Shown here: one piece after another, positions 1 through 64,000 of the stretch | How positions within the stretch are numbered: position 1 is the first letter of the stretch | Layout of the letters: each line of letters begins with the position of its first letter | Program-made: the position numbers and the translations under genes | The notes under the pieces: generated by a model | The model's database searches: none | Told to the model about the DNA's origin: nothing | Seen by the model: only the letters and a program-made list of their open reading frames with translations | Source of the DNA: a virus | Lineage: Duplodnaviria > Heunggongvirae > Uroviricota > Caudoviricetes | IMG/VR virus record: IMGVR_UViG_3300025392_000640 | Span: 37,214-101,213 of that record | Length of the DNA stretch: 64,000 bases | Strand: one strand, 5' to 3'

Positions 1-237
1 CGTCTTAGGGGCCTTAGTTACAATTACCATCTCTGGGTACTTCTCCGTTGCTGCATCTTCGATATAGAATTTGCCATGCTTATTTGTATCCACTACTTTT
101 GGGGTTTTAGTTTTCTTAACCGCTGGTTTCTTAGCTACCGCTTTTCTACCGGTTGCCTTAGCTGGTTTAACACTCTTTGCCGTTTTCTTAGTTGCGGACT
201 TCTTTACTACTCCTTTTGTTGCTGTTCTAGCCATATC
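1..237 (-). CDS. Partial CDS (N-terminus in window, continues past position 1): Lys/Ala-rich, histone H1/HU-like putative DNA-binding protein
   Basis: Reverse-strand ATG at 235-237; translation MARTATKGVVKKSATKKTAKSVKPAKATGRKAVAKKPAVKKTKTPK... has KK/AK repeats; open to window edge. Confidence 0.4.
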
Positions 238-251
238 TTAATTAGTTTAAA

Positions 252-500
252 TTACTTACTATCTTTGCCGGTCCATTTGAACCCGTACTTCTTATTCATA
301 TACTTAACCCATTGTAGGTCACTCTTAGATTCCATCCATTCGGGGTAATCACTTCTAAAAAACATTGATTCACCGCCTAACGATTTAATGTACTTTGCTG
401 GGGTAATTTTAGCCCCTACTGATTTACTACTCATATTACTTTGATTTTTATTATTAAATTTGTCCAACTCTAGTCCACTCACCATTCCATTCGTTACCAT
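252..500 (-). CDS. hypothetical protein
   Basis: 82-aa ORF; overlaps the upstream ORF by ~47 nt. Confidence 0.3.
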   Translation of the reverse strand: MVTNGMVSGLELDKFNNKNQSNMSSKSVGAKITPAKYIKSLGGESMFFRSDYPEWMESKSDLQWVKYMNKKYGFKWTGKDSK

Positions 501-753
501 TCAAATACCATTGAAAGTTCTTTTGATAGATTCCTACATTTGGTAAGCCATTCAAACGCTCCTTAGTAGTATTCGATGCCCAGCCGGCGTTACTAATACT
601 TAATATACCTAACTCATCTAATACAGCGATAGTGTTACCATGCAATTTCAACTTAAACGTACCATAATCATTAACTACGGCCATATTGGATTTCTTAAAG
701 GGCTTTCTATCTAAGAATGCCGATACTGATTCTTTTGTGATTTTTCTACTCAT
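454..753 (-). CDS. hypothetical protein
   Basis: 99-aa ORF from track, minus strand, consistent with gene orientation. Confidence 0.4.
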   Translation of the reverse strand: MSRKITKESVSAFLDRKPFKKSNMAVVNDYGTFKLKLHGNTIAVLDELGILSISNAGWASNTTKERLNGLPNVGIYQKNFQWYLNGNEWNGEWTRVGQI

Positions 754-819
754 AATTGGGGTTATATATATTTTTTAATAGCGATGCCATCTTCGTTAAT
801 GTAATAGGTCCAAACCATA

Positions 820-1017
820 CTATTTAGATTTTAAGGTTTGGAAAATAGTTTTAACAAAAGCGTACCCTACGATAAACACCATAGATAATACGATAAATTC
901 CCCTAAACTGATTGTCTGATTCATATCCTTTAATTTTATAACACTAAGATACGGCGATATAACCATATAGCAATGGAATTGGGTAAAAAAGTTTAGAAAT
1001 TGTTTCTTGAGAATCAA
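820..1017 (-). CDS. small membrane protein (hypothetical)
   Basis: 65-aa ORF with hydrophobic segment LSMVFIVGYAFV. Confidence 0.35.
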   Translation of the reverse strand: MILKKQFLNFFTQFHCYMVISPYLSVIKLKDMNQTISLGEFIVLSMVFIVGYAFVKTIFQTLKSK

Positions 1018-1135
1018 CCTGTTACATATTAAGGTTTTTTATATATGTCCAACTGGTTGATAATCAAAGGGTTAATTTTCTAAATAGGCTAGAAAAGGGA
1101 GGAACATATTAAAAAAATTATGTATGTATAACTCA

Positions 1136-1196
1136 TTGATTTTCAACACGTTAGCCGGGCGGTCATCTGGCGTGAGCTAACTAGTTGATACTCAAC
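1136..1196. repeat. Two copies of conserved TTGAnnnTCAACACGTTA palindromic element
   Basis: ttgattttcaacacgttagccgg (1136-1158) and ttgatactcaacacgtta (1179-1196); the same element recurs at about 23938, 23974, 29337, 29379, 34301, 34341, 38128, 38178, 38204, 50058 and 50350. Confidence 0.6.
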
Positions 1197-1360
1197 ACGT
1201 TATGGACCGTAGGGCTCACTCTATAACCCGCCCTCCACTCCCTAAAGTTACAAGCTTTTTTTGGTATTGCAAAACCGCTCATCACATTTAATTTTTTCTA
1301 ATATGAGCCGGCATACATATAGAAAATATCTAATATATTCTCTAATACTTTAAACCATTT

Positions 1361-1684
1361 CTAATAATTGGTATCTTTTGTTCGAACTAAACAATTCTTT
1401 AGCTTCTCTAATTCCTCTGCAGCCCCTGCTATGATTGCTTCTTGTTGGGCTATCTTATGTTCTAATAGATATATAGCCGCTTCCCTCTTTCCCCACTTGG
1501 TTGGAAATTGTAATCTATTCCCCACCGGCAGATATTCACCTCTTATCAGTTTTAGCCCATCCAAAGGTTGAACGATAACGGAAAGCTCTCCCGATTCGGA
1601 CTCTACTATTGAAGCTAAAGAATGTAAGGTACGATTAACTGCCACCTGTTGTGGTATTCCCTTAAACGCTTCCCCTGTACTCAT
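1361..1684 (-). CDS. hypothetical protein
   Basis: 107-aa ORF. Confidence 0.45.
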   Translation of the reverse strand: MSTGEAFKGIPQQVAVNRTLHSLASIVESESGELSVIVQPLDGLKLIRGEYLPVGNRLQFPTKWGKREAAIYLLEHKIAQQEAIIAGAAEELEKLKNCLVRTKDTNY

Positions 1685-1686
1685 AT

Positions 1687-2049
1687 CTATTTTGATTTCT
1701 TATAAGCCCTCTTAACTAACTTCTCATTCTCTCGGGCCTGTATTTCATAGGGATTATTCTTATACCCATATTTCAATTGATAGTGGTTATACCAACGAAA
1801 TGTTTGTTGTGCATGTGTCCATTCGTGCAATAAAGTTTTTTGGACTGATATCATTCGTTTACATTGTGACAAATTAATCCAAATAATTCCTTCCCAATCC
1901 CAATGTCCAGCTGATTCATTATTTATATCCCAATAAAATGCTATCCCAGTGCATTTACTTTCTCCTAATTTTTCGTGAGCCCAATTCCACAATTTATTAC
2001 AATCGAACTTCATACCTCTTTTGTTTGTTACTCTCATAAATATATACAA
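1687..2049 (-). CDS. ImmA/IrrE-like (DUF955, HExxH) small metallopeptidase-domain protein
   Basis: HEWTH motif followed by PYEIQARENE (E-x-E-A-x signature). Confidence 0.55.
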   Translation of the reverse strand: MYIFMRVTNKRGMKFDCNKLWNWAHEKLGESKCTGIAFYWDINNESAGHWDWEGIIWINLSQCKRMISVQKTLLHEWTHAQQTFRWYNHYQLKYGYKNNPYEIQARENEKLVKRAYKKSK

Positions 2050-2063
2050 TTGTTTTTACTATA

Positions 2064-2096
2064 CAAAGATACAAAAAATATCCGAGCTCACCAAAT
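2064..2096 (-). promoter_or_regulatory. Bacteroidetes-type promoter (-7 TAnnTTTG / -33 TTTG) for 1687..2049
   Basis: caaagatacaaaa...accaaat on + strand, i.e. TTTGGT-N-TTTTGTATCTTTG on the coding strand. Confidence 0.55.
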
Positions 2097-2489
2097 CTAA
2101 TCCCCATAAGGGTTGCATCGATTAGAGGATATCTAACGTGGCACACGCTTTCATTGAATATTCTCTAACGTAATGGGGGCTTAGGTTGCATGGCTTCTAA
2201 ATCTATCAAAATATATACAGAAAAATTTTGCCGTCTAACAAAGAATCCTTATATGCCTGCTTTCCTATCTAATATCTTTTGTCCTAAGTCTATCAATATT
2301 AAGAAAGTGTATAAATGTGGTAGAAAGTGTGTAAAAGTGGGAACGTGATGGACATCCATTTTTTAACCTCTATTCCTATCAATATTCACTACCCTATTGG
2401 ACCGGCTTGAATAAGGGGTCTTTTTGGAGTGAATAAACATCCGTGTAAAAATATTGTAAGTGGCTTGTTAGGATACCTCTATAAGGGAT

Positions 2490-2535
2490 TCTAAGGAGCA
2501 TTAAAAAGGAGTGCGGACCGAACCCACACTCCCAT
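2490..2535 (-). terminator. Rho-independent terminator downstream of 2557..2799
   Basis: Minus-strand hairpin GGAGTGTGGGTTCGGTCCGCACTCC followed by TTTTT. Confidence 0.6.
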
Positions 2536-2556
2536 TCATTTCACCATCCCAGCTCC

Positions 2557-2799
2557 TTAAACGGATTGGATTTCTTTTGTATCGAAGTTATAAATCCAAT
2601 GCCCTACGGGTTCGGTTTGTACATCATCCATAATAAAAAACTCGTATTCCGGCTCGGGGTTAAAGATTCCGTTTTGATGATATGAAGGGTATCCCCATTC
2701 TACTAACTTAGGATGTATTGTATTCCTTATAGCATCTACATCTCTAAAATTTGTAGGGAAACTATCTAAGATTCCTTTTAAGTTTTCATTTGTTATCAT
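2557..2799 (-). CDS. hypothetical protein
   Basis: 80-aa ORF. Confidence 0.45.
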   Translation of the reverse strand: MITNENLKGILDSFPTNFRDVDAIRNTIHPKLVEWGYPSYHQNGIFNPEPEYEFFIMDDVQTEPVGHWIYNFDTKEIQSV

Positions 2800-3396
2800 A
2801 TACTTTTATTTTTGTTTTGTGTTATCCTTATCTATCTTATAGTATATCCATACCTTACCCACTATATAAAGTATTAGTACTATACATGCCATTCCAAAAT
2901 CCCATAGTAGGTTAGTCCTTTCCATTGAATCCGTTTTTATTATTCCATTCCTTTTGTATCCTCTTATCCTTTATATATCCTATTAGGTTCTTTACTACCT
3001 TATATACGATAGATAGGCTGAATACTCCCATACATACTATTACTACTATACCTATTCCCTTATACATTTAGCTGATTTTAATTCCTTTTAGTTTTTCTAT
3101 TATCTTTTGTATTATGAGTGTCCAACTTCGTTTTGATTCCGTTGGATGGACTACTTCGGTGAACGATTTGATATATTTTGACATCTTTGTATTCGTTTTA
3201 GAATTACCCTATCATTTTATCTTTTTGTTCCTTTCTTTTTTGTATCCATTCCCTAACCCATATACTAATTGCGTATCCGCTTCCTATAAAAAATATACAA
3301 GCCCATCCCATTGGCTCATTCATAAAAAACGTAGTTACATCCTTCAATTCCATTTTATAAACTATTTCGTTTTGTTGCTTTAGCGTAGAAATGAAA

Positions 3397-3594
3397 TTAT
3401 AGTGAATTTCGTTTCGTTATACTTGCTACCTTATATATCCCCTCTATTTTTCCTAACATAACTCTCCAATCCTCTATTATAACCTCTACATTACCCGATT
3501 GTGTGATATGAGCTTGATGAAATTGTTCTCTTAACTCTTTCACCGTCTTATATTCACCACTTTTAATCAATTCCTTTATTTCCTCTTTATTCAT
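3397..3594 (-). CDS. hypothetical protein
   Basis: 65-aa ORF. Confidence 0.4.
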   Translation of the reverse strand: MNKEEIKELIKSGEYKTVKELREQFHQAHITQSGNVEVIIEDWRVMLGKIEGIYKVASITKRNSL

Positions 3595-3869
3595 ACCAAA
3601 CCTTTTTACTTTAATAGCTGTTTAGGCTGGCTGTAACTCAAGCCACCATTGGATTAGCTCGTTATGAGTGGCTATTTTCTACATAATAAATACTATCAAG
3701 AAAAAATTCCCCTTCGACCCGATTGAACGATTGAGGATATAATACAAGGCTGAGGATATTATTTATATTATTTATTATCTTTGTTGTCCGAGCTTATACC
3801 TATTATAGCCAATATACATATTATTAGGTATATCCACTCGCATACCATTGTTAATACTTTCATACTATA

Positions 3870-5477
3870 TTATTTATATATTTCATCTAAGCTTTCCAAA
3901 ATATTATCTTTATACTTATCCAAAAAATCATCACAATTATCATAATGCCATTCATTCAATTGATATCTTAATATTCTATCATGCAATGCACCATTATCCG
4001 AAAAATCCATCGGCATTAAATTTTTATAGTAATTCAATCTATAAATGTCATCCTCTGTCTCTGCGTATATTTTTGGTATTATGTGTTGTAATGCCCACTT
4101 ACCCTTACCATGCCCATGATTATCCCAAGTCATCCAAGGTTCAAACATACTTTCAATATAATCCCTAAATTCATTCCATTCAATCCCTAATATATCCTTT
4201 GTTCTTTTTGTTTTTGGATTTCCCTTCAATGCCGAATGTACATACGTTTTAACCAATGCGTGCAATTTAACCATTGGATTTGTATGATAATTTAATTTAC
4301 TTTGTATTCTACCTGCTTCGTAATATATATCCCTTCTATATGTTAAAGCACATTCAATACAAATGTATGCACTTCTAAAATCATTCTCATGTTGCTCTGT
4401 CTTACACTTTCTACACCATTTGTGATTTTCTTTTGTTGGATATGGGCATATATTAGCAGACATGTATTCAAAGTAACTTATAGTATCTAATTTTATTTTT
4501 AGCTCTTCTGTCAAATATATACTACCCGGTCCATTTCGTAACCAATTATACTCATATGCCACCGGAGTTCCCGTCCAATTATTATAATTTTTGTAATCAG
4601 TACTTTCAACAAAGTCCGAAACCAATTTTACACGTTTCAACCATAAAGATTCTTTATCTAATTGTTTTTGCTTTTCTATTTTTTTTAATTCTAATTCCTT
4701 TTGTATCTTTTTTTCCGTTTCTAATTTAATATACCTACATTGTGTACACTCTTGCTCTTTTAATAAAGATGCCACCTTTCTTTTTAGTATATGTCCATTC
4801 GTACACTCATACTCTATTTTTAAACAATTTTCAGTATTATAATATTTTCTAATTATTTTTTTAATGTATGGTAGTTTTTCAACATCAATTAATTTTTGAG
4901 TATCCGTTTCAGCTTTTTTGTTTTTAATTGTATTAATATGTTCTTCTAATGATAACATCCAGTTTGGTCTACCACAATATTTTAAAATCCAATGTCTTGT
5001 TTTTTTGTATTGTTTTTTATTCAAATCCAATTTGTATAACTCATCTAAGGATGAAACTTCGTTTATAAGAACTTTATAATATTCAATCATTTCATTATGA
5101 ATTGACTCTTTTATCTTATTTTTATTTGAAATATATTCAGCTCTTTTTACAGCTCTTCTTTTTAATAGGTTTGTATGAGCACATTTATCTGAACAAAATT
5201 GTCTACCTTTTGAATTTGGATTTCCACACTCTTTACAATTTGGATTTTTTCTAGCCTTTGATGATTTTTTTGCTTTATTTAATTCTAATTGTTTTTCATG
5301 TTTACATTTATCACAAAATTTTCTAGTGCCAACAAACGCAGGGTCAGTTATTATTCTACCATTTTCCCATATCAAAGTTGCTGTTAGTTTTTCTTTACAT
5401 CTTTGACATTCTACATAAGCCCTATCCCCTACCTTTAATACGGGATGTGTTATTACTTTGTAACTTTGATTTGTCAT
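3870..5477 (-). CDS. Cysteine-rich multi-zinc-ribbon protein, function unknown (possible nucleic-acid-binding or nuclease-associated)
   Basis: 535-aa ORF with many CxxC pairs (CQRCKEK, CDKCKHE, CKECGNP, CSDKCAH, CTQCRY, CRKCKTE, CIECAL); lies directly upstream of the paralog array. Confidence 0.6.
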   Translation of the reverse strand: MTNQSYKVITHPVLKVGDRAYVECQRCKEKLTATLIWENGRIITDPAFVGTRKFCDKCKHEKQLELNKAKKSSKARKNPNCKECGNPNSKGRQFCSDKCAHTNLLKRRAVKRAEYISNKNKIKESIHNEMIEYYKVLINEVSSLDELYKLDLNKKQYKKTRHWILKYCGRPNWMLSLEEHINTIKNKKAETDTQKLIDVEKLPYIKKIIRKYYNTENCLKIEYECTNGHILKRKVASLLKEQECTQCRYIKLETEKKIQKELELKKIEKQKQLDKESLWLKRVKLVSDFVESTDYKNYNNWTGTPVAYEYNWLRNGPGSIYLTEELKIKLDTISYFEYMSANICPYPTKENHKWCRKCKTEQHENDFRSAYICIECALTYRRDIYYEAGRIQSKLNYHTNPMVKLHALVKTYVHSALKGNPKTKRTKDILGIEWNEFRDYIESMFEPWMTWDNHGHGKGKWALQHIIPKIYAETEDDIYRLNYYKNLMPMDFSDNGALHDRILRYQLNEWHYDNCDDFLDKYKDNILESLDEIYK

Positions 5478-5770
5478 ACAATTACATATTTTTCTTTTAT
5501 ATAAATTAATTGGTCTCTCATTTTATCCAATGTATCAATTGTTTTAATCCTTACAAATTCTGTCATTGCTCCTTTTTTATAACCTATAAACATTCGATAT
5601 AAAGGATACCTATTATGTATATTGTTTACTACCTGCCTATCTAATTCTATATTACTATTGTCCGATAACCAAATTGAATAAGCATCACCTATTTCAGCTA
5701 TTCCAATAACCGTCAGGCCATCCTTTAATACCAATCCTTCCAGCTTCTTATAGTTTTGTATTGTTAGCAT
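5474..5770 (-). CDS. MLTI(K/E)NI-family paralog 1 (hypothetical)
   Basis: N-terminus MLTIQNYKKLEG; ~100 aa; member of tandem array. Confidence 0.6.
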   Translation of the reverse strand: MLTIQNYKKLEGLVLKDGLTVIGIAEIGDAYSIWLSDNSNIELDRQVVNNIHNRYPLYRMFIGYKKGAMTEFVRIKTIDTLDKMRDQLIYIKEKYVIV

Positions 5771-6036
5771 TTCATTAAATATTTTATTCTATCCCTTACA
5801 ATATGTGGCGTTTTCAAATCTTTTAGGGTTAGGTAGTCCGATTTGTTATTTAATTTTAATCGATATTTCCCTTTAGCAGTTCCTATCCTATTCAATTGGG
5901 CTATTATTACATTTGAATTACTTATATTCTTTAAGTGAAAAAAATATACATCAGGTGTACCAATTACAAATTCGACACGATACCGCCTACCAACATATTT
6001 TTTATTAATCTTTTGTATGTTCTCTATTATGAGCAT
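5764..6036 (-). CDS. MLTI(K/E)NI-family paralog 2
   Basis: MLIIENIQKINKK. Confidence 0.55.
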   Translation of the reverse strand: MLIIENIQKINKKYVGRRYRVEFVIGTPDVYFFHLKNISNSNVIIAQLNRIGTAKGKYRLKLNNKSDYLTLKDLKTPHIVRDRIKYLMKC

Positions 6037-6341
6037 ATCATTCCCGTTTGTATATGTAATTCTAATATAAAATTCTTTAATGTCAAATTTGATAACTTTA
6101 CATAAACATCTTGTTGCAGGTTTTCTGATGTCATTACATATCCCCTTCTATTCAATAAAGCCCTATGTAATTTATATACAATAACATCCTTTATACTTGC
6201 CACATTGTTTTCTAATAAAGGAAACACTCCAAATGTATAATGTAAACCTTCATTCTTAGCTATACCAATTATGAATTTTTGTCCACTACTTAATTTGAAC
6301 TCTTGTCCTTCTATATTTGTAAAGTTTTTTATTGTTAGCAT
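6027..6341 (-). CDS. MLTI(K/E)NI-family paralog 3
   Basis: MLTIKNFTNIEGQ. Confidence 0.6.
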   Translation of the reverse strand: MLTIKNFTNIEGQEFKLSSGQKFIIGIAKNEGLHYTFGVFPLLENNVASIKDVIVYKLHRALLNRRGYVMTSENLQQDVYVKLSNLTLKNFILELHIQTGMICS

Positions 6342-6343
6342 AA

Positions 6344-6664
6344 TTATTCAATTGACATTACTCTTTCAATACAATATATAAAAGTGTTCTTATCTTTTAT
6401 TTGCTCATAACTTAATAACATACATTTTCTATCAGTATCCTCATCCCACAATATATACCCATCATAGCCAGATGCAAACCTAGTTTTAAATCTATTCAAT
6501 ACTAATCGAATATCGCTATGTGTTTTATTTACATGTCTTATATGTAAATGATATTGCTCGTTACCCTGTTGAGTCCACATCCATATATTATATACATAAT
6601 AGTTTCCTGTTGGTATTGTTAATCTTTGATTGATTAATGTATGTGTATTTTCTATTGTTAGCAT
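6344..6664 (-). CDS. MLTI(K/E)NI-family paralog 4
   Basis: Track ORF 6344..6676 begins MHYNMLTIEN; start adjusted to the conserved MLTIENTHTLINQ. Confidence 0.55.
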   Translation of the reverse strand: MLTIENTHTLINQRLTIPTGNYYVYNIWMWTQQGNEQYHLHIRHVNKTHSDIRLVLNRFKTRFASGYDGYILWDEDTDRKCMLLSYEQIKDKNTFIYCIERVMSIE

Positions 6665-6665
6665 A

Positions 6666-6977
6666 TTATAGTGCATTTAAGTACATTTGTAATATTTCCA
6701 TAAACTCAATTGGATTTTTCATTGCGGTTTTATATAAAAATGTAGATTTGCTTCCAAATTTTCTTAATTGATATAGTGTAGTTTCAGGTGCTATGTTATC
6801 GAATGGTGCTTTCTTTCTAGTAAGTAAAACTATAATTGGAGCATGTACTGTCCCAATATCTTTAATTACTATTCTATATTCGTTTGGTGATGTCAAAACA
6901 TTCCCTATAACAAAAGTATATCCTTTTATTGTTATAGCTTTATGTATTAGTATTTCTATGTTTTGTATTGTTAGCAT
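6666..6977 (-). CDS. MLTI(K/E)NI-family paralog 5
   Basis: MLTIQNIEILIHK. Confidence 0.6.
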   Translation of the reverse strand: MLTIQNIEILIHKAITIKGYTFVIGNVLTSPNEYRIVIKDIGTVHAPIIVLLTRKKAPFDNIAPETTLYQLRKFGSKSTFLYKTAMKNPIEFMEILQMYLNAL

Positions 6978-7146
6978 ATATTAGTTTTTCCAATCACCAC
7001 TCCTTAATAGGTTTGTTATATAATCCATTGATTGTAGCGTTGTCAAAAATACAGGAGCTGGATATTCCTTGCCTTTGTATATTACTTTTGTTGGCTGCCA
7101 TACTAAACTACCATTATCTAATTCCAATTTATTCATATCATTTGTT

Positions 7147-7449
7147 TTATCCACATACTGCCTCTAACCAATATAAAGTACTACCAATACTCCTTAACTC
7201 TTCTGTGGATACATACCTTGCAGTTTGTGATGTATGTAATTTATAGTAATCTTTGTTTTCTACATTTCCACTATTTTTTGGGGTATCAATAATTCTGTCC
7301 AAATATATTGTTCTAAACATACTTCCGTGTTTTAAATAAAATTGATATTGCTTCCCACCATAATCAGTAGTTCCTATAATTTTCCAATCAAGTCTTTTTA
7401 TAGTTACTACTTGCCCTTCTATATTTTTTATGTTTTCTATTGTTAGCAT
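7147..7449 (-). CDS. MLTI(K/E)NI-family paralog 6
   Basis: MLTIENIKNIEGQ. Confidence 0.6.
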   Translation of the reverse strand: MLTIENIKNIEGQVVTIKRLDWKIIGTTDYGGKQYQFYLKHGSMFRTIYLDRIIDTPKNSGNVENKDYYKLHTSQTARYVSTEELRSIGSTLYWLEAVCG

Positions 7450-7769
7450 CCTTCAATTACTCTTAACATTGGTCCAATTAATGATTTCGGTTCTTTTAAA
7501 TGATTTATGTCTATTAATCTACTCTTATTAGTTATTATGTTTTTCAATTCGTATATGTGCATATCATCCCATTTAGTAGCATGTGTTCTACTCAAATTGA
7601 TTACAGCTTCCCTCAATAATCCGCCGGCAGGATGTGCTTCAATACATCTAAATACAAATTGATACAAATCACTAGCCGTTTGTATATTACTTAATTCCCA
7701 TTTTTCACCAGCTACTCTTAATGATTTTGCTAATGGACTTATATTATTTATGTTTTCTATTGTTAGCAT
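7443..7769 (-). CDS. MLTI(K/E)NI-family paralog 7
   Basis: MLTIENINNISPL. Confidence 0.6.
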   Translation of the reverse strand: MLTIENINNISPLAKSLRVAGEKWELSNIQTASDLYQFVFRCIEAHPAGGLLREAVINLSRTHATKWDDMHIYELKNIITNKSRLIDINHLKEPKSLIGPMLRVIEGC

Positions 7770-7770
7770 A

Positions 7771-8094
7771 TTATTTTTTTATATAACAATTCTCTAATTG
7801 TCCACCTAACATACCAGGAAACATTTTCAAATCTAATAAACCTTTTGTTAGTGTTACATAATTAGTATTTTGGTCATTATACATTCGCCATTCATTTTCT
7901 GTATCAATTGTGTATCTTAATAACTTAAACAATACCCACTTCGGATGCTTTAAAAAAGGTATAAGGCCATAATTATATTTTACTCTAATAATATAATCAT
8001 TCCTTCGTTCCTCTATACCCATAACTACCCATCTTGCTTTCGTAGTGTGTAAGGGCGTTCCGTCTAGCTTTTGTATGTTCTCTATTTTTAACAT
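7771..8094 (-). CDS. MLTI(K/E)NI-family paralog 8
   Basis: MLKIENIQKLDGT. Confidence 0.6.
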   Translation of the reverse strand: MLKIENIQKLDGTPLHTTKARWVVMGIEERRNDYIIRVKYNYGLIPFLKHPKWVLFKLLRYTIDTENEWRMYNDQNTNYVTLTKGLLDLKMFPGMLGGQLENCYIKK

Positions 8095-8408
8095 GGCATT
8101 ATACTTCTTAATGTGTTCAACATTTTATCCCTAGTCTTAATAGACTTTTTATCCAATGTAGCCCTAATCGATGCTGAACCCCTATCACTCATAGAAGTAG
8201 TAGCATACCCATCTTTGTCTATTCTACTCAATTCTATAATTACCCACTCATCATCAAATATACCAAGCTTTCTATTTACTAATATTTGATATGCTGTTTC
8301 AAATTCTTTTACATTTTGTACTGTCCAATGTTTTCGTTCCACTACATTGTTTACATCTGTTACGAATCCCTTACCAATCAATTTATCTATATTCTTTATT
8401 GTTAGCAT
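8088..8408 (-). CDS. MLTI(K/E)NI-family paralog 9
   Basis: MLTIKNIDKLIGKG. Confidence 0.6.
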   Translation of the reverse strand: MLTIKNIDKLIGKGFVTDVNNVVERKHWTVQNVKEFETAYQILVNRKLGIFDDEWVIIELSRIDKDGYATTSMSDRGSASIRATLDKKSIKTRDKMLNTLRSIMPC

Positions 8409-8409
8409 A

Positions 8410-8703
8410 CTATTCGTTTAACATTTTATCAATTAACTCTCCTATCATATAAGGCTCTATTTGATGTAAACTTACCCATCTATTTATTTTACTTTGCTCA
8501 AAATCTTTATACAATCTATAAACAGGTTCGTTTCTACCACTTACATATGTACTCTCTCTATTCAAATAAAATGTTGTAACCATACTGCCTATAAGAACTG
8601 AAAATGCATATAAATATTCTAATTCAGTTACCGCACCTATACGCCAATTGTTAATAGATGAACCTACATTTACTATCGTATCTATATTTTTTATTGTTAG
8701 CAT
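8410..8703 (-). CDS. MLTI(K/E)NI-family paralog 10
   Basis: MLTIKNIDTIVNVG. Confidence 0.6.
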   Translation of the reverse strand: MLTIKNIDTIVNVGSSINNWRIGAVTELEYLYAFSVLIGSMVTTFYLNRESTYVSGRNEPVYRLYKDFEQSKINRWVSLHQIEPYMIGELIDKMLNE

Positions 8704-8704
8704 A

Positions 8705-9028
8705 TTATGTATTTAGCTCTTGTTCGATTACTTCTAATAAGTTTGTAATATCTTTTAACCTTTCAAAATCAAAATATCGGTAGTTATTAGTATTAGTATG
8801 TTTAAAATAATATACATTGTTTCTTCCACTTATACCTTGTAATATTCTACCCAATAAAAATATATTAGTTACATTAACAGCTGAATGTATGGATGGCCTA
8901 CTTACTACAAACATATATTCTGGTATCAGTGCATTATTATTCGTTTCCATAACATTATCAATTTTCCAATTATATACATTGCTATAATTTAATTGTGTTA
9001 TTTTTTCTATGTTCTTTATTGTCAACAT
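8705..9028 (-). CDS. MLTI(K/E)NI-family paralog 11
   Basis: MLTIKNIEKITQL. Confidence 0.6.
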   Translation of the reverse strand: MLTIKNIEKITQLNYSNVYNWKIDNVMETNNNALIPEYMFVVSRPSIHSAVNVTNIFLLGRILQGISGRNNVYYFKHTNTNNYRYFDFERLKDITNLLEVIEQELNT

Positions 9029-9369
9029 TATAATATAAATTCTATTGCGTGGATTAACTTACCCATCGTATCCATTAAACTAATATCCAAATACAAAGTA
9101 CGACCGTGTGTATATGGACTCTGATAGATTTCATATTTACCGTCCATCTGCTCCCTATTCAAAACTATCATTGTAGTTGCGGATACTTTTTTATGTTGAT
9201 TAAATGTCATTGGGTCATAAAGGGTATTAAACTTAGCCAAATTTATTTCATATGCAGCAAATCCTCTTTCATTATTTTCATTAACATCAACGACTTCCCA
9301 GCTACGCTCCCAATGTGGCTGTGTAAATTGATGTCCAATTAATTTATCTATATTCTTTATTGTTAGCAT
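9028..9369 (-). CDS. MLTI(K/E)NI-family paralog 12
   Basis: MLTIKNIDKLIGHQ. Confidence 0.6.
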   Translation of the reverse strand: MLTIKNIDKLIGHQFTQPHWERSWEVVDVNENNERGFAAYEINLAKFNTLYDPMTFNQHKKVSATTMIVLNREQMDGKYEIYQSPYTHGRTLYLDISLMDTMGKLIHAIEFIL

Positions 9370-9372
9370 AAT

Positions 9373-9834
9373 TTATATTTCGTGCATACATTCTATAATT
9401 TCCTCAATACTACTTAATCTATCTTTGCTTATCCACAATGTATTTCCGTTATATTCCATTATATATCTTTTATCAGATGTCTGCCTTCTATGTAAAAGTA
9501 TTGTTTCGATTTGTGACATTTCTTTATTACCTAATGTAAACTCATAATGGGTTTCCCACTCTTTAACTCCAATTACTTTTAACCACTCACTATAATCATG
9601 TCCTTTAATCTTATCAATGTTTTCAATTGTTAAGAACATTTGTTTTCTTTTTTCGTTCTCTTGCTTTATATACTCATCTAATACTCTTTGTGCTTGCTCT
9701 AATGCTATATCTTTTATTTGTTGAGCATCTAACATAGCTTGTGTATATACAGATTGAGGCGTTCCAGCAATATTTTGTATCTTTTGTAACATTTGTTGTG
9801 TTGTCATCGTTGGTGGTGTTGGTATATGTGCCAT
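9373..9834 (-). CDS. MLTI(K/E)NI-family paralog 13 with ~55-aa Gln-rich N-terminal extension
   Basis: Internal FLTIENIDKIKGHDY after an N-terminal Q/A-rich coiled segment. Confidence 0.55.
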   Translation of the reverse strand: MAHIPTPPTMTTQQMLQKIQNIAGTPQSVYTQAMLDAQQIKDIALEQAQRVLDEYIKQENEKRKQMFLTIENIDKIKGHDYSEWLKVIGVKEWETHYEFTLGNKEMSQIETILLHRRQTSDKRYIMEYNGNTLWISKDRLSSIEEIIECMHEI

Positions 9835-9835
9835 A

Positions 9836-10156
9836 TTATAAAAAATATTCTAAATAGTTTGTAAAGACATTAATACTTTGAATGGATGGTTTTACTAAGT
9901 ACATATGTTCAGTACCACATTCTAATTTATATTGAAAGCCCGTTTGATTAGTTTCATAATGTTTGCTCAATACTATTTTTCTATCCCATCCATACTCTGC
10001 TTCCTCTACAAAAATTACATAGTGTCTCAAATGTTCTATGATTGTTGTTACCTTCCATTTAGTTGCTCCTTCAGGTCCAGCACCATACAATTCAGTACCT
10101 ACTAATTTTCTATAATTTATTATTTTTAATCCCATATTAATATTTTGGTAATACAT
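9836..10156 (-). CDS. MLTI(K/E)NI-family paralog 14 (divergent)
   Basis: MGLKIINYRKLVGTE near the N-terminus; the real start may be the internal Met. Confidence 0.5.
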   Translation of the reverse strand: MYYQNINMGLKIINYRKLVGTELYGAGPEGATKWKVTTIIEHLRHYVIFVEEAEYGWDRKIVLSKHYETNQTGFQYKLECGTEHMYLVKPSIQSINVFTNYLEYFL

Positions 10157-10463
10157 TTTCTAATTGTTTAATAAATTTATCAATTGTATCTATATCTTTA
10201 TTATATCCCTGCCATACCGCTTCGGGTGTTGATAATTGATAAGTATGCTGATTCAATCTTAATGTAACTTCCTTTTCAATTGTACGAGTCATATTATAGT
10301 ACTTCTGATTAGGTGAACTCTTAACAGGAGCTTCAGTTCTCATTTTATAAGTGTATGAGATATCATTCCCATACATAGTTAGATTTAAGTCTGTTACATA
10401 CCAAAGGTCACCATTGGACGGTATCCATTGATTCAATAACTTATCAGGGTTTTTTATTATCAT
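10137..10463 (-). CDS. MLTI(K/E)NI-family paralog 15 (divergent)
   Basis: MIIKNPDKLLNQW. Confidence 0.5.
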   Translation of the reverse strand: MIIKNPDKLLNQWIPSNGDLWYVTDLNLTMYGNDISYTYKMRTEAPVKSSPNQKYYNMTRTIEKEVTLRLNQHTYQLSTPEAVWQGYNKDIDTIDKFIKQLENVLPKY

Positions 10464-10629
10464 AAATATTATTGTCTCTTATGTAGTTTATTAATTGCAA
10501 AACACTTCTTGCTTCAATAGATGCTTCACTCAAAGGTCTTTCTCTATTGTTTTGTAGTTTTGCGTTTGCCTGTTTTTCAATTGTATCAATAAATTCTTTT
10601 GATATCAATATGTAGTCTTCGTTATTCAT
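10444..10629 (-). CDS. hypothetical protein
   Basis: 61-aa ORF. Confidence 0.4.
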   Translation of the reverse strand: MNNEDYILISKEFIDTIEKQANAKLQNNRERPLSEASIEARSVLQLINYIRDNNIYDNKKP

Positions 10630-10871
10630 TATTTATTCTTTTTATGTATATCCCACAAATACCAAATGTATGCTAACATAATAACACATACATAAAATAT
10701 AGTTTGCTTAGTGTACATTAATTTTCAATTACAATATATTTTAATCCGTTTACTTCCTCAACTCTACTAACTTTTTTACTTATTTCATCCGCACGATTCA
10801 TATCTTTATGTGCTATCCATAACATAGTTTGAACCATATATACAATTGGTGCCATAGGTTAATTATTTATA

Positions 10872-10903
10872 CAAAGATACGAAATTTATCCGATTTTACC
10901 AAA
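10872..10903 (-). promoter_or_regulatory. Bacteroidetes-type promoter
   Basis: caaagatacgaaatttatccgattttaccaaat. Confidence 0.55.
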
Positions 10904-10905
10904 TA

Positions 10906-10940
10906 AAAAAGGAGCGTTTAACTGCTCCTTTTATTCGATT
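10906..10940. terminator. Bidirectional rho-independent terminator (downstream of 11006..11503)
   Basis: aaaaaaggagcgtttaactgctccttttatt: GC stem flanked by an A-run and a T-run. Confidence 0.6.
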
Positions 10941-11005
10941 TTTCTAAACATATTGCACATATACCATCCTCATTGAGTTTAGTTCCGTGCGTTGGGCAAA
11001 TATCT

Positions 11006-11503
11006 TTATCCTTCTTCAATGTCATCAAAGTTTTGATTGTGATGTAGAATGTGATTTAACATATTAACTGCTATATGCAATCCATGTGATTCACCTTTCT
11101 TAAAGTTACGATATTCAGCCACCTTAGTAGCATCTACGAATCCTGCTTTAAGAGCATCTGCTAATCCGTGCTCAGCTTCGTAATCACACTTCTCAGCCAT
11201 TTCAACTAAGTGTACGATTCCTAATTCAATTTCCTTTTCAGTAATTGTGTTTTGTTGTTCTACAATTGGAGTAGTTAGAACGATTGGTTCATTTACTATC
11301 TTTGTAGGTTTCTTTGCTGCAGAAACTTTGATAGCTTGTTTTGTTTTTGCCATTTCTTTTCTTTTTTTAATTTGATGCAGAATAATATCTAATGCAATTA
11401 TAAATATTGCAATTCCTGCTACGATGTATATAATAGTTTGTTGCATACTAATCCATTTTTTCAAATAGGTCATCGAATAAACCTTCCTCAACTCTTTTAC
11501 CAA
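11006..11503 (-). CDS. membrane-anchored hypothetical protein
   Basis: 165-aa ORF with N-terminal TM helix IIYIVAGIAIFIIALDIIL. Confidence 0.5.
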   Translation of the reverse strand: MVKELRKVYSMTYLKKWISMQQTIIYIVAGIAIFIIALDIILHQIKKRKEMAKTKQAIKVSAAKKPTKIVNEPIVLTTPIVEQQNTITEKEIELGIVHLVEMAEKCDYEAEHGLADALKAGFVDATKVAEYRNFKKGESHGLHIAVNMLNHILHHNQNFDDIEEG

Positions 11504-11699
11504 ATGCTAATCCCAATAATTCAGTTTGAAGTTCTTGAAAATGCTTTTGTCTTTCAACTTCAGCTTTGAATTTATCCGGCGTTAATTCACTCAACTCAAC
11601 AATATCAAAATGCTGTGTTGGTATTGTAAACACTTGGTATCCACTATTTGTTTTACGAATAGTAATTCCATCCTCAATCCATTCTTTAAGATTTTCCAT
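11448..11699 (-). CDS. hypothetical protein
   Basis: 83-aa ORF. Confidence 0.4.
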   Translation of the reverse strand: MENLKEWIEDGITIRKTNSGYQVFTIPTQHFDIVELSELTPDKFKAEVERQKHFQELQTELLGLAFGKRVEEGLFDDLFEKMD

Positions 11700-13173
11700 A
11701 CTTTTGTTTTATTCTTTTTAAGAAATCAATTTCATCAATAAGTTTATCGTGTTTTTCATTTAATACATCTTCCATATTAGAATGCAAATCCAAAATAATA
11801 GAATTATCTTTCATAGAATCATAGGATTTTATAAATAAATTTTCATCTAAAATACCGTTACCATATCCAACGAGTCTCCAACCTGATGTAGAAAATACAC
11901 TTTCTTTTTTTCTATTAAAATTTAAACTTTCTTTTAAACCACTAATAGTACTAATTAGTTTTTTACTCATATATTTTTCATCACGATATCTATTCCAAAA
12001 TTCTGTATCGGTTCTTTTTGTAATGTAGTGATATTGTAAAAAATCAACAATATCATCATTCAGTTCTCCCAATGCCCAATTGTATTGACCCATATTATAA
12101 GGGTCTTTAAAATCAATATCAAATTTAGTTAATACTAATAATCCAATAATTACCATACCAATAGCAGTTGCTTCCAATGGTTCAACAAATCCGGTACTCA
12201 ATCCAACACCAATACAATTATTAATCCAATTGCTTTTATATCTACCAGGTTCAAAAGATATGGTTCGATTGCATTCAATTTCATGTCCTAATAAATTCTC
12301 AACTTCTTTTTTAGCTTCATCCGAATTTATATAATTGTTATCAAACACATAACCACATCCCCATCTACTTTGTAAAGGTATTTGCCATAACCAACCATAT
12401 TTCATAGCTATAGCCTTTGTGTATGTTGCAATATCAGTTTTGGATTGAGGTAATTGAAATGGTAATGCAGAATTAACTGTTAATCTATCTTTATATGATA
12501 TCCATTCTGTATTATATAATTTACCAATAATTAATCTTTTGAATCCGCTACAATCAAATACGAAATGGATATTTTCTACTTTTGTTTCATTTTCTAGCTC
12601 TATTGTTTTAATATCACCAAATCTATTTTGTACAAAATTAGTAATCACCCCTTCAATTCTTTTTACACCTCTACTTTCTGCAATTTTTTTAAAATAACTT
12701 GCTACTAAGTGGGCATCAAAATGAAATGAAAAATTGACCATTTGAGTATTATTTAATGAAATAGCAGATTTATTGTTATATGCCATATATTTAGATGCAA
12801 TCTTATCATTTAAATCATATCCATTTTTCATCAAAAACCCCCAATATTCACTATCACATATAGGTACATTATCTGGATTAGTTGAAAAGAAATCGTGAAT
12901 ATATTTTTTACCGTTACCATCCCAATTTTCAAAACTAACTCCTAATTTATGTGTTGCATTTGTTTCAACCATAAATTCATTATAATCTATTTTAACAAAT
13001 TGTAAAAAGTCCATCAATCTAGGAATACTACCTTCACCAGCACCCAATATACCAATATCTTCACTTTCAATTAAAGTTATATCAGCGCTACCATCATTAT
13101 ATAAATGCTGTGCCCATAATGCTGACATCCATCCAGCTGTTCCACCACCTACTATAACAATTTGTTTTTTCAT
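11686..13173 (-). CDS. Flavin-dependent (tryptophan-type) halogenase family protein
   Basis: N-terminal FAD site IVIVGGGTAGWMSA and the halogenase signature GWLWQIPL (WxWxIP). Confidence 0.8.
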   Translation of the reverse strand: MKKQIVIVGGGTAGWMSALWAQHLYNDGSADITLIESEDIGILGAGEGSIPRLMDFLQFVKIDYNEFMVETNATHKLGVSFENWDGNGKKYIHDFFSTNPDNVPICDSEYWGFLMKNGYDLNDKIASKYMAYNNKSAISLNNTQMVNFSFHFDAHLVASYFKKIAESRGVKRIEGVITNFVQNRFGDIKTIELENETKVENIHFVFDCSGFKRLIIGKLYNTEWISYKDRLTVNSALPFQLPQSKTDIATYTKAIAMKYGWLWQIPLQSRWGCGYVFDNNYINSDEAKKEVENLLGHEIECNRTISFEPGRYKSNWINNCIGVGLSTGFVEPLEATAIGMVIIGLLVLTKFDIDFKDPYNMGQYNWALGELNDDIVDFLQYHYITKRTDTEFWNRYRDEKYMSKKLISTISGLKESLNFNRKKESVFSTSGWRLVGYGNGILDENLFIKSYDSMKDNSIILDLHSNMEDVLNEKHDKLIDEIDFLKRIKQKYGKS

Positions 13174-13607
13174 TAATCTATGATTGTAATTTCATTAATT
13201 GTATCCCCAGCTTTAATAGCATCTAATACATCAAACCCTTCAGTCAATTTACCGAAGCAAGTGTGATTACCATCTAAGTGCTGCGTACCAACTCTATTGT
13301 GGCAAATAAAGAATTGAGAACCACCAGTATTTCGGCCGGCATGTGCCATACTCAATACACCTCTATCGTGATATTGCTTTGGTGCCGATACCTCACATTG
13401 AATTGTATAACCCGGTCCACCCGTACCATTTTTATTAGGGCAGCCACCTTGCACCACAAAATTTGGTATAACTCTATGGAAATTTAATCCATTGTAAAAT
13501 CCCTCACCAATTAATTTTTTAAAGTTATTAACTGTGATTGGCGTTTCGTTATCGTATAGCTCTGCTATCATAACTCCTTTTGCTGTATCTATCTTTACTT
13601 TACTCAT
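13173..13607 (-). CDS. Cyclophilin-type peptidyl-prolyl cis-trans isomerase
   Basis: FHRVIPNFVVQGGCPNKNGTGGPGYTIQCE and MAHAGRNTGGSQFFI cyclophilin motifs. Confidence 0.9.
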   Translation of the reverse strand: MSKVKIDTAKGVMIAELYDNETPITVNNFKKLIGEGFYNGLNFHRVIPNFVVQGGCPNKNGTGGPGYTIQCEVSAPKQYHDRGVLSMAHAGRNTGGSQFFICHNRVGTQHLDGNHTCFGKLTEGFDVLDAIKAGDTINEITIID

Positions 13608-14305
13608 TATACTTTTGGTTTTTTAGTGTACTTTCTTTTTGGTTTTGGTGCTGGGATTTCTCTAACTCCTGCTGCCCAATCCTTTTTAGGTATCATATGT
13701 AATCCAGTACAAAAGCCTGTTTCACTTCTACCACATCCACACTTCTTTTGTTCAGGCTCATTATACAATCCTTTATTAGTAATATCTTTTACAATAGCTG
13801 ATGTATTAATTCCCGTAACAATTGCATTCATTTCATTCAATTCGTTTTCCAAAGTAGTTTTAATTGATTGAGGTAAGTTAGCAGTATTTTCTTCCAACTT
13901 AGAAGCGATATCTTGCTTAGCTATTTCAGCCATCTTTTGTTTACCTTCCTTTGATACTCTACTTAGTGGAATTGATGCCAATGGGTCATTATCGTTTGGA
14001 AAATTCATATCAATCGTACCTATCTTTGTAGTTTTTACATTGATTGATTGGTCAGGTGCCGGAAACTCACTATTCTCAAATTCTTTTTTAAGTTCCTCTA
14101 CAATTTTATCACCTTGAATATTATTCTTAAGTAAAATTTGACGTAACTCATCATTATCAGTTATAGGTTTAATACCTGCTAACTTTTGAAATTCGTCTTT
14201 GTCAAATCCATACATTTGTGTTGGTTTTTGTTTTTTGTTTTTTTGTTTATCGTATATTAGCTTACCAATAAATGCTAATATAGCAATGAATAATAACCAT
14301 TCCAT
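13607..14305 (-). CDS. membrane-anchored hypothetical protein
   Basis: 232 aa with N-terminal TM; Cys cluster CGCGRSETGFC near the C-terminus. Confidence 0.5.
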   Translation of the reverse strand: MEWLLFIAILAFIGKLIYDKQKNKKQKPTQMYGFDKDEFQKLAGIKPITDNDELRQILLKNNIQGDKIVEELKKEFENSEFPAPDQSINVKTTKIGTIDMNFPNDNDPLASIPLSRVSKEGKQKMAEIAKQDIASKLEENTANLPQSIKTTLENELNEMNAIVTGINTSAIVKDITNKGLYNEPEQKKCGCGRSETGFCTGLHMIPKKDWAAGVREIPAPKPKRKYTKKPKV

Positions 14306-14453
14306 ATATATTTGTTTTAGTGTTTAAATAATGCTTTGAATCCTTCGAATATAATACGGAATCCTAATGATAGAACAGCAATTATCATTGATGTAACTAT
14401 TAAGTAAGCCGTAACTTCTACTATTTTATTCCAATTTATTTTTTTCATATAAA

Positions 14454-14780
14454 TTATTTAATAATCATTAATAATTCCTGCTCTCTAAATAAATAATAAT
14501 CATCATCGCCCAACTTTACTTTTTGTGCAGTACCAACTTGAGGCATCATAACCTTATCACCAACTTTTACTTCCATTGGAATTTTTACTCCATCGTTTGT
14601 GTATATACCATTTCCAACTGAAACTACAATACCAATTTTCGTATCCGTTGCCGTAGCTGTTTCAGGAATAATAATACCACCTGCTGTTTTTGCCTGAGCT
14701 ACATCTTCGGATTTAATCAATACTCTATCTGCTAATGGCTTTGCTAATTGAAATCCTTCTGTTTGTTTTACTTTACTCAT
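14454..14780 (-). CDS. groES: Co-chaperonin GroES (Cpn10) homolog
   Basis: LKPLADRVLIK...GGIIIPETA...GDKVMMPQVGTAQKV...DDDYYLF; ~100 aa. Confidence 0.8.
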   Translation of the reverse strand: MSKVKQTEGFQLAKPLADRVLIKSEDVAQAKTAGGIIIPETATATDTKIGIVVSVGNGIYTNDGVKIPMEVKVGDKVMMPQVGTAQKVKLGDDDYYLFREQELLMIIK

Positions 14781-14949
14781 TTAATATCCTTTTTGAATTA
14801 TTATGTTTAGTCTCCATTTTAACCAACCTATTTGTAAACCATACGCAGGAGAAGTAACGCCGGTTTCTAAAAAATAATCTTCCGAATGCCAACATAGTAC
14901 AAATGGTAGTATATAAAACTTACCGAATGTACTACTAAACCATATTTGC

Positions 14950-15585
14950 TTATCCCACTTTTGCATTTGGTTTCTTTTTTGGTTTTGGTTTTGATGTTTT
15001 CTTTTTATTTACATCGGATGCTATTAAAGCAGTTGTGGGTAGTTTTTCTTCGTTTGAAATCCAACACTCATCAAATCTAATAGCTTTACCTTCATCAACT
15101 AACTTAGCGTATTTATCCAAAGCCACTTTCTTAGATAATGTTCTAATCCAACCATTTTTCCAAGTACCAACATTTTCAGTTGAACCGCTCTCCTCACATA
15201 TATCGAATGATTGCTTCTCAGCATCTCTAATCAATTGCCAATTAATCTTAGAAGTACCAGTTACATAAAATCGTAATCCACCCCACTTCTCTTTTAATTG
15301 TGTTACTTTCGTAATCCATGTACCATCAGCTTTATCATTGAATTTAATCTTTAAAATTAATTCATATAATAATTTATACCATCCATCACCAACTCCAAAT
15401 TCATAGTTATATGGATTGGTTTGCTTAATGTATTTAATCTTACGAGTAAACTTTAAATGCTTATGTAAAAATGATAATACATTATTATACATAACTTCAA
15501 TCTTAGTTTGTGGCTGTGCCTTATAAGACCAAGTAAACATTTCTGGATATAACTCTACCAGCTTAGTACTATTTTCCTTTGTCAT
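14950..15585 (-). CDS. hypothetical protein
   Basis: 211-aa ORF with basic C-terminus. Confidence 0.5.
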   Translation of the reverse strand: MTKENSTKLVELYPEMFTWSYKAQPQTKIEVMYNNVLSFLHKHLKFTRKIKYIKQTNPYNYEFGVGDGWYKLLYELILKIKFNDKADGTWITKVTQLKEKWGGLRFYVTGTSKINWQLIRDAEKQSFDICEESGSTENVGTWKNGWIRTLSKKVALDKYAKLVDEGKAIRFDECWISNEEKLPTTALIASDVNKKKTSKPKPKKKPNAKVG

Positions 15586-15829
15586 CTTTTACTTTTTTCC
15601 TTTTACCCTTCAATTGCTTATCGGCAATAGTTTGCTCAGTTAATTGTTCACTAACTTCTGCTACAACTTCTACTTTCACTTCAGGTTTTTTAGTTGCTTT
15701 CCATTCGCTCTTAGGAATGAATTTCCAAGTTCCACTTTTTACTTTCTCATCAGCGTCTTGGTCAGATACTCTACGAATTTCATCTAAATCGTAAGTCTTT
15801 GTTTGTCTAATACATTTGATACACTTCAT
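15569..15829 (-). CDS. hypothetical lysine-rich protein
   Basis: 86-aa ORF. Confidence 0.4.
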   Translation of the reverse strand: MKCIKCIRQTKTYDLDEIRRVSDQDADEKVKSGTWKFIPKSEWKATKKPEVKVEVVAEVSEQLTEQTIADKQLKGKRKKVKDDKGK

Positions 15830-15858
15830 TGGTTAAGCCCTCCATGCTTTTTTAATTG

Positions 15859-16260
15859 TTATTTATTTTGTTTACCTATTGCTTTTGTTAAAGAATCAAT
15901 TACATTTACTAAACGATTGATTTCAGCATCTTTAGCTTGTAATATTGCTGTACTACTATTATTGTTAAGAGCTTCTCTTAATGTTTCAACTTTAGCTTCC
16001 AACTTTGCTAACTCAATACCTAAATCCTCTTTCGTTTGATGGAAAGTATGTTCGTATTGTGCTAACTGTCTATGACATGCTTTTTCAACTTCAATCACTT
16101 CCAATTCTCTACTTAATTTATACTTTTGAATTTCACAATCAACATCTAACATTTTTCTGCTTTTGTATAATGCTAGTTCAGAAGCAATTCTTGATTTTTG
16201 TAATTCAATTTCTTTTTGTTCTTCTTCTGTTGTAAGAACTTTTTTTCCAAATAAACTCAT
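15859..16260 (-). CDS. coiled-coil hypothetical protein
   Basis: 133 aa with heptad-like E/K/L-rich sequence. Confidence 0.45.
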   Translation of the reverse strand: MSLFGKKVLTTEEEQKEIELQKSRIASELALYKSRKMLDVDCEIQKYKLSRELEVIEVEKACHRQLAQYEHTFHQTKEDLGIELAKLEAKVETLREALNNNSSTAILQAKDAEINRLVNVIDSLTKAIGKQNK

Positions 16261-16485
16261 ATTATATTATTTTAAAAAGGGATTGTGTGGTAACTTAATT
16301 AATAAATTAATTAAAAGGTCAAAGAGTTTTGAGGGTATTGACGTTGCTAAACTTTGAACAGTTGAATATTTGAATTTTGATTGATGCTATCGCTACTATC
16401 ATTATCATATATCTTATGAATGCGCCATAATTGTTAAAGTATCAACTAACTCAATAATTTCATTACTCACACTTTCCCAAATATT

Positions 16486-16917
16486 TTATTCCAATTCGGT
16501 TATAGCGTTATGGGTATCCAATTGGTCTTGCAATGCTTCACATTGTGATTCAATTGATTTAACCATATTATCCCTATCCGCAACATTTAATTCAACTTCT
16601 TTGATTATAGATTGTGAACTATATCTTTCGGATACTCTACCCTCATCAACCGGAATAGATTTGATTTGCTTAATTACATTTTTTAATTCCGATAAAGCAA
16701 ATATTTGTGCGTACACTCCAGCATTTGCTTTATGTATTTTTGTTTTTAATTCAACCAACTCATTGGTTAATTCACTAGCTTTTGCTAATGCTTGCATTAC
16801 TGAATAACGGCGTACATTTCCTTGCTCAATTGAGTTATGAGCTTTAGCAATTTCGTATTGCTCTTTGATTTGTCCAACCAATTTGTTTTTTTGTTTTAAT
16901 GCCTGTTTAATGTTCAT
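16486..16917 (-). CDS. coiled-coil hypothetical protein
   Basis: 143-aa ORF. Confidence 0.45.
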   Translation of the reverse strand: MNIKQALKQKNKLVGQIKEQYEIAKAHNSIEQGNVRRYSVMQALAKASELTNELVELKTKIHKANAGVYAQIFALSELKNVIKQIKSIPVDEGRVSERYSSQSIIKEVELNVADRDNMVKSIESQCEALQDQLDTHNAITELE

Positions 16918-16944
16918 ACTTTTATGATTTATGATTTTATTTTA

Positions 16945-16978
16945 ACAAATATACGAATAATTTTTGAATCCACCAAAT
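16945..16978 (-). promoter_or_regulatory. Bacteroidetes-type promoter for 16486..16917
   Basis: acaaatatacgaataatttttgaatccaccaaat. Confidence 0.55.
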
Positions 16979-17173
16979 TTATTCAATATTATTTTCTAAG
17001 TAGTTTATTAGTTCTAGCTCCAATCCCTGATTTTCGATTACTTCCATTCCGTTATCATCAAATATATCGTATTGAATATAACCACTAGCGAAGTCTTCGA
17101 GAATTGTTATGGTGTATCCCTTTCCTTTGTACTTTACTTCGTAAGTTTTTTCCGTTTGTAATAGTGTGACCAT
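16979..17173 (-). CDS. hypothetical protein
   Basis: 64 aa; overlaps the 3' end of the lysin gene out of frame. Confidence 0.3.
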   Translation of the reverse strand: MVTLLQTEKTYEVKYKGKGYTITILEDFASGYIQYDIFDDNGMEVIENQGLELELINYLENNIE

Positions 17174-17678
17174 TCTTTAATGATTTTTTATGTTTATGTG
17201 ATACCTCTTTCCAATCATTAGCTTCGATATGTATTCGTGCTAATATATCTTTTAATTGAGATGAATAACTCCTTCCAACTTCTGAATAAATTCTATCTAA
17301 GTAGTGGTAGTATTCCTCTCTACTATGTGTTGGGTTAATATCTTCTGTAACACTTTGTAATAAATAATAATCCACAATACTCATATGCCAATTAGGATAA
17401 TGTGCGTATCCATTAATAGAGCTATCCGAACAAGTTACTCTTGTGTGTGGATACTTCATACCAAATAGATTGTTATTCACTTTGAAGTTTTTGGATTTGA
17501 ACCATCCACTCTCTAATATAGCCTGTGCTACTACAATATCTTTGTGTTTAAAAGGCAGTGCCCAAACATCCATTTGAATATTATGTAAGGTAACACTATC
17601 TTCGGGTGCTATTGTTGGCTCTTGTGCTTTTGTATTGCACGAAGTAAATAACAATAATGCGATTAATAGTTTTTTCAT
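17085..17678 (-). CDS. Glucosaminidase-domain (FlgJ/mannosyl-glycoprotein endo-beta-N-acetylglucosaminidase-like) cell-wall hydrolase with lipoprotein signal peptide
   Basis: MKKLLIALLLFTSC lipobox; AQAILESGWFKS...NNLFGMKYP glucosaminidase signature. Confidence 0.7.
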   Translation of the reverse strand: MKKLLIALLLFTSCNTKAQEPTIAPEDSVTLHNIQMDVWALPFKHKDIVVAQAILESGWFKSKNFKVNNNLFGMKYPHTRVTCSDSSINGYAHYPNWHMSIVDYYLLQSVTEDINPTHSREEYYHYLDRIYSEVGRSYSSQLKDILARIHIEANDWKEVSHKHKKSLKNGHTITNGKNLRSKVQRKGIHHNNSRRLR

Positions 17679-17688
17679 TTGTTTTATT

Positions 17689-18036
17689 TTAGTTTATTTT
17701 CATTGGATATTTATTCCACTCAACCTCAACCTCATCTTTAATTCCGTTTAAAGGTCTTTGTTGTTTACATTTTTTTAATAGTTCATAGGCTTCATCAAAG
17801 TTATCAAAGTATGGTACATTTTTACTATCGTAACCATCCTCACAAGCAACTCCAGTCCAATATCTAAATCCCAATAGGTTTACTTTTTTCTGAACTATGT
17901 AACTTGAAGTCTTTAACTTACCAACATCATAATAACTTCTTTTTATTATACGATATGGTCTATCCAATTCGTTTGTTGTGTACTTAATTAATCTTTGTAT
18001 CCCTATTAATACAAATACGATTATTAATATTGTCAT
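17689..18036 (-). CDS. membrane-anchored hypothetical protein
   Basis: 115 aa with N-terminal TM. Confidence 0.45.
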   Translation of the reverse strand: MTILIIVFVLIGIQRLIKYTTNELDRPYRIIKRSYYDVGKLKTSSYIVQKKVNLLGFRYWTGVACEDGYDSKNVPYFDNFDEAYELLKKCKQQRPLNGIKDEVEVEWNKYPMKIN

Positions 18037-18046
18037 ATTTTATATT

Positions 18047-19093
18047 TTAGTTATCAATATCTTTTTTAAATGGTTTGCTCCACTTTGGTTTAATCATTTT
18101 CCAAATAGTATCTTCGTATGATTTACCATCCCACATTGAGAACAATATAGAACGATATTCATTATCTTTGATTGCTAATGCAAATTCTTTTTTATCACCA
18201 TTTGATTCACCTTTATAATATTCAAAATCAATAGAGCTTCTGAATTTAATATTTTCAAAATGTGCTTTCAATTCCAATACAGTCATTCTAACCCAATTAT
18301 CAAACTCATCCGGTACTCTATCTAAGAACTCATTTAAGTTTCCATCGGTTCTCAATAATTCCCAAATATCAGTAGTTGAAAAGTTAGTTAATATTCTATG
18401 TAAACGAACATACTCATCACCTTTGATTTTCATTCTCATTCCTCTTTTGAAACGAACAACAAATCCTTCGGCATCATTTGAAATTATTCCTTTTAAAGTT
18501 TTGAAATCAGTTACTCCATCGTATTTTTTAACTACTTCAAATCCTTCACTTTCCATATTTTCAATACTACCTTCAATTCCAATTTCATTATTGTAAACTG
18601 CTAATACAACTAATTTCTCAGCTCCACCATAATCAACAACAATTCTATTTTCAGGGTATATGATTTCAAATAAGTAAGTGTAACCTGGTATCATTCCATA
18701 CTTAGTATTTTCTTTACTCAATAACTCTTTACCTTTGATAGCTTGTTCGGATGTGAAAGAACCACGTGTTGCTATATGCCACTCATCATTATAGAAAAAG
18801 CATATACCCAAGCTACCATCCATTTTTTCAAATACTTCAAATGACTGATTTGGTATTGATTCGGGTGACAATTCCTCATAGTTAAAGAATTTTGGAAATG
18901 GTTTAGCAATTAAATTACCTTCGTTATCTAAAACTAATCCCCTACATTCTAAAGTAATCGGGTCCCACAATTTTTCGTACTGAACACCTCTGCTATAATT
19001 GTATATAGATAAAGGTAAAGTTGGGTGGTCTTGTTTAATCACCCAACCTTTCTCTACATACTGCTTAAGTAATTCAAATTTATCGTATTTCAC
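18047..19093 (-). CDS. RNA ligase (Rnl1/T4 RnlA-like nucleotidyltransferase)
   Basis: Motif I KMDGSL, motif IV EGFVVRF, motif V MKIKG; 348 aa. Confidence 0.75.
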   Translation of the reverse strand: MKYDKFELLKQYVEKGWVIKQDHPTLPLSIYNYSRGVQYEKLWDPITLECRGLVLDNEGNLIAKPFPKFFNYEELSPESIPNQSFEVFEKMDGSLGICFFYNDEWHIATRGSFTSEQAIKGKELLSKENTKYGMIPGYTYLFEIIYPENRIVVDYGGAEKLVVLAVYNNEIGIEGSIENMESEGFEVVKKYDGVTDFKTLKGIISNDAEGFVVRFKRGMRMKIKGDEYVRLHRILTNFSTTDIWELLRTDGNLNEFLDRVPDEFDNWVRMTVLELKAHFENIKFRSSIDFEYYKGESNGDKKEFALAIKDNEYRSILFSMWDGKSYEDTIWKMIKPKWSKPFKKDIDN

Positions 19094-19371
19094 TTCTTTA
19101 TTTTTTTACAATATGTTTTTAATATTTCAATTTCACCATCCATATTTTCTACATGCCAATCATCTCTACCAAGAAATTCTCTTAAGTTTTTATAAGAACT
19201 CAATCCCATTTTTCTATGTGCAGGATGCGAATCTACAAACGCACCATCTAACATATTCCAATGTACTACCGATTTCCATGCAGTACGAGTCTCAATACCA
19301 ATAAACAATTCAACGGTATCGCCGGCATATATTCTATTGCCATACGAATCGTTACATATCATTTTTCTCAT
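19090..19371 (-). CDS. hypothetical protein
   Basis: 93-aa ORF inside the ligase/kinase cassette. Confidence 0.45.
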   Translation of the reverse strand: MRKMICNDSYGNRIYAGDTVELFIGIETRTAWKSVVHWNMLDGAFVDSHPAHRKMGLSSYKNLREFLGRDDWHVENMDGEIEILKTYCKKIKK

Positions 19372-19374
19372 AAC

Positions 19375-19776
19375 TTATAATTTAATTGAGAATCGATTTT
19401 TCATTTCTTCTAACTTATCATCAGGCACTCCATGCTCATTTACACCACCATGTCTATTCTCTACAATTAAACAATAAACTGTATAACCATATGTTTTAGC
19501 TAATGTAAAATAAAAATCCAATTCCCATTCTTGCGTAAATGTATTTGATACTACAATTCTCGGAACAACTTTTTCCATCCAATTCTCAACTACATCGTGA
19601 CACCAATTGTGTGCATGTTTTAATCTACTTGGTTCAAATTTATATTCACCAGTCAATTTATCAACAAAGAACATATCAGCCTCTACATATTGAGGTCCAC
19701 TACCGGATGTTAATGATTTAGCTAATGTGCTTTTACCACTACCAGGTAAACCTCTTAATAAAAATAACTCTTTCAT
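19375..19776 (-). CDS. P-loop NTPase, polynucleotide-kinase-like
   Basis: Walker A LLRGLPGSGKSTLA; 133 aa; flanked by a phosphoesterase and an RNA ligase. Confidence 0.65.
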   Translation of the reverse strand: MKELFLLRGLPGSGKSTLAKSLTSGSGPQYVEADMFFVDKLTGEYKFEPSRLKHAHNWCHDVVENWMEKVVPRIVVSNTFTQEWELDFYFTLAKTYGYTVYCLIVENRHGGVNEHGVPDDKLEEMKNRFSIKL

Positions 19777-19782
19777 AACTTT

Positions 19783-20436
19783 TTATTTATAGTTTTCAAC
19801 AATTTCGTGATGGTCTTTAACGAACAATGATTTTACAGGTCTATTTCTCATTATATGCAACACTTCGCTTAAACCAATTGGATATAACATATTACCATCC
19901 ACACCAACATCCATCATTTTACCTTCTTGTATTCTGATGTTAGAATTGAAGTGAACATGTCCATGCAAATGGATAGCACCTTTAGCCATATTATTCCAAC
20001 TTGCTATTGGAAAGTGCATTAATACAAAGTTAGCTTCACCCATCAATGGAGTTCCAACATTCCACTTTACATTCAATTCAACATATTTGTTTACTGAACT
20101 AAAAAGTGATTGGCAATTATCTCTATTGTTTTCAATGTGATGGTCGTGATTACCAGTTACGATATGTACATTCTTACATATAATTTGGTCTCTAAACTTT
20201 TGTATTTGTTCAAAGCCACCAAACGACCAATCCCCTAAATGAATTAAGATATCATCTTGCTTTACAACTTCATTAATGTTACCAACTAAATGTGAGTTCA
20301 TATACTCTAATGATTTAAACTCCCTAATTGTTGTGGGGTTATTCCATTTTGTTGTTGAACTACAAATGTTAGCATGATTATAATGCGTATCTGATGTGAA
20401 CCATAACTTCTGTCCTTTATTTAATATCAATTTCAT
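19783..20436 (-). CDS. Calcineurin-like metallophosphoesterase (putative 2',3'-phosphatase of repair cassette)
   Basis: DTHYNH, LGDWSFGG, GNHD, HGHVH metallophosphatase motifs. Confidence 0.8.
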   Translation of the reverse strand: MKLILNKGQKLWFTSDTHYNHANICSSTTKWNNPTTIREFKSLEYMNSHLVGNINEVVKQDDILIHLGDWSFGGFEQIQKFRDQIICKNVHIVTGNHDHHIENNRDNCQSLFSSVNKYVELNVKWNVGTPLMGEANFVLMHFPIASWNNMAKGAIHLHGHVHFNSNIRIQEGKMMDVGVDGNMLYPIGLSEVLHIMRNRPVKSLFVKDHHEIVENYK

Positions 20437-21034
20437 TCTCTAAACTTTTAGGGTAATATAATAATGTTGGGTTCTTCTTTTGTAAATCAATTTCAGGAAA
20501 TTGTTCTTCAAATACTTTTGTGTTAAACTTAGTAGTAATCAAATGATAACCATTCTTTGTTGGTAACACTGCTTCAACCTTTGGACCAATAGGTTCAATC
20601 TGTCCTAATGCTCCCATAATCTTAGCCAATTCAAATCCATTGTTAGTATCAATATCAACTATCCAACGCTTCTCATTTGTTTTTAATTGTCCAACAACTG
20701 AATCGAATAAGTTCTTTTGATTATGTTGTCCATCTTTAATTCTTTGTGCTAAAGCCAATAACATATCCAATGATACATCTTTATGCGATTGCTTTTGAAT
20801 ATGAATATAAGCTCTTGCTTTGAATAACTCACACAATTGAATAATCTCATCATATCGTTTTTCCAAATACTCAATACTATCAATAGAATAAGTTTTAATA
20901 GTTCTTACTGATTGATGGTTATCCCTTTCACCTTCGGGCTGGTCCTTCTTTCTTTTAAGGACGTATAACATATAAAAGTCACCATCATCGGTAAAATTTA
21001 ATAATTTTTTAATTTGTGCAATATTGTCAATCAT
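20417..21034 (-). CDS. hypothetical protein
   Basis: 205-aa ORF. Confidence 0.5.
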   Translation of the reverse strand: MIDNIAQIKKLLNFTDDGDFYMLYVLKRKKDQPEGERDNHQSVRTIKTYSIDSIEYLEKRYDEIIQLCELFKARAYIHIQKQSHKDVSLDMLLALAQRIKDGQHNQKNLFDSVVGQLKTNEKRWIVDIDTNNGFELAKIMGALGQIEPIGPKVEAVLPTKNGYHLITTKFNTKVFEEQFPEIDLQKKNPTLLYYPKSLENEIDIK

Positions 21035-21037
21035 ACT

Positions 21038-21421
21038 CTAAGGTATTAAATGTCTAATAATAATTGTTAATGATATACAAATCCATATTGTATTGAAAGC
21101 AATCAATGTAGGTAAGTCCTTTCTCATTGATGCCCAAATTAATAACGAAGATGTAAGTAGTGTTAAGAAATGAAAATACCATAACTCAATACCAAATACT
21201 AAACCAGGAATGATAATGATTGCTTTAGCAAACCATGCAAAAAATTCAATCACATTATAATCTGTCCAATAGTTTTTCACTAAGAACATTTTATATCTTT
21301 TGAATATTTTCTTAACTCCAATTCCTAAATATAAAGCAGTTAGGAATACTGCGTATGTTATTATGTATTTCATTATATATCGTATTCTGTTTCGTAATTT
21401 CCTATTCTGGTTTTTACCCAC
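21038..21421 (-). CDS. multi-pass membrane protein (hypothetical)
   Basis: 127 aa with 3-4 hydrophobic helices. Confidence 0.45.
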   Translation of the reverse strand: MGKNQNRKLRNRIRYIMKYIITYAVFLTALYLGIGVKKIFKRYKMFLVKNYWTDYNVIEFFAWFAKAIIIIPGLVFGIELWYFHFLTLLTSSLLIWASMRKDLPTLIAFNTIWICISLTIIIRHLIP

Positions 21422-21699
21422 TCGGTAAATGAATTAATTGTTTTCATAGTTCCTTTGGCATATATTCCTTTATGTAGTGTATCAATCCAATTAGTACCTT
21501 TACCATTTCCAGCTCTTTTTATTTCATAGGTTTCATTTTCCCAATCTATAATAAATGCTAAAACATAATTGGTATCATCGGGCTGACGGAATACCCACAA
21601 TTCAGGACTTATACCATCCGTTGAAAACTTATATTCATAACCCGATGGGGTTTTGAATCTTTTATCATCTATCTTTCTAAAGTTTTCTGGCTTATTCAT
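21373..21699 (-). CDS. hypothetical protein
   Basis: 108-aa ORF. Confidence 0.45.
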   Translation of the reverse strand: MNKPENFRKIDDKRFKTPSGYEYKFSTDGISPELWVFRQPDDTNYVLAFIIDWENETYEIKRAGNGKGTNWIDTLHKGIYAKGTMKTINSFTEWVKTRIGNYETEYDI

Positions 21700-22855
21700 A
21701 CGAACTGCGGTCTATGTTTATAACAAATGGGAAACGAGGAATACCATCCGGCGTTAAATTAAAATACTTAATCGTTGCTTGCTTACCTATTAGTTTCTTT
21801 TTACTTTTAAGCATCTCAGCCGTTTCTTCCCATGTCCCTTTTACATTTGATTTGAAAGGTTTACCATCTGCTGTTTCAAATACCATATACCCAGCAGTTC
21901 CAGTTCTATTACCCTCACCCTCACAAATATCTTTAATGGTATATTCCTCATCAATGAATGATTTATGTTTCAATAGGGATTTACTTCTCTTATTCTCATA
22001 CTTAGCATCTAATCTTAGTATCTGTCCTTCGTAACCTTCATTCACATACTCACCATATAATTCCATCACCTCATCTTCGTTCTCACAAATTTGAGTTGGA
22101 ACTAATACACAATGCTTTTCAAATGATTCCAACGATTCATCAAACAATTCATCCAATTCAAAACCTCTATGATTAAATGTTTTGTTTGAGCTTGGTAAAT
22201 CATAAATCCAATACTGAATATTCTTTTGTGATTCTAATAAGTCATCTTCGGTTGGTTTAGTTTTCTTCACTAAGGATACAATACTATTGAAATCATTAGC
22301 GAACTTATCAGCATATAACTCACCATCCAATATCAAATCAGGATATGATTCAAACACATCATTCAAACTACGTCTAATATGTGGTGCTGAAATAATTGGT
22401 TTACCATTTCTACTAAACATACCGTCCTTAGTTACGATACAACGAATACCATCTAATTTAGGTTGTGAAAATATTGGGTATTCAATTTTATCTTTATAGT
22501 CTTCCCACTTTGCTGCTAACATTGGTTCAAAGTATTGTTTCTCATCAATGTTATGAATACTCTCAAAGTAGCCACTCTCTAACTTTTTAGTTCTCTTAGC
22601 GATTGCTTCTTTAAGAGCCTGTTCGTTATCAGTAGTACCATTTGCTTTACCACTATTCTTACCGTATACTACAGTCCATGCATTTGTAGTAATCTGGCCA
22701 CCAACTTGTCCACTATGAGTTCGGTATCTATTATCCGATACTTCGATTGTCCACTCTTGGGTTGCCCCTGTCTTTGTTTTTTTGTAAATTGTTTCTAACT
22801 TCATATCTTTATTTTTTAACATTTTTCTAATAATTCTAAACATTCGTTCATCCAT
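21692..22855 (-). CDS. ATP-dependent DNA ligase
   Basis: Motif I KLDGIRC, motif III ILDGELY, motif IV EGQILR, motif V LLKHK. Confidence 0.8.
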   Translation of the reverse strand: MDERMFRIIRKMLKNKDMKLETIYKKTKTGATQEWTIEVSDNRYRTHSGQVGGQITTNAWTVVYGKNSGKANGTTDNEQALKEAIAKRTKKLESGYFESIHNIDEKQYFEPMLAAKWEDYKDKIEYPIFSQPKLDGIRCIVTKDGMFSRNGKPIISAPHIRRSLNDVFESYPDLILDGELYADKFANDFNSIVSLVKKTKPTEDDLLESQKNIQYWIYDLPSSNKTFNHRGFELDELFDESLESFEKHCVLVPTQICENEDEVMELYGEYVNEGYEGQILRLDAKYENKRSKSLLKHKSFIDEEYTIKDICEGEGNRTGTAGYMVFETADGKPFKSNVKGTWEETAEMLKSKKKLIGKQATIKYFNLTPDGIPRFPFVINIDRSSYE

Positions 22856-23124
22856 AATGCTGTGCTTGAAGCGCTAGTCAAATTGGGATAAGAAACAGTA
22901 ACACTGGTAAGTTGTCTCCAACCCATAACAAACATTTCATATCTACCATTTTTTTGTTCTCTAGTTAAGTAAACTTCAACTTTCTTACCTTTGTAATCAT
23001 CTTTGAATACAAATACATAATGATATCCAGATACTATCATATTGTTATGTTGTCTAAATCCAACTATTCTATTACCATTACACATCATTCCAATTATCAC
23101 ACCTATATTATCTATTTTTAACAT
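22816..23124 (-). CDS. hypothetical protein, distant member of MLTI(K/E)NI family
   Basis: N-terminus MLKIDNIGVIIG resembles the paralog-array N-terminus. Confidence 0.4.
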   Translation of the reverse strand: MLKIDNIGVIIGMMCNGNRIVGFRQHNNMIVSGYHYVFVFKDDYKGKKVEVYLTREQKNGRYEMFVMGWRQLTSVTVSYPNLTSASSTALWMNECLELLEKC

Positions 23125-23129
23125 ATTAA

Positions 23130-23480
23130 TTATTTTAATGCCTGATTAACTAAGGTTACTACATAGGTTTTAAAAAATTCAATATTCTTAAAGTGAACTG
23201 AACTCACGTACTTATCCATAAACACAGATGATTGATGACCTCTTTTATATACAGCTGCTATGTTATGCTGGTTCTTATGGTCAGCGAATATAGCTATTTG
23301 GTAAGTATTTTTGAAATAATTGCTATACATATCCAACGAATGTATTTCAAAATAATATAACAATTCAACATCACCATTTGTTTTAATTATATTAGCTTTC
23401 TCAATTGTATATATCCTACCATCCGAAGGATATATTGTTTCACCATATACTTTATCAAAATTTTGTATTTCTTTTATCAT
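23130..23480 (-). CDS. hypothetical protein
   Basis: 116-aa ORF. Confidence 0.45.
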   Translation of the reverse strand: MIKEIQNFDKVYGETIYPSDGRIYTIEKANIIKTNGDVELLYYFEIHSLDMYSNYFKNTYQIAIFADHKNQHNIAAVYKRGHQSSVFMDKYVSSVHFKNIEFFKTYVVTLVNQALK

Positions 23481-23483
23481 AAC

Positions 23484-23861
23484 TTAGTTTTTTATAACTG
23501 GAAAACATTTAGTATATTGTGATGCCAAACCTCTAGCTGCCGTAGCGAACCTACCATAACTTTGTACTGAACTGGAATGTGTACCAATACTATCCCAACT
23601 ACTTTCCCATTTATCAGGCAAAACACCATCTCTAATTTTAATACTACAAATTGCTGTTGGACTAAAACTAATTACATCTTTACGATTCACCTTACGGAAA
23701 ATGTTTTTACGATTTTCTCTATCAACTTCTATAAAGGTAATTGAACGAGCTTTAACACTACATACTTTTAATTCTTTAGCGTTATGCTTACCATTTTTAG
23801 ATACATTAACCTCAACAATTAAACCTCTACAAAACGATTCCGGTAATTGAACTGCTTTCAT
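23484..23861 (-). CDS. hypothetical protein
   Basis: 125-aa ORF. Confidence 0.45.
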   Translation of the reverse strand: MKAVQLPESFCRGLIVEVNVSKNGKHNAKELKVCSVKARSITFIEVDRENRKNIFRKVNRKDVISFSPTAICSIKIRDGVLPDKWESSWDSIGTHSSSVQSYGRFATAARGLASQYTKCFPVIKN

Positions 23862-23884
23862 ATTTTTTAACTTTTATTACATAG

Positions 23885-23917
23885 TAAAGATACGAAAAAC
23901 ACCCGAAACTACCAAAT
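23885..23917 (-). promoter_or_regulatory. Bacteroidetes-type promoter for 23484..23861
   Basis: taaagatacgaaaaacacccgaaactaccaaat; palindromic elements follow at 23938 and 23974. Confidence 0.55.
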
Positions 23918-24003
23918 GTTTTTTTGGTTGTAACGGGTTGATTTTCAACGAGTTATGAGGCTTTTATAAGTGACTGATTATCAATGAGTTATAGCCATTG
24001 ATT

Positions 24004-24969
24004 CTATTGAATTGTATTACGGATTCTTGCTTTATACTGAACAAATGATGATTTTATTTCATCTGTTACACCATTATTAAAGTTATTATCACAATCTAAT
24101 ATTTCAATTACCTGCGAGCGAAATCCCGAAGGTCTTATTTCATCTATCTTATCTCTAATTCTAAAGTTTTCATTCCATATATTTGTACCATCCACTAATC
24201 TACCATTATCAGTAATACGACCGGTATCATGCTCTCTAACATAAGTAAGTATTTTTTTGATTGATGAATGTCTTAATCCCAAATAATCCAAACTTCCAAA
24301 AAATTCCAAATCATCAATGTACTTAGATGTCATTGTAATTTTATCTTTAACTCTCTTAACAGAAGATGTTCTCATTATATATGGATGATATATACACATT
24401 ATGTTTGATTTAGCACAATGTACTAATGATGTCCAATCATGCGGAGTCTTATAAAAATTATCAGTCCAACTCCAAGGGTCTTTCCAAGGATGATTATTGG
24501 GTATTGTATATCCAGTCCATTCGCTTGTAGTTCTACCAGCTTCGTATGGATGCTGAGCTTGGAATATTCTTTTTATTTCATTTTGCTCTCCAAATATTGC
24601 AGCTGAACCATAACTAAATTCCAAATCAGGATTTTTTGTATATAGTGTTGATACAAATTCCAATGCATCTTCTGCTAAAATATCATCATCATCCAATCGT
24701 ATCATCACATCACCTTTCGATAAGTCTGGAGCATATAACCAACTATTTTGAAACATCTCATAGGGCGTTTCAGTTGTAATATACATTACTCTCTTATCTT
24801 TATTTCTTTCCTTAAAGGTTTTATAAATATAAAAATTCTTATTAGAAGCACTATCATCAAATATTAATACTTCCCAATTAGTATGGGTTTGTAATTGAAT
24901 TGATGCCAATGCTTCTTTTAAGAAATCAGGTCTATCGTATGTTCGTACTACTACTGTTACTTTCATCAA
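24004..24969 (-). CDS. Family 2 glycosyltransferase
   Basis: VTVVVRTYDRPDFLKEALASIQLQT...VLIFDDSAS and DDDDIL (GT-A fold DxD). Confidence 0.7.
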   Translation of the reverse strand: MMKVTVVVRTYDRPDFLKEALASIQLQTHTNWEVLIFDDSASNKNFYIYKTFKERNKDKRVMYITTETPYEMFQNSWLYAPDLSKGDVMIRLDDDDILAEDALEFVSTLYTKNPDLEFSYGSAAIFGEQNEIKRIFQAQHPYEAGRTTSEWTGYTIPNNHPWKDPWSWTDNFYKTPHDWTSLVHCAKSNIMCIYHPYIMRTSSVKRVKDKITMTSKYIDDLEFFGSLDYLGLRHSSIKKILTYVREHDTGRITDNGRLVDGTNIWNENFRIRDKIDEIRPSGFRSQVIEILDCDNNFNNGVTDEIKSSFVQYKARIRNTIQ

Positions 24970-25266
24970 TTATTCTTTAATCCAAAACTGCCACCATCTT
25001 TTTGCTGGAGCTGGTACACATTGTGAAAATGGGTTATCACCATAAGATACCGTTGATAGGTATTTTGCAGATAACATATTTAAAAATACTTCGTGGTATT
25101 CCGCTGGTATTGTATCAAAGTCTGCTTCAATTTTAATACTTAATTGATGTGCTCCACCATTAGGTACTACCAATGTTAATGTTTGATTTAATGTAACCAA
25201 CTGCGAGCTTTTCATATTTAAGTTGTTCCCACCACCTAAATACAATTCAGTTTCTTTCTTTGCCAT
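24970..25266 (-). CDS. hypothetical protein
   Basis: 98-aa ORF. Confidence 0.45.
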   Translation of the reverse strand: MAKKETELYLGGGNNLNMKSSQLVTLNQTLTLVVPNGGAHQLSIKIEADFDTIPAEYHEVFLNMLSAKYLSTVSYGDNPFSQCVPAPAKRWWQFWIKE

Positions 25267-25269
25267 AAC

Positions 25270-25734
25270 TTATTTTTTGTATCGTTTTTCTAATCTATCG
25301 TATGCTATTGCAGTTTCGTATGTGTGTGGTATATTAACAGCAGAACAACTCATAGGTTTACCACAATTTTTGTAGTAGTTATTAATATAACCCATCATAT
25401 TAGCTGCTCCAATTGGATTAGCTGAATGTACATAGACTTGTGGTAACTCAATACCCTTATCAATACTTTCATTAACCAACCACTTAGCGCAATCATACCC
25501 AGTTTTTTCACTAATGTTATCATAATCAATTTTATAATTATCTTTAACATTATTAAAATACTCACGCATAGCAGTATCACCTAAATCGTGGTCTAATGAA
25601 ATCACTTCGTAATTTTCTAAACCATTCAATCGGATATGCGATACAAATTCATCATAGTTTTTAACTAACTTCCACCTATCATCATTTGGTATTCTCACAT
25701 CATCCAAATACAACCACAATTTTTTGTTCTCCAT
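25270..25734 (-). CDS. hypothetical protein
   Basis: 154-aa ORF. Confidence 0.5.
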   Translation of the reverse strand: MENKKLWLYLDDVRIPNDDRWKLVKNYDEFVSHIRLNGLENYEVISLDHDLGDTAMREYFNNVKDNYKIDYDNISEKTGYDCAKWLVNESIDKGIELPQVYVHSANPIGAANMMGYINNYYKNCGKPMSCSAVNIPHTYETAIAYDRLEKRYKK

Positions 25735-26525
25735 TATATAAAATTTAATTCTCTAGTTTCAAAATCATAATCAAAGGTTATTGGATTATTAACAGCCTCA
25801 TATCTTAAGTTACAGCTACTACCATTAAAGGTATAGATATCACCCCATTCATCTTTATAAGGTATAGTTCCGTATCCGTATCCTTCGTGGATATGGCCTC
25901 CAAAATGTAAGTGAGGTTTTACTTCATGCAATCTATGATACAAATCTTGACAACCTACATTTTGATTTGTATTTTGTGCTCTATCATTGTAACCATAAAT
26001 CGGAGTATGTGTGATAACGATATCAGTATCCATTGGTATTTTATTCCAACATTCTGCTATATCATGTCCTCTATCTTTATTGTAAGCCCAACCACGACCG
26101 AATGATGGTGAATAGGGCGAACCCCATATCTTTATGTTATCAAACTCAATAGTACTATTCTCTAAATAAAATGTATTGTTATCCAATCCACTTAACATAT
26201 CAGTCAACCATTGTGGTCTACCTTCTGCTAAATCTAATGGGTCATACATCCTACCGTCAAAGTGTGCCAACTTATCAGCTAACATTGTTTCACTTTGAAA
26301 ACTAATGTCGTGATTTCCAGCTATGAATATTTTGTATTGATAATCCTGCTTACTGAACCATTTTATAAATTGCTCTATCTCATGCTTCCTACCCAAAGAT
26401 GAAATATCGCCACTATGGATTAATATATCTCCACCTGGCAATTTACCATTAAGCTGATTGTGTTTATTGTGGGTATCACTTATACCCGTAATCCTAAATT
26501 TCATAACCTTTATTAATTCATTCAC
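25734..26525 (-). CDS. Calcineurin-like metallophosphoesterase
   Basis: GISDTHNKH, IHSGDIS, AGNHD, GGHIHEGYG motifs. Confidence 0.8.
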   Translation of the reverse strand: MNELIKVMKFRITGISDTHNKHNQLNGKLPGGDILIHSGDISSLGRKHEIEQFIKWFSKQDYQYKIFIAGNHDISFQSETMLADKLAHFDGRMYDPLDLAEGRPQWLTDMLSGLDNNTFYLENSTIEFDNIKIWGSPYSPSFGRGWAYNKDRGHDIAECWNKIPMDTDIVITHTPIYGYNDRAQNTNQNVGCQDLYHRLHEVKPHLHFGGHIHEGYGYGTIPYKDEWGDIYTFNGSSCNLRYEAVNNPITFDYDFETRELNFI

Positions 26526-26575
26526 AAATATACGAAAAAACTACGAAAGTACCAAATTAAAGTCTTTCGTAGTTC
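26524..26575 (-). promoter_or_regulatory. Promoter for 25734..26525 overlapping a hairpin terminator
   Basis: acaaatatacgaaaaaactacgaaagtaccaaat; inverted repeat aactacgaaag/ctttcgtagtt followed by a minus-strand T-run. Confidence 0.5.
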
Positions 26576-26699
26576 TCTCCGTATTTATTTTTCATATATT
26601 CGTAATAGCGATGTAGCTTATTACCATTGTAAAGAAAGTATGCGATATGAATATCAAACCACTTCTCTAATTTTACTATAACCTTTTTCATATATTTTT

Positions 26700-26954
26700 T
26701 TAAAAGAATAATGTCACTAAGTTATTATCATCAATCCCAATATTAATTTGATGTCCTAAGTTTAGGATTCTTTGAATAGGTTCTTGGTCTAAATCATTAT
26801 CATTTAAAGTTACACCGTAACTTGCGTTAGATTCACTTACAGTTGTAATTTGAGAAAATGGAAATGTACCATTAGTATCTAATCTTTGTAAGACATAATT
26901 ATGTGGTTCACCTTCTAAACCAGCATTTACAATTTGTGCTAAAATTTGCTCCAT
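26700..26954 (-). CDS. hypothetical protein
   Basis: 84-aa ORF. Confidence 0.4.
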   Translation of the reverse strand: MEQILAQIVNAGLEGEPHNYVLQRLDTNGTFPFSQITTVSESNASYGVTLNDNDLDQEPIQRILNLGHQINIGIDDNNLVTLFF

Positions 26955-26977
26955 AAAATATTGTTTTTAAATAAGTA

Positions 26978-27337
26978 TTAGTTTAGACAAATTCCTTTCA
27001 AAATTTCATCAGCCTCAGCTATCCTTTGCTTCTTCTCTTTAAGTTTATCAACCATACTCTTAGCTACCAATACTTGCTCCAATAAATGTGTTCTAAAATC
27101 GGTGATACCTTTTTTAGCTTCCACTTCCTCACAAAAGTTATCAATTGATTGATTTATTAAGTCAACCAAATGATTATCTTCTGGATTCATACAACTATCT
27201 AACATATTTAATAAAGATGCTGATATAGCTGCTTTTGTTTGATGCTCTACATTAGGAGATTCTAACACATTACAAAGTATTACTAACATAGTAAATCTTT
27301 GTGCATTTAAGTTTTGTATTTTACTTTCGGAACTCAT
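26978..27337 (-). CDS. hypothetical protein
   Basis: 119-aa ORF. Confidence 0.45.
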   Translation of the reverse strand: MSSESKIQNLNAQRFTMLVILCNVLESPNVEHQTKAAISASLLNMLDSCMNPEDNHLVDLINQSIDNFCEEVEAKKGITDFRTHLLEQVLVAKSMVDKLKEKKQRIAEADEILKGICLN

Positions 27338-27338
27338 A

Positions 27339-27542
27339 TTACTTTTGTTTAGGAATTAATAATGATAAAAATGCAATTAAATAAAACTTAGGTACTTCAA
27401 ATTGAGCTCTAACAAATAGATACAATTGAAATCCAGTTTCATATACTTCATCGTTACCTGCTTTCTTCATATTACTATTGACTGTATATACTATTGGAAA
27501 ACTTAATAGTAACCACAACCCTATAAATGTTAATATACTCAT
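27339..27542 (-). CDS. small membrane protein
   Basis: 67 aa with two hydrophobic helices. Confidence 0.4.
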   Translation of the reverse strand: MSILTFIGLWLLLSFPIVYTVNSNMKKAGNDEVYETGFQLYLFVRAQFEVPKFYLIAFLSLLIPKQK

Positions 27543-27557
27543 GTTTATAAATATTGT

Positions 27558-28013
27558 TTACCAAGATGAATTGTAATAAAATCCTTCACCATCATCTTCC
27601 AATGCTTCCTCTAATATTTTAATAGTGTTTTTGATTTGTTCAAAATACCACTCATCATAACCAACACTACCAAAAAAGAAACCACTTGCAGATGGCAATA
27701 AATCCTCAGCCAATGAATTATCCGCATCCACTTTCTTACAAAGTTCTAACAATTCTTTTAACTTATCACCACTAACCCAATAATCACCACAATCATCCTC
27801 ACCATTTTGAACATTGTCTACGAACCAACGATGAATTTGATTAGCCTTTCTCCAATATCCAACTTCTTCTTCGATATACTTTACTCTACTAGCTTTAATA
27901 TTCTCAACAGGCTTTCCACCCTTAGTAATTACTACTTCGGTCCTTTCTTCGGGTTTCATAAAATCCCAATTTTTAACATAGGTTTTCTTACTTAAATACA
28001 TGTCTAATCCCAT
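27558..28013 (-). CDS. hypothetical protein
   Basis: 151-aa ORF. Confidence 0.45.
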   Translation of the reverse strand: MGLDMYLSKKTYVKNWDFMKPEERTEVVITKGGKPVENIKASRVKYIEEEVGYWRKANQIHRWFVDNVQNGEDDCGDYWVSGDKLKELLELCKKVDADNSLAEDLLPSASGFFFGSVGYDEWYFEQIKNTIKILEEALEDDGEGFYYNSSW

Positions 28014-28326
28014 AACTTTAATTTTTATTTTTGTTTATAATTTATTTATCTTTTAATCTTTTGAATACAGCGATAATTTCCGGCTTCTCTAATTTTTTTA
28101 AGAAAGCTTTCAATTTATCATCTAATAATTTTTTTTGTTTTTTAGTCATAACTTAAATTTTAAAGTTCTTCAATTACACCGAAACATTCGGCGATGAAAA
28201 ACAAACATCCACCAATGAATACACTATTGTACATTAATGCTGCACAACCAAACATTCTAATACCTGATTTCAATACACTTATTCTAAAGTGTTTCTTTGA
28301 ATTACTTTCTTTCATTTCCATAATTT

Positions 28327-28668
28327 TTACTTTTTATTTTTTATTTCTATAATATGTTTACAATCACGCCCTCTACCAAAACCATGCGCCGGACAACTAC
28401 AAGTCCACACACCATCATCATTAACTACTTTGTATGAATTACCTTTACTACCTTTCACTTTATACTCTACCTTAGTATTAGTTTTAGCTTCCCAAGGTTT
28501 AGGCATACCATACTCAATTCTATCCCACATACTTTCCAACTCAGTCCATCCATAATATCTATCAACCTCAACCCAACCACTACTATCTTTACCAGTACAC
28601 ACAATCCACTTTTTGCCTGTAATTGGTGATTCAAAACAAAGTGGTGGTAAATGCGATTTTATTCTCAT
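28327..28668 (-). CDS. SWIM-type zinc-finger protein
   Basis: C-terminal WTCSCPAHGFGRGRDCKHI (CxC...CxH). Confidence 0.5.
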   Translation of the reverse strand: MRIKSHLPPLCFESPITGKKWIVCTGKDSSGWVEVDRYYGWTELESMWDRIEYGMPKPWEAKTNTKVEYKVKGSKGNSYKVVNDDGVWTCSCPAHGFGRGRDCKHIIEIKNKK

Positions 28669-28672
28669 TGTA

Positions 28673-28888
28673 TTATCTATATAAAGTTACAAAATGTCCG
28701 AAGTGTTTATCGAACGTGTTTACTAAATGCTCATAATCACCAGCCATCATTTCGGTTTGAATAGCTTTACCATCCAATCCTAATTGTTTAGCTAAATTAC
28801 TAGCCGTACCAATCAATACGAAAGCGTTACCATCAGGTCCCGTCAAATCAATTGAAATTCCTAAACTTTTTTTTTTACTTTTTATCAT
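28673..28888 (-). CDS. hypothetical protein
   Basis: 71-aa ORF. Confidence 0.4.
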   Translation of the reverse strand: MIKSKKKSLGISIDLTGPDGNAFVLIGTASNLAKQLGLDGKAIQTEMMAGDYEHLVNTFDKHFGHFVTLYR

Positions 28889-28900
28889 AACTTAGTTTTA

Positions 28901-29251
28901 TTATTTAATGTAAGAAGGTCCATAAACACCATATTGTGCAGTACCATCCATAATGTTACCTCTAGCGTGCTTAGCCGGAGCTTTCCACGTTGCGGCTTTT
29001 AACAAGTCACCTTTCTTAATAGGTTCACCTTTTAATACATCATCCACTCTACTAATAAAACCCCAACAACTACTACCATGCCAAATACGGATAAATTTAT
29101 TACCAATCTCAACCACCACCGGCTGATATTGATTCGGCATATTTGCTTTCTCATAATAGGCTTTACGCTCACTATCTAATTTCTCAATAAATTTAGCTAC
29201 AATAGGGTTACTTTCTAAGTACTTAATAGCTTTTACATCGGTTGTTCTCAT
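28901..29251 (-). CDS. hypothetical protein
   Basis: 116-aa ORF. Confidence 0.45.
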   Translation of the reverse strand: MRTTDVKAIKYLESNPIVAKFIEKLDSERKAYYEKANMPNQYQPVVVEIGNKFIRIWHGSSCWGFISRVDDVLKGEPIKKGDLLKAATWKAPAKHARGNIMDGTAQYGVYGPSYIK

Positions 29252-29275
29252 AATTCTTAATTTTTATTATACCCA

Positions 29276-29306
29276 AAACTACAACTATTACTTGAAACTA
29301 CCAAAT
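29276..29306 (-). promoter_or_regulatory. Variant Bacteroidetes-type promoter for 28901..29251, with the upstream palindromic element at 29337-29395
   Basis: aaaactacaactattacttgaaactaccaaat; then aaaattctttattgattatcaacacgttagccgg. Confidence 0.5.
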
Positions 29307-29495
29307 TTTAAGGTAAAAATCTTTAAAAATTCTTTATTGATTATCAACACGTTAGCCGGATGTCCCAAAAACCCCACGTAACTCGTTGATAATCAATTTA
29401 ATACATATTAGCCACTTTTTAGCCCTTTTTAGGGGGGTCTAATGGGTTTTAAGGTCAATACCTAACCCAACCCGAAAGGACTTAAAAAAAGGGGT

Positions 29496-29858
29496 CTATT
29501 CGAACCCCTTTCTATCATTCCAAACTTCATTTAGTTTATCCAATATTAGCTTATTATAACCTTCCAATCCAAAATACCCTAACACATATAAAATATCGTT
29601 ATCTGTATATTTTAATTGTAAACTATCATTTATATTTTCGATATCCAATTCCTCTACAAATTCACTAAATTCTTTTGATTTATAATAATCTTCTACCAGC
29701 TTTTCGATATCCTCAATTTCAGCTTCGGTTGGTATATAGTTTTCATCCTCACCATACTTTGCCATTAGCTCAGTATATTCAAATGGGGATATACCAAACA
29801 TATCTTCCATTTCCTGTTCCGATAAATTGTTCAATAGTTTTTCTTTTATCTTACTCAT
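29496..29858 (-). CDS. acidic hypothetical protein
   Basis: 120-aa E/D-rich ORF. Confidence 0.45.
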   Translation of the reverse strand: MSKIKEKLLNNLSEQEMEDMFGISPFEYTELMAKYGEDENYIPTEAEIEDIEKLVEDYYKSKEFSEFVEELDIENINDSLQLKYTDNDILYVLGYFGLEGYNKLILDKLNEVWNDRKGFE

Positions 29859-29859
29859 A

Positions 29860-30471
29860 TTATATGTTTTCTTCTTTATAAAGTTTTTCCAATCTCTTAG
29901 GTAACTTATCGTAATTCATTCTAAAGTTAGCCGGCATTGCTGCTACTATTCTTTTATTAGTGTATGGAGTATTATTAGGTTTGCTCCACTTACGAGTTTG
30001 TTTCATCCAGTTATAGAATTGTAAGTAAGCATTAGCTCTCTTAGTGTATCTTTCAGTATCAATACTCAATCCCCACTCCTTAATCATTTTAACTGAACGC
30101 TTCTCATTATCCAATTCCAACCCAATGGATATTTCAAATGCTCTTTCTAATGTTTGAGGTCTTTTATACTTACCTTCCAACCACTCATCAATAACAGGTA
30201 TTGCTTTACCTGCTACTTTCCATAAATGAAATCCATCTTGCCATTGTGTAAGGTGACAATATTCATGTACTAATATTTCTAATCCATCTTCCTTAGCCAT
30301 TGAACAAGCTAAAATAGGTTGCTCACCATCATCAAAGTATCCACTACATCTAATAGTAGGTGATAACTTTACATACTTTACATTCTTAATATGATTCTTA
30401 ACTCCCAATCTTTTACATTCATCCTTTACGTGTTGAATAAATGCTAAATCATTTTTTGTGTACTTCTTCAT
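29860..30471 (-). CDS. putative HExxH zinc metallopeptidase-like protein
   Basis: ILVHEYCHLTQWQDG. Confidence 0.5.
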   Translation of the reverse strand: MKKYTKNDLAFIQHVKDECKRLGVKNHIKNVKYVKLSPTIRCSGYFDDGEQPILACSMAKEDGLEILVHEYCHLTQWQDGFHLWKVAGKAIPVIDEWLEGKYKRPQTLERAFEISIGLELDNEKRSVKMIKEWGLSIDTERYTKRANAYLQFYNWMKQTRKWSKPNNTPYTNKRIVAAMPANFRMNYDKLPKRLEKLYKEENI

Positions 30472-30492
30472 ACTTAATTTTTTGTTACTTTA

Positions 30493-30525
30493 CAAAGATA
30501 CGAAATTAATTCGAATCCACCAAAT
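30493..30525 (-). promoter_or_regulatory. Bacteroidetes-type promoter for 29860..30471
   Basis: caaagatacgaaattaattcgaatccaccaaat; 20-nt spacer between TTTG and TATCTTTG on the coding strand. Confidence 0.6.
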
Positions 30526-30526
30526 T

Positions 30527-30901
30527 TTATTTAAACTCAACACCATGCCTTTCTTTGAACTTATCCTCTACTAACTTAGCTGCTTTATTGTAACCATTTT
30601 TGATTAACATTAAACGAGCTAATGTATCGGCTTCCCTTTCATCATTCTCATTCTTTTCTTCACTATGTCCTAATTTAAAATGTGCTACCTCATGCGCTTC
30701 AATCCATTTTAGAACATCCTTACTTAGTTTTTGCTCACCATCAATCAATACAATATAATCAGTAGGGACCATAAACCCAAAACCAAATTTATCAAAGATA
30801 GGTTTAACTACATCATATCGGTAATCTTCCTTACCAATTATATTGACCAACACATCATCATCAAACTCACTTCTAAATTGTTTAGTTTTCATATTGTTCA
30901 A
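30527..30901 (-). CDS. ImmA/IrrE-family (DUF955) metallopeptidase-domain protein
   Basis: HEVAHFKLGH followed by EREADTLARLML. Confidence 0.6.
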   Translation of the reverse strand: MNNMKTKQFRSEFDDDVLVNIIGKEDYRYDVVKPIFDKFGFGFMVPTDYIVLIDGEQKLSKDVLKWIEAHEVAHFKLGHSEEKNENDEREADTLARLMLIKNGYNKAAKLVEDKFKERHGVEFK

Positions 30902-31601
30902 ATATCTTTTTATATTGTTTATTTAATGCTTTACAAACTCTTTTACTAACTCCTTTATTGAATCTACTATATTCCCAATTGGTACTTAAGTAAGCTTGTA
31001 TCTCATCAGGTATCACAGCGGCTGTATAACCCATATCCAATAAGTTACCTTCAAACTTTAAGTAATCCTGCCATTCAATAGTTTCAGTAATCTCATCCAC
31101 CAATGCTTTATACTCTTTGTTAGTTGCGTATAAACCATGACAAACTTCGTGGTCAAAAGTAGTATCTTCCAATGATGGTGCTCCAATAATGTAAGCGTTC
31201 ATATTTCGTTTATTCTTTTTATTGAACATTTTACTTTCAATATTCCAAATAATATTCTTCATCACTTCATCATAAGGACTCTTCCAATTATCAGGCATTG
31301 AACGAACTCCATCATACATTTTCTTTGTATTCTTCTCACTACCTTCGTAGCACTCCCAAGCAGTTTTTAAAGGTATATTAAATCCACCCCAATCGTATGT
31401 ATAAGTAAACACATCACCATGCTCTCTACTATACCATTCAATATAGTCCCAAACATTAAAGTGCTTACCTCTAAAATCTTCGTTAGGTGATTCATAGAAC
31501 TCCTGTACTCTCATAAATAACATTGCTCTATGATAATGGTCTTTCACTATCACAGCGAATACATTCGGTCTAACTTCCTCTATCTTATAATCTACTTTCA
31601 T
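30882..31601 (-). CDS. hypothetical protein with HExxH motif
   Basis: FDHEVCHGLYATN; 239 aa. Confidence 0.45.
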   Translation of the reverse strand: MKVDYKIEEVRPNVFAVIVKDHYHRAMLFMRVQEFYESPNEDFRGKHFNVWDYIEWYSREHGDVFTYTYDWGGFNIPLKTAWECYEGSEKNTKKMYDGVRSMPDNWKSPYDEVMKNIIWNIESKMFNKKNKRNMNAYIIGAPSLEDTTFDHEVCHGLYATNKEYKALVDEITETIEWQDYLKFEGNLLDMGYTAAVIPDEIQAYLSTNWEYSRFNKGVSKRVCKALNKQYKKIFEQYEN

Positions 31602-31606
31602 TTGTT

Positions 31607-31822
31607 TTAATTTAAATATTCTTTTACTTCACGTATTAATACTACTATCATAATCCATATCCAAAATACAAATATCCCAATAATTGATATAGGTGGTATT
31701 AAAAATATAATTCTTGCCAATTTAGTATTAATCCAATACCAATCAGCGTCATCAAATAATGATTTCATACCCAATGCACAAATTGTGTTGAATATAAATG
31801 CGATTAAAAATATTCCTATCAT
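31607..31822 (-). CDS. small membrane protein
   Basis: 71 aa with two TM helices. Confidence 0.4.
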   Translation of the reverse strand: MIGIFLIAFIFNTICALGMKSLFDDADWYWINTKLARIIFLIPPISIIGIFVFWIWIMIVVLIREVKEYLN

Positions 31823-31833
31823 ATACTTTATTT

Positions 31834-32208
31834 TTAATACACAATGTGTATAGGTTCTTTAATCTTTACACGTCCACCATTCTTTTTACCCCAACCCTGA
31901 TTAGGGTCATCCTCACTTCGGGTTGTTGGTATATTGCCCTCAAAGTACTTCTCTAAGATAACAGCGATACCATTACTATCATCGTTATCAAACATAAGGT
32001 CACATACATCGTACCAATCCATTTTCCATTCAAAAGAATTTTCAAATGTAGAATCGGTGAACACTCTACCATATGAATTATAATGACCTCTCATTTCCTC
32101 AATTACTTTACCATTCTTTAATAGATATAATCTACATGCATCGCCATCAAACGAAGATGATGCAACTGGTAATCCACTCTCTTTACAAATAAAACTGAAA
32201 CATCCCAT
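31834..32208 (-). CDS. hypothetical protein
   Basis: 124-aa ORF. Confidence 0.45.
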   Translation of the reverse strand: MGCFSFICKESGLPVASSSFDGDACRLYLLKNGKVIEEMRGHYNSYGRVFTDSTFENSFEWKMDWYDVCDLMFDNDDSNGIAVILEKYFEGNIPTTRSEDDPNQGWGKKNGGRVKIKEPIHIVY

Positions 32209-32382
32209 AATTTTTTATTTTAATTTTTTGATTAATTCGTTTGCTGTTTTTGCTGATAAATAAATTGATTCATCACGTTTTCCACCAAAGAACGCAACTT
32301 GAGTATTTCTATCAATAGCGTACCATAACTTTTGGTATTCATTATACCATAACACATAATTTGTTAGCATGTTTTTTATTTT

Positions 32383-32619
32383 TTAATTTGTTACAAAATC
32401 ATATAAATCGTTTACTGAATAGATACCATCCTTACTACTCATAGTATCTATATCAGAAATTGTTTCAACATTACAACCTTCGTTTATCTCATCGTAGGTA
32501 CAATTGATATTACAACTACCTTCAACACAATACCAGCGTTTACCACTACGTGTTTCATATACTAAAATAGTACCTCTATTTCGAGTACCGTAAAATCCAT
32601 TTACTTCATACAAATTCAT
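32383..32619 (-). CDS. hypothetical Cys-containing small protein
   Basis: 78-aa ORF. Confidence 0.4.
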   Translation of the reverse strand: MNLYEVNGFYGTRNRGTILVYETRSGKRWYCVEGSCNINCTYDEINEGCNVETISDIDTMSSKDGIYSVNDLYDFVTN

Positions 32620-32640
32620 ATTCTTATTTTTTATTGTTTA

Positions 32641-33084
32641 TTAAATACCTTGCTCTCTACGAAGGTCATATTCTTCCTTATCGTATTCCGAATACTCAAC
32701 CACTTTCAAGTAAGGTTTGAAATCAGTTTCATAATAACCATTGAGGTTAGCTAAGTTAATCATTGAATTGATAAACGATTGACGAGCAAAAGTCATATCA
32801 GATGAACCAAACCCCTGGTCTTCCGGCCAATCAGAATAATCTTCTCTTAATTCATCCAATGCCTCATATACGGCATCTAAATAAGTTATCACTCTACCAG
32901 TGTACTTACCCACAACTGGAAAAGCATTTTTAATAACATCGTAGCCCTCAATCAATGGAGCGGTTTCAAATACCCTAATTGGGTCAAACGGTAAACTCAT
33001 ATACTTAATTTTTATTTTTTTATTACAATTATTTATCACCCCATAATTTTTTACGAGCTTCTTCACTACGCAATTTTGCTTCAA
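32641..33084 (-). CDS. hypothetical protein
   Basis: 147-aa ORF. Confidence 0.45.
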   Translation of the reverse strand: MKQNCVVKKLVKNYGVINNCNKKIKIKYMSLPFDPIRVFETAPLIEGYDVIKNAFPVVGKYTGRVITYLDAVYEALDELREDYSDWPEDQGFGSSDMTFARQSFINSMINLANLNGYYETDFKPYLKVVEYSEYDKEEYDLRREQGI

Positions 33085-33742
33085 TTTCTTCAGCTTCCGA
33101 ATCTTTAACTACGCAATTAGATGGATTAGCTACTTTAATTACATACTTAGCATTTGAATAATCTTTACCTTCTTTAGCTAAGTACCTTTGTGTTTTACGA
33201 TTCTTATAAGGTATTCTCAAATTCTTTAAAATATGTGAGAAACTATTTGAACCCGTAATACTTCTATAATAAGATTGTATTTCACTATAACTTGCCGCAC
33301 CTTTCTTATCAACAAAATCTAAGATAGCTTGAGAAGCATAGCCTGGCGTTTTTAACTTTCTTAAGTGGATACGATAATCATCAATAACAGAAGTTTCGTT
33401 TTGTTTCAATGTACAATAATCATCAAACTTTTTTAATTCTTCCGATGCTTTTATTACCCCAATACCATAATTCATAGCATCTTCATCAGCTTCTTCGTTA
33501 CTTACATAATGCGAACTAACTTCTATTTCCTCATCAATAGCTTCTAAACCAATTCTATAATTCAATTCACACTGCAACTTATCTAACAAAGATACATTCA
33601 ATTCCTTATCACACATCATACCTTTAGAGGCGGTAATACCTAACGAATAAATGAGTTCGTTAATCTCTTTAATACTTAAATTCATATTCTTAATTTTTAT
33701 TTTAAATGTTATACCATAATTTATGTACATACTCATAACCAA
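33029..33742 (-). CDS. hypothetical protein
   Basis: 237-aa ORF. Confidence 0.45.
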   Translation of the reverse strand: MVMSMYINYGITFKIKIKNMNLSIKEINELIYSLGITASKGMMCDKELNVSLLDKLQCELNYRIGLEAIDEEIEVSSHYVSNEEADEDAMNYGIGVIKASEELKKFDDYCTLKQNETSVIDDYRIHLRKLKTPGYASQAILDFVDKKGAASYSEIQSYYRSITGSNSFSHILKNLRIPYKNRKTQRYLAKEGKDYSNAKYVIKVANPSNCVVKDSEAEEIEAKLRSEEARKKLWGDK

Positions 33743-34064
33743 ATCCTAACTCATCAGCCAATTTTTGAAACAGGCGCTCTCTTATTATACTATCATACAC
33801 ATAAAGGTATTCATATACATCCCTACCAACAAACAATTCATTCAATAAACCTACAAATGTAGCTTTTGGGTTAATACCTTCACCCATATCATCGGTTGGG
33901 TAATTACTAATGTACCATTCTTTAACAGTTATCATATTACTTATTTTTATTTTTATTGTAAACAAATTGAAACACTTCAGCGAATCCACCACAACCACAC
34001 CAATCATATTTATAAAAAGTCTTAGTACCAAAAGTAGGTGATGAAATTGTTTCGGCGTTTCCAC
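33702..34064 (-). CDS. hypothetical protein
   Basis: 120 aa; overlaps neighbours, start uncertain. Confidence 0.35.
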   Translation of the reverse strand: METPKQFHHLLLVLRLFINMIGVVVVDSLKCFNLFTIKIKISNMITVKEWYISNYPTDDMGEGINPKATFVGLLNELFVGRDVYEYLYVYDSIIRERLFQKLADELGFGYEYVHKLWYNI

Positions 34065-34230
34065 CTAACTTAGATTCATTCATATCTTTTACCTTAAGGA
34101 AATTCTTATAGGCTGATAACATAGTTTTACATTTATACTTACTAGTCAACATTAAGTAAGCGATAGATGGATACTTTTTAAGGAAATTGGTACAATTTTC
34201 CTCATTCACCGAAAACACTAATTTATTCAT
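33937..34230 (-). CDS. hypothetical protein
   Basis: 97 aa; overlaps 33702..34064 in another frame, only one likely real over the overlap. Confidence 0.35.
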   Translation of the reverse strand: MNKLVFSVNEENCTNFLKKYPSIAYLMLTSKYKCKTMLSAYKNFLKVKDMNESKLGGNAETISSPTFGTKTFYKYDWCGCGGFAEVFQFVYNKNKNK

Positions 34231-34249
34231 ATTTCTTAATTTTATATAG

Positions 34250-34281
34250 TAAAACTACGAATAATCCCCGAAACTGCCAAA
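34250..34281 (-). promoter_or_regulatory. Variant promoter with upstream palindromic elements at 34301-34320 and 34341-34365
   Basis: aaaactacgaataatccccgaaactgccaaat, then aaaattctttattgagaatcaatgagttac. Confidence 0.5.
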
Positions 34282-34475
34282 TTTGGCACAAAAATTCTTT
34301 ATTGAGAATCAATGAGTTACATATATGTTTTTTTATAATATCCTAACGTGTTGATTATCAATAAAGAATTTTATCCATTTTAAGGGTATTTTTAACCGAT
34401 TTTAGGGTGTCTACCTTATTTTGGGGTAAATACCCATTTTAGGGATAAAAAGGGGTAAAATACCCCTTATTTTCA

Positions 34476-34802
34476 CTAATCAAACCATTGAGAACGATTA
34501 GTCTTAACATGCTTTACATATAGTTCGGGTTCTTTTACCTTAATACCTTTGGCAGCCTCCTTAATCTTTTGAGCTTTAGTAATTTCACCTTCCTTACCCA
34601 GCTTTTTGGCATCCCTCAATTGTTTAGTAGTCAGTTTACCACCATTGGCAACTGATGCGAATTTCTTAACGTGATATTGGTCTAATGGAACTGCTCCTTT
34701 CTTTAGGTATTCAGCTTTACTATCCAAATACTCAAAGAACTCATCTTCCGATAATCCTTTTAATTGTTCATCCGTTAATTCGTTTTGTGGATTATATTTC
34801 AT
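34476..34802 (-). CDS. hypothetical protein
   Basis: 108-aa ORF. Confidence 0.45.
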   Translation of the reverse strand: MKYNPQNELTDEQLKGLSEDEFFEYLDSKAEYLKKGAVPLDQYHVKKFASVANGGKLTTKQLRDAKKLGKEGEITKAQKIKEAAKGIKVKEPELYVKHVKTNRSQWFD

Positions 34803-34804
34803 AT

Positions 34805-35029
34805 CTATTCATTTACAATTTCTGCTTCAGGTATTTCTATTACTAAATAGTGTGTATCTTCAGGTCCTCTTAATAACTTCTCACAATGATAAAAGTCACA
34901 TAAGTCCTGCGCTGATACTTTATTTGAGAATAGGGCTTGAACTACTGAACTATCAGCTTTGAACTTTCGTTTCACTATCCAAACCGAACCATTAGCGTTA
35001 ATAACTTCTATTTGCATACTTTTTTCCAA
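34805..35029 (-). CDS. hypothetical protein
   Basis: 74-aa ORF. Confidence 0.4.
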   Translation of the reverse strand: MEKSMQIEVINANGSVWIVKRKFKADSSVVQALFSNKVSAQDLCDFYHCEKLLRGPEDTHYLVIEIPEAEIVNE

Positions 35030-35397
35030 TTTTGTTCCTCTACTTCATAAGCTTCTATTTCGTAGGGATGTGTTTTATATGTGTGTCCCATATCATAATA
35101 TCTCTGCATCCAAGCGGGCGATTGTAAATAGTGAGAGTATTCATGCACTATTGTTCGGGCTAAATCTTCTTTACCTTTAATATTTTTAGTATAAATAATA
35201 ATTTCGTTTTCTGCAAAATCATACTCACCTCTCCACAGGTTATCATAGCCTGTGGATTCGGGTGAATACTCTATTGATAGGTAAGGGGTGTGCTTCTGAT
35301 ACTTACTCTCTCCTAATAACTCTATAGTCTTCTCTAAAAATTGATATGCCTGTTTCTCTATTCTATCTCTAATCATTTTTTTATTTTTTTCTTTCAT
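35008..35397 (-). CDS. ImmA/IrrE-like (HExxH...ExEA) metallopeptidase-domain protein
   Basis: IVHEYSHYLQ and PYEIEAYEVEE. Confidence 0.55.
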   Translation of the reverse strand: MKEKNKKMIRDRIEKQAYQFLEKTIELLGESKYQKHTPYLSIEYSPESTGYDNLWRGEYDFAENEIIIYTKNIKGKEDLARTIVHEYSHYLQSPAWMQRYYDMGHTYKTHPYEIEAYEVEEQNWKKVCK

Positions 35398-35875
35398 TTA
35401 AAGTCATTGCAAAACTTACATCGTATCTAAATTCTCCCTTATAAAAAGAATTTCCTTTTGTATGATGGTCCATAATTCTTACTAATTTATCTCTCATAGA
35501 ATCAACATCTTTTGTTTGTATTGGATATGCCTCATACATACCTTTAAATTTATTCCAATCTCTACCATCATAACTACTTTCATCATATAAAGATTTATGA
35601 TAGCCACGTAATTCTCTAAGTAATTTGTCTTCCAAATTAGCTCCCTTTGAATCAGCTTTCCAAACAGAACTAAATTCCCAATGAATAACATCACTTACAA
35701 ATTTATACAATGGACATTGAATATTATTTCTATTCGTTTCAAATAAAGACCATGCTATCTCTCTATTTCGCATCCAAGGATTTGCTGACATTCCTACTTT
35801 GAATATGTGATGTCCACCTACATAAAAATCTAATAGATAAATTGCATGATTACCACCTTCAAAATTATTTGCCAT
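35381..35875 (-). CDS. hypothetical protein
   Basis: 164-aa ORF. Confidence 0.45.
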   Translation of the reverse strand: MANNFEGGNHAIYLLDFYVGGHHIFKVGMSANPWMRNREIAWSLFETNRNNIQCPLYKFVSDVIHWEFSSVWKADSKGANLEDKLLRELRGYHKSLYDESSYDGRDWNKFKGMYEAYPIQTKDVDSMRDKLVRIMDHHTKGNSFYKGEFRYDVSFAMTLNERKK

Positions 35876-35877
35876 TA

Positions 35878-36081
35878 CTAGTCTTTTTTAATATTAACAT
35901 TTGATTTAAATAATATACCACTTAAGATATTAATACCCACAGCTTCATATAAACTGATTTGTGGCGTACCAAATAAATGTGGTAATAAGGCATTCCATAA
36001 TAACATTGTAGGAATTGCCAAAATCAATGCGGATAATATTAATAACCCAACTACTAATAGTAATGCTTCTATACTTTTCAC
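35878..36081 (-). CDS. small membrane protein
   Basis: 67 aa, hydrophobic. Confidence 0.4.
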   Translation of the reverse strand: MKSIEALLLVVGLLILSALILAIPTMLLWNALLPHLFGTPQISLYEAVGINILSGILFKSNVNIKKD

Positions 36082-36326
36082 TATGCTATAATTTTGTTTG
36101 TGATTTTTAAAATTGTTTCTTCTTCCTCTTTAGTTAATCTCCAACTATTACCAACTAACTTTAATACTTCCGTATCAAAATCCGTTTCAGGTTCTTTCGA
36201 TGGAATAGCATGTTCAAGTTGTGTTGGTGCATAACCAGCTTCATAAAGTTCATCTGCTAATTCCTGTTTTTCATATCCCATCATACTATTTAGGATATCA
36301 TCAATATCAAATTCAATACTTGCCAT
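36081..36326 (-). CDS. acidic hypothetical protein
   Basis: 81-aa ORF. Confidence 0.4.
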   Translation of the reverse strand: MASIEFDIDDILNSMMGYEKQELADELYEAGYAPTQLEHAIPSKEPETDFDTEVLKLVGNSWRLTKEEEETILKITNKIIA

Positions 36327-36347
36327 AATTTTTATTTTTTTTATTTT

Positions 36348-36617
36348 TTAAAATTCATACTCATTACAAAAACAATTTGCCTTACACATTACCAACAAAT
36401 AAATGTTGTTTCTACAATCCATATCTGCTCTACTAAGTGCAAGATATAAGTTATTATCAACTACGGCCTGAACGAATCCACCACCTGCGTAAGAACTCTT
36501 ATCTCTTGTACACATAATAGAAACCATAACATCCAAAATATGTTCACTTACATTTGTGAATCCATACTCAATAGCGAATTTAGTAGCTCGCTCTCTACAT
36601 TTTTCTCTAATATCCAT
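36348..36617 (-). CDS. hypothetical Cys-rich protein
   Basis: 89-aa ORF. Confidence 0.4.
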   Translation of the reverse strand: MDIREKCRERATKFAIEYGFTNVSEHILDVMVSIMCTRDKSSYAGGGFVQAVVDNNLYLALSRADMDCRNNIYLLVMCKANCFCNEYEF

Positions 36618-36628
36618 ATACTTTAATT

Positions 36629-36943
36629 TTAATTGTGTTTCATTCCTCTACATACCCCATAACCACTTCGTTGTGATAATCTATACAAACGAGCGGCATC
36701 TTCAGCGGGCATAATTTGAATCTCATTACCTGTTTTATGGTTAGCGATAGCTACTCCACCTACTTTAGCTACCGTACTACAACTTACACAATTCGTATAA
36801 CCATACTTTGTATATCGTAACTCCGGCATATCACCACCACATTTTTTACAACTTATCATTTTTAACTTCATAAAATTTGTTTTACTATTAATAAAAGAAA
36901 CTATTCCATGCAATCCAATTAGGTATTTTGTATCTAACACCAA
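36629..36943 (-). CDS. C4 zinc-ribbon protein (TraR/DksA-like spacing)
   Basis: CKKCGG-x17-CVSC. Confidence 0.4.
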   Translation of the reverse strand: MVLDTKYLIGLHGIVSFINSKTNFMKLKMISCKKCGGDMPELRYTKYGYTNCVSCSTVAKVGGVAIANHKTGNEIQIMPAEDAARLYRLSQRSGYGVCRGMKHN

Positions 36944-37139
36944 CTAACTCCTTCTTAGGAAATTTATCGTATGGTGATACTACTGATTCAAATATACTAT
37001 TTGATTTACCTACACTTACCAATCTTGCTCTACAAGTTGGTGATTGATTTTGAGAAACTTCTTTCCCAATTACTGATTTTAAATCTGATACTAAATTCAT
37101 ATTCTTAATTTTAAAGTTTGTGATAAATTGTTTCACCAT
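36888..37139 (-). CDS. hypothetical protein
   Basis: 83-aa ORF. Confidence 0.35.
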   Translation of the reverse strand: MVKQFITNFKIKNMNLVSDLKSVIGKEVSQNQSPTCRARLVSVGKSNSIFESVVSPYDKFPKKELVGVRYKIPNWIAWNSFFY

Positions 37140-37644
37140 TTGAAAATACAGCCGTTACTCCGTATTTTTCTGAATAGTCATCGTAAAGAGCTTCTAACTT
37201 CTCTACAATTTCATTCTTAAGTTTCTCAGCTTTCTTCTCAGCCAACTTAGCGTACTTAGTAGCTGCTGATTTTGATAACTTACCATACCAAGCGATATCT
37301 TCAATATAGAAATCATTGTTATCATATTGAGCATCACCATTGATACTATAATCAACATTCCAATCTAAGTTTACACCTTCATAGTAACCACTACGAATTA
37401 CAGGCGTTACACATACTTCTACATAGAAGTCTTTGTATTGGTGATACTTTCTGATTGAACCTAATGTACGAGATGGAAAACTTCTTAATTCATGTTTATC
37501 CGTTTTACCATAATCTACATAATCAGGGTTATTACTTAATTCTGATTTTAAGTTATCTACTAAATCTTCATAATCATATTCATTTTCTAAACGAACTGCG
37601 AAAATTGCCGAAGCATTTTCATTGTGGAAATTTGATGTTGCCAT
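37111..37644 (-). CDS. hypothetical protein
   Basis: 177-aa ORF. Confidence 0.45.
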   Translation of the reverse strand: MATSNFHNENASAIFAVRLENEYDYEDLVDNLKSELSNNPDYVDYGKTDKHELRSFPSRTLGSIRKYHQYKDFYVEVCVTPVIRSGYYEGVNLDWNVDYSINGDAQYDNNDFYIEDIAWYGKLSKSAATKYAKLAEKKAEKLKNEIVEKLEALYDDYSEKYGVTAVFSNGETIYHKL

Positions 37645-37798
37645 ATTCTTAATTTTTATTTTTTATTATTTTTTACGAGCCCACTCTTTCTGAGCTTTTT
37701 TCTTTTTGTTTGGGATAACCTTAGCTTTGAACCTACCATCAAACAAACCGGCTTCTTTCTGCTCAGTTCGTTTTAAGGTTCGTTGATAATCCACTTTG

Positions 37799-38044
37799 TT
37801 ACTTTGTTTCATAGTTAGTACCTTTTACATAGGGAGCGCCCCATTTACCATTATCTAATTCAATCCATAACCAATTCAAATAGTCATCAGTTACACTACT
37901 TTGTAAATTCTCATTAAAGAATGTTAAAGCCTTAATAAACTTCATTCTTTGTTTAGCCAATTGAGGATTAATACTTACTTCAATCATAGCATCGTTTAAG
38001 TGTGAACCAACTACAATACCTAAATGTCTTTCAAAACTACTCAT
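37799..38044 (-). CDS. hypothetical protein
   Basis: 81-aa ORF. Confidence 0.4.
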   Translation of the reverse strand: MSSFERHLGIVVGSHLNDAMIEVSINPQLAKQRMKFIKALTFFNENLQSSVTDDYLNWLWIELDNGKWGAPYVKGTNYETK

Positions 38045-38066
38045 ATTTTTAATTTTTGTTACGATG

Positions 38067-38223
38067 TAAAGATACGAACATTTTTCATACTAACAAGCTT
38101 TTTTTCAATTATTTTTAAAAATTCTTTATTGAAAATCAACACGTTACGGGAGTGATTTTGGGGCAAAAAATAACCCATTGAAAATCAATGAGTTATGAAT
38201 GTGTTGAAAATCAATGAGTTACG
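38067..38223 (-). promoter_or_regulatory. Promoter (38067-38100) plus three tandem copies of the TTGAAAATCAAYRMGTTA element (38128, 38178, 38204)
   Basis: taaagatacgaaca...; ttgaaaatcaacacgttacgg, ttgaaaatcaatgagttatg, ttgaaaatcaatgagttacg. Confidence 0.55.
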
Positions 38224-38228
38224 TCATA

Positions 38229-38534
38229 TTAATAATTTTCGTAATACCAAGCCCTTATTTTAGCCCCTAATTCCATATCATTAGGATATTGTTTAACCCA
38301 ATTCTTAGGAATAGTTATATGCTCTCTACTTTCAGCACTCCCTTTTATGTAACAATCCCTACATAATTGTCCAGCTCCTTCAATATATCCAGTTCTGAAA
38401 TCAACGTGTGTAGTTTTTAATGTGGTAGTTTTACAACCACAAAGGATACAATCCTCATAAATGTCATCGTTATTTCCTACAGATGTAACTAATCCGTTTT
38501 CATCTATATTAAGTGGTACGTGTTGGCTTCCCAT
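38229..38534 (-). CDS. Cys-rich hypothetical protein
   Basis: 101 aa with CILCGC...CRDC. Confidence 0.45.
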   Translation of the reverse strand: MGSQHVPLNIDENGLVTSVGNNDDIYEDCILCGCKTTTLKTTHVDFRTGYIEGAGQLCRDCYIKGSAESREHITIPKNWVKQYPNDMELGAKIRAWYYENY

Positions 38535-38555
38535 AAGTTTAATGTTTTATTTATA

Positions 38556-38589
38556 CAAATATACGAAATTATTTTGAATCCACCAAATT
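38556..38589 (-). promoter_or_regulatory. Bacteroidetes-type promoter for 38229..38534
   Basis: acaaatatacgaaattattttgaatccaccaaat. Confidence 0.55.
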
Positions 38590-39003
38590 TATGTTTTCTG
38601 TGTACCATTCCAATATCTCCTCACCAGCTTTTATATCCCTTAAAGCAAATCCTCTATCACTTAAATTTTGTCTTTCTCTATCAGGCCATGCAGAATTACA
38701 AAAACTAAATCCGTGGAATAGAAAATTTAATCCTTTATATAATCGTATTACTTTGAATCCACATTCATCATTAATAAAGTAGGCATCTAATAATTCGAAT
38801 ACTTCCTTTGGTATTAAATGTAATTTATCATTTGGTATAAGATATATCCCACTATCATATTCCCACGCTGGAAACACTCTATCACCTTTGGGTATATCTT
38901 TAATAGCAAATACACCAACGCCATTAATAGGTGAAACGCCAATCTTAGTTTTTATATTCTTACTTAAATGATATAGTACTTCTTCGGTTATATCCGTTTC
39001 CAT
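38569..39003 (-). CDS. SET-domain-like protein (putative protein lysine methyltransferase)
   Basis: GVGVFAIKDIPKGDRVFPAWEY at the N-terminus and ALRDIKAGEEILEWY at the C-terminus. Confidence 0.5.
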   Translation of the reverse strand: METDITEEVLYHLSKNIKTKIGVSPINGVGVFAIKDIPKGDRVFPAWEYDSGIYLIPNDKLHLIPKEVFELLDAYFINDECGFKVIRLYKGLNFLFHGFSFCNSAWPDRERQNLSDRGFALRDIKAGEEILEWYTENINLVDSK

Positions 39004-40514
39004 TATTCTTTAATATATTTAAAAAATTCTTCGTTAGTCATATATTCTTTATGTATCTTACCATATTCCTTTTCCATTAGTTTAGAAAAATAATAAGCTT
39101 TATCCAATTTATCGGCGGTTATTAATTCACGTTCAATCATTTTTTTATCTTTGAGTAAACCTGCCATTTCTAATATATGACACCATATTCCCCACCCACT
39201 CATACCATGCCCATCTTTAAAATCCAACATATTTAATAATCTATGTTTTGATATTTCAATAAGTTCTTTATTATAATCAGTTATTACCATTTCATTTTTA
39301 ATAAATTTCCAAAATGTAGTATCATTTCTACCAGACAAATAGTGCATTTGTAAAAGGTCTCTGGTATCATCAATCATCTTATTTACACCTTCATTATATT
39401 TTCTTTTGCTAATTTCGCATTTTATAGATTCATTTGATTTTAAATAATGATTTATAAAATTAGTAATTCCTATTAAGGATATATGAATAGATGTAGCTTG
39501 TAATGGTTCTAAAAAATGAGAAGCTAATCCAAATGATACAACATTATTATACCAAGTATTTTCATATCTACCAGCTTCAAATTTAATTTCTCTAATTGAA
39601 TCTATTTCTTGTCCTAGTTTTCTTTCTACCTCATCTATTGCTTTGCTTTTTGTTTGAAATCCATCACAATAAACATATCCATTTCCATATCTTTCCTGCA
39701 AAGGTATTTTCCACATCCAACCGGCATTCATTGTTTCTGCTAAAGTTTCAAATCTAACATTCTTAGATGTTATTTCAGTTGAAAATGGTATAGCTGTATT
39801 TACAGGTAAATTTTCTTTATAAGAAATCCATTTATTTTTTGTCTTACCTATTAATATTCTATTAAATCCACTACAATCAAACCACATATCAGCAGAAAGA
39901 TTTTGACCATTTGATAATTTAATATTTTTTACATATTCATTTTCATCAAAGTTTACATCAGTAATTTCACTATCTATTACTTTAACTCCAAACTTTAAAC
40001 AAATATCCTTAAAATATTTACCAACTTCATGTCCGTCAAAATGATATGAATATGTATTATGTCCTAATGTAAGTGCACCAGTTTCTCCTCTTTTTGTTTT
40101 TTTAGAAAATGGTGTAATTTTATTTTCTAATAAATGATATTGTAAAGAAGCCATATCACCTCTACCATTTTTTAATATAGAACCAAAGAATGCTATATCA
40201 ATATGATTGTGGGATGTCATTGATGCATTTATGGGCGAGTATGTATATTTACCATCACCTTTCCAATTTTTTAATTTAATTCCCAATTTAATAGTTCCCT
40301 TAGTTTTTTTAAGCATATCAACTTCATCAACTAAATTTTCAGGCCATTCTTGATTTATAAACCAAGGGAAAGAACCTGTTGAACCTTCACCCGCTCCAAT
40401 GATACCATATTTAGAACTTTCAATAACTGTCACTTCATGCCCTACAGTTTCTTTTATCAAAGTTGCTGCAGCTATCCAACCTGCCGTTCCACCACCTACT
40501 ATAACAATTTTCAT
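39003..40514 (-). CDS. Flavin-dependent (tryptophan-type) halogenase family protein, second copy
   Basis: KIVIVGGGTAGWIAA FAD motif and AGWMWKIPL (WxWxIP). Confidence 0.8.
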   Translation of the reverse strand: MKIVIVGGGTAGWIAAATLIKETVGHEVTVIESSKYGIIGAGEGSTGSFPWFINQEWPENLVDEVDMLKKTKGTIKLGIKLKNWKGDGKYTYSPINASMTSHNHIDIAFFGSILKNGRGDMASLQYHLLENKITPFSKKTKRGETGALTLGHNTYSYHFDGHEVGKYFKDICLKFGVKVIDSEITDVNFDENEYVKNIKLSNGQNLSADMWFDCSGFNRILIGKTKNKWISYKENLPVNTAIPFSTEITSKNVRFETLAETMNAGWMWKIPLQERYGNGYVYCDGFQTKSKAIDEVERKLGQEIDSIREIKFEAGRYENTWYNNVVSFGLASHFLEPLQATSIHISLIGITNFINHYLKSNESIKCEISKRKYNEGVNKMIDDTRDLLQMHYLSGRNDTTFWKFIKNEMVITDYNKELIEISKHRLLNMLDFKDGHGMSGWGIWCHILEMAGLLKDKKMIERELITADKLDKAYYFSKLMEKEYGKIHKEYMTNEEFFKYIKE

Positions 40515-40520
40515 ATTGTA

Positions 40521-41201
40521 TTATTTTATTTGTTCTAATTGAAATACACCACCTTCTCCAGTTGCTTTATCATATCCATTATGATTTTTTGTATAGCTAA
40601 AATTATAAAATGGTTTGATTACTATTTCATTTTCTTCTAACCATTTTTTTAATGCCATTTCATTACCTTCGGATTCAAAAGGTCTGAATTTAATTGGATT
40701 ACTATAATAACCTTCCACAAATTCACTAATAACTTTTATTACATTCTTATCACAAATAAAAAATTGGTCATTAATCCTATCAGTACCTATCCAATCCTGT
40801 CCATCAAAGTATTTATCGGGGCAATGAAATGTATTTGGTTCTAATTGAGATAAAAAATATTCAGATATACTTTCATTATTAAAATTTAAATCACATCTAC
40901 TTTTTATATACCAAGCATAATCTTCTTCAATAGATTCTATTACACTTTTTAAATTCCAAAATTGCCAAAAACCAGATTGACCTGCTTCATTCTTTCTATG
41001 CTCATACCACTTTGTAGTTGTAATATCTATTGGTGGTGTTGTATATATTTTTTTGATTTTCCATTTACTATTTAACCAATCTGGTTTGTAATGTGTAAAA
41101 CAAGAAACATAGGTATCATAATCTCCTATGTTTTTTAAATGATTTGTTTTTATCTCATCATTACCTCTATATGGGCCGGCCAATAATATTGCTACTTTCA
41201 T
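40521..41201 (-). CDS. hypothetical protein in halogenase operon
   Basis: 226 aa; 6-nt gap to the upstream gene. Confidence 0.5.
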   Translation of the reverse strand: MKVAILLAGPYRGNDEIKTNHLKNIGDYDTYVSCFTHYKPDWLNSKWKIKKIYTTPPIDITTTKWYEHRKNEAGQSGFWQFWNLKSVIESIEEDYAWYIKSRCDLNFNNESISEYFLSQLEPNTFHCPDKYFDGQDWIGTDRINDQFFICDKNVIKVISEFVEGYYSNPIKFRPFESEGNEMALKKWLEENEIVIKPFYNFSYTKNHNGYDKATGEGGVFQLEQIK

Positions 41202-41917
41202 TACATTTTAGTTATACATCCACAATTATCAAAATAGTTTTCAATATATTTTCTATCACCACTACCTGCTTCTTTATAACTAGAAATAAATGGAGATAAT
41301 TCATTCACATCAATTACATCAAACCATTTTTGAAGATATGGATTTGATATCATTTTATCACATATAGAAAACATTTCAGCATTTGAAAGATTTTCTTTTT
41401 GTTGTACATACCCCCACCCCAATAAAACTTCAGGTGTATTCATTGGTCTAACATCGTTTAATAAATTTGAAAATGTTTTATTAAACATATCTTTTAAATT
41501 ATCAGTAGTACCAGCAATTATATGGTCTCCAATATGAAATGGATAATGATAATCAATTGGTCTAAAATACATAGAACTGCATATTAGTTTACTATCATCC
41601 AATTTTACTTTACCCAAATCACTCCAATATTCATCACCTCGTACTTTAATACTATATTTAGTTTCTACTAAATTCAATCCAGCCAATGAAGAAATTATTT
41701 GATATTCTAAATTTTGCATCCCATTTTTTCCAACAAAATCAGGAATTTCATTTTGATTTGATTTAACAATTTTCCAATTGGATGGAACTTCAAATGGTAT
41801 AACATATTCTTCCCAAGTTGAAATTATAACATTCCAATCGGAATAATTACTTAACCACATTTGTAGTTTATCATCTTCACATCTACCCTGTATAACAATT
41901 GTTAAATCAGAAATCAT
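41201..41917 (-). CDS. hypothetical protein in halogenase operon
   Basis: 238 aa; start and stop codons overlap its neighbours. Confidence 0.5.
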   Translation of the reverse strand: MISDLTIVIQGRCEDDKLQMWLSNYSDWNVIISTWEEYVIPFEVPSNWKIVKSNQNEIPDFVGKNGMQNLEYQIISSLAGLNLVETKYSIKVRGDEYWSDLGKVKLDDSKLICSSMYFRPIDYHYPFHIGDHIIAGTTDNLKDMFNKTFSNLLNDVRPMNTPEVLLGWGYVQQKENLSNAEMFSICDKMISNPYLQKWFDVIDVNELSPFISSYKEAGSGDRKYIENYFDNCGCITKM

Positions 41918-41918
41918 T

Positions 41919-42542
41919 TTATTTGTTTACAATCCAGAATCTTCTACTCCATTGATTGAATACTTTATTACCGGTATCAGTCCAATCGTAATGATGTTGA
42001 TATGCGTTTAACGAACCATCGGTAAACTTTTCATATTTAATTGGAAATTGCTTAAATATATCTTCAACGTGAGAAGTTGATGGAGTACCACCAATATCAG
42101 ATAAAGATTGGTCAACACCACTTTCATGTCTAAAATATATTTCAGAATCGTTACTATCATAAACCACAGTTTCAAAAAACATTAAATCACAATTATTAAT
42201 ACAATTAATTAAATGCTCTTTGTGAAAGTTTTCCAAATGATAATACAATCCAAAATTAATTATAATATCCCAATGTCCCCAATTCCAATCTGAAGAATCT
42301 AAGTTAAAACACTCAGCTGTTACTTGTGGATAGTTTTCTTTTATACCATTTACATTTTCTTGTCTACCCTCAACGCAATGTACCGTTGCACCTAATTCCG
42401 CAAAGTATGCAGCAATGTATCCGTTAAATCCACCCAATTCTAATATACGTTTTCCTTTGAAAAATTCAGCTGGGTATTTGGAAAGTATAAAATTTATCCT
42501 GTTCACTTGCCAATCAGGATGATAGGTTGTTTCTTTTATCAT
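41919..42542 (-). CDS. Class I SAM-dependent methyltransferase
   Basis: RILELGGFNGYIAAYFAELGATVHCVE (motif I). Confidence 0.7.
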   Translation of the reverse strand: MIKETTYHPDWQVNRINFILSKYPAEFFKGKRILELGGFNGYIAAYFAELGATVHCVEGRQENVNGIKENYPQVTAECFNLDSSDWNWGHWDIIINFGLYYHLENFHKEHLINCINNCDLMFFETVVYDSNDSEIYFRHESGVDQSLSDIGGTPSTSHVEDIFKQFPIKYEKFTDGSLNAYQHHYDWTDTGNKVFNQWSRRFWIVNK

Positions 42543-42569
42543 AAATTGTTTTTTAATAAGTATTTAGTA

Positions 42570-43112
42570 TTATATTTTTACTATCCAGCTACCATCTTTA
42601 AATGTAGCATCAACTTTGTCATCAAATATAATTCCTAAGTTGTGTCTAATATTACCCCAACCATAATCATGCCCACATACAAATCCACCGGGTTTAATTA
42701 TAGTTTTATAATGAGTCATATCATAGTGGACTCCTTCTAATGTATGAGAACCATCTATATAAACAACATCCCATTGTTGCTCTTTCAAAATAGAAAAGGC
42801 GTTTTGGGATGTATCTCTTATTGATTTTATATTAGGAATTGATAGTGTATTCTTTAGGAATTGCTGATACACTTTATCGAATGGTGCATATGAACAAGCT
42901 AAATCATTCGGGTCATAATCATTTACATATGGGTCTATCGATATCACTTCTTTAAAGTTATCCGCAAACATTAATGTACTTTCACCAACATAGCTTCCAA
43001 TTTCAATCATACTCATTTCCGAAGTTGGACGGATATTATTAATCCATTCAATCATTTGTTCTAAACCTTCTCTTTGTTCAGAACCACGCATTTCATAAAA
43101 TTGGTCTTTCAT
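42570..43112 (-). CDS. Class I SAM-dependent methyltransferase (TylF/O-MT-like)
   Basis: MIEIGSYVGESTLMFA and DGSHTLEGV. Confidence 0.7.
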   Translation of the reverse strand: MKDQFYEMRGSEQREGLEQMIEWINNIRPTSEMSMIEIGSYVGESTLMFADNFKEVISIDPYVNDYDPNDLACSYAPFDKVYQQFLKNTLSIPNIKSIRDTSQNAFSILKEQQWDVVYIDGSHTLEGVHYDMTHYKTIIKPGGFVCGHDYGWGNIRHNLGIIFDDKVDATFKDGSWIVKI

Positions 43113-43113
43113 A

Positions 43114-43602
43114 CTATAACTTAACTAAATGGTCAGCCGCATAAGTTGCGATTGGACCTAATGATTTATATCTTACTTCATATCCCATACCTTCTACCAA
43201 ACCAACTGCTTGCCTAAACACTTCATTTGATTTATACTTTGGGTCTGGATTAATATCAATATCAATCCATCTTGGTTTTGGAATACCAGCTTCTTTTAAA
43301 AATTCTGCGGTTTCAATAGCGTACCATATTTCATTTAATAAACGAACTGAACGAGTGTATTCTCTTTCGGTTTTCCATCTTCTATATAAAACATGCGCAC
43401 CTTTCCCCTTACGATACAAAGCAACTACTACCGCATAGGTTGTTTTATCCGAATGATTTTGCGAATCACATCCAATTAGGATTTCAACATTGTGGTTTTC
43501 ATTTTCTTCCATGTACTTTTGGACATAAGGAACTAATTCTAATTCCTCTTTGTCATACAATCTTTTGTATTTCATAATAAGGGTTTTGTTGTTGTACCCC
43601 AA
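43114..43602 (-). CDS. YkuK/DUF458-like RNase H-fold protein
   Basis: ILIGCDSQNHSDKTTYAVVVALYRKGKGAH resembles the YkuK family core. Confidence 0.45.
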   Translation of the reverse strand: MGYNNKTLIMKYKRLYDKEELELVPYVQKYMEENENHNVEILIGCDSQNHSDKTTYAVVVALYRKGKGAHVLYRRWKTEREYTRSVRLLNEIWYAIETAEFLKEAGIPKPRWIDIDINPDPKYKSNEVFRQAVGLVEGMGYEVRYKSLGPIATYAADHLVKL

Positions 43603-43675
43603 AAGAGACTCGAACTCTTACATCTTACGATACCGGCTTCTAAGACCGGTGTGGCTACCATTACACCATCGGGGC
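43595..43675 (-). tRNA. tRNA-Leu (anticodon UAG)
   Basis: Hand-folded: acceptor GCCCCGA/TTGGGGT, anticodon loop CTTAGAA, long variable arm, T-loop GTTCGAGTC. Confidence 0.7.
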
Positions 43676-43690
43676 TATTTAAAAGAACTA

Positions 43691-43770
43691 CTGCTGTTAG
43701 AGCAGGATTCGAACCATGCAAAGGGAGATTCGGAAAGTAACACAATGCTTGCAAGCTGGTGGTCAACCCC
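43691..43770 (-). ncRNA. tRNA-like element with canonical GGTTCGAATCC T-loop motif but no foldable cloverleaf (pseudo-tRNA?)
   Basis: ggattcgaacc at 43706-43716; 3' hairpin CTGCTCTAACAGCAG plus U-rich tail; no acceptor pairing found. Confidence 0.3.
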
Positions 43771-43844
43771 ATATTACTTTTCTATTTCTTAATCCCTGCC
43801 CACGAGACGAGTGGGTGTGTTTGCCGAAGTCATAACTGAGATGA

Positions 43845-44069
43845 CTAATTTTCACCATCTAACAATTTATTATCTTTATTAATGTTAAATGTTGCATTAT
43901 GAAAGATTCTGATTTGGTCACTACGATAGTGCCTAACTATACCACCTTCACACAATACAACACACCAAATATCATTTTCCAACATCCCACTATCGGTAAC
44001 ATAAATAGCGTAACCATCTTTGTTACCCTCAACTACAACGGGTATTGGCTTTTGAAATTCTAACATCAT
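43845..44069 (-). CDS. hypothetical protein embedded in tRNA region
   Basis: 74-aa ORF. Confidence 0.4.
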   Translation of the reverse strand: MMLEFQKPIPVVVEGNKDGYAIYVTDSGMLENDIWCVVLCEGGIVRHYRSDQIRIFHNATFNINKDNKLLDGEN

Positions 44070-44082
44070 AATAGATAATTTG

Positions 44083-44170
44083 CGGAGAGTCAGGGATTCG
44101 AACCCCAGATACCGTTTCCAGTATGACGGTTTTCAAGACCGTTCCATTCAACCACTCTGGCAACTCTCCG
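44083..44170 (-). tRNA. tRNA-Ser (UGA)
   Basis: Acceptor GGAGAGT/ACTCTCC, anticodon loop CTTGAAA, long variable arm, T-loop GGTTCGAATCC. Confidence 0.8.
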
Positions 44171-44178
44171 TTTTTATA

Positions 44179-44436
44179 CTAATAGATATTATCTTCCTTA
44201 GAAATCCTAAAATCTATACTACTTTGCCTTCTTCTAGCTTCTTCTGCTTCTTTAACCCATCTAATCCAAGTTAAAGCAACATCAATAGGTGCTAAAATCC
44301 AAGCCATAACAATAACCATAATAGTATCTAACTCTGGTGATTGTGAAGTTACACTACCATCATATCTTTTATTCAAATTTTTAAATAGCTGATAAAAACA
44401 ATAGATAACACAAATAATGTAATAACCAATAAACAT
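44179..44436 (-). CDS. small membrane protein
   Basis: Track ORF 44179..44460 trimmed to the internal Met so the start lies downstream of the promoter. Confidence 0.4.
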   Translation of the reverse strand: MFIGYYIICVIYCFYQLFKNLNKRYDGSVTSQSPELDTIMVIVMAWILAPIDVALTWIRWVKEAEEARRRQSSIDFRISKEDNIY

Positions 44437-44456
44437 AACTTTCTTTTTTAATTTTA

Positions 44457-44490
44457 TCAAAGATACGATAATATTTTCACATTACCAAAT
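44457..44490 (-). promoter_or_regulatory. Bacteroidetes-type promoter
   Basis: caaagatacgataatattttcacattaccaaat. Confidence 0.55.
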
Positions 44491-44497
44491 CTTTTTG

Positions 44498-44568
44498 TTC
44501 CCCCTCAAGGATTCGAACCTCAACTATATGGACCAAAACCACATGTACTACCGTTATACTAAAGGGGA
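44498..44568 (-). tRNA. tRNA-Gln (UUG)
   Basis: U1-A72 acceptor TCCCCTT/AGGGGGA, anticodon loop TTTTGGT. Confidence 0.8.
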
Positions 44569-44709
44569 GTGTCTCAAGCATTCTACTTCCCGCAGTGCGA
44601 AATTGTATCTTACTTAGCCCATCGCTAGCGGTATGGGTACTTGAGTGTGTGAATGAAAAACATCTATTCTTCTTGCGGCCTGTTCACAATGGCCCACTTA
44701 TCTTTATCG

Positions 44710-44782
44710 AGCAGCGAAAGAGATTCGAACTCTCTCGTCCAGCTTGGAAGGCTGGCGTGCTACCATTGAACACCACCGCTGC
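44710..44782 (-). tRNA. tRNA-Gly (UCC)
   Basis: Acceptor GCAGCGG/TCGCTGC, anticodon loop CTTCCAA. Confidence 0.8.
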
Positions 44783-44890
44783 TTTTGTGTAGGTTTTTCT
44801 TTCACATTTAGCCCAAACACCAGTGAATCAATGTTTGGATTTTGAACCGAGTGCCCAATAAGGGGCTTTACAACCTACAAACTCTGTCAG

Positions 44891-44963
44891 AGCGGAAGAC
44901 CAGGCTCGAACTGGCCACCTATGCCTTGGCAAGGCATCGCTCTACCGAATGAGCTACTTCCGC
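44891..44963 (-). tRNA. tRNA-Gly (GCC)
   Basis: Acceptor GCGGAAG/CTTCCGC, anticodon loop TTGCCAA. Confidence 0.85.
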
Positions 44964-44971
44964 AATTTTTG

Positions 44972-45045
44972 TGGGAAAGACTGGGTTCGAACCAGTGACC
45001 TCAAAATTATGAGTTTTTTGCTCTAACCAACTGAGCTACATTCCC
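44972..45045 (-). tRNA. tRNA with CAU anticodon (elongator Met or Ile2/lysidine)
   Basis: Acceptor GGGAATG/CTTTCCC with one U-U mismatch, anticodon loop CTCATAA, all-AU anticodon stem. Confidence 0.7.
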
Positions 45046-45162
45046 AATAAAGATTATATTCATTCTGCCGTTAGTAGTCTATTTACCATTAACTACCACG
45101 TGTATCTAGTCAGACTTCTTTGGGGTTGGTATCGTTCCCTTCATATAATCTTTAAATAAGGT

Positions 45163-45252
45163 GCCGGTGGTGAGATTGGTTACTCACACGAAGTCCCTTT
45201 CGGATGAATCGCCCTTTCTAGTTCGGATGCGTCTAAATTCCGCCACACCGGC
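45163..45252 (-). ncRNA. tRNA-like structured element (perfect 7-bp terminal helix GCCGGTG/CACCGGC, non-canonical T-loop TAACCAAT)
   Basis: Hand fold: terminal helix, D-like hairpin GCG-GAATTTAGA-CGC, hairpin CGAAAGGGACTTCG, T-like stem GTGAG/CTCAC; no standard anticodon arm. Confidence 0.3.
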
Positions 45253-45269
45253 ATATATCTTTTAATCTT

Positions 45270-45569
45270 TTAATCTTTTAATTCATTAATAAGACTATCT
45301 ATCATATCATCACCTAAAGAAATTTGATGTAGGTTTTTTATTTTTAAATAGTTTTCTAAATACATTGATGCGGTTACTAACTTGTCACCTTTTTGTATCT
45401 CTATTTTAATAATACCGCTTGTGTTTGTTGTTTCGGATGGTGTGATTTTTTTAGTCAAACTTTCAATTTTTTCGGCTATCGTATCCAAATCATTTTTATC
45501 TATTTCAACAGTATTAACATCATCTCCATATCCATAATCTATGAGTATGTTTTTAATTTTTTCTTTCAT
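45270..45569 (-). CDS. hypothetical protein
   Basis: Track ORF 45270..45608 overlaps tRNA-Ala; start moved to the internal Met (MKEKIKN). Confidence 0.4.
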   Translation of the reverse strand: MKEKIKNILIDYGYGDDVNTVEIDKNDLDTIAEKIESLTKKITPSETTNTSGIIKIEIQKGDKLVTASMYLENYLKIKNLHQISLGDDMIDSLINELKD

Positions 45570-45584
45570 AACTTTTTGTTTAGT

Positions 45585-45657
45585 GGAGAATGAGGGAGTC
45601 GAACCCACGACCTTCTGAATGCAAATCAGACGCTCTAGCCAACTGAGCTAATTCCCC
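45585..45657 (-). tRNA. tRNA-Ala (UGC)
   Basis: Acceptor GGGGAAT (G3-U70 wobble present), anticodon loop TTTGCAT. Confidence 0.8.
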
Positions 45658-45667
45658 ATATTTATCG

Positions 45668-45753
45668 TGCCTCAAGTGGGAGTCGAACCCACACGAACTT
45701 TTCGGTTCACAGGATTTTAAGTCCTGCGTGGCTACCAATTACACCATCGAGGC
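45668..45753 (-). tRNA. tRNA-Leu (UAA)
   Basis: Acceptor GCCTCGA/TTGAGGC, anticodon loop CTTAAAA, long variable arm. Confidence 0.8.
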
Positions 45754-45759
45754 AGTTTG

Positions 45760-45831
45760 TAGTCCGGCGTGGAATCGAACCACGAACCAAATCTTAGAAG
45801 GATTTTGTTATATCCATTTAACTACCAGACC
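45760..45831 (-). tRNA. tRNA-Arg (UCU)
   Basis: Anticodon loop CTTCTAA, T-arm CGTGG-TTCGATT-CCACG. Confidence 0.8.
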
Positions 45832-46027
45832 AAAAAATAGATGAGAGGGTTATTACGTCTAATAACTCCAAAGTTTCTACCGGCCGTTTATGGAATATGC
45901 GCACTGACCATAAACTAAGCTTTCGTCTGCATCTCATCTCAAAAAACATCAAATGGGATTCCAACCCATACTTTCGGGCAATTACTCCCGATGTGCTAAC
46001 GTCAGTTACACTATTGATATTTTTATG

Positions 46028-46101
46028 CGGAACGTAGGGAACTCGAATCCCTGACCTCTACAGTGACAGTGTAGCATTCTAACCAACTGAACTAACGCTC
46101 C
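46028..46101 (-). tRNA. tRNA-Asp (GUC)
   Basis: Acceptor GGAGCGT/ACGTTCC, anticodon loop CTGTCAC. Confidence 0.8.
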
Positions 46102-46176
46102 GTAATTACTAATTCATCTTTATTTGCACCACCACGTCATGCGTAGGTTGACATATACCTCAATGAATTAGTTCTG

Positions 46177-46250
46177 AGCCTAAGGTGAGATTCGAACTCA
46201 CGACTCCGAAATTACAAATTTCGTACTCTGGCCAACTGAGTTACTCAGGC
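46177..46250 (-). tRNA. tRNA-Thr (UGU)
   Basis: Acceptor GCCTGAG/CTTAGGC, anticodon loop TTTGTAA. Confidence 0.8.
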
Positions 46251-46258
46251 TTATATTG

Positions 46259-46330
46259 TAGTCCCGAGCGGAATCGAACCGCCCTTTTCAGGATGAAAAC
46301 CTAACGTCCTAACCGATAGACGACGGGACC
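46259..46330 (-). tRNA. tRNA-Glu (UUC)
   Basis: Anticodon loop TTTTCAT, T-arm GGCGG-TTCGATT-CCGCT. Confidence 0.8.
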
Positions 46331-46350
46331 ATATTATTTAAAAGAACATT

Positions 46351-46384
46351 ACAAATATACGATAATTTTTTCAAACTACCAAAT
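46351..46384 (-). promoter_or_regulatory. Bacteroidetes-type promoter immediately upstream of tRNA-Glu and the downstream tRNA block
   Basis: acaaatatacgataattttttcaaactaccaaat. Confidence 0.55.
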
Positions 46385-46393
46385 TTGTTTTTG

Positions 46394-46482
46394 CGGAGAG
46401 CGGAGTATTCGAAACTCGCCCAACTTAATGGGTTCTCGTTTAGCAAACGAGCGGGGAACACCTTTGCCCTCCTTCACTCTCC
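46394..46482 (-). tRNA. tRNA-Ser (GCU)
   Basis: Acceptor GGAGAGT/GCTCTCC, anticodon loop TTGCTAA, long variable arm. Confidence 0.75.
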
Positions 46483-46484
46483 AA

Positions 46485-46559
46485 TGGTGTGACCGAAGAG
46501 AATCGAACTCTTACATAAAGTGCCACAAACTTTCGCCCTACCATTAGGCTACGGCCACC
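46485..46559 (-). tRNA. tRNA-His (GUG) with encoded G-1 and 3' CCA
   Basis: GGTGGCCG... 5' end (extra G-1), anticodon loop TTGTGGC, 3' ...CGGTCACACCA. Confidence 0.8.
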
Positions 46560-46565
46560 ATGTTG

Positions 46566-46640
46566 TAGCGTGAACAAGATTCGAACTTGTGTCTGAGCCT
46601 TATGAGAGCTCCGTAAGAAAACCAACTCTACCATCACGCT
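46566..46640 (-). tRNA. tRNA with CAU anticodon (Met/Ile2), second copy
   Basis: A1-U72 acceptor AGCGTGA/TCACGCT, anticodon loop CTCATAA. Confidence 0.75.
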
Positions 46641-46707
46641 ATTTGTGGAATTGAACCACCTTCCCAGCTTAATGCCGGGCGATACATCCAGTATCCTTCA
46701 CCGGTTG
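46641..46707 (-). ncRNA. Truncated tRNA-like fragment (T-arm plus anticodon-like hairpin, no 3' acceptor strand)
   Basis: GGTGGTTCAATTCCAC T-arm abuts the 5' end of the adjacent tRNA; hairpin CCCGG-CATTAAG-CTGGG. Confidence 0.3.
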
Positions 46708-46778
46708 AGGCGTGTATTGGAATCGAACCAATCTAAAAGGATTTGCAGTCCTCCACCTAGCCACTCGGACAACTCGCC
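46708..46778 (-). tRNA. tRNA-Cys (GCA)
   Basis: Acceptor GGCGAGT (one A-A mismatch), anticodon arm GAGGA-CTGCAAA-TCCTT, T-arm ATTGG-TTCGATT-CCAAT; overall similar to bacterial tRNA-Cys. Confidence 0.65.
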
Positions 46779-47321
46779 TTATCGGTTTAGTTTATTAATA
46801 CATTCATCTATCTTATCTCTCAATCTTCCGCCACGTCCAAAATCACCATCAACTTGTACATGCCTCCACATTGGAATACGATGTTTCATCCATTTGAACT
46901 CTGCACTCAATTTCATATCATCAATTGCAATCCAGTTACTAATCTTATTATCCTTAACCCATTTTACAATCTGATGTGCTCTCTCAAACTCTAAGGATGG
47001 ATTACTCATCTTATTCCAAATTCCCAGCTTTCTACTACTCATATGTGTTGTGATATCAATCAATGGAGCATGAATACCAAACTCAATAAATGTATCACTC
47101 ATTTGCCTAAGAGTAAAGTGCAACTTCCAATCTGATGATAATACTAATTCTGCATTAGTCTTGTCACAAATTTCTTGCAATGCTTCACAATCCTCTTTTA
47201 CTAATGGGTAAGGTATTGTAAACTCATTCATAGTATTTTCGTTTATCTTCACTTTACCATCATCCCATGTTGCCCAAGCTAATGGCCCATCAACATCAAT
47301 AAAAATAATTTTCTTTCTCAT
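46779..47321 (-). CDS. HAD-superfamily phosphatase-like protein (embedded in tRNA cluster)
   Basis: N-terminal IIFIDVDGPL (HAD motif I) and WIAIDD (motif IV-like). Confidence 0.55.
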   Translation of the reverse strand: MRKKIIFIDVDGPLAWATWDDGKVKINENTMNEFTIPYPLVKEDCEALQEICDKTNAELVLSSDWKLHFTLRQMSDTFIEFGIHAPLIDITTHMSSRKLGIWNKMSNPSLEFERAHQIVKWVKDNKISNWIAIDDMKLSAEFKWMKHRIPMWRHVQVDGDFGRGGRLRDKIDECINKLNR

Positions 47322-47347
47322 AACTTTAATTTTTAATTTTTTAATTG

Positions 47348-47421
47348 TACTCTCTAAGAGACTCGAACTCCTAACCCCTTCGTCCGTAGCGAAGTGCTCT
47401 AATCCATTGAGCTAAGAGAGC
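47348..47421 (-). tRNA. tRNA-Arg (ACG)
   Basis: Anticodon arm CTTCG-CTACGGA-CGAAG. Confidence 0.8.
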
Positions 47422-47427
47422 TATTTG

Positions 47428-47496
47428 CACGCAGTGAAGGAATCGAACCCTCTCGTAAAGATTTGGAGTCTTTTTAGCTACCATAGCCTACCACGT
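47428..47496 (-). tRNA. tRNA-Trp (CCA)
   Basis: A1-U72 acceptor ACGTGGT, anticodon arm AAAGA-CTCCAAA-TCTTT; short D region. Confidence 0.65.
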
Positions 47497-47503
47497 ATGT
47501 TTG

Positions 47504-47577
47504 TTGGAATAGCGAGATTCGAACTTGCCACCTTCTCGGTATCAGCGAGATGCTCTAACCAAATGAGCTATATTCCA
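47504..47577 (-). tRNA. tRNA-Ile (GAU)
   Basis: Acceptor TGGAATA/TATTCCA, anticodon loop CTGATAC. Confidence 0.75.
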
Positions 47578-47587
47578 ATTTTTAAAG

Positions 47588-47662
47588 TAGGGTAAAGAGG
47601 ACTCGAACCTCCACGATGTCTTGCTCCCAAAGCAAGCGGCCTAGCCATTGGCCCATTACCCT
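47588..47662 (-). tRNA. tRNA-Pro (UGG)
   Basis: Acceptor AGGGTAA/TTACCCT, anticodon loop TTTGGGA. Confidence 0.8.
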
Positions 47663-47668
47663 ATATTG

Positions 47669-47742
47669 TTCCCCCGGTAGGATTCGAACCTACAACCCAC
47701 CGGGTAAAAGCCGGTTACTCTAGCCAATTGAGCTACAAGGGA
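47669..47742 (-). tRNA. tRNA-Lys (UUU)
   Basis: Anticodon arm ACCGG-CTTTTAC-CCGGT, T-arm GTAGG-TTCGAAT-CCTAC. Confidence 0.8.
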
Positions 47743-47792
47743 TTCTTTTGTCACTCTTGTCACTTTCCATAATCATTGTTTTTAATTGTTAG

Positions 47793-47864
47793 TGGTAATG
47801 AGTGGAATCGAACCACTGCTACTAAGTCTTCAGCCTAGCGCTCTACCAACTGAGCTACATCACC
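47793..47864 (-). tRNA. tRNA-Phe (GAA)
   Basis: Acceptor GGTGATG/CATTACC, anticodon loop CTGAAGA. Confidence 0.85.
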
Positions 47865-47928
47865 TTGCCTTTTTTAGCGTTTTTGAATAGAACGCAAGGA
47901 CAGTACGACCTGAAAACTATTAGGGTTG

Positions 47929-48009
47929 TGGGAGTAAGAAGACTCGAACTTCTGAAGCCGATGGCGTTTGATTTACAGTCAAATGTGATTGCCGCTACAC
48001 GATACTCCC
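47929..48009 (-). tRNA. tRNA-Tyr (GUA)
   Basis: Acceptor GGGAGTA/TACTCCC, anticodon loop CTGTAAA, long variable arm. Confidence 0.8.
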
Positions 48010-48014
48010 AATTG

Positions 48015-48086
48015 TAGAAGTGGAGAATTATGATATCCCGTCCTCTTGGATGTAAGCCAAGCGCTCTCCCTCTGAGCTACACTTCT
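48015..48086 (-). tRNA. tRNA-Val (UAC) with non-canonical T-loop
   Basis: Perfect acceptor AGAAGTG/CACTTCT, D-arm GCTC-AGAGGGA-GAGC, anticodon loop CTTACAT; T-loop ATCATAA lacks TTC. Confidence 0.6.
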
Positions 48087-48114
48087 ATTTTCCACAATGT
48101 CAAAGAACCAAATG

Positions 48115-48187
48115 CGTTAGTGATAGGATTCGAACCTATGGCCACTTGATTAACAGTCAAGAGCTCTACCAGCTGAGCTACACCAAC
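48115..48187 (-). tRNA. tRNA-Asn (GUU)
   Basis: Acceptor GTTGGTG/CACTAAC, anticodon loop CTGTTAA. Confidence 0.85.
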
Positions 48188-48199
48188 ATTTATTTACAA

Positions 48200-48247
48200 A
48201 CATCCCAAAAACAAAAAACCTCTAACTTTTTTATCGGTTAGAGGTCT
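48200..48247 (-). terminator. Rho-independent terminator (minus strand) just upstream of the tRNA cluster
   Basis: Hairpin cctctaac/gttagagg; minus strand has stem followed by TTTTTTGTTTTTGGG. Confidence 0.55.
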
Positions 48248-48261
48248 TTCAATATTGTTAT

Positions 48262-48430
48262 AAAATTTTACACTTTATCCCCAATTATCATCCTCTAACT
48301 TCGTACTAATATAATCCACTTTGCCTAAATTTGCTTGTGCCGGATTACTTATCGTACTAAACATACGAATCCCACACCATTCATTTCTCAATGTAGGTTG
48401 CGAACAATTTGTATGTAGTGTTAAAGTTTT
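48262..48430 (-). CDS. small hypothetical protein (below track threshold)
   Basis: ~55-codon minus ORF MKTLTLHTNCSQPTLRNEW... ending before the terminator. Confidence 0.3.
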
Positions 48431-48574
48431 CATCTTTGTTATGTTAATAAGTATATAATAATTTTATTTTCAGTTTTTTTAATTCTTATAAGCCTAAATC
48501 GGGAAGTATATTGCTATACTCCCCTCTCTAAGTTGTAATAAAAATTAAGATATGAAACGAACAACCTTTCAGTT

Positions 48575-48665
48575 GTTAGTAGAGCGGGACCAATGATTCG
48601 AACATCATCCTCTCACCTGGTCGGTAAGTGTGCTACCATTACACCAATTCCGCTTATGTGGAAAG
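48575..48665 (-). ncRNA. tRNA-like/pseudo-tRNA (T-arm TGATG-TTCGAAT-CATTG, acceptor with mismatch, aberrant anticodon loop)
   Basis: Hand fold; a degenerate partial copy of its 5' half (gtgtgctac.attacac) recurs at 48915-48950. Confidence 0.3.
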
Positions 48666-49902
48666 TTTTTCGAGTTGGAGAGGAACTTTCCGAGCGCTGC
48701 CGAAACCCCATAATACATTTTCGTATTGATTACTTTGCTTTAAGCCTTTTACAGCTTTGGCGAAATCCAATCTAAACCACATTAGGCTTCCTACTTTTAA
48801 GTTTCTAGTTTAAGTCCCAAACCAACTTGCTCTCACTAATGCGAACACAATGTTAAACAGACTACGATGAGCGGTTAAAGGTTCTGCCCCCCTCCTCTCC
48901 ACTGGAATGTGAAGTGTGCTACTATTACACTAAAACCGCTTATAAATGGATGAGAATACTCCAATGGGTGATTCAGCTTTAGAAGGATTATTGAGTTCCC
49001 TTCGTTTCCACTTCCTTTTGAGAAGTACCAAATCAATGCAGGTCATTATAGATAACCACTCTTAAAGTTGTAACTTACTCACCTATTACTCCCCTTATTC
49101 AATCCTGCCGAACTGATTCAACCTTGCGGGTCTATAAGCTTTTCGTAGATATCACATCCGCCTTGCGAGCGTTTGTGGCTGGGAACAACTCCCAACTATG
49201 TATGCACCTTTCGGTTACAACTGATGAACACTTTTGCTTTATGTTTATTTATAGTTTTTTACGCCGAAGTAAAAATAAAGTTTTGGTTCGTAGATTGATT
49301 CAGGTAGCGGTTCATCACCAGCTCTGTCCCCTTTTGAAGAACAGAATACTATACTACCCAATGCGTTATCTCAACGCCATACTTCAAGTCATCTTCATCA
49401 ATAGGGATTGGTGTCCCACATTGAAGGATAGTAACGGCACCACCCGTACACAGTCTTACCTTACGTCTTTTCAGATAGCTTGGTGTTAAGACCACTTTGG
49501 TATTGAATCACGCAATAGTAAAAAGGGATTAGCTTTTTATATCTTACATAAATCCTATGAGTTATTCTTATTGCTGTTCCCAGCTCAACTAAGGAATCTA
49601 CAGTTCCCTAGTCATCCCAACTCGTCAATGATAGTGTTACCCCCACCTACAAAGCCAGAATGATATCTCACTTGCCTACTCAAGCTCATAAGTCCACAGA
49701 CCTATAAACCGCAGAATGTTTAACCAAACATCCCACTTTATCCTACTTTCGTAGTTTATTTAACGACCATAGGCGGCCGTTTGTTCACTATATAACACAA
49801 GGTTATTATGTGAAGTATTTTTAATAATTTAAAGAACTAATTTGATTCTCAATTTTGTTTTCTGGTCAAACCAATCAACTACTTTATTTTTGAATCTTAG
49901 TA

Positions 49903-50337
49903 AAGATACGAAGAATATTTTATTCCACCAAATCTTTTTTTATTTTTGTTGAAACATTTTCGGCTGTGTTTACTTACACCATTTATACTTCCTACTTCTG
50001 AATCAACTTAGTAAAGATACGATAAATTTTTCAATCTACCAAATCTTTTTTTAACTTATTGATAATCAACAAGTTAGTTAAGATATCCGGCTTTCTTCCC
50101 TATTGGATAGGTCACTCAATCGGTTTTATTATTGATGGCTTCAACCTTAACTTTGTTAAAGATACGATAAATATTTCAATCTACCAAATCTTTTTTTGTT
50201 GCGGGGGATGGATTCGAACCACCGACCTAAAGGTTATGAGCCTTCCGAGCTACCTCTGCTCTACCCCACGATATATAAAGAACTTTTATCTCTTTTGATT
50301 TAATCAAAGATACGAATAAATTCCGAATCTACCAAAT
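49903..50337 (-). promoter_or_regulatory. Array of four tandem promoter copies (49903-49933, 50013-50044, 50157-50189, 50305-50337) interleaved with palindromic elements and a tRNA
   Basis: taaagatacgaagaat...ccaccaaat; taaagatacgataaat...ctaccaaat (twice); caaagatacgaataaa...ctaccaaat. Confidence 0.55.
50199..50270 (-). tRNA. Initiator-type tRNA-fMet (CAU)
   Basis: C1-A72 mismatch; CGTGGGGTAGAGCAG...CTCATAA...GGTCGGTGGTTCGAATCCATCCCCCGCAA closely parallels bacterial tRNA-fMet. Confidence 0.75.
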
Positions 50338-50431
50338 CTTTTTTAAGTCATTGAAAATCAATGAGTTATAAACATAGGATTTATAAGTATATGTAAATAT
50401 ACAAAAAGTATCCGAATTTACAAAATTTATT

Positions 50432-51133
50432 TTACTTATTTTTTGAAAGCATTGCTACCAATGATGTAGCTGCTTTTTTAACAGGACTTTTATCATCATA
50501 TTTCAAAGCGGATGTCACTTTGATATCTTTACCTGTAATTGGATTTCTAACTGTTTTGTTAGCTATATCCTTTGGTAACGATGATGCTAATTTAGCCATA
50601 TCAGGTTGTTTTGCTTTTTGCCCAACACCTCTCTTAAATGTAAATGTACTCTTAGGTCCACTTTTCATTTTAGAATAAGCCTGTTGAATTGTATCAGGAT
50701 GCATTTTACCCATATTTTCGGTATGGCCATCTCTATATAATAAGAAAGCGTTTCCCTTTGTTTGTTCACCAGCATATAATACTGAATCTTGTCCGTATTT
50801 ATTACCAAGTTCATGTGCATCTTTAATACTGATATTAGGAACAAAGAAAGATTCTTCGATACTATCTTTTAATTTTTCTTCAGGACATTGTGCATAATTC
50901 ATATTAGAATCCGTACATTCTCTCCATCTTCCTTCAACTTTAAAGAAACCAAGTCCTTTACCTCTAAGGTCAGATTCCAATTTCTTATTAAGTTCTCTAT
51001 TTTCCTTTGGAGTGTTCAAATATCTAAATGCAGTCATCATCGCCCAACTTGTAGTATTCTTTTGCTGTTGTACGTGTTGATATACTCTACTTAAAGAGGC
51101 TTCATCTAAATTATGTATTTTACAATTTCCCAT
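50432..51133 (-). CDS. hypothetical protein
   Basis: 233-aa ORF. Confidence 0.5.
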   Translation of the reverse strand: MGNCKIHNLDEASLSRVYQHVQQQKNTTSWAMMTAFRYLNTPKENRELNKKLESDLRGKGLGFFKVEGRWRECTDSNMNYAQCPEEKLKDSIEESFFVPNISIKDAHELGNKYGQDSVLYAGEQTKGNAFLLYRDGHTENMGKMHPDTIQQAYSKMKSGPKSTFTFKRGVGQKAKQPDMAKLASSLPKDIANKTVRNPITGKDIKVTSALKYDDKSPVKKAATSLVAMLSKNK

Positions 51134-51341
51134 CTATTATCTGATATAAATATAAAGTTTCTTGAGTTTCGATAATACTTCTTATTTTTTGTAATCTATC
51201 CTTTATTCCATTGATTCTTTCCATAGTAGACCACATACCCATATTATTCACTGGTTTATAGCTTTCCCAATACTCTAATGCTTCCATTAGTTCGGATTCT
51301 TCTATTTCCAGTTGTTGTATGTAAAATTCTTTAGGATTCAT
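51120..51341 (-). CDS. hypothetical protein
   Basis: 73-aa ORF. Confidence 0.45.
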   Translation of the reverse strand: MNPKEFYIQQLEIEESELMEALEYWESYKPVNNMGMWSTMERINGIKDRLQKIRSIIETQETLYLYQIIDGKL

Positions 51342-51345
51342 CTAT

Positions 51346-51379
51346 ACAAATATACGAAAAATATAGGAATTTACCAAAT
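51346..51379 (-). promoter_or_regulatory. Bacteroidetes-type promoter for 51120..51341
   Basis: acaaatatacgaaaaatataggaatttaccaaat. Confidence 0.55.
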
Positions 51380-51646
51380 CTAATCCCCAATCAGATTGTT
51401 TTCCTCTTTTTGGATTTTATTTAAACGCTTCGTAAGTAAAAAGTAAGATATAAAAAAAGATGCCGAGATAGAATAGAATACGATATCTGCTATCCAATAC
51501 GAACCTGTTAGATTCATTATTAGTTTGAATAGGGCATCGTAGCCAAACGGCAGAAAGAACATCGCCAACATCAGTGATGTATCTTTGAATAACATTAATC
51601 GGGTCTCCTTCGTCTGGAGTTGCTTGAATTTCTTTTGTACTATCAC
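51380..51646 (-). CDS. small membrane protein (alternative overlapping frame 51417..51656 exists)
   Basis: 88-aa hydrophobic ORF. Confidence 0.35.
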   Translation of the reverse strand: MIVQKKFKQLQTKETRLMLFKDTSLMLAMFFLPFGYDALFKLIMNLTGSYWIADIVFYSISASFFISYFLLTKRLNKIQKEENNLIGD

Positions 51647-51702
51647 CTTCGCTCATGTGTGGTTTGGTTTCGTGAAACTTATAACTTATTTTGTTATAAG
51701 TA

Positions 51703-52029
51703 TTAATTTAATGATTTTTGTAACTTTTGTATCTCCGCACATTTTTCATATGCTTCAATCTCAATCATATATTCCATCAACCTATCTAAAGTTTGGTCTA
51801 TATCTTCTTTTGAAATACTAAAATCAACAATCAATCCCGGTTGTACATCTTTTAACTTTGCTGGTTCTTTTGGTTTAGTAACTAACTTAAGAATTATTTT
51901 ATTTTTTGATTTACTTTCAATAAAATCAAAAACATTATCATAGATACTATCCATTATAATACCTCTATTCTCCTCTGCCCAATCTCTAATCGGAGTACCT
52001 GGTTCTATGTATATCTTTTTAGCTGCCAA
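51703..52029 (-). CDS. hypothetical protein
   Basis: 108-aa ORF. Confidence 0.45.
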   Translation of the reverse strand: MAAKKIYIEPGTPIRDWAEENRGIIMDSIYDNVFDFIESKSKNKIILKLVTKPKEPAKLKDVQPGLIVDFSISKEDIDQTLDRLMEYMIEIEAYEKCAEIQKLQKSLN

Positions 52030-52612
52030 TTTTTTGCTTATTGATTCGTTTTTCTAGTTCTCTTTTTATACTAGCTTCTCTCATTTTAAGCTTTGTTTCT
52101 TCTGAGAATGGTTTTCTTTTTTTACCTAGTTTAGATAATGATATATTCAGTTTGTGTTCTTCTGTATATTTTTTGCCTAATTTAGATTTTGTTAATTTTT
52201 CTAAATGTTCTGGTGATAATTTATATTCTCTATTTTTATTGGAAAAGCGAATTGCTTCTTTATTAGCTTCGCTCATTATTTTACCTTTATGTATTTTAGA
52301 TAGTTTTAATCTAGTTTCTAATGAAGGATTGAGATGTCCATCACCACCATCGGTTTTATTCACTAATGTACCAGTTTCTAAATCAATTCTTCCGTATTCT
52401 AATATTAATTGAACTTCCTTTTTACATGCAGTTTCCCAATCTAGCCCATCTTCTATAATTTCAACTATATATCCAACTTTATTAACAACTTTCTGCCAAT
52501 GGTTATTTCTTCCTCTTTTACTATAAGCTCTTTGATATTTAGAATCACTACCAATACCAATATAAAATACTTCGTTGCTATCTTTTCTTATATGTTTATA
52601 GATATATGCCAT
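52019..52612 (-). CDS. GIY-YIG homing endonuclease with NUMOD3-like repeats
   Basis: AYIYKHIRKDSNEVFYIGIGSD (GIY-YIG) and C-terminal repeated SPEHLEKLTKSKLGKKY / TEEHKLNISLSKLGKK / SEETKLKMREA modules. Confidence 0.8.
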   Translation of the reverse strand: MAYIYKHIRKDSNEVFYIGIGSDSKYQRAYSKRGRNNHWQKVVNKVGYIVEIIEDGLDWETACKKEVQLILEYGRIDLETGTLVNKTDGGDGHLNPSLETRLKLSKIHKGKIMSEANKEAIRFSNKNREYKLSPEHLEKLTKSKLGKKYTEEHKLNISLSKLGKKRKPFSEETKLKMREASIKRELEKRINKQKIGS

Positions 52613-52627
52613 ATTCTAGCATAAATA

Positions 52628-53254
52628 TTATATTTTGGGGAATAAAATGTTTTCCATAAAGTACTTAGCCTTATCTTCTCCAATTAAAGCTTTTAATGCT
52701 GAGAATGTTCTTGGATTAGTGGCCTGTATTGTACAATATTGATTTTGTTTCTCTATAATAGCTTCTTCATCGCCTTTCCTTTCCAACCAAAGTAAAGAAT
52801 TTAGATACCATTCGTATTTTTCCAACACCCATTTTTTAAATTCCAAAAATTCTTCCACACTTTCAGGTGCCATCATTATAAATCTATCACTAAATACAGT
52901 TGCCCATTGTGGTATAGGTTTGCGATTACCAATATTCATTCCATCATCAAATGGGTATTGATTAATACCGGGGCTTAAATCCATATATGCCCCAGTAATT
53001 TTTTTACCAGTGGTTATCACATCAAACCCAAAGATAGGTTCAGGAGACCACTTATGCGGAAAGGTAGTAAAGTGTAATACCTCTATCTTAGAATCCGAAT
53101 ATCTTTCAACATGCGCCATTCTGAATAAATCGGATGAAAATCTATGATTAGTCCAACCATAGTTTTCAGTTTCCATAGGTTCTAAACCCGGCGCTGTTGT
53201 AACTAAATCTAATAGCTCTTGTGCTATTGTATCTAACATTACTTTATTGTCCAT
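52628..53254 (-). CDS. Ferredoxin-dependent bilin reductase family protein (PcyA/PebA-like)
   Basis: FRMAHVE, VLHFTTFP, PIFGFDVI and AYMDLSP align with the conserved PcyA core motifs FRKMHLE, ILHCVMFP, PLFGCDIV and AIADLSP. Confidence 0.75.
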   Translation of the reverse strand: MDNKVMLDTIAQELLDLVTTAPGLEPMETENYGWTNHRFSSDLFRMAHVERYSDSKIEVLHFTTFPHKWSPEPIFGFDVITTGKKITGAYMDLSPGINQYPFDDGMNIGNRKPIPQWATVFSDRFIMMAPESVEEFLEFKKWVLEKYEWYLNSLLWLERKGDEEAIIEKQNQYCTIQATNPRTFSALKALIGEDKAKYFMENILFPKI

Positions 53255-53783
53255 CTATAATTGTTTGTAATTCATCAAAAATAGCCATATTAAAATCCAA
53301 TCCTTTATTAGCCTCATCAGCCCATTCATCTTTTTGGATTGCTCTAATAGTTCCAGCTACTTCTCTCATATCACCATCAAAGGTATATAATCTTCCACTA
53401 CCAGGCACATTCTTCTTCATCATTTGTCCACCAAACATAATAGCTAAGTAGTTCAAATAAATGTGAGGAAGTATATCTTCATCTGAAAGTCCTTTAAGGT
53501 AATCGCAATATGATTGTGTTGATTCTAATAATTGAATCTCTAATACCTGCCCTTCTTCTGCTTCAAATAATTCTTTAATATCTTCGTAAACCGCATCTAC
53601 TCTATTTAGTGATGGATGTGGTAGGGTTCTACTTTTTTCAATTGCATCAAATATTCCTAATTGTTGGCAAAGATGCGCAATATATTCTTCTTTAGTTAAT
53701 TCACCTTTAAACATTCTTTGGTTAAAAGGCTTTTGTTCAGCTTCTCTATGCTTATCGGCAATTGCTTCTTTAAGTGGTAACAT
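53244..53783 (-). CDS. ho1: Heme oxygenase
   Basis: LPLKEAIADKHREAEQKPFNQRMFKGELTKEEYIAHL and HIYLNYLAIMFGGQMMKK match the HO-1 family helices. Confidence 0.8.
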   Translation of the reverse strand: MLPLKEAIADKHREAEQKPFNQRMFKGELTKEEYIAHLCQQLGIFDAIEKSRTLPHPSLNRVDAVYEDIKELFEAEEGQVLEIQLLESTQSYCDYLKGLSDEDILPHIYLNYLAIMFGGQMMKKNVPGSGRLYTFDGDMREVAGTIRAIQKDEWADEANKGLDFNMAIFDELQTIIDGQ

Positions 53784-53863
53784 ATTTTTATAATTTAATT
53801 TTTAGATAATACTCTGCCTAGCCATACTAAATATAGCCCTAATAATAGAAAAATTTAGTTAAA

Positions 53864-54058
53864 CTAAAATTCTCCTTCTGTATGTACTGTGTTGTCATCC
53901 CAGCCATCTCTACCTGCCATTTTAGTTAAATCCTCCTCACTAAACAAATCTTCTCCTTTGTAATCAGGATGTTTTTCGTTCATGTAATCAAACCCTCTAA
54001 CCCATGCCCAGCTTAGTAACGCCATTGAAGCAACAACAAAAATAATAGCCACGACCAT
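53864..54058 (-). CDS. small membrane protein
   Basis: 64 aa with N-terminal TM. Confidence 0.4.
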   Translation of the reverse strand: MVVAIIFVVASMALLSWAWVRGFDYMNEKHPDYKGEDLFSEEDLTKMAGRDGWDDNTVHTEGEF

Positions 54059-54274
54059 TGTATATATTTTGTTTGTTTGTCTACTTCTTTTCGGACTTCT
54101 AGTCCCACTAACCTAACGCTTTTTCTTAAATAAATCTGATAATTTTTTACCTTCCTTTATTATATTTCCGTTATCATCCATTGTTGGTGCAATATACATA
54201 TGATATGCGATGAACAATCCACAAGCAATAAAACAAAGACCGATAATTGTAAATGTACCCATAACTATTAAATT

Positions 54275-54616
54275 TTAATTTTTCCAAATAACTTGTATTC
54301 CAACTATGCAAGCTGCCAATCCAATACAAATCAAAGTTTTTAATGTAAATGGTTCTTTAAACATTACCCAACTCATTGTACTGAAAGTAATAATACCAAT
54401 TCCAAATCCAATCAATCGGGATGGCCATAATTCACCACCATAATAATCAACTATATTAGTTACTGATTGAATGAACAACCACAATCCTAACATAGCAGTT
54501 AGATATACCAACCAAGGATATTGTTTATTCCATCCATATTTTACACTACCTTGCAATTGTAGGAAAGATAATATCTGTCCAGCCAAACCCCATAACATTC
54601 CGTATATTAATTTCAT
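54275..54616 (-). CDS. multi-pass membrane protein
   Basis: Track ORF 54275..54652 trimmed to the internal Met downstream of the promoter; 3-4 TM helices. Confidence 0.45.
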   Translation of the reverse strand: MKLIYGMLWGLAGQILSFLQLQGSVKYGWNKQYPWLVYLTAMLGLWLFIQSVTNIVDYYGGELWPSRLIGFGIGIITFSTMSWVMFKEPFTLKTLICIGLAACIVGIQVIWKN

Positions 54617-54621
54617 AGATA

Positions 54622-54653
54622 CAAAGATACGAAAAATATCTGATATTACCAAA
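54622..54653 (-). promoter_or_regulatory. Bacteroidetes-type promoter (variant -33)
   Basis: caaagatacgaaaaatatctgatattaccaaag. Confidence 0.5.
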
Positions 54654-55248
54654 GTTTATTTCCACCAAATCCACTACTTCCACTAATACCAGGTCCCGGC
54701 GAATATCCAGTTGGTTTAGAATAATGGGATGGACGTCTAACAATATCTTGCATTCTACTAATAAAGGATAGAATATCTCTTGTTACCGAATCACTACTTA
54801 AACCATTAGCTATTGTTTGTATAAAAATAGATGGATTAGATAAATGATTTTTAGTTATCGTAGTATTCAAATCATATGGTGTCATTTTATCATCATACTT
54901 TGGTGGTGGGAGTATCTTAATGTGCATATCCATATCATCGGTAAATAGGGTAACTCTTGAAAAAGGTTCTTTATCATCAATAGGGTGTACCCAAGCCGTA
55001 TATACATTACCTTCATCAATGTAATCAACATGAGTATGCATTATGATAAAACTAGCTCCCATCACATCAAATTTAGTACCAACTAATTTATCCCAATTTG
55101 ATATCTCTACAGTTTTTTTCTCATTCATATTTTTTTCTTTACCAATAGCATCGGCAAGTACACATGCTAAATGATTACCACCTATTAGGTACTCAATATC
55201 TACATCATATGTATCCTTACCGCAATATGTACAAATTACTTCTTTCAT
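54646..55248 (-). CDS. hypothetical protein
   Basis: 200-aa ORF. Confidence 0.45.
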   Translation of the reverse strand: MKEVICTYCGKDTYDVDIEYLIGGNHLACVLADAIGKEKNMNEKKTVEISNWDKLVGTKFDVMGASFIIMHTHVDYIDEGNVYTAWVHPIDDKEPFSRVTLFTDDMDMHIKILPPPKYDDKMTPYDLNTTITKNHLSNPSIFIQTIANGLSSDSVTRDILSFISRMQDIVRRPSHYSKPTGYSPGPGISGSSGFGGNKLW

Positions 55249-55607
55249 TACTTTATAATTCCATGTGGTATTGGTTTACCATCCTCATCAATTGATACAA
55301 ATACTATCTTATCTATTTTGATAATTGTTTTCTTTGTATCTTTATTTCTCACTTCACAAGCTATCGTTATTGATGTCCTTCCAAATTGAACTAACTCACA
55401 ACCTATCTCTATTATATCACCTAATTTAGCAGATGATACAAAGTTCACCTCACTCATTGCTTTAGTAACTATACTTCTAGTATTTAATTGACATATACAA
55501 AAGATAGCTGCTTCTTCATCAATCCATTTTAGTACTTGTCCGCCAAAGAGCGTTCCTCTTGCGTTTAAATCTTCGTACTTAATTAATTTTCGGGTTCTAA
55601 AGTTCAT
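55248..55607 (-). CDS. Hotdog-fold acyl-CoA thioesterase
   Basis: DLNARGTLFGGQVLKWIDEEAAI signature. Confidence 0.7.
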   Translation of the reverse strand: MNFRTRKLIKYEDLNARGTLFGGQVLKWIDEEAAIFCICQLNTRSIVTKAMSEVNFVSSAKLGDIIEIGCELVQFGRTSITIACEVRNKDTKKTIIKIDKIVFVSIDEDGKPIPHGIIK

Positions 55608-55842
55608 CGTTTAATCTTTTAATATCTACACAATCATCTTTACCAATATCATCAAATGATTTCCATTGAGTAAATTTCTTACCTACTCTTGGTAGGCTAT
55701 GGTGCTCTCTATGTCCACACCATTTACATTCTTTAACTACTACTCTAACAACATCCCTACCTAATGGATGTCCTTTACATTCATGCTTTTCCTTACGGTA
55801 TTCCCAGTTGTGGCAACCGATATAGCAAAAGGGGTTTATCAT
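55597..55842 (-). CDS. Cys/His-rich small protein
   Basis: 81 aa with CYIGCHNWEY...HECKGH...CKWCGHREHH. Confidence 0.4.
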   Translation of the reverse strand: MINPFCYIGCHNWEYRKEKHECKGHPLGRDVVRVVVKECKWCGHREHHSLPRVGKKFTQWKSFDDIGKDDCVDIKRLNDEL

Positions 55843-55852
55843 AATTTATATT

Positions 55853-57109
55853 TTAGTATCTATTGAATCCAATTGTTGGTCTACCTTTATCTTCACTCTT
55901 ATACTCAACCTCAGCCAAGTTATATATCTCCGTTAGGGTCATTGGTTTTGTAACTGTGTACTCATAACCCAAATGATTAACTAATGCTTGAGAATCTTCT
56001 ATTGGTAACGCCTCAAACTTATGTTCTGCAATCAATCTTCCTTTTCTTAGGAGGGCCTCATCAATCTTAGCTTTATCCATATTGAATGTTGCTACAATCT
56101 GAATGTTTAAGATATCACTTAAGATACCATCCGTAATGTTAAGGATATTTGATACTCCGTTACCACCACCATTTTGTCTATCCGTAATTACTCTTTCCGC
56201 ATCTTCAATGAATAGTACCGAACCTGCGTTTTGAATTAAGAATGGTGTCATCTCAGGCGATGTGATGAAATCTGCTAAGAATGGTGGAATGAATAGTACT
56301 CTTTTATTCTTAATCTTAGATGCTAAGTACTTTAAGTAGTGAGTCTTTCCAGTGCCAGGCGTTCCGTGCAATAGTACTAACCCTTTACTCTTAGGTTCAT
56401 TTAACTTATGTATAATCTTTTCGTGAATTGGTTTGAATGATTTACCATATCCCAATTCAATATCCAACTTCTGCTTTGGTAACTCAAAGGTTGTTGTATC
56501 ATAACCTCTATTTGTTTGTATTACTAAGGCAATATTGTTTTCTTTCTCTCTACGTTTTTTAGCCAACCCAGAGAATTGTTCTGTTACTTCATTAAAATCT
56601 TTTGGTGATGCATTTCCAGATAAACTAACATTAATACCTCTATCACTTCTATATGATTTCGTAACTGATGCTCCCCACTTCTTAGCAATACTATCTACCA
56701 TTAATAAGATAATACCATCCTTACATACTTTCTCAAATACTTTGTTTTGGAAATGACCGGAAGTCATATACATTTCCTTATTGAATATCTCAACAAATCC
56801 CAACTTAGGAATAAGTTCTAATGTAGGTTCTTGCTTAACTTGAAACTCATCTGAAATTCTAAAGTATGAAGATGCTGCTCTACCTGTTTTATTAGTTATG
56901 TACATACCAATTGGAAAATCATCGTAATCTGATGGCTTGTATGGTTGACCTGTTGTTACATTTGAGTTACCATCCGATGTCGAATCATTCATAATACTTT
57001 CTCTGATTGCTAACTTAACCTCATGCGGAAGGACTTCCAAATCATCCAATTCTAATAATGTTTCCAATTCCGATTCCGTCAATTTTCTAGGTGTTATTGG
57101 TTTCCCCAT
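55853..57109 (-). CDS. AAA+ ATPase
   Basis: Walker A LLHGTPGTGKTHYL and Walker B VLFIEDAE; ~200-aa N-terminal domain of unknown function. Confidence 0.75.
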   Translation of the reverse strand: MGKPITPRKLTESELETLLELDDLEVLPHEVKLAIRESIMNDSTSDGNSNVTTGQPYKPSDYDDFPIGMYITNKTGRAASSYFRISDEFQVKQEPTLELIPKLGFVEIFNKEMYMTSGHFQNKVFEKVCKDGIILLMVDSIAKKWGASVTKSYRSDRGINVSLSGNASPKDFNEVTEQFSGLAKKRREKENNIALVIQTNRGYDTTTFELPKQKLDIELGYGKSFKPIHEKIIHKLNEPKSKGLVLLHGTPGTGKTHYLKYLASKIKNKRVLFIPPFLADFITSPEMTPFLIQNAGSVLFIEDAERVITDRQNGGGNGVSNILNITDGILSDILNIQIVATFNMDKAKIDEALLRKGRLIAEHKFEALPIEDSQALVNHLGYEYTVTKPMTLTEIYNLAEVEYKSEDKGRPTIGFNRY

Positions 57110-57127
57110 TTTCTTTTATTTTGTTGA

Positions 57128-57160
57128 TTACAAATATACGATTAATTTCCAATTCCACCA
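57128..57160 (-). promoter_or_regulatory. Bacteroidetes-type promoter for the AAA+ gene; hairpin terminator at about 57163-57200
   Basis: acaaatatacgattaatttccaattccaccaaat. Confidence 0.55.
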
Positions 57161-57264
57161 AATAAAAAACTCCCTAATTTTATTATTAGAGAGTCTTTTT
57201 TTAAGTGTGTTTTAGATGTATTCCTTTTTTCTGATTTTGTTTTCTTGTAGCTTTAGCCATTCGA

Positions 57265-57486
57265 TTACGATTGTGTTTTTTGGATTCTTTCTTTGTCATT
57301 GTTACGAAGTTTTTTATTAAACCTATAACCCCTTACCAATTCACCAATCGATAATTTTAGAATAACATATATGTACCAAATCGTTACTATTGGTAACATA
57401 AATATAAGTATGCCTCCCAATATTATATGTGCTAAAACCTTTATTCCCATTTCTATTAAAGTGCAAATGATTCTCCACATCCACAT
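57265..57486 (-). CDS. small membrane protein
   Basis: 73-aa hydrophobic ORF. Confidence 0.35.
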   Translation of the reverse strand: MWMWRIICTLIEMGIKVLAHIILGGILIFMLPIVTIWYIYVILKLSIGELVRGYRFNKKLRNNDKERIQKTQS

Positions 57487-57788
57487 GTCCTACTAGCGTT
57501 TGGATTTTCCCATTGAAACCCTCTACCATTTAATCCATCCGAATAGGTAAGCTCAGTACCATATAAGTAAAGTACCGATTTTCTATCTATAACTACCTTC
57601 AATCCACCATCTACTTCTACAACTTCATCTGTAGGTTCTATCTTATCATCAAAATCCATTGTGTAAGATAATCCACTACAACCACCACCCTTAACACCCA
57701 CTCTTAGGTGATGTGTATCTGGCGTTATACCACCTTCCATCATAAGGGCTATAACATGGTTAAGTGCCTTTTCTGATAGAGTTACCAT
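57456..57788 (-). CDS. iscA: A-type Fe-S cluster carrier (IscA/HesB/SufA family)
   Basis: VGVKGGGCSGLSY and C-terminal CGCGESF. Confidence 0.85.
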   Translation of the reverse strand: MVTLSEKALNHVIALMMEGGITPDTHHLRVGVKGGGCSGLSYTMDFDDKIEPTDEVVEVDGGLKVVIDRKSVLYLYGTELTYSDGLNGRGFQWENPNASRTCGCGESFAL

Positions 57789-57789
57789 A

Positions 57790-58098
57790 TTACTCAGTTT
57801 CGTGATTCATATAATCTTCGAACTCTTTAGCTCCTTTAGGATTCACTTCCTTTAAATGCTCTAAAGATAATTCGTATCTACCATTCACCGATTGTAAGTT
57901 AAAGATTTCATCGTTAAGTGAATCAACTGCAGATTGCATATTCTCACCACTAAACTCAACTTCCTTACCATCTTCGGCTTTAATCTCAATCTTATCTCCA
58001 GCCTTATATTTCTTAATCACTTCGTTCTGCTTCCAAATTGTAAATAATAACAACCCACTGGCTGCTAATTGTAATAAACCATTGATGTACTTTTTCAT
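57790..58098 (-). CDS. membrane-anchored hypothetical protein
   Basis: 102 aa with N-terminal TM. Confidence 0.45.
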   Translation of the reverse strand: MKKYINGLLQLAASGLLLFTIWKQNEVIKKYKAGDKIEIKAEDGKEVEFSGENMQSAVDSLNDEIFNLQSVNGRYELSLEHLKEVNPKGAKEFEDYMNHETE

Positions 58099-58108
58099 CC
58101 GTTTCGTT

Positions 58109-58297
58109 TTATTTGTTATTAAACTTTTGTTCCTTATAAATTGCGTTAAGTACTTCCTTTCTTCTCTTTACAGAAGGTTTGGTAAATACTTGCCTATCTC
58201 TTAATTCTCTAACTACCCCTATCTTATTGTGTTTGTTTTTATACACCTTAAGGGCTTGTTCTATTGAGTTAAACTTTGTTGTATCTACTATTATCAT
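58109..58297 (-). CDS. hypothetical protein
   Basis: 62-aa ORF. Confidence 0.35.
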   Translation of the reverse strand: MIIVDTTKFNSIEQALKVYKNKHNKIGVVRELRDRQVFTKPSVKRRKEVLNAIYKEQKFNNK

Positions 58298-58704
58298 ACG
58301 TGCTTATCTTCAAATGTTAAAGGTTCTAATCCGTTCTTAGTTCTATAATCATTGATTGCTGCTTTGATAGCATCCTCAGCAAGTACCGAACAATGAATCT
58401 TAACGGGAGGTAAACATAACTCCTCAACTAAATCCATATTATCAATAGTTACGGCTTCATCTAAACTCTTTCCTTTCAACCATTCAGTTGCTAAAGAACT
58501 AGCTGCGATTGCCGAACCACATCCAAAGGTTTTGAACTTAGCATCCGTAATGATGTTATCCTCAACTTGGATTTGTAATCTCATCACATCACCACATTCA
58601 GGTGCTCCTACTAAGCCCGTACCTACATTTGGTTTACTTTTATCCAATGTTCCTACATTCTTAGGATTCTCATAATGTCCAATTACTTTTTCACTATACG
58701 CCAT
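58294..58704 (-). CDS. iscU: Fe-S cluster assembly scaffold IscU/NifU-like
   Basis: GAPECGDVMRL, FKTFGCGSAIAASS and PPVKIHCSVLAEDAI. Confidence 0.9.
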   Translation of the reverse strand: MAYSEKVIGHYENPKNVGTLDKSKPNVGTGLVGAPECGDVMRLQIQVEDNIITDAKFKTFGCGSAIAASSLATEWLKGKSLDEAVTIDNMDLVEELCLPPVKIHCSVLAEDAIKAAINDYRTKNGLEPLTFEDKHV

Positions 58705-58854
58705 AGTTTATTGTTTTTGATTTTTATAATATTCATATATTCCAATTCCCATTGTTAGTATGATGGCTTGTATTTTTAATAGTAGTAGTTTCATACCTAT
58801 AATTATTACTATCAAAAATTTTTAACCTACGACTCCCCCAAAGGGGTTCGTTCA

Positions 58855-59049
58855 CTAATCTCCGAATAGGTTTATACTAGCTAAACTCACTCCACCCTTA
58901 CCATCATCTGCGAATAGTTGTAATTCACCTGTTTGGGGATTAAACATTTTACGCTGAAGTAACTTTTTATCGGTTTCATCCAACGATTGAGATACTAATG
59001 CTCTATTTAGTTTTTCGAGTTCTTCTAACTGCTTTGGGTCTAATATCAT
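58855..59049 (-). CDS. hypothetical protein
   Basis: 64-aa ORF. Confidence 0.35.
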   Translation of the reverse strand: MILDPKQLEELEKLNRALVSQSLDETDKKLLQRKMFNPQTGELQLFADDGKGGVSLASINLFGD

Positions 59050-59380
59050 CTTTTGGTTTTTCTGAATATTCTTTAAGTAACTTAATACGATGTGCTAATT
59101 CGTATTCTTCTGTCTCTACTGCCCATTCCATCATCATATCTAAACTTTCAACTAAATCATCTTTCCTAATTTTAGTGTTTAAGATAGTTCTTCCAACTTT
59201 CTCTTTAACTACTATTTTGAAAGCATCAAGTTCCTCCAATCTTTTATAAACAAGCTCCTCAGATGCTGCCACAATCTCTCCCATTAGCATAGGTTTGTTT
59301 GTTTCCATCCAATCGGAAAGATTGGTAGCATCGACTTTAAACTCTAATATCTCTCTTTCTCCTTCCATTATTATTTCCAA
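59003..59380 (-). CDS. hypothetical protein
   Basis: 125-aa ORF. Confidence 0.45.
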   Translation of the reverse strand: MEIIMEGEREILEFKVDATNLSDWMETNKPMLMGEIVAASEELVYKRLEELDAFKIVVKEKVGRTILNTKIRKDDLVESLDMMMEWAVETEEYELAHRIKLLKEYSEKPKDDIRPKAVRRTRKTK

Positions 59381-59748
59381 ATAGGTTCGATGTATAAATT
59401 AACCTCATAAAGGTCTTTATATCCACTTTCCATTGGCTCGATACCATCGATTCTCCACTGCATCTTCTCAAAGAAGATTTTACCGCCCAATGTGTAACAA
59501 GGGCCACCTTCAAAATCAAACAAGGTGATATCACCATGCTTATTTGTAGATTTACGGATGAATTGTGATTCACCTAATACTCTTACTTTATTCAAATGAA
59601 TCCTTTCAATTGAACGCTCTAATCCATAACGGCTTTTTACGATTTCCATAATTAGCTTTTGTTGTTTTTGTTGTTTATAATTGTGTTTACTAATTCCTTT
59701 TCTTCCAATGATAAATGCTGATAAAATTCGGTATCTAAAGTTACCCAA
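59371..59748 (-). CDS. hypothetical protein
   Basis: 125-aa ORF. Confidence 0.45.
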   Translation of the reverse strand: MGNFRYRILSAFIIGRKGISKHNYKQQKQQKLIMEIVKSRYGLERSIERIHLNKVRVLGESQFIRKSTNKHGDITLFDFEGGPCYTLGGKIFFEKMQWRIDGIEPMESGYKDLYEVNLYIEPIWK

Positions 59749-59861
59749 CTTCTACTTTCTTCCATTATTGGTAATCCACTATCATCACAAGGCATTACTC
59801 CCAATGGACCTGCCCAGCAGTTAATAGATTCCAATTTAATAAATTTTTCCATACTCTATGT

Positions 59862-60380
59862 TTACAGTAAATATTCCAAACCTTTAGTATTTGGTTTTTT
59901 TAACTGTATATCTATTATTGATTGTGGCGTTTTTACTTTACTATTCTTTTGATACCACCAATATAAGTCCTCTAAAGTCCCCTTTCCTCTCTGTCTTTCC
60001 ATAGCTTTATCCCACAAATCTTGTCCGAACTCCTTCTTTAGTTCCATTTGTAGTTTAAATAGGGTTATATACTCTTCCCGGCCTGCTTCTAACTCCAATT
60101 TAATAGCCTTTAACCTTTTCATCCTACCAGCTTCTAATGCCACTTGTTTCCTATTAGATTCATCCGTACCACCATAGTTCTTATAGGTTATATTATATTC
60201 ATGCTTAGCGGCCTCTCTCATTTGAACAGCCTCATTAAACATATATGAATAATCAAAGTCACCATTACGAATTTTTAGTAATAGTGGTGCGTCTGCTTTT
60301 AGTGGTTTGTTTGGTCTTCCTTTTGTCCACCATCTGAATTTGTTGTAGCTCATTTCTATTAGCTTTAATAGCCTTAACAA
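59862..60380 (-). CDS. hypothetical protein
   Basis: 172-aa ORF. Confidence 0.5.
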   Translation of the reverse strand: MLRLLKLIEMSYNKFRWWTKGRPNKPLKADAPLLLKIRNGDFDYSYMFNEAVQMREAAKHEYNITYKNYGGTDESNRKQVALEAGRMKRLKAIKLELEAGREEYITLFKLQMELKKEFGQDLWDKAMERQRGKGTLEDLYWWYQKNSKVKTPQSIIDIQLKKPNTKGLEYLL

Positions 60381-60407
60381 TGGCTGTTATTAAATAATGA
60401 TTCATAA

Positions 60408-60440
60408 CAAAGATACTATTAATTTCTCAATCTACCAAAT
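60408..60440 (-). promoter_or_regulatory. Bacteroidetes-type promoter for 59862..60380
   Basis: caaagatactattaatttctcaatctaccaaat. Confidence 0.5.
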
Positions 60441-60441
60441 T

Positions 60442-60918
60442 TTAATCCCTTAACCAACTTACAATTACTATAAACAATACAAATACGAATAGTATAAGTG
60501 CGAATACTGCAAACCCATAAGAACCCGTATTATCATCTTCGTTCCATTCTCCATTTGCTTTCTGAACTTTATGTTGTAGTTCTTCTTCACTATTTGCTCT
60601 AATGGTATCGTATCTATGTGTATTGTTATTTAATACAATCAAATACCATAACATCATATTATTATTGTAATAACTAACAGGATGGTAATTATATTCATGC
60701 ACATAATAAGTGTGATTAATACTACCACTACTCAATCTACCAGCAGTATATGAACGAGTTGGAGATGAATAACTACGAGCCGATGAACTATAACTACTTC
60801 TTACACCCGATGATGTACTCATTCTAGCTCCACCACCCATACTAATACCCCCACCACCTCTAGCATTAACACATAATGTCCATAATAAAATACCTAATAC
60901 TAATAATAACTTTTTCAT
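60442..60918 (-). CDS. secreted/membrane Gly-Ser-rich protein
   Basis: Signal peptide MKKLLLVLGILLWTLCVNA, GGGG/SS-rich region, C-terminal TM. Confidence 0.5.
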   Translation of the reverse strand: MKKLLLVLGILLWTLCVNARGGGGISMGGGARMSTSSGVRSSYSSSARSYSSPTRSYTAGRLSSGSINHTYYVHEYNYHPVSYYNNNMMLWYLIVLNNNTHRYDTIRANSEEELQHKVQKANGEWNEDDNTGSYGFAVFALILFVFVLFIVIVSWLRD

Positions 60919-60979
60919 TTTTAAATCTATTGATTAGAAGATAGTAGGGGAATCGAACCCCTACCCGTTCCAAACTATC

Positions 60980-61831
60980 TTATTGTTTTAATTGTAAAAT
61001 CATTCCACCCCCACCACCAACTACGGATGGTTGAACTCCATTCCATCTACTTGCTTTGATATACTCAACATAAGTAGGTGTTAATACTTGCTGAATTTTC
61101 TTAACTGCCTCAGCTTCACCCATTGCGTTAATTACTTTCGTTGCACTATCACCTCTTGCTTTAGCAATTTGTTTGTTAGCCTCAGCGATTGAACTTTGTA
61201 ACTGCATCTTAGAAGTCTCAGCGTCTTGCTTTGCTCTAATCTTAGCGTTAATGGCATCTGATAAACTCTTATCGGTTGGAACAGGTTGTTTTAAGATACT
61301 AAAGTTATCTACAATGAAACCATCTTTCTCAAATCGTTCAGTTACATTCTTACGAACTGCCGATTCAAAGCCAGGCAAATTGTTTAAGATACTATCAACA
61401 GTTAATAAACCACTCACATCCTGCATTGAACCTCTAACTACATTTCTTAAATAAGTGTTAGTAATACTCTCTAAATCATCCGTCTTATACTTTAAATAAA
61501 TCTTAGATGCTTTGGTTGGATTAACACGATAGTTTAAACCGATATCCATTTTGAAACCGGCACCACCATTACAACTAACTACAATTGCTTCATCAACTGC
61601 TTTACCTTCGTTAGCATCTTCTGTCCAAGCTACGTGTTGTTGTGTTGTTGGGATTGTTACGATATATGTAAAACCCGGAGTGTAAAATTGAAACCCTGTT
61701 AATAAAGGTAAACTATCTATACCTCTATAATCACCACTATTGTCAATCTTAAAACCTACTTCGGTTGGACTGATGCGTGTACAGCTACTTAATATTAATA
61801 CTGCTGCCACAAAAGATAATACTCTTTTCAT
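60980..61831 (-). CDS. SPFH/band-7 domain lipoprotein
   Basis: Lipobox LILSSC; coiled C-terminal AKIRAKQDAETSKMQLQSSIAEANKQIAKARG typical of HflK/C and stomatin-like proteins. Confidence 0.6.
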   Translation of the reverse strand: MKRVLSFVAAVLILSSCTRISPTEVGFKIDNSGDYRGIDSLPLLTGFQFYTPGFTYIVTIPTTQQHVAWTEDANEGKAVDEAIVVSCNGGAGFKMDIGLNYRVNPTKASKIYLKYKTDDLESITNTYLRNVVRGSMQDVSGLLTVDSILNNLPGFESAVRKNVTERFEKDGFIVDNFSILKQPVPTDKSLSDAINAKIRAKQDAETSKMQLQSSIAEANKQIAKARGDSATKVINAMGEAEAVKKIQQVLTPTYVEYIKASRWNGVQPSVVGGGGGMILQLKQ

Positions 61832-61832
61832 A

Positions 61833-62054
61833 CTATTTTGTTTTGTTTTTGTTTAAAATTTTAAATGCGATTTTGTAAAAGATAATAAATGGAATAATTA
61901 AAAGCCATAGTAAAGTTCCTAAAATACACAATAATATGTATTTCACATGCCAATCACCATATCTATCCATATAAGTTTCATCACCTTCTTTTGTTTTCAT
62001 AAATGCTATAAATGTAGCACAATATAAAACACTAATGAATATATAACCTATCAT
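61833..62054 (-). CDS. small membrane protein
   Basis: 73 aa with 2 TM. Confidence 0.4.
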   Translation of the reverse strand: MIGYIFISVLYCATFIAFMKTKEGDETYMDRYGDWHVKYILLCILGTLLWLLIIPFIIFYKIAFKILNKNKTK

Positions 62055-62055
62055 A

Positions 62056-62253
62056 CTAATCTTTGTTTAATGATTTAATAATTTCTTTAATTTCATAAAA
62101 TGTAAATGTACATATTGCAACTAACAATAAGAAACCCACACCATTCCATAATGTAGATGCTAAGTTCATTAATCTAAATGCCATTTTAATCCCACATAAA
62201 ATCACTAATACGATTCCAGCGATTAACACTGCGTTTATAATTCCGTTCTTCAT
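62056..62253 (-). CDS. small membrane protein
   Basis: 65 aa with 2 TM. Confidence 0.4.
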   Translation of the reverse strand: MKNGIINAVLIAGIVLVILCGIKMAFRLMNLASTLWNGVGFLLLVAICTFTFYEIKEIIKSLNKD

Positions 62254-62393
62254 ATTACTTTTTGTTTAAAATAATTTTTAATTGAGATTCCTTTAGAATT
62301 TTTTTAGGTTCAACCTTCTCTTTAGGTTTATCCTCTGGTAGTTTATAATTCTTAACCAGCTTTTCCATCCATTCGTTTTGTTTATTATTCATA

Positions 62394-62636
62394 CTATCCG
62401 ATTTTTTTACCTTTTAATACTTCCTCTCTTAAGTGTTCGTTTATTTCTTCTAAATTAACTTGTCTACCACTATTAAATTCAACAGATAACCAACCAAATA
62501 GAAATCCTAAACTCACCTCAACAGTCCTTACTAAAACAGGATGTCCTTCATCGTTTCTTTTAAGATAACCACTATGGCCAATTTCAAATCCGATGAATGA
62601 CCTTAACTTGCTAAGTATGTTTAACTTTACTTTCAT
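62394..62636 (-). CDS. hypothetical protein
   Basis: 80-aa ORF. Confidence 0.4.
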   Translation of the reverse strand: MKVKLNILSKLRSFIGFEIGHSGYLKRNDEGHPVLVRTVEVSLGFLFGWLSVEFNSGRQVNLEEINEHLREEVLKGKKIG

Positions 62637-62640
62637 TTTA

Positions 62641-63267
62641 TTATTTTAAATTGTTCATTTTAATTGCATGTAAAAATTCCTGTCTTACTAAGTTATCCTT
62701 CTCTACAAATGCTCCACTAAATTTATTAGTAGTCATCATACTATCAGGATGTTGTACACCCCTCATACCACAACAAAGATGATGTCCACTAATTGATACT
62801 GCTACATCTTCACACTGCAATTTTTCACTAAGGAATTTATGTATCTGAGCCGTTAGGGATTCCTGCATTTGAGGTCTCCTACTAAACCACTCAACTACTC
62901 TATTCAATTTACTCAATCCAATAACATTCTCTTTAGGTATGTAAGCCACAGCTGCATATCCGTAGAAAGGTAAGTTATGATGCGCACACATTGAATTAAC
63001 TTTGATACCAGTCTGAATAACTACACCATTATAACCTTCTTCATTTGGAAACACAGTGATATCAGGTTCCTTTGTTATACTACCTTTAATCAAATCATCC
63101 AACCAAGCTTTAGCTACTCTCTTAGGAGTATCTATTGTTTGAGGGTCAGCTTCATAATCAAAACCTAATGATTCTAAAAACTTACCATAGTACTTAGCTG
63201 CCTCATCCAATCGTTTACTCTTTTCGAACTTATCAATTACTTCGTTTCCGTTTGCTTTATTTAACAT
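62641..63267 (-). CDS. folE: GTP cyclohydrolase I
   Basis: SMCAHHNLPFYG, QESLTAQI and HHLCCGMRGVQ. Confidence 0.85.
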   Translation of the reverse strand: MLNKANGNEVIDKFEKSKRLDEAAKYYGKFLESLGFDYEADPQTIDTPKRVAKAWLDDLIKGSITKEPDITVFPNEEGYNGVVIQTGIKVNSMCAHHNLPFYGYAAVAYIPKENVIGLSKLNRVVEWFSRRPQMQESLTAQIHKFLSEKLQCEDVAVSISGHHLCCGMRGVQHPDSMMTTNKFSGAFVEKDNLVRQEFLHAIKMNNLK

Positions 63268-63271
63268 ATTT

Positions 63272-63502
63272 TTAATTTCTATCTATCAAAGAATCAACTA
63301 ATACATAACCAAAGAACATAATACCAATAGGTAAATTTACAGAGTACCAAAGTGCTACTGCAATTCCTAATCCAATAACTGTCTTTATGGCTTTTAAACC
63401 ATCTTTAATTAATCTCTTATACCAATACTGAAAATAATTATCTTTCATATTATTTGTTTTAATTTTCGTAAGCTTTAACGGATGGTAATCCACTATACTC
63501 AC
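63272..63502 (-). CDS. small membrane protein
   Basis: 76 aa with 2 TM. Confidence 0.4.
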   Translation of the reverse strand: MSIVDYHPLKLTKIKTNNMKDNYFQYWYKRLIKDGLKAIKTVIGLGIAVALWYSVNLPIGIMFFGYVLVDSLIDRN

Positions 63503-63686
63503 AATATAATTCTTCTCTTTGCTTTTCTAATTGTTCTTTAATTTGTTCTGAAAAATATATTCCATCAATTTCCATGTCAGCCAATATAATTGTTTCGTTC
63601 ATATTATTCATACTTAATTGTTTATTTTGTAATCTATAAATGCTACCATTGCAATCATTATACAAAGCAGTGAAACTATTGCCCAT
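63459..63686 (-). CDS. hypothetical protein
   Basis: 75-aa ORF. Confidence 0.35.
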   Translation of the reverse strand: MGNSFTALYNDCNGSIYRLQNKQLSMNNMNETIILADMEIDGIYFSEQIKEQLEKQREELYCEYSGLPSVKAYEN

Positions 63687-63799
63687 TGTGTATCTAAATT
63701 ATGTATTATAGCAGTTAGCGAAACTCCAAATGTTATTCCACTCAATACTATCAATCCTGCTCGTCCTATTGATTTTAATACTTTAATCACTTTATTCAT
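63614..63799 (-). CDS. small membrane protein
   Basis: 61 aa, hydrophobic. Confidence 0.35.
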   Translation of the reverse strand: MNKVIKVLKSIGRAGLIVLSGITFGVSLTAIIHNLDTQWAIVSLLCIMIAMVAFIDYKINN

Positions 63800-64000
63800 A
63801 CTTAATATGTTTGTTTAATAACTCAATCATTTTTCTTTTATCTGAAAATGTTGGTCTTTCGTTTACAAATGTATCCATCTCATCATCACTCATTACCTCA
63901 CATAGATAATCGTATTCATCATCATTGATACGATACAGGCCTTTAATGTGGTTATCAAATACATCTAACATACCACCTTTAGATTTTATACCCTTATCTT
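63793..64000 (-). CDS. Partial CDS (C-terminal part; continues beyond window end)
   Basis: Minus-strand frame open from the window edge to the stop at about 63793. Confidence 0.35.

Follow-up and report, generated by a model that had tools for sequence, protein, structure and literature searches.

IHF kinks DNA at two points 9 bp apart, has a full footprint of ~35 bp and raises or gates initiation at some enterobacterial and phage promoters, and TF1 of Bacillus phage SPO1 is a phage-encoded member of the HU family with preferred sites near early promoters. An IHF site combines a consensus element with an A-tract in the other half and has a footprint of more than 25 bp (bioRxiv 10.1101/382655). 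Such sites are included in the pSC101, R6K and P1 origins (PMC4980987), and TF1 is counted among the HU-like proteins of phages (PMC6606824). Bacteroidetes possess classical HU/IHF-like proteins (BHFa) together with a large HU expansion (PMC5499826; PMC6606824). At the level of gene organization, the comparison system is the promoter-early stem-loop (PeSL) cassettes of T4-type phages (Arbiol et al. 2010; Comeau et al. 2014), which show modular shuffling behaviour (PMC4122927).

We analysed a 64,000-nt genome stretch (the window) from a large Caudoviricetes phage of Bacteroidota type and find 15 copies of a conserved box in seven of the window's non-coding regions (Table 1). A single box spans 25 bp and reads as an interrupted palindrome, TAAC-N3-TTGA-N3-TCAA-N3-GTTA, whose 16 specified bases form four 4-bp blocks at 7-bp spacing; all 16 are matched in five copies. 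The window contains its core, TTGANAATCAA, 14 times where 0.59 would be expected, a count reached in 0 of 100 shuffles. A sequence-only reading had described a 29-nt element, and that consensus has 4 matches at up to 3 mismatches against 0 expected, with a copy present at every position it gave, although in a register off by 1–7 nt. The conservation it saw is real, but it understated the size of the unit and missed the copies at 1000–1024 and 1050–1074. Its two flanking elements do not generalize: AAAATTCTTTA is confined to four one-sided copies (29330, 34295, 34344 and 38122), and GCCGG is merely a portion of the non-conserved ~24-bp spacer separating paired copies. All 15 copies lie within the non-genic 15.7% of the window (P ~2e-6 for seven regions), in line with the non-coding placement proposed earlier. 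Simple duplication of intergenic segments does not account for them, as alignment is limited to boxes, promoter and leader, and the spacers are unrelated.

Table 1 Boxes, promoters and associated features of the window
Feature	Position	Strand	Details
Promoter, weak Bacteroidota-type	942..975	-	-7 CGTATCTTAG, -33 ATTGC; downstream of the four copies at 1000-1202; targets a hydrophobic ORF of 34 aa (924 down to 820), followed by a Kyano_Gp96-like gene (454-753)
Box	1000..1024	n/a	3/16 mismatches, left outer block TTGT; right half AATCAACCTGTTA an exact IHF-consensus match
Box	1050..1074		1 mismatch; WATCAANNNNTTR matched by both halves
Box	1129..1153		Perfect, TAACTCATTGATTTTCAACACGTTA; paired with 1178, 49 bp start to start
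Spacer of 1129/1178 pair			24 bp, G+C-rich
Box	1178..1202		Perfect, TAACTAGTTGATACTCAACACGTTA
Promoter	23885..23916	-	TTTGGTAG..N..TCGTATCTTTAC; operon from 23861 including DNA ligase gene 21692-22855
Box, promoter-proximal	23931..23955		Perfect; end 14 nt upstream of -33 TTTG
Box, distal of pair	23967..23991		2 mismatches; 36 bp start to start
Promoter	29274..29305	-	TTTGGTAG..TTGTAGTTTTGG; gene 28901-29251
Box, one-sided, promoter-proximal	29330..29354		Consensus half TATCAACACGTTA; A/T tract AAAAATTCTTTA as other half
Box, distal of pair	29379..29403		2 mismatches; 49 bp start to start
Promoter	34250..34281	-	TTTGGCAG..TCGTAGTTTTAC; gene 33937-34230
Box, one-sided, promoter-proximal	34295..34319		AAAATTCTTTA + TTGAGAATCAATGAGTTA
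Box, one-sided	34344..34368		Orientation opposite to 34295, 49 bp away
Promoter variant	38066..38097	-	CTTGTTAG..TTCGTATCTTTAC; gene 37799-38044
Box, one-sided, promoter-proximal	38122..38146
Box	38171..38195		Perfect; 49 bp from 38122
Box	38197..38221		2 mismatches; packed against 38171, 26 bp start to start
Core only	49842..49852		TTGAGAATCAA, outer blocks absent; doubtful, perhaps decayed or matching by chance
Promoter	50012..50043	-	…TATCTTTAC; no ORF behind; possibly a short non-coding transcript
Box	50052..50076		Perfect; end 8 nt upstream of -33; IHF consensus in both halves
Promoter	50305..50336	-	tRNA-Met (50198-50270)
Box	50344..50368		1 mismatch; end 7 nt upstream of -33

Each consensus half-site, WATCAA-N4-TTA, fits the IHF consensus WATCAANNNNTTR exactly, including the 4-nt gap, and an exact WATCAANNNNTTR lies within all 15 window copies. 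The window holds 25 such matches against 11.4 ± 3.3 expected, of which 17 fall in boxes and the remaining eight are at chance level. In the one-sided copies an A4/T-rich tract (AAAAnTTnTTTA) replaces the second half (12 of 12 independent copies, from a set of eight sequences comprising the window and seven viral contigs), which resembles the A/T tract of classical IHF sites. In the 34295/34344 pair these tracts point outward and the consensus halves face each other. Compared with IHF sites in lambda attP H', the pSC101, R6K and P1 origins, oriC and IHF-stimulated promoters, the box shares the location upstream of promoters, and its 25 bp approximate the core contact region.

Our tentative first choice is that a host bending protein of the HU/IHF family binds the box and boosts one class of promoters. 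It would provide high-affinity duplex-DNA docking for a host-encoded DNABII (HU/IHF) protein, or a functional equivalent, conserved across the Fibrobacterota–Bacteroidota group. The half-site would be an IHF-type recognition element that the palindrome presents in both orientations, and in one-sided boxes the A/T tract would substitute for one half. Once bound, the protein would sharply bend the upstream DNA, so that initiation is raised or conditionally gated. The sequence analysis shows the anatomy of the boxes, their enrichment, their linkage to promoters of a particular class, their distribution and their freedom from hairpin constraint; which protein binds them, that it bends the DNA and in which direction it shifts transcription are inferred. 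Boxes are carried by FCB-group bacteria and phages, in which true IHF alpha/beta is not described but HU/IHF-like proteins (BHFa) are known, and the HU/IHF-like proteins of Bacteroidetes are candidate binders. No HU/IHF gene is found in the window. The proposed use of specific sites beside phage promoters by an HU/IHF-family protein is shared with TF1, but TF1 is phage-encoded and requires hydroxymethyluracil DNA, and host chromosomes and plasmids carry the box as well.

The box departs from classical IHF sites in several ways. These are asymmetric, whereas the box is a full palindrome in which the two consensus elements share one central base. Its two ATCAA elements are one base apart, which places the CA/TG steps 7 bp apart rather than 9, so one dimer could not use both halves canonically. 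Box arrays are often packed at 25–26 bp, tighter than a full IHF footprint, and conservation extends beyond the IHF consensus to C4/G22 and often to TC../..GA. Box centres at roughly -56 to -73 also lie nearer the promoter than in most known IHF-activated cases.

The promoters beside the boxes are distinctive. The earlier claim that copies always lie just upstream of a -33 box holds in six regions. In these, on the minus strand, 7–24 nt separate the end of the promoter-nearest copy from a Bacteroidota-type -33 TTTG downstream, and the centre of that copy lies 20–37 bp upstream of the element; the seventh region (1000–1202) has four copies upstream of the weaker promoter at ~942–975. Overall, box centres are concentrated 20–46 bp upstream of -33. 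Among related low-GC phage contigs, a promoter occurs within 70 bp of 22 of 50 site clusters, compared with 3.8% of random positions, an 11-fold enrichment. Box-linked promoters form a class of their own, with a -7 box of TATCTTTA instead of TAnnTTTG, and the TTTG end is present in 9 of 30 of them versus 42 of 68 others (p = 0.0045; these statistics take in related contigs, and the counts are partly dependent). A separate promoter class is compatible with the temporal-class control suggested earlier, or with conditional control. In the proposed mechanism, one to four boxes would act upstream of promoters that are read by host RNA polymerase and whose -7 box is sub-consensus. Counting against the DNABII reading, the box pair in some G+C-richer viral contigs seems to lie downstream of a promoter-like hexamer.

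The same features make a dedicated transcription factor a serious rival, although on balance we consider it rather unlikely. The box would then be the operator of a sequence-specific dimeric protein outside the HU/IHF family, either a conserved global regulator of FCB-group hosts or one borne by many mobile elements, which switches the promoter class on or off and binds paired boxes cooperatively as two dimers. A strongly conserved palindrome with independent half-sites, pairs at a fixed 25 or 50 bp, tight distances to -33 and bases conserved outside the IHF consensus (C4/G22 and TC/GA) all fit such an operator, as does the weaker -7 box of the linked class, which is typical of activator dependence. 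However, the 25 Pfam families listed, of 40 found for the 147 window ORFs, include none that binds DNA, and genes near the bacterial loci share no common function. The 7-bp block spacing misfits two helix-turn-helix units in successive major grooves; nothing indicates the helix-turn-helix regulator suggested earlier, and 7-bp blocks with IHF-consensus halves better suit a minor-groove binder of the HU/IHF type. Sites of the FNR/CRP family share the half-site letters TTGAT/ATCAA and the position upstream of promoters. Their spacing is TTGAT-N4-ATCAA, whereas the halves of the box are three bases closer (N1) and conserved outer blocks stand 7 bp further out; in both respects the box fails to fit that family.

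A palindrome may also act as a hairpin, either an RNA stem-loop that terminates or stabilizes the upstream transcript or a DNA cruciform. G+C-richer viral contigs do carry perfect 11-bp arm stems with 3-nt loops, and in Flavobacteriaceae chromosomes perfect copies sit 1–17 nt past tRNA genes and are followed by T-runs. A T-run follows 26% of bacterial copies against 5.7% of controls, and compensatory variants occur among bacterial copies (L136). About a quarter of the bacterial copies, being perfect hairpins with a T-run, for example after tRNA genes, look like ordinary terminators, and this counts against the DNABII reading. In the window, by contrast, 9 of the 15 copies fold at -2.2 kcal/mol or weaker and only three reach -8 kcal/mol, and what comes after them on the coding strand is A-runs rather than U-runs. 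Viral loci show no excess of complementary arm pairs and no G-U strand bias, the contig L043 has a canonical terminator ahead of its pair, and it is the 4-bp blocks, not pairing, that set the conservation. The lack of arm covariation and of a hairpin in 9 of 15 copies points to a protein site on duplex DNA rather than an RNA structure or terminator, in agreement with the dyad site first proposed, and we judge hairpins very unlikely to be the main function.

The distribution of the box reaches well beyond this phage. At least 119 loci are found in viral contigs, and at least 74 contigs, of 28–57% G+C, are multi-copy, usually with copies paired at a distance of 25 or 50 bp. With its blocks swapped, a control palindrome has 62 hits over all viral contigs, all single-copy. 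A stricter 20-base version has 101 bacterial loci, nearly all in Fibrobacter, Bacteroidota or Lentisphaeria, where ~1 locus is expected by chance, as estimated for random sequence. In each of four plasmid-like contigs from Saprospiraceae, which together contain three unrelated iteron sequences, one box sits precisely where the iteron array gives way to the AT-rich region, beside a gene; in L130 this gene is shown to be Rep_3, and the other three contigs have homologues of it. By analogy with the IHF sites of Rep_3 plasmid origins, which occupy the same position, this would be the classic IHF location, and the box would be reused at origins adjoining iterons. The same box beside different initiators favours a host factor, the best of the options first offered, whereas a phage-specific regulator is unlikely given unrelated phages, plasmid origins and bacterial chromosomes that share the box. 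Such recurrence across uncultured phages, plasmid origins and chromosomes of the Fibrobacter/Bacteroidota group makes docking of a host architectural protein the most likely role, and suits such a factor better than a dedicated pathway regulator.

Iterated copies had also been suggested to be iterons of the phage replication origin. A box pair does abut two perfect DnaA boxes in L014 and L033, and Bacteroides phage BT638P6 has a degenerate pair surrounded by CTATCCA repeats. DnaA boxes, however, are just 2-fold enriched near boxes, with all four cases from those two contigs, and the plasmid-like contigs have different true iterons adjoining the box. In the window the copies are palindromes rather than direct repeats and are dispersed over seven separate loci spanning 50 kb, each beside a promoter. 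We reject the iteron reading for the window as scarcely credible.

The boxes could instead be primarily recombination substrates, like PeSL cassettes or integron attC sites, through which promoter–gene modules are excised, inserted and shuffled between phages, with transcription secondary. The phage has T4-superfamily-like genes, and the window forms a hyperplastic region filled with small ORFs; the outer AAC...GTT of the box is similar to the triplets conserved in attC. Relatives differ thoroughly in gene order, yet box–promoter–gene modules persist: the box and gene arrangement of the DNA ligase operon is kept in viral contig L099, the L044 homologue of gene 28901–29251 also has a box upstream, and in L104, L112 and L084 a box precedes a gene whose window counterpart has none. 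Yet no recombinase is linked to the boxes, attC sites are asymmetric, folded and 57–141 nt long where the box is symmetric and 25 bp, shuffling at short homologies requires no special site, and conservation in plasmid origins and chromosomes stays unexplained. PeSL cassettes are likewise conserved composites between small ORFs of hyperplastic regions, upstream of host-type promoters and tied to modular shuffling among relatives. Their stem-loop, however, is a terminator that differs in sequence from one phage group to another and does not represent a consensus for protein binding, whereas the box keeps its sequence but not its pairing across very different phages and bacteria and has no U-run after it. 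A primary role in recombination is improbable. Under the preferred host-protein reading, box–promoter–leader cassettes would serve as short homologies, and shuffling of modules between related phages would probably be a side effect.

Enterobacterial REP/BIME elements, some with an IHF site (RIP/RIB), are palindromic repeats as well, scattered through intergenic DNA and frequently found at gene ends. The G+C-rich REP sequences differ from species to species and have the IHF site between them, whereas in the box the palindrome itself bears the IHF-like consensus and is conserved across phyla. One Microscillaceae genome has the box at REP/BIME-like density, with dispersed copies that keep only TAA-N4-TTGATWATCAA-N4-TTA and a ~100-bp repeated unit containing two boxes 50 bp apart.

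The palindromic element upstream of promoters in the window is real, strongly non-random, promoter-linked and widely distributed. Its core, TTGANAATCAA, occurs 14 times in the window against 0.59 expected, and side-by-side reading of the copies reveals a longer unit, the 25-bp interrupted palindrome TAAC-N3-TTGA-N3-TCAA-N3-GTTA (hereafter the box). A scan allowing up to three mismatches over the 16 specified bases gave 15 accepted copies, five of them perfect; one further three-mismatch match, at 37133, has a broken core and was judged to be chance. All 15 copies fall in non-genic DNA, which makes up 15.7% of the window, as the sequence-only reading had held for its element; every position it listed was recovered, and the copies at 1000 and 1050, which it had missed, are additional. 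Its 29-nt consensus survives as a description of four one-sided copies, in which an A/T tract replaces one consensus half, and does not describe the rest. Alignment of the seven regions shows only discrete conserved blocks (boxes, an A-rich tract, the -33 and -7 elements and a short leader), and the spacers separating paired boxes are mutually unrelated; because conservation is confined to blocks, the copies are not simple duplicates of a longer segment, the outcome on which that reading would have fallen. A second motif, TTTTAGGG, showed no enrichment in the box spacers. The same reading had offered origin iterons as an alternative, which we reject for the window as having almost no probability: the copies are palindromes at seven dispersed loci rather than clustered direct repeats, and in plasmid-like contigs the true iterons are other sequences adjoining the box.

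Positions of boxes and other features in the window
Feature	Position	Strand	Remarks
Box copies	1000 + 1050; 1129 + 1178		
Box copies	23931 + 23967		
Box copies	29330 + 29379		29330 one-sided
Box copies	34295 + 34344		both one-sided
Box copies	38122 + 38171 + 38197		38122 one-sided
Box copy	50052		
Box copy	50344		
tRNA gene cluster	43594-50270	minus	25 genes by ARAGORN, 26 by Rfam; most amino acids covered
Conserved promoters interspersed in the tRNA cluster	44458, 46352, 49901, 50012, 50157, 50305		
Conserved promoters with no minus-strand ORF of at least 50 aa behind them	49901-49932, 50012-50043, 50157-50188		within region 49760-50200
GOLLD RNA, full-length	48947-49361	minus	within the tRNA block; Rfam RF02032, 304.8 bits, E = 2.8e-86
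Tryptophan-halogenase-like proteins	11686-13173, 39003-40514		two genes
SAM lyase	50432-51133		anti-restriction type
GTP cyclohydrolase I	62641-63267		

The window has a G+C content of 31% and about 150 mostly small ORFs (147 in the profile search), with every convincing gene on the minus strand. A strongly conserved minus-strand promoter of Bacteroidota type, TTTGGTAGnTTC...TTCGTATCTTTG (-33 TTTG, -7 TAnnTTTG), recurs in about 21 intergenic regions. In six of the seven box regions the -33 TTTG lies 7, 8, 13, 14, 24 or 24 nt downstream of the end of the promoter-nearest copy, which places the box centre 20-37 bp upstream of it; in the seventh (1000-1202), four copies stand upstream of a weaker promoter, that of a 34-aa ORF. 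The promoter association proposed from sequence alone therefore holds, and some 15 other promoters of the window are equally good and carry no box. In related low-G+C viral contigs, box centres lie 20-46 bp upstream of the -33 element, with peaks near 21, 27-28, 32-33 and 37-39 bp, and of 50 box clusters 22 are followed within 70 bp by a promoter match that reads away from the cluster, compared with 3.8% of random positions. Box-linked promoters form a separate class, making two promoter classes in all. The -7 box of this class reads TATCTTTA with yTATRTAA after it, together with a short conserved leader AAAGnnA..ATATG, and that of box-free promoters is TAT(A/C)TTTGT. In the related low-G+C contigs, the final consensus G is kept in 9 of 30 box-linked promoters versus 42 of 68 others (p = 0.0045), counts that include contigs related to each other and are hence not fully independent.

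Several observations indicate that the box acts as duplex DNA. Watson-Crick pairs in the arms are equal in number on either strand, and G-U pairs are about equal (10 versus 12). The predicted RNA fold is -2.2 kcal/mol or weaker in 9 of the 15 window copies, which keep the conserved blocks nonetheless. At 51 multi-copy viral loci, arms swapped between copies (the left of one with the right of another) are as complementary as the real pairs; covariation observed at bacterial loci was set aside, being biased by a search pattern that demanded a perfect palindrome. On the coding strand, window boxes are followed 3′ by A-runs and never by U-runs. Poor folding, absence of arm covariation and absence of U-runs together show that the conserved entity is the sequence of two independent half-sites, as is characteristic of symmetric protein-DNA sites. 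For the window, an RNA hairpin or terminator is accordingly rejected as a very improbable account: the unfolded majority, the uncorrelated arms and the similar G-U counts on both strands all oppose it, and the window boxes do not combine a stable G+C-containing hairpin with a U-run on the transcribed strand. That combination is found in a subset of bacterial copies, those after tRNA genes. Rfam gave no family match on the boxes of the window or of five box-rich loci.

Scanned for the exact pattern, the full set of viral contigs yielded at least 119 loci with a box. At least 74 of the matching loci hold two or more copies at up to two mismatches, with as many as 15 copies in 14 kb and G+C contents of 28-57%. 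By comparison, a control palindrome of identical composition with the blocks exchanged matched 62 loci, every one of them single-copy. Start-to-start spacing within pairs peaks sharply at 25 bp, where boxes directly abut, and at 49-51 bp. G+C-richer contigs have perfect arms, TAACTCGTTGA-TAC-TCAACGAGTTA, and a G+C-rich 25-bp spacer that is alike within one contig and not across contigs. In two of these contigs the coding-strand order is gene, canonical terminator, box pair, A-rich tract, sigma-70-like promoter and next gene, the terminator being seen in one (L043) and the promoter being clear in the other (L018).

Some viral loci have features of their own. L018, at 49% G+C, carries promoters of the form TTGCGN-N17-TATACT (2880-2915 and 3575-3615) with an ATG 6 nt after the -10 box, which suggests leaderless mRNAs. 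At two loci of 42% G+C (L080 240-7400 and L065 4594-5950) a TTGACA-like hexamer precedes the first palindrome of almost all pairs at a fixed distance of 33-34 nt and is sometimes part of a terminator-like hairpin; depending on which strand is coding, the box pair there may lie downstream of a promoter. The non-coding genome end of Bacteroides phage BT638P6 (L120 2630-3553, record positions 1-925) contains CTATCCA six times (0.34 expected), a 102-bp tandem repeat in four copies and a degenerate box pair whose members are 64 bp apart, and looks like an origin or packaging region. At two further loci (L014 6400-6480 and L033 about 399-420), shortly upstream of a conserved promoter, two perfect DnaA boxes, TGTGGATAAgtTGTGGATAA, directly adjoin a box pair; linkage of boxes to DnaA boxes is anecdotal only.

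Read outward from the centre, each half of the box is W-A-T-C-A-A-N4-T-T-A, the IHF consensus WATCAANNNNTTR. WATCAANNNNTTR is matched exactly in each of the 15 window copies, and of its 25 matches in the window (11.4 expected) the 17 in boxes account for the whole excess over chance. The same positions are near-invariant in 288 distinct copies, a set chosen at up to two mismatches to the block pattern. In IHF sites one half has the consensus and the other an A-tract, the DNA is kinked at two points 9 bp from each other, and the footprint exceeds 25 bp (bioRxiv 10.1101/382655). In 12 of 12 one-sided copies (window and seven viral contigs) an A4/T-rich, AAAAnTTnTTTA-like tract replaces the missing half, a weak test given a register somewhat unlike lambda H' and A+T-rich genomes. 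The box also occupies architectural positions typical of IHF sites, beside plasmid iterons and upstream of promoters. An FNR/CRP-type site (TTGAT-N4-ATCAA or TGTGA-N6-TCACA) was rejected because its spacing is wrong, that of the box being N1/N3 in every copy.

The most economical reading, which we hold tentatively, is that the box is a candidate docking site for a host HU/IHF-family bending protein, used at plasmid origins and at sub-consensus phage promoters. In plasmids the box would serve at origins; in phages it would sit upstream of a sub-consensus promoter class and raise or gate initiation. Bacteroidetes possess classical HU/IHF-like proteins, among them BHFa, a host factor in CTnDOT integration, and a very large lineage-specific HU expansion (PMC5499826, PMC6606824). 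Unlike an IHF site, which is asymmetric, binds one dimer and is kinked at points 9 bp apart, the box is mostly symmetric with CA/TG steps 7 bp apart; one dimer could use either half, not both in canonical geometry, the two ATCAA elements being too close together. The extra conserved bases and the arrays packed at 25 bp are further misfits. A dedicated regulator outside the DNABII (HU/IHF) family would account for the extra specificity and the paired sites and fits the plasmid-origin context and the chromosome-wide distribution more poorly; we regard it as rather unlikely.

Searches for a binder within the phages gave little. The window has no HU/IHF gene, no DNA-binding family was among the 25 Pfam families listed (of 40 in all) for its ORFs, and a weak HU-like match at 50432-51133 is the SAM lyase. 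HU genes occur in only 2 of the at least 119 viral loci, and a search for relatives of these HU genes returned the query's own contig only. The most widely shared neighbour of boxes, PhoH, is a common marker gene and was dismissed as the binder, as were NT5C, HD and GP88, which are shared neighbours too; genes directly downstream of box-linked promoters have no informative domains. In the full-text literature searched, the box sequence matched only primers, and no description of it was found.

Beyond viruses, a stricter 20-base version matched 101 loci in a set of one genome per bacterial species, versus roughly one by chance as estimated for random sequence. Nearly all are in Fibrobacter, Bacteroidota (Flavobacteriaceae, Saprospiraceae, Microscillaceae, Cytophagaceae and others) or Lentisphaeria, with single hits in a few other phyla; no shared function was found among genes neighbouring these boxes. 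One Microscillaceae genome has 5-10 dispersed copies per 8 kb; conservation in these is limited to TAA-N4-TTGATWATCAA-N4-TTA, and the N4 stretches lack complementarity. Four plasmid-like Saprospiraceae contigs each carry a single box exactly between an iteron array and an AT-rich stretch, beside a gene that was shown to be Rep_3 in L130 and has homologues in the other three; the contigs have three different iteron sequences. This placement fits the known IHF sites of the pSC101, R6K and P1 origins and oriC (PMC4980987). A BLAST search of a plasmid collection with a 30-mer gave mostly noise.

In Flavobacteriaceae, perfect copies are located 1-17 nt past tRNA genes and have T-runs behind them, and so are terminator-like; among bacterial copies 26% have such a T-run, compared with 5.7% of controls. 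On the Ca. Arcticimaribacter forsetii chromosome (L136 1900-6300), tandem sequences match tRNA-Asp, where ARAGORN called none, and after each come a box-like hairpin, a T-run and, behind these, a fragment like the 3′ end of a tRNA (GGTTCGAATCC...). Single called tRNA-Asp genes show the same arrangement at four other loci (L127, L135, L169 and L218), and some hairpins of this group carry compensatory changes, TTCA...TGAA.

Gene order among relatives of the window is thoroughly different, and box-promoter-gene modules persist. A box pair is kept upstream of the homologue of 23484-23861 in L099 and a box upstream of that of 28901-29251 in L044; in three other loci (L104, L112 and L084) a box precedes the homologue of 32641-33084, a window gene that itself has none. 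Such persistence would suit cassettes that exist primarily for recombination, an improbable primary function in our judgement; recombination at them is likely a by-product. The promoter-early stem-loop (PeSL) cassettes of T4-type phages similarly lie between small ORFs of hyperplastic regions and are linked to gene shuffling among relatives. Their stem-loops, however, are terminators with no conserved recognition sequence, a trait that the window boxes do not share, with 9 of 15 unfolded, no coding-strand U-run and arms that do not co-vary.

By function, the box would most likely be of a known type, a site for an architectural protein at origins and upstream of promoters; its palindromic form, phyletic range and systematic use by phages appear to be new. 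A bolder proposal, which we think unlikely, is an undescribed FCB-wide system in which a sequence-specific HU/IHF protein, possibly an expanded Bacteroidota HU paralogue, would read one 25-bp site shared by chromosomes, plasmid origins and unrelated phages, with the site serving phages as a portable enhancer by which a promoter class is defined and the cassettes acting as joints for gene-module exchange. How transcription is controlled in Bacteroidota and their phages is poorly mapped, with few cis-elements known beyond the -33/-7 promoter. Present from Fibrobacter to Flavobacteriia, at plasmid origins and in many uncultured phages, the box would be a handle for finding its protein reader, would mark one promoter class when metagenomic phage genomes are annotated, and is a candidate part for Bacteroidota genetic tools, as an upstream enhancer or origin accessory site. 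It would also be evidence that IHF-like site-specific DNA bending is far older and wider than the proteobacterial IHF paradigm suggests.

The phage itself has no cultured relative and no literature, since megablast of 12 kb of the window gave no DNA-level match to deposited phages and protein matches to PhoH, DNA ligase and Trp halogenase are below 46% identity in every case. Genes identical to window genes are present in lake metagenomes, and homologues of many window ORFs occur in uncultured viral contigs of 50-280 kb. The auxiliary gene set, with a Kyano_Gp96-like protein, a T4-type RNA ligase and a DNA ligase in the window and PhoH-type neighbours in related contigs, is typical of large marine and freshwater myoviruses. 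The GOLLD RNA lies downstream of promoters at 49901-50336, both box-linked and box-free. Short non-coding transcripts may come from region 49760-50200, with its ORF-less promoters; the region also contains a lone box core, at 49842. Further host-like genes among the 147 ORFs encode heme oxygenase, ferredoxin-dependent bilin reductase, NifU, an Fe-S assembly protein, GroES, cyclophilin and ribosomal protein S21.

Follow-up and report, generated by a model that had tools for sequence, protein, structure and literature searches.

Multi-copy zincin metallopeptidases are already known from jumbo phages, in which SprT-like and ArdC-like members have been reported (Iyer et al., 2021; PMC7824862). The gene for an ImmA/IrrE protease is paired with an adjacent gene encoding an XRE-family HTH repressor (PMC6868357). 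Lit, which acts in e14 phage exclusion, is a protein of ~300 aa that cuts EF-Tu once the Gol peptide of T4 is present (PMC3014915). In anthrax-lethal-factor-like (ATLF) zincins, the alpha/beta N-domain contains an edge strand, and HExxH is accompanied by a catalytic Tyr ~7 residues before the Glu ligand, which is carried by a helix of the C-domain (PMC12828418).

Here, five small open reading frames (ORFs) with an HExxH motif, A to E, are analyzed in a window of 64 kb that belongs to an uncultured jumbo phage. The window has a GC content of ~30% and 25 tRNA genes, and relatives lie on contigs that reach 288 kb; near-identical DNA for the region from 28 to 36 kb was not found among the 50,697 phage records searched. 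An earlier sequence-only reading had placed the five ORFs at the coordinates given below and had quoted their motifs, all of which was confirmed on the minus strand, as was its clustering of B, C and D near 29.8–31.6 kb, where the three genes are contiguous. Its further proposal, a family of at least five ImmA/IrrE-like paralogs, survives in part: all five are zincin-type candidates, but sequence comparison divides them into four families (A/E, B, C and D), and only A and E are paralogs. What this set brings beyond the zincins of Iyer et al. (2021) is an M78/U49-like member (C), the D family and a gene-to-gene adjacency between families. Ten homologues were checked for names, and every one was either called a hypothetical protein or unnamed; a literature search on jumbo phages and HExxH found nothing. 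The best overall explanation, and in our judgment a probable one, is that A–E are five soluble zincin-type metalloenzymes that are encoded by linked genes and would most likely cleave host proteins.

HExxH motifs and the predicted active site

The motifs of A–E are the only HExxH occurrences in the window among ORFs of at least 40 aa on both strands, and no further hidden paralogs were found there. When residues were shuffled within the 149 minus-strand ORFs that have 50 aa or more, a mean of 0.76 HExxH motifs was expected against the five observed, and five or more appeared in 0.15% of 2000 shuffles (Poisson P = 0.0011). In homologue alignments, both His residues and the Glu of the motif are invariant or nearly so in each family, down to ~30% identity, and a downstream acidic residue is also conserved in all five candidates. 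The sequence-only reading had staked itself on the motifs lying on a metal-binding helix, and in both AlphaFold models (D and E) HExxH lies on a helix, right after a beta-strand, so that D and E pass this check. The structural neighbors of E are zincins, with significant similarity between its model and solved members. The direct Pfam matches of A–E are all sub-threshold, as would be expected if the motifs were chance occurrences in unrelated folds; the excess over shuffled sequence argues against that explanation, conservation and fold refute it, and we regard it as extremely improbable.

A–E are most likely cytoplasmic zinc endopeptidases. One zinc would be held by the two His residues of HExxH and by a Glu on a later helix, the predicted ligands being Glu102 (A), Glu113 (E), Glu119 (B), Glu88 (C) and Glu200 (D), and the Glu of the motif would serve as the general base. 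The models of E and D share the gluzincin layout (MEROPS clan MA-type), in which the HExxH helix follows an edge strand and the Glu stands on a later helix. A peptide substrate would lie in extended form along the strand that leads into the HExxH helix, which suggests an endopeptidase mode. In D, Tyr192 would also stabilize the transition state, as in Pro-Pro endopeptidases. It is unlikely that some or all of the five are not peptidases but zincin-fold binders, comparable to anti-repressors or inhibitors, or non-peptide hydrolases such as YbeY-type RNases. The full HExxH with its catalytic Glu and the downstream Glu are invariant in all four families, and an invariant catalytic Glu would be superfluous for a pure binding role. 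Together, these residues form a peptidase signature, whereas the signature of YbeY consists of three His residues without the motif Glu.

The A/E family and its remote relative B

Gene A (1687..2049, minus strand), like E a predicted minimal zincin, carries HEWTH at 1813–1827 and its predicted third zinc ligand, Glu102 in PYEIQA, at 1744–1746. Its start is probably the ATG at 2013, which would give 108 aa; AAAGAGG precedes this codon, and the record holds a 108-aa gene call. Gene E (35008..35397, minus strand; 129 aa) carries HEYSH at 35131–35145 and its predicted third ligand, Glu113, at 35059–35061. By sequence, A and E are true paralogs (33% identity over 96 aa), and the label of paralogs holds for this pair only. 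The A/E alignment has an invariant H, E, H, Q, W and P-Y-E-x-x-A; the invariant residues that follow HExxH are Q92, W96, Y107, P111, Y112, E113, A116 and E120, with no His among them. A matches phrog_37302 and phrog_16532 (~4e-6), and a tblastn search with E returned only Sinorhizobium phage phiN3 (3e-3).

The model of E predicts a minimal zincin fold, with a strand at 65–69, a helix at 76–91 that carries H85, E86 and H89, and Glu113 on a helix at 111–128. The A/E pattern PYE[IV][QE]A resembles the ExEA of ImmA; by its model, however, E stands nearer to other families of zincins. The E family has a conserved ICK at its C-terminus, and a cysteine switch through this motif was considered and rejected, since the model puts the Cys and Glu113 on one helix, with the Cys at the distant end and out of reach of the metal site within one molecule.

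Gene B (29860..30471, minus strand; 203 aa) carries HEYCH at 30253–30267 and an invariant Glu119 (LELDxExR) at 30115–30117. An exhaustive search recovered 1591 cluster representatives at E ≤ 1e-3, and the residues invariant in the family are G44, H69, E70, H73, Q76 and E119. Homologues are present in the jumbo phages XacN1, Xoo-sp13, CM1 and RAS14 and in the 642-kb record LR756502; the longer relatives include one GNAT fusion (P0194) and no recurrent domain fusion. Profile comparison places B as a remote relative of A/E (hhalign probability of 93% over 44 columns). The closest Pfam family is DUF6782 (PF20573), a putative metallopeptidase family that is itself uncharacterized and on which a literature search found nothing. 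B scores 18.7 bits against it, below the cutoff of 27 bits, and covers ~50 of its 241 profile positions (59–109); the family is matched by 34 of 87 relatives of B (best 5e-7), and the aligned part is the region of the strand and HExxH helix. B and DUF6782 are probably related at the superfamily level.

The third zinc ligand of SprT/Wss1 proteins is a His, and the archaeal minigluzincins are related to the M48/M56 membrane proteases. A/E have no sequence relationship to minigluzincins (proabylysin and projannalysin), selecase or the SprT/Wss1/Spartan cores, and in place of the third His of SprT/Wss1 they have the invariant Glu of PYExxA, with no conserved third His past the motif. Membership in the SprT/Wss1/Spartan group was rejected for both families: A/E lack a conserved His after the motif, and B has only Q76 and E119 there. 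Against the Pfam SprT-like profile, E (0.014) and B (0.17) both stay below the cutoff. Profile searches of PDB sequences with the family alignments of A/E, B, C and D found no credible relative, and the matches to YciF, ENaC, Nsp1 and rhinovirus VP1 were dismissed as chance. C and D are unrelated to the other families at the profile level, with profile–profile probabilities of 2–15%.

Gene C, ImmA/IrrE and Lit

Gene C (30527..30901, minus strand) carries HEVAH at 30680–30694, an invariant His79 and Glu88 (DExEAD) at 30638–30640. Its start is probably the ATG at 30892, which gives 121 aa as do the gene call on the contig and the homologues. Across 34 sequences, H70, E71, H74, H79, E88, A91 and D92 are invariant. 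The sequence-only reading had assigned a DUF955/ImmA signature to A, C and E. C does resemble the M78 family: it scores 14.5 bits against Peptidase_M78, below the Pfam cutoff of 22 bits, and 25 of its 34 homologues match that profile (best 3e-6), with 26 matching U49 and 16 matching M48. In contrast, the Pfam M78 profile has no match to A, B, D or E, so the assignment does not extend to A and E. The ImmA pattern, HExxH followed by a third-ligand Glu in E-x-E-A-[ND], occurs in C only, and among A–E it is C alone whose sequence resembles ImmA/IrrE.

With ImmA, IrrE and CapP (PF06114, COG2856), C shares the HExxH, a His five residues past the second His of the motif and a downstream acidic ExEA[DN] helix, and like ImmA it is predicted to be small, soluble and cytoplasmic. 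It differs in scoring below the family cutoff, in having neither an adjacent XRE/HTH gene nor a sensor domain, and in being smaller than ImmA at 121 aa, with a shorter loop between the motif and the Glu. These likenesses would fit ImmA/IrrE-type anti-repressor proteases that, once a signal is received, cut an XRE-type repressor belonging to the phage itself, to a prophage or to a defence operon of the host. The pattern HExxHxxxxH...DExEADxxA of C is M78-like, several of its homologues are named ImmA (M78 family) by JGI in addition to the profile matches above, and the C profile weakly aligns its HExxH with that of CapP 7t5t (E = 0.9). Partner HTH proteins had been proposed as something to look for, and none turned up: no HTH family lies beside any of A–E (10 flanking ORFs; precomputed Pfam table for 25–45 kb), and none was detected among the 136 ORFs of the window that were scanned, the other 121 of them at Pfam E ≤ 1e-3, a search that a very divergent HTH could escape. 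The pairing of ImmA with a repressor thus fails here. In addition, cleaving the repressors of defence operons would turn the defences on, which argues against that version. Overall, we consider anti-repressor proteolysis by these proteins very unlikely.

The best named match of C is Lit (NCBIfam [PRK09672], 1.4e-7; PADLOC, 6e-5), over a catalytic core of ~50 residues. Against the NCBIfam Lit equivalog, C scores 31 bits with a cutoff of 274 and aligns to model positions 163–215 of 309; against Pfam U49 it scores 17 bits with a cutoff of 23.9, and a precomputed U49 (PF10463) match is attached to the gene call for C on the contig. Full membership of C in Lit/U49 was ruled out because the profile match is partial and sub-cutoff and the protein has 121 rather than ~300 aa. 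Moreover, Lit is encoded by the host or a prophage, whereas C is encoded by the phage itself. A tblastn search with C gave no match.

Related phages have their C-type genes immediately next to genes of the A/E, B or D type, in an order that changes, and this adjacency suggests a common purpose or common regulation. The neighbors of C in these relatives are zincins, and no conserved non-zincin partner was found beside A, E, B or D. A scan of 28–36.5 kb for promoters and terminators returned the same counts as shuffled sequence.

Gene D and the possible targets of the set

Gene D (30882..31601, minus strand; 239 aa) overlaps C by 11 nt. It carries HEVCH at 31137–31151, Tyr192 and Asp199-Glu200 (DEIQAY), with Glu200 at 31002–31004. 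The family has an invariant HExxH, Tyr192, Asp199-Glu200 and an N-terminal block, RxQExYES...DWxGFNIP; no Pfam model matches it and no solved relative was found. In the model, a strand at 137–141 precedes a helix at 149–160 with H151, E152 and H155, and Glu200 is on a helix at 194–207. The predicted fold is confident and its structural neighbors are weak. In its predicted layout, D is comparable to the ATLF-like zincins (PPEP-1/2/3 and the ATLF-like domain of Certhrax): an alpha/beta N-domain ending in an edge strand, an HExxH helix near residue 150, and a helical C-domain with a Tyr located 7–8 residues before the third-ligand Glu, which itself stands ~40–45 residues past the motif; the spacing of HExxH, Tyr192 and Asp199-Glu200 is that of Pro-Pro endopeptidases.

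D keeps ~70% identity across hundreds of phage clusters, which indicates strong constraint. Its carriers include jumbo phages, a giant virus, CPR bacteria, DPANN archaea and predatory bacteria. In BFVD there is one significant match, to an uncharacterized Megaviridae protein (E = 3.5e-5); weak matches to a 'large polyvalent protein' (E ~0.2) were given no weight. Homologues were found at 35 genome loci, ~27 of which lie in CPR or DPANN MAGs. Three genomes of the Parcubacteria group have the D gene after rpsP, a gene for a KH protein and trmD, and overlapping the end of trmD; in one of them (L030) rpoB lies downstream, and other loci have SecA, 2-oxoglutarate dehydrogenase or RFC. With this distribution, these neighbors, the constraint and the Megaviridae match, it is possible, though we lean against it, that D is functionally apart from the other zincins and merely co-located with them, as a housekeeping-type enzyme, possibly of translation or protein maturation, common to CPR, DPANN, giant viruses and jumbo phages. 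However, D has C-type genes as immediate neighbors both in the window and in three further viral contigs, some 'MAG' contigs (L012 and L017) have a viral appearance, D in L017 adjoins yet another HExxH ORF, and the neighbors are not conserved beyond the three related Parcubacteria-group genomes. More tentatively, D may represent an undescribed zinc hydrolase family of entities that live off other cells, with the four families recurring side by side as a 'protease cassette' that would act as a cascade or as a multi-target set against host proteins.

Instead, the substrates might be proteins of the phage itself, cleaved for instance to mature the virion, to remove a scaffold or propeptide or to activate other phage enzymes, perhaps with one zincin activating its neighbor in a cascade. 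This seems improbable, as the genes sit amid small accessory and metabolic genes with no structural genes detected in the 64-kb window, the search for conserved non-zincin partners was negative, and D is present in cellular genomes that have no virions. Host proteins are our leading guess as targets of the zincins; they would be cleaved in takeover or counter-defence, each family having its own substrate. That host regulators are cleaved is plausible and agrees with what has been inferred in print for the zincins of jumbo phages (PMC7824862). The genes, their conserved motifs, the zincin fold of E, the assignment to families, the lack of an HTH partner among the ORFs scanned and the linkage in relatives are established here; metal binding and peptidase activity in A–E, and the targets most of all, are what we infer.

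Little has been documented of phage proteases that target host proteins, in comparison with nucleases and small-protein inhibitors, and one genome here offers four compact, soluble and easily expressed candidate zinc peptidases. With clearly predicted catalytic residues and with genes that are linked in relatives, these candidates lend themselves to a direct substrate screen. The analysis also corrects an over-specific label: an HExxH followed by a Glu is insufficient for calling a protein ImmA/IrrE. The D family is large, spanning hundreds of phage clusters as well as CPR and DPANN genomes, strongly conserved and absent from Pfam, so a functional assignment would annotate many genes together. 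If the more tentative reading of D and its neighbors is true, these phages would carry a previously unrecognized 'protease cassette'.

HExxH genes of the window and their relationships

The sequence-only reading had named five ORFs with an HExxH motif, and all five are present, on the minus strand, which carries almost every gene of the window: A (1687-2049, HEWTH), B (29860-30471, HEYCH), C (30527-30901, HEVAH), D (30882-31601, HEVCH) and E (35008-35397, HEYSH). D, C and B are contiguous, with an 11-nt overlap between D and C. The start codon of A is most likely the ATG at 2013, preceded by AAAGAGG, with the 108-aa product on record; that of C is probably the ATG at 30892 (121 aa). Signal peptides are absent from the five proteins. 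Among the ORFs of 40 aa or more on both strands, the window has no further HExxH. Shuffling the residues of 149 minus-strand ORFs yields a mean of 0.76 HExxH motifs versus the five observed, a number reached in 0.15% of shuffles (Poisson P = 0.0011).

The five had been taken for one family of paralogs, a view that narrows to A and E, which share 33% identity over 96 residues and both match phrog_16532. B is a remote relative of A/E: hhalign aligns them with a probability of 93% (E 3.5e-7) over 44 columns comprising a strand and the HExxH helix, and the B-family HMM also detects E within the window (7e-4). Profile comparisons link C and D neither with the other genes nor with one another (probabilities 2-15%). 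When D is aligned with A/E, both motifs line up (HExxH and MGYT..P.EIQAY), a hint of kinship that is suggestive only. Family HMM searches reveal no additional hidden paralogs in the window. HExxH and a downstream Glu are conserved in all four families, and modeling shows a zincin (HExxH zinc-peptidase) fold for E and an architecture compatible with it for D. The two His would bind a single zinc together with the downstream Glu, while the Glu of the motif would be the general base and the substrate would lie along the edge strand.

B and C families and the repressor partner

An exhaustive search with B gives 1591 cluster representatives. G44, H69, E70, H73, Q76 and E119 are invariant in this family, and D121, E123 and R125 nearly so. 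DUF6782 ("putative metallopeptidase", uncharacterised) is matched by 34 of 87 B relatives (best 5e-7), with B itself sub-threshold. In the C family, H70, E71, H74, H79, E88, A91 and D92 are invariant, and the pattern HExxHxxxxH...DExEAD resembles that of Peptidase_M78 (ImmA/IrrE). Of 34 C homologues, 25 match M78 (best 3e-6); C itself stays under the Pfam cutoffs for M48 (19.5 bits), Peptidase_U49 (Lit; 17) and M78 (14.5). U49 and M48 are matched by 26 and 16 of the same 34 homologues. The NCBIfam Lit model matches C at 1.4e-7 over only ~50 core residues (31 bits vs a 274-bit cutoff), and PADLOC Lit does so at 6e-5. C is a stripped-down catalytic core, intermediate between M78 and U49.

Pairing with an XRE-family repressor gene is the practical definition of COG2856/M78 proteases (PMC6868357). 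HTH families were not detected in the ten ORFs flanking A-E, in the precomputed Pfam table for 25-45 kb of the window or in 121 further window ORFs (E<=1e-3), for which the scans gave 15 and 21 families, both lists being complete. An ImmA-type pairing with an HTH repressor was not found among the window ORFs scanned. The neighbors of C in relatives are other zincins.

Linkage of zincin genes and distribution of D

At 22 C-type loci in IMG/VR, an A/E-type gene abuts or overlaps upstream in nine and a D-type gene overlaps downstream in three. C is followed by B in three homologue loci (L048, L005 and L006) and B by an A/E-type gene in another (L007), and the order in the window is D-C-B. Zincin adjacency is kept while order and partner vary and, judged informally, goes beyond random placement among >100 genes. 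No conserved non-zincin neighbor was found, and 71 of 80 A/E loci have no second zincin within 6 kb. Also conserved near the B gene, in the window (28327-28668), L005 (773-1114), L006 and L007 (326-646), is a small protein with a SWIM zinc finger (CSCPAH...CKH; sub-threshold Pfam match at 0.0028). At another locus (L017, 5905-6519), a 204-aa ORF with IVHEFCHFLD follows a D homologue; since none of the four family HMMs detects it, it may represent a fifth, D-linked zincin family. Its 110-kb contig is binned as Cyclobacteriaceae, but the presence of HNH and HD genes makes it look viral.

The D family is not confined to phages. CPR bacteria and DPANN archaea account for about 27 of its 35 genome loci, and the remainder include Bacteriovoracaceae and Omnitrophota; each of these lineages is dependent on other cells. 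The CPR/DPANN enrichment may partly reflect search-pattern bias. In three Parcubacteria-group genomes (L030 3435-6610, L042 and L043), rpsP, a KH-protein gene and trmD precede a D homologue that overlaps the trmD stop; in L030, trmD was identified by a PDB match (6e-44) and rpoB lies downstream. Other D loci carry SecA, 2-oxoglutarate dehydrogenase or RFC. L015, L016, L036 and L039 are further D loci outside phages. The D homologues of phages XacN1 (AP018399.1 306858-307406) and Xoo-sp13 (MN047793.1 292339-292905) are annotated "ABC transporter ATP-binding protein", almost certainly a misannotation, because none of 34 D-family members scanned has an ABC or P-loop signal.

Phage genome and predicted targets

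The window is part of an uncultured jumbo phage. An 82.7-kb ENA metagenome contig (k141_120166) matches it, with the same B, C, D and E proteins at full identity; 50,697 phage records hold no close DNA relative. IMG/VR contigs as long as 288 kb carry relatives of the A-E genes. B and D homologues occur in the jumbo phages XacN1 and Xoo-sp13 and in a 642-kb record (LR756502), and further B homologues in CM1 and RAS14. Record titles (e.g., Lake Mendota bins) suggest that related sequences come from lake samples. GC is ~30%, with a local rise due to an array of 25 minus-strand tRNA genes (43594-50270) that serves 19 amino acids, Val being the one left out; Met and Gly have three genes each. A perfect 8-bp palindromic hairpin at 34450-34468 (AAGGGGTA-AAA-TACCCCTT) lies in the 245 nt that separate ORFs 33937-34230 and 34476-34802. 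Intergenic gaps are few in this region, and the hairpin may serve as a terminator or regulatory site.

RNA-repair genes encode a T4 Rnl1-type RNA ligase (18047-19093), a cREC_REC cyclic-phosphate receiver domain (25270-25734), a Metallophos phosphoesterase (25734-26525, one of two Metallophos matches) and a match to an XacN1 "phosphoesterase" (19783-20436); an AAA_33 kinase-like protein and a HAD_SAK_2 "Swiss Army Knife" RNA-repair domain also belong to the set. Together with the 25 tRNA genes, they look like a counter-measure to tRNA-cleaving defenses. Two genes are tryptophan-halogenase-like (11686-13173 and 39003-40514; Pfam Trp_halogenase, 2e-113 for one); the second has ~32% identity to the annotated tryptophan halogenase of cyanophages and pelagiphage HTVC008M and adjoins methyltransferase, WavE-like and SET-domain genes. 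The 50-64 kb region carries auxiliary metabolic genes of types known from cyanophages and marine phages, with SAM lyase (50432-51133), ferredoxin-dependent bilin reductase (52628-53254), a Band 7/SPFH protein (60980-61831) and GTP cyclohydrolase I (62641-63267); heme oxygenase, NifU, an IscA-type Fe-S assembly protein and ribosomal protein S21 are also encoded there. A GroES-type co-chaperonin (Cpn10, 2e-24) and a cyclophilin peptidyl-prolyl isomerase (5e-42) are encoded within 1-28321, so the phage has protein-folding helpers beside its protease-like genes; among jumbo phages, HSP10 has been noted in groups 2 and 3 (PMC7824862).

Small zincin peptidases in multiple copies are already known from jumbo phages: Iyer et al. 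described SprT-like members, one to three per genome, in some of these phages and ArdC-like members in others, and took the patchy distribution and varying copy number as an argument for host-protein cleavage (PMC7824862). By analogy, host proteins would rank first as targets of the zincins described here, a reading less applicable to D because D occurs in real cellular contexts. New here are the division into four families, the mini M78/U49-like member without a repressor, the Pfam-orphan D family with its spread over domains of life, and the side-by-side placement of members of different families.

Follow-up and report, generated by a model that had tools for sequence, protein, structure and literature searches.

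A repeated bipartite element precedes genes and stable RNAs

The window analysed here, a stretch of 64,000 nt, belongs to a 209-kb uncultivated phage with an AT-rich genome (about 31% G+C). Dispersed over it are 21 copies, 19 strong and 2 weak, of the element (A)TTTGGT-N15-TCGTAT(C/A)TTT(G/A), as revealed by a scan with a weight matrix trained on 16 seed copies, in which a score of at least 26 defined a strong copy. A sequence-only reading had proposed about 20 promoter copies between positions 2064 and 60440 on the minus strand, and our scan bears this out: all 21 lie on the minus (coding) strand and none on the plus strand, and the outermost occupy exactly 2064-2096 and 60408-60440. The copies outside the tandem array described below are as follows.

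60408 to 60440, minus strand: P60417, score 44.0, with TAG for TCG before the box; the ATG of gene 59862-60353 lies 54 nt downstream
57131 to 57163, minus strand: P57140, 21 nt 5' of the ATG of an AAA ATPase gene (55853-57109)
54622 to 54654, minus strand: P54631; the ATG of a membrane-protein gene (54275-54616) lies 5 nt past the box
51347 to 51379, minus strand: P51356; the ATG of gene 51120-51341 lies 5 nt past the box
46352 to 46384, minus strand: P46361, 21 nt 5' of tRNA-Glu (46258-46330) and further tRNAs; orthologous copy in viral locus L081
44458 to 44490, minus strand: P44467, 21 nt 5' of the ATG of gene 44179-44436
38556 to 38588, minus strand: P38565, 21 nt 5' of the ATG of gene 38229-38534; overlaps the final codons of a SET-domain gene
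38067 to 38099, minus strand: P38076, score 26.5, with -33 GCTTG and a box ending in TTTA; 22 nt 5' of gene 37799-38044
34250 to 34282, minus strand: P34259, weak, box TAGTTTTA; 19 nt 5' of gene 33937-34230
30493 to 30525, minus strand: P30502, 21 nt 5' of gene 29860-30471, which encodes a putative HExxH metallopeptidase (sub-threshold match)
29274 to 29306, minus strand: P29283, weak, box TAGTTTTG; 22 nt 5' of gene 28901-29251
26525 to 26557, minus strand: P26534, 20 nt 5' of the ATG of gene 25734-26504
23885 to 23917, minus strand: P23894, TTTA variant with an A-tract; 23 nt 5' of gene 23484-23861; orthologous copy in viral locus L077
16946 to 16978, minus strand: P16955, 28 nt 5' of gene 16486-16917; orthologous copies in L077 and L081
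10872 to 10904, minus strand: P10881, 16 nt 5' of a 45-codon ORF; a terminator hairpin (10907-10932) adjoins the -33 element
2064 to 2096, minus strand: P2073, with TTG for TCG; 26 nt 5' of gene 1687-2037

Several lines of evidence set these copies apart from chance. Allowing up to two mismatches, TTTCGTATCTTTG has 25 matches in the window against 3.4 expected, a count that no shuffled sequence reached, and repeat families D1-D3 and D8, delivered by an independent repeat finder, are the same copies. The weak sites score about 13-15 (P34259) and about 9.8-11 (P29283) with the weight matrix, the maximum in 30 shuffled sequences being 11.3. The relaxed pattern TTTG-N18-21-TAnnTTTG has 14 minus-strand matches, all within the motif set, and a single plus-strand match. 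Besides the motif copies, no other recognisable promoter type was found in the 64-kb accessory region.

The copies are strikingly uniform. The spacer between TTTG and TAnnTTT is exactly 20 nt in every one of the 21, the -33 TTTG is present in 19, and the -7 box reads TAHHTTTG in 13 copies and TAHHTTTA in 6; none of the 19 strong copies has G at either variable box position, and the weak pair has it at the first. Further conserved features are an A-tract 5' of the -33 element, GT after TTTG, T/C near -26/-25, and T-15 C-14 G-13, and the canonical positions account for only 13.0 of the 38.3 bits of information in the motif.

Rough gene calls, by which 11% of the window is non-coding, put at least 17 of the 21 copies between genes (binomial P <=3e-13); the remainder overlap no more than the final codons of a gene or a short ORF of doubtful status. 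A generic AT-rich repeat, for which the motif would be equally frequent inside coding regions, is thus improbable, the full bipartite element also being confined to the minus strand. In 12 genes the ATG follows the end of the -7 box after 16-28 nt (10-30 nt had been claimed previously); two genes have 5 nt and one has 54 nt. In front of tRNA genes the distance is 21-34 nt, and the copy earlier placed before the tRNA block is indeed there, at 46352-46384. With the ATG only 5 nt after the box, mRNAs from P54631 and P51356 may be leaderless. As had been pointed out, mechanical ORF starts fall inside the motif in at least three cases (26525 GTG, 44460 TTG, 54652 TTG), and the motif positions correct several gene starts. 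The label ImmA-like, given earlier to one of the downstream genes, has only sub-threshold metallopeptidase matches behind it.

The promoter type and the probable host

Bacteroidota housekeeping sigma factors reportedly use promoters with -33 TTTG (or TTG) about 19-21 nt ahead of -7 TAnnTTTG, an architecture described by Bayley in 2000 and Chen in 2007. The phage repeats share both elements, the 20-nt spacing, the AT-rich upstream sequence and the position relative to genes with these sigma-ABfr promoters, and the assignment to the Bacteroidota primary-sigma type made from the sequence alone is supported by architecture, strand and location 5' of genes and stable RNAs. The phage copies nevertheless differ from their bacterial counterparts: they vary much less, hold to a 20-nt spacer throughout, carry about 25 extra bits, and prefer TCG before the box and TA over CA after it. 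In Flavobacterium johnsoniae the box follows the rule TAHHTTTG and transcription starts 4-5 nt beyond it; G-5 is nearly invariant, G almost never occurs at -10, and the -33 element is weak (Baez 2019, PMC6847099). By comparison, the phage -33 element is strong and six phage copies end in TTTA; these six ends and the G at -10 in the two weak copies are points against the reading as host-sigma promoters.

The extended -7 region had been thought specific to the phage. It is not, because Bacteroidota chromosomes carry the same pattern and so do at least 120 other viral stretches, of which many have no relationship to this phage. Bacteroidota contributed 75 of 80 among the genome matches listed; these are mainly Bacteroidales, and the proportion may depend on scan order. 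Of 122 extended-pattern sites in Bacteroidota chromosomes, 10 lie 5' of tRNA genes, and before tRNA genes of Bacteroidales chromosomes the pattern includes TTTGGTGGATTC...TCGTATCTTTG. Sites in Bacteroidota loci that had not been selected for the extension favour a 20-nt spacer (59 sites; spacers of 19 nt and 21 nt account for 28 and 11 sites), and unselected TTTG-N20-TAnnTTTG sites lean less strongly toward the same bases, aTTTGg and t.gTA.cTTTG. A tentative idea, part of the reading of the RNA cluster set out below, is that T-15 C-14 G-13 make an "extended -7" contact with the Bacteroidota sigma factor in general.

The same data, together with translation signals, support the proposal that the host belongs to the Bacteroidota. 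Sigma-70 hexamers are not enriched in the window (84 versus 87, 118 versus 122 and 124 versus 131 expected), a Shine-Dalgarno-like site precedes only 6% of genes, and A occupies 68-75% of positions -12 to -10 before starts, which fits the Bacteroidetes translation signal. The phage also encodes bS21, a further sign of such a host. The 209-kb uncultivated phage, and many related viral contigs with it, thus receive a probable host phylum from sequence alone.

Copies in the other viral stretches are likewise coherent in strand and precede ATGs by 17-28 nt, and in one case a phage tmRNA follows after 11 nt. At orthologous positions the motif is kept in three of five comparisons and lost in two although the downstream gene stays. 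The phage appears to have no cultured relative, since megablast of 20 kb against cultured phages returned tRNA-gene matches only, and the relatives that tblastn found for the DNA ligase and the AAA ATPase, in T4-like and jumbo phages, are all distant.

A probable promoter array in a cluster of stable RNAs

Five copies and three RNA genes are packed into one short segment. The array had been described as four-fold; it is real, but five-fold, with copies at 50403, 50314, 50166, 50021 and 49910.

50394 to 50426, minus strand: P50403, degenerate (TTTTG, TTG-TATATTTA), score 32-40; first of a tandem pair before tRNA-Met
50305 to 50337, minus strand: P50314, 34 nt 5' of tRNA-Met (50198-50270), with an A-tract upstream
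50157 to 50189, minus strand: P50166, TTTA variant; its predicted start, 50152/50151, coincides with the 5' end of the small RNA
50076 to 50152, minus strand: candidate three-way-junction small RNA, with strong covariation over 90 unique instances
50012 to 50044, minus strand: P50021, TTTA variant, followed by a unit of about 70 nt and then the next promoter
49901 to 49933, minus strand: P49910, TTTA variant; its predicted start, near 49896, lies at the 5' end of the GOLLD locus
48947 to 49895, minus strand: GOLLD RNA (Rfam RF02032, 304.8 bits, E = 3.7e-87), with the conserved 3' domain at 48947-49361

The small RNA, instances of which were collected by pattern parsing, has the layout P1-UGAAGCCA-P2-UAAUAAAACCGA loop-GUGA-P3-AAAGCCGG-P1'. 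It is present in at least 119 viral stretches, and wherever a tRNA lies directly upstream of it, that tRNA is tRNA-Met(CAT). No Rfam family matches it, cultured phage records gave no match, and a literature search found its loop sequence in no paper. GOLLD was recognised by its Rfam match, and the promoter position suggests that its variable 5' domain extends up to the predicted start site. The first set of viral loci, selected by the motif, contained no GOLLD and yielded promoter-to-promoter matches only. Among 38 distinct GOLLD-carrying viral loci, 31 have a promoter of the same type at an equal distance upstream, the corresponding counts being 2 for the reverse strand and 0 for a control segment.

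The five array promoters are predicted to feed tRNA-Met, the unannotated small RNA and GOLLD. That promoter copies delimit independently transcribed stable RNAs, the small RNA from P50166 and GOLLD from behind tandem promoters both here and in most related contigs, is a tentative proposal to which we give slightly less than an even chance. Were it correct, this GOLLD subfamily would be one of Bacteroidota phages with a defined 5' end. The predicted 5' ends of GOLLD and of the new small RNA make the expression and function of both easier to test.

The repeats as probable strong host promoters, and alternative readings

From the architecture, position, strand, conservation and taxonomic distribution of the repeats, we infer that they are, with high probability, promoters read by the host RNA polymerase carrying a Bacteroidota housekeeping sigma factor of the sigma-ABfr type. 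Sigma region 4 would contact the -33 TTTG(GT) and region 2 the -7 TAT(C/A)TTT(G/A), and transcription would start 4-5 nt past the box, about 15 nt ahead of the start codon. The extra conserved positions may add polymerase contacts and so make the promoters very strong, allowing them to out-compete host promoters in the manner of T4 early promoters in Escherichia coli. In this way the copies would split the 64-kb single-strand accessory region into short units, and tandem copies would drive tRNA-Met, the small structured RNA, GOLLD and the tRNA island.

Reliance on host-type promoters is an ordinary phage strategy, and the copies are best read, by analogy, as very strong near-consensus host promoters like the early promoters of T4, which have been described as "uber" UP/-35/TGn/-10 promoters (Hinton 2010, PMC2988021). 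Both systems comprise many near-perfect host-type copies, located before small accessory genes and tRNAs, in which further positions are conserved and an A/T element lies upstream; they differ in sigma family and consensus. Another parallel is the Bacteroides fragilis phage promoter PBfP1E6, which is cited as the strongest constitutive part in Bacteroides toolkits (PMC11554821). As described there, it is likewise a phage promoter working at a very high level with a Bacteroidota host polymerase, and it comes from a gut Bacteroides phage of another lineage. For experiments in Flavobacteriia and Bacteroidia, the window may offer about 20 natural promoters, probably very strong and graded in their variants.

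The roughly 25 bits that the copies share beyond the canonical elements exceed the needs of polymerase contacts, and the similarity may in part reflect duplication of copies, recombination among them, or a bound phage factor. Conservation outside the canonical elements (the spacer GGTrGATTC and the TCG) and the recurrence of spacer words in unrelated viral contigs would suit a distinct phage transcription class, read by a phage sigma factor, a phage polymerase or a factor re-targeting the host sigma, and only 82 of the 209 kb of the genome were inspected for such a gene. This seems improbable to us: the extended pattern stands before tRNA genes in Bacteroidales chromosomes, unselected host sites have the same preferences, and no gene for a sigma factor, a polymerase or an appropriation factor of known type was found in the window. 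Pfam searches with nearly all genes of at least 60 aa and PHROGs searches with ten promoter-adjacent genes found no sigma factor, polymerase or regulator, and no sigma factor or RNA polymerase gene was called in two flanking stretches that together measure about 18 kb. Nor is there enrichment of the T4 late motif TATAAATA (8 minus-strand copies versus 13.9 expected); it occurs three times near genes, two of these being the sequence after the -7 box. The idea that the repeats are no promoters at all, and merely AT-rich sequence or an array of binding sites for replication, packaging or a repressor, draws on the base composition of the genome and on the box TAnnTTTG, which by itself is about equally common on either strand (69 plus, 64 minus). 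It is close to refuted by the complete strand bias of the bipartite element, its intergenic location and fixed distance to start codons and RNA genes, its match to a known promoter consensus, and its conservation at orthologous sites.

More deserving of attention, though still unlikely as the primary role, is that the copies are mobile regulatory cassettes, recombination patches that would shuffle accessory genes and be only partly promoters. Such cassettes would resemble the PeSLs (promoter-early stem-loops) of the T4-type phages RB49 and phi1 (Arbiol 2010, PMC2839356), which are dozens of repeated, strong, host-like promoters with AT-rich upstream sequence, located in hyperplastic regions directly before orphan genes. 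The accessory region here is likewise rich in short orphan genes around the copies, whose likeness to one another far exceeds canonical need (38 versus 13 bits) and can extend into the flanks: the 53-nt segments 2054-2106 and 51337-51389 share 81% identity, and within the array the copies hardly differ. The loss of the promoter in two of five orthologous comparisons, despite a conserved downstream gene, may point the same way. However, the G/C-rich stem-loop terminator that defines PeSLs is missing from most copies, an abutting terminator hairpin being found in only 2 of 21 (P57140, where a terminator-like hairpin of -15.9 kcal/mol adjoins the -33 element, and P10881). A cassette role would also supplement promoter function and not replace it. 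A "promoter plus terminator cassette" was rejected, fitting two copies only, and terminator-like sites in the window do not exceed shuffle expectation.

Palindromes upstream of weak copies

A further repeated feature accompanies some of the promoter copies.

38122 to 38221, no strand assigned: three 25-bp palindromes, TAACnnnTTGAnnnTCAAnnnGTTA, upstream of P38076
Centres at 50356, 50064, 34356, 34307, 29391, 29342, 23943, 1190, 1141, 1062 and 1012: similar palindromes

The palindrome core occurs 15 times against 2.3 expected. Pairs 49 bp apart recur upstream of weak promoters, with two palindromes each at P34259 and P29283, and a single palindrome lies upstream of P23894. The palindrome was found in 12 related viral loci and 0 times in about 0.9 Mb of bacterial loci, and judged by this distribution it is a feature of the phage lineage, positioned upstream of a subclass of weak copies. 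A host-derived part, comprising the promoter and most of its extension, can thus be separated from a lineage-specific part, the upstream palindrome.

A strand-specific promoter-type element recurs throughout the window

With up to two mismatches allowed, the 13-mer TTTCGTATCTTTG occurs 25 times in the window against 3.4 expected, a number reached in no shuffle. The minus strand carries 17 matches to CGTATNTTT, and 16 of these have in common, in exact register, a much longer word composed of an A-rich stretch, ATTTGGT(A/G)GATTC, 9 to 10 variable bases and T(T/A)TCGTAT(C/A)TTT(G/A), in that order. A weight matrix built from those 16 copies picked out 19 sites with scores of 26 or more, plus two weak sites (14.6 and 9.8). 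Every one of the 21 is on the minus strand, the plus strand having none; the top score over 30 shuffles was 11.3. A repeat finder blind to the matrix returned the same promoter copies as its largest families. The repeated promoter-type element described in the sequence-only reading is thus fully real, and the outermost copies, at 2064-2096 and 60408-60440, match the span 2064-60440 given there. Three further copies lie within 18 kb flanking the window. The generic Bacteroidetes pattern TTTG-N18-21-TAnnTTTG is found 14 times on the minus strand of the window and once on the plus strand, and all 14 minus-strand sites are members of the promoter set, each with a spacer of exactly 20 nt. The motif holds 38.3 bits of information over 42 columns, of which the canonical positions supply only 13.0.

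All plausible genes and all 25-26 tRNA genes lie on the minus strand of the window. By rough gene calls, under which 11% of the window is non-coding, 17 or more of the 21 copies fall between genes (P ≤ 3e-13), and the others overlap only a gene's last codons or a doubtful short ORF. The distance from the end of the -7 box to the ATG is 16-28 nt for 12 genes and 5 nt for two (54275-54616 and 51120-51341); tRNA-Glu lies 21 nt and tRNA-Met 34 nt beyond the box. In Flavobacterium johnsoniae transcription starts 4-5 nt past the -7 box (PMC6847099), a rule by which the leaders in the window would be about 15 nt long and two mRNAs would be leaderless, with predicted starts near, e.g., 30479/30478, 50291/50290, 50152/50151 and 49896/49895. 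As had been noted from the sequence, some mechanically called ORF starts fall inside the motif (26525, GTG; 44460, TTG; 54652, TTG).

Expression signals point to a Bacteroidota host

The published Bacteroidota consensus consists of a -33 TTTG and a -7 TAnnTTTG, the latter refined to TAHHTTTG, and the architecture of the window element fits it. A genome scan with ATTTGGT-N15-TCGTATMTTTG matched at least 120 loci, and among the 80 matches listed 75 were in Bacteroidota, including Prevotella, other Bacteroidales, Alistipes and Saprospiraceae. The bacterial loci have ordinary genes downstream, with a tRNA gene in 10 of 122 cases and a 16S gene once. No enrichment of sigma-70 type hexamers was seen in the window. 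A Shine-Dalgarno-like word precedes 6% of window genes, compared with 8.7% of random positions, and A makes up 68-75% of positions -12 to -10 upstream of the start codons; such an A-run without a Shine-Dalgarno site is the translation-start signature described for Bacteroidetes. The window also encodes ribosomal protein bS21, reported before from phages whose predicted hosts are Bacteroidetes (PMC9723584). Promoter architecture, genome scan, lack of sigma-70 enrichment, translation signals and bS21 agree on the phylum. Both the Bacteroidetes sigma-A type of the promoter and the host phylum proposed earlier are well supported in silico.

The extended -7 region is shared with Bacteroidota chromosomes and other viruses

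The extension of the -7 region had been taken to be phage specific. It is not, since the same pattern occurs in Bacteroidota chromosomes and in at least 120 viral stretches, the latter identified with the looser TTTGGT-N15-TCGTATMTTT. At least two matrix sites occur in 38 of these stretches, where they are strand coherent (12 versus 0 in locus L070, 11 versus 0 in L073). In unrelated viral contigs the copies stand 17-28 nt before start codons and use the same spacer words, e.g., TTTGGTAGATTC; in another viral contig (L049) a phage tmRNA (2353-2780; 88.8 bits) begins 11 nt past a copy. Bipartite sites in the same bacterial loci that were not chosen by the pattern prefer spacers of 20 nt (n = 59) over 19 nt (n = 28) or 21 nt (n = 11). 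Their favored bases are an A ahead of TTTG and a G behind it, T and G at -15 and -13, respectively, and C as the second of the variable bases in the box. The shared preferences are strongest in this phage, weaker in other viral contigs and weakest in bacterial chromosomes, and what is peculiar to this phage is the degree of motif uniformity. T4 early promoters match every host recognition element and have additional consensus positions (PMC2988021); the window copies likewise show a host-type core with extra conserved positions.

The best explanation, which we hold with considerable confidence, is that the copies are near-optimal promoters that would be recognized by the host sigma-A holoenzyme. 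It is unlikely that a phage sigma factor or polymerase reads them: the same extended words stand ahead of host tRNA genes, and searches of the window genes revealed neither a sigma factor nor an RNA polymerase, nor any known transcription factor. That the copies are not promoters at all is nearly excluded. The copies might have an added role as recombination cassettes like the promoter-early stem-loop (PeSL) cassettes of T4-type phages, a doubtful idea given that the defining stem-loop is missing from most of them. A large phage with numerous copies of a host-type promoter is a further case of something already known. Useful by-products are an assignment of the host, revised gene starts, promoters for GOLLD, and candidates for a new RNA family and an operator.

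A five-copy promoter array lies ahead of stable RNAs

The array described earlier as four-fold exists but has five copies, each of which would feed a stable RNA. The promoters (named by window position) and RNAs of this region are as follows.

P50403 and P50314: upstream of tRNA-Met, 50198-50270
P50166, minus strand: predicted start coincides with the base of a 77-nt three-way-junction RNA, 50152-50076
P50021: upstream of a unit of about 70 nt
P49910: about 660 nt upstream of the GOLLD conserved core
48947-49361, probably to about 49895, minus strand: GOLLD RNA (RF02032, 304.8 bits, full-length match)
48870-48939, minus strand: degenerate tRNA-like copy resembling tRNA-Gly(ACC), directly after GOLLD (22 bits)
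48015-48086, minus strand: tRNA missed by ARAGORN (Rfam, 51.9 bits)

GOLLD lies just downstream of the promoter array and tRNA-Met. A scan with the GOLLD core gave 58 viral loci, and TTG-N19-21-TAHHTTTG was present 580-765 nt upstream on the GOLLD strand in 31 of the 38 distinct loci with enough upstream sequence; as controls, the reverse strand gave 2 and a control segment 0. Tandem sets of 2-5 promoter copies, as in the window, occur at several of these loci. GOLLD is known to occur near phage tRNA islands (PMC12286853). Here it has its own probable promoters.

The three-way-junction RNA (50076-50152) has conserved UGAAGCCA, UAAUAAAACCGA and AAAGCCGG and is widespread and unannotated, occurring in at least 119 viral stretches (also loci L294, L303, L304 and L305 onwards). 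Every one of the 90 unique instances has helix P2 paired, with eight different pair combinations among them, and helix P1 has a mean of 9.4 uninterrupted pairs across 30 different sequences, against 4.1 for mismatched partners; covariation in the two helices is strong. No match was found in Rfam 15, cultured phage records or the literature. The RNA follows a tRNA in 15 instances, always tRNA-Met(CAT). In 41 instances it precedes a gene with a Shine-Dalgarno site, and these must be in phages of other hosts.

Three groups of promoters and a putative operator

The copies had been said to define a transcription class, a claim not supported as stated. No second promoter type is visible in the window, and the T4 late motif is not enriched there. 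Three groups can be distinguished within the set. The majority are strong copies ahead of protein genes. Those ahead of stable RNAs follow immediately on an A-tract of 6-7 nt, and TTTA is often their last tetranucleotide. The third group consists of the weak copies P29283, P34259 and P38076, each with two or three upstream 25-bp palindromes, TAACnnnTTGAnnnTCAAnnnGTTA, the proximal one centered 26-37 nt upstream of the -33 box and the next 49 bp further up. The palindrome core occurs 15 times in the window against 2.3 expected.

TAACnnnTTGAnnnTCAAnnnGTTA palindrome centers: 1012, 1062, 1141, 1190, 23943, 29342, 29391, 34307, 34356
TAACnnnTTGAnnnTCAAnnnGTTA palindrome centers, continued: 38134, 38183, 38209, 50064, 50356

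The same arrangement is found in 12 related viral loci, and bacterial loci totaling about 0.9 Mb contained no copy of the palindrome. It is the element truly restricted to the phage lineage, and it is probably an operator for a phage regulator. At the two weakest promoters, short repeats CCCTAAAAT, CCCCAAAAT and CCCTTAAAAT stand about 20 nt apart beside a G/C-rich hairpin, upstream of the palindromes (34390-34475 and 29400-29495, minus strand); these repeats look like iterons.

Relatives and gene content

The window matches metagenome contigs at 99.99-100% identity, the longest being 209,353 bp (ENA ERZ27271960 k141_118880; locus L241). Projected on this contig, the window overshoots its end, which makes it likely that the assembly represents a complete genome, or a circularly permuted one, opened at another position. 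No close cultured phage relative was found. True relatives are loci L077, L081 (from a 238-kb contig) and L118, and the motif is kept at orthologous positions in three of five comparisons.

The window genes are of the accessory type. They include genes for metabolism and cofactors (GTP cyclohydrolase I, IscU, IscA, heme oxygenase and bilin reductase, two tryptophan halogenases), protein synthesis and folding (bS21, GroES, cyclophilin) and nucleic acid enzymes (DNA ligase, RNA ligase, kinase and phosphatase repair enzymes), together with methyltransferases and many orphan genes.

11686-13173 and 39003-40514, minus strand: two diverged tryptophan-halogenase genes (Pfam E 1e-113 and 1e-94)
53244-53783 and 52628-53254, minus strand: adjoining heme oxygenase and ferredoxin-dependent bilin reductase genes
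58109-58297, minus strand: bS21 gene, near IscU-like (58294-58704) and IscA-like (57456-57788) genes
18047-20436, 21692-22855, 25270-25734 and 46779-47321, minus strand: RNA/DNA repair set beside the tRNA island (25-26 genes)
5474-9369, minus strand: tandem paralogous ORF family, at least 12 members of about 100 codons each

The halogenase pair is an unusual accessory function for a phage. Heme oxygenase and bilin reductase pairs are usually associated with cyanophages; this one is in a phage with Bacteroidota-type expression signals. The bS21 gene, with its IscU/IscA-like neighbors, is in a context unlike the structural-gene context reported for lake Bacteroidetes bS21 phages. The repair set comprises an RNA ligase (weak Rnl1-type match), kinase, phosphoesterase and DNA ligase, a cyclic-phosphate receiver domain and a HAD "Swiss Army Knife" domain, and it suggests defense against host tRNA nucleases. 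Members of the tandem ORF family matched no Pfam family and have no promoter copies between them; most start MLTI(K/E/Q)NI, and the family runs on past the window start (9700-13500 in contig L243).
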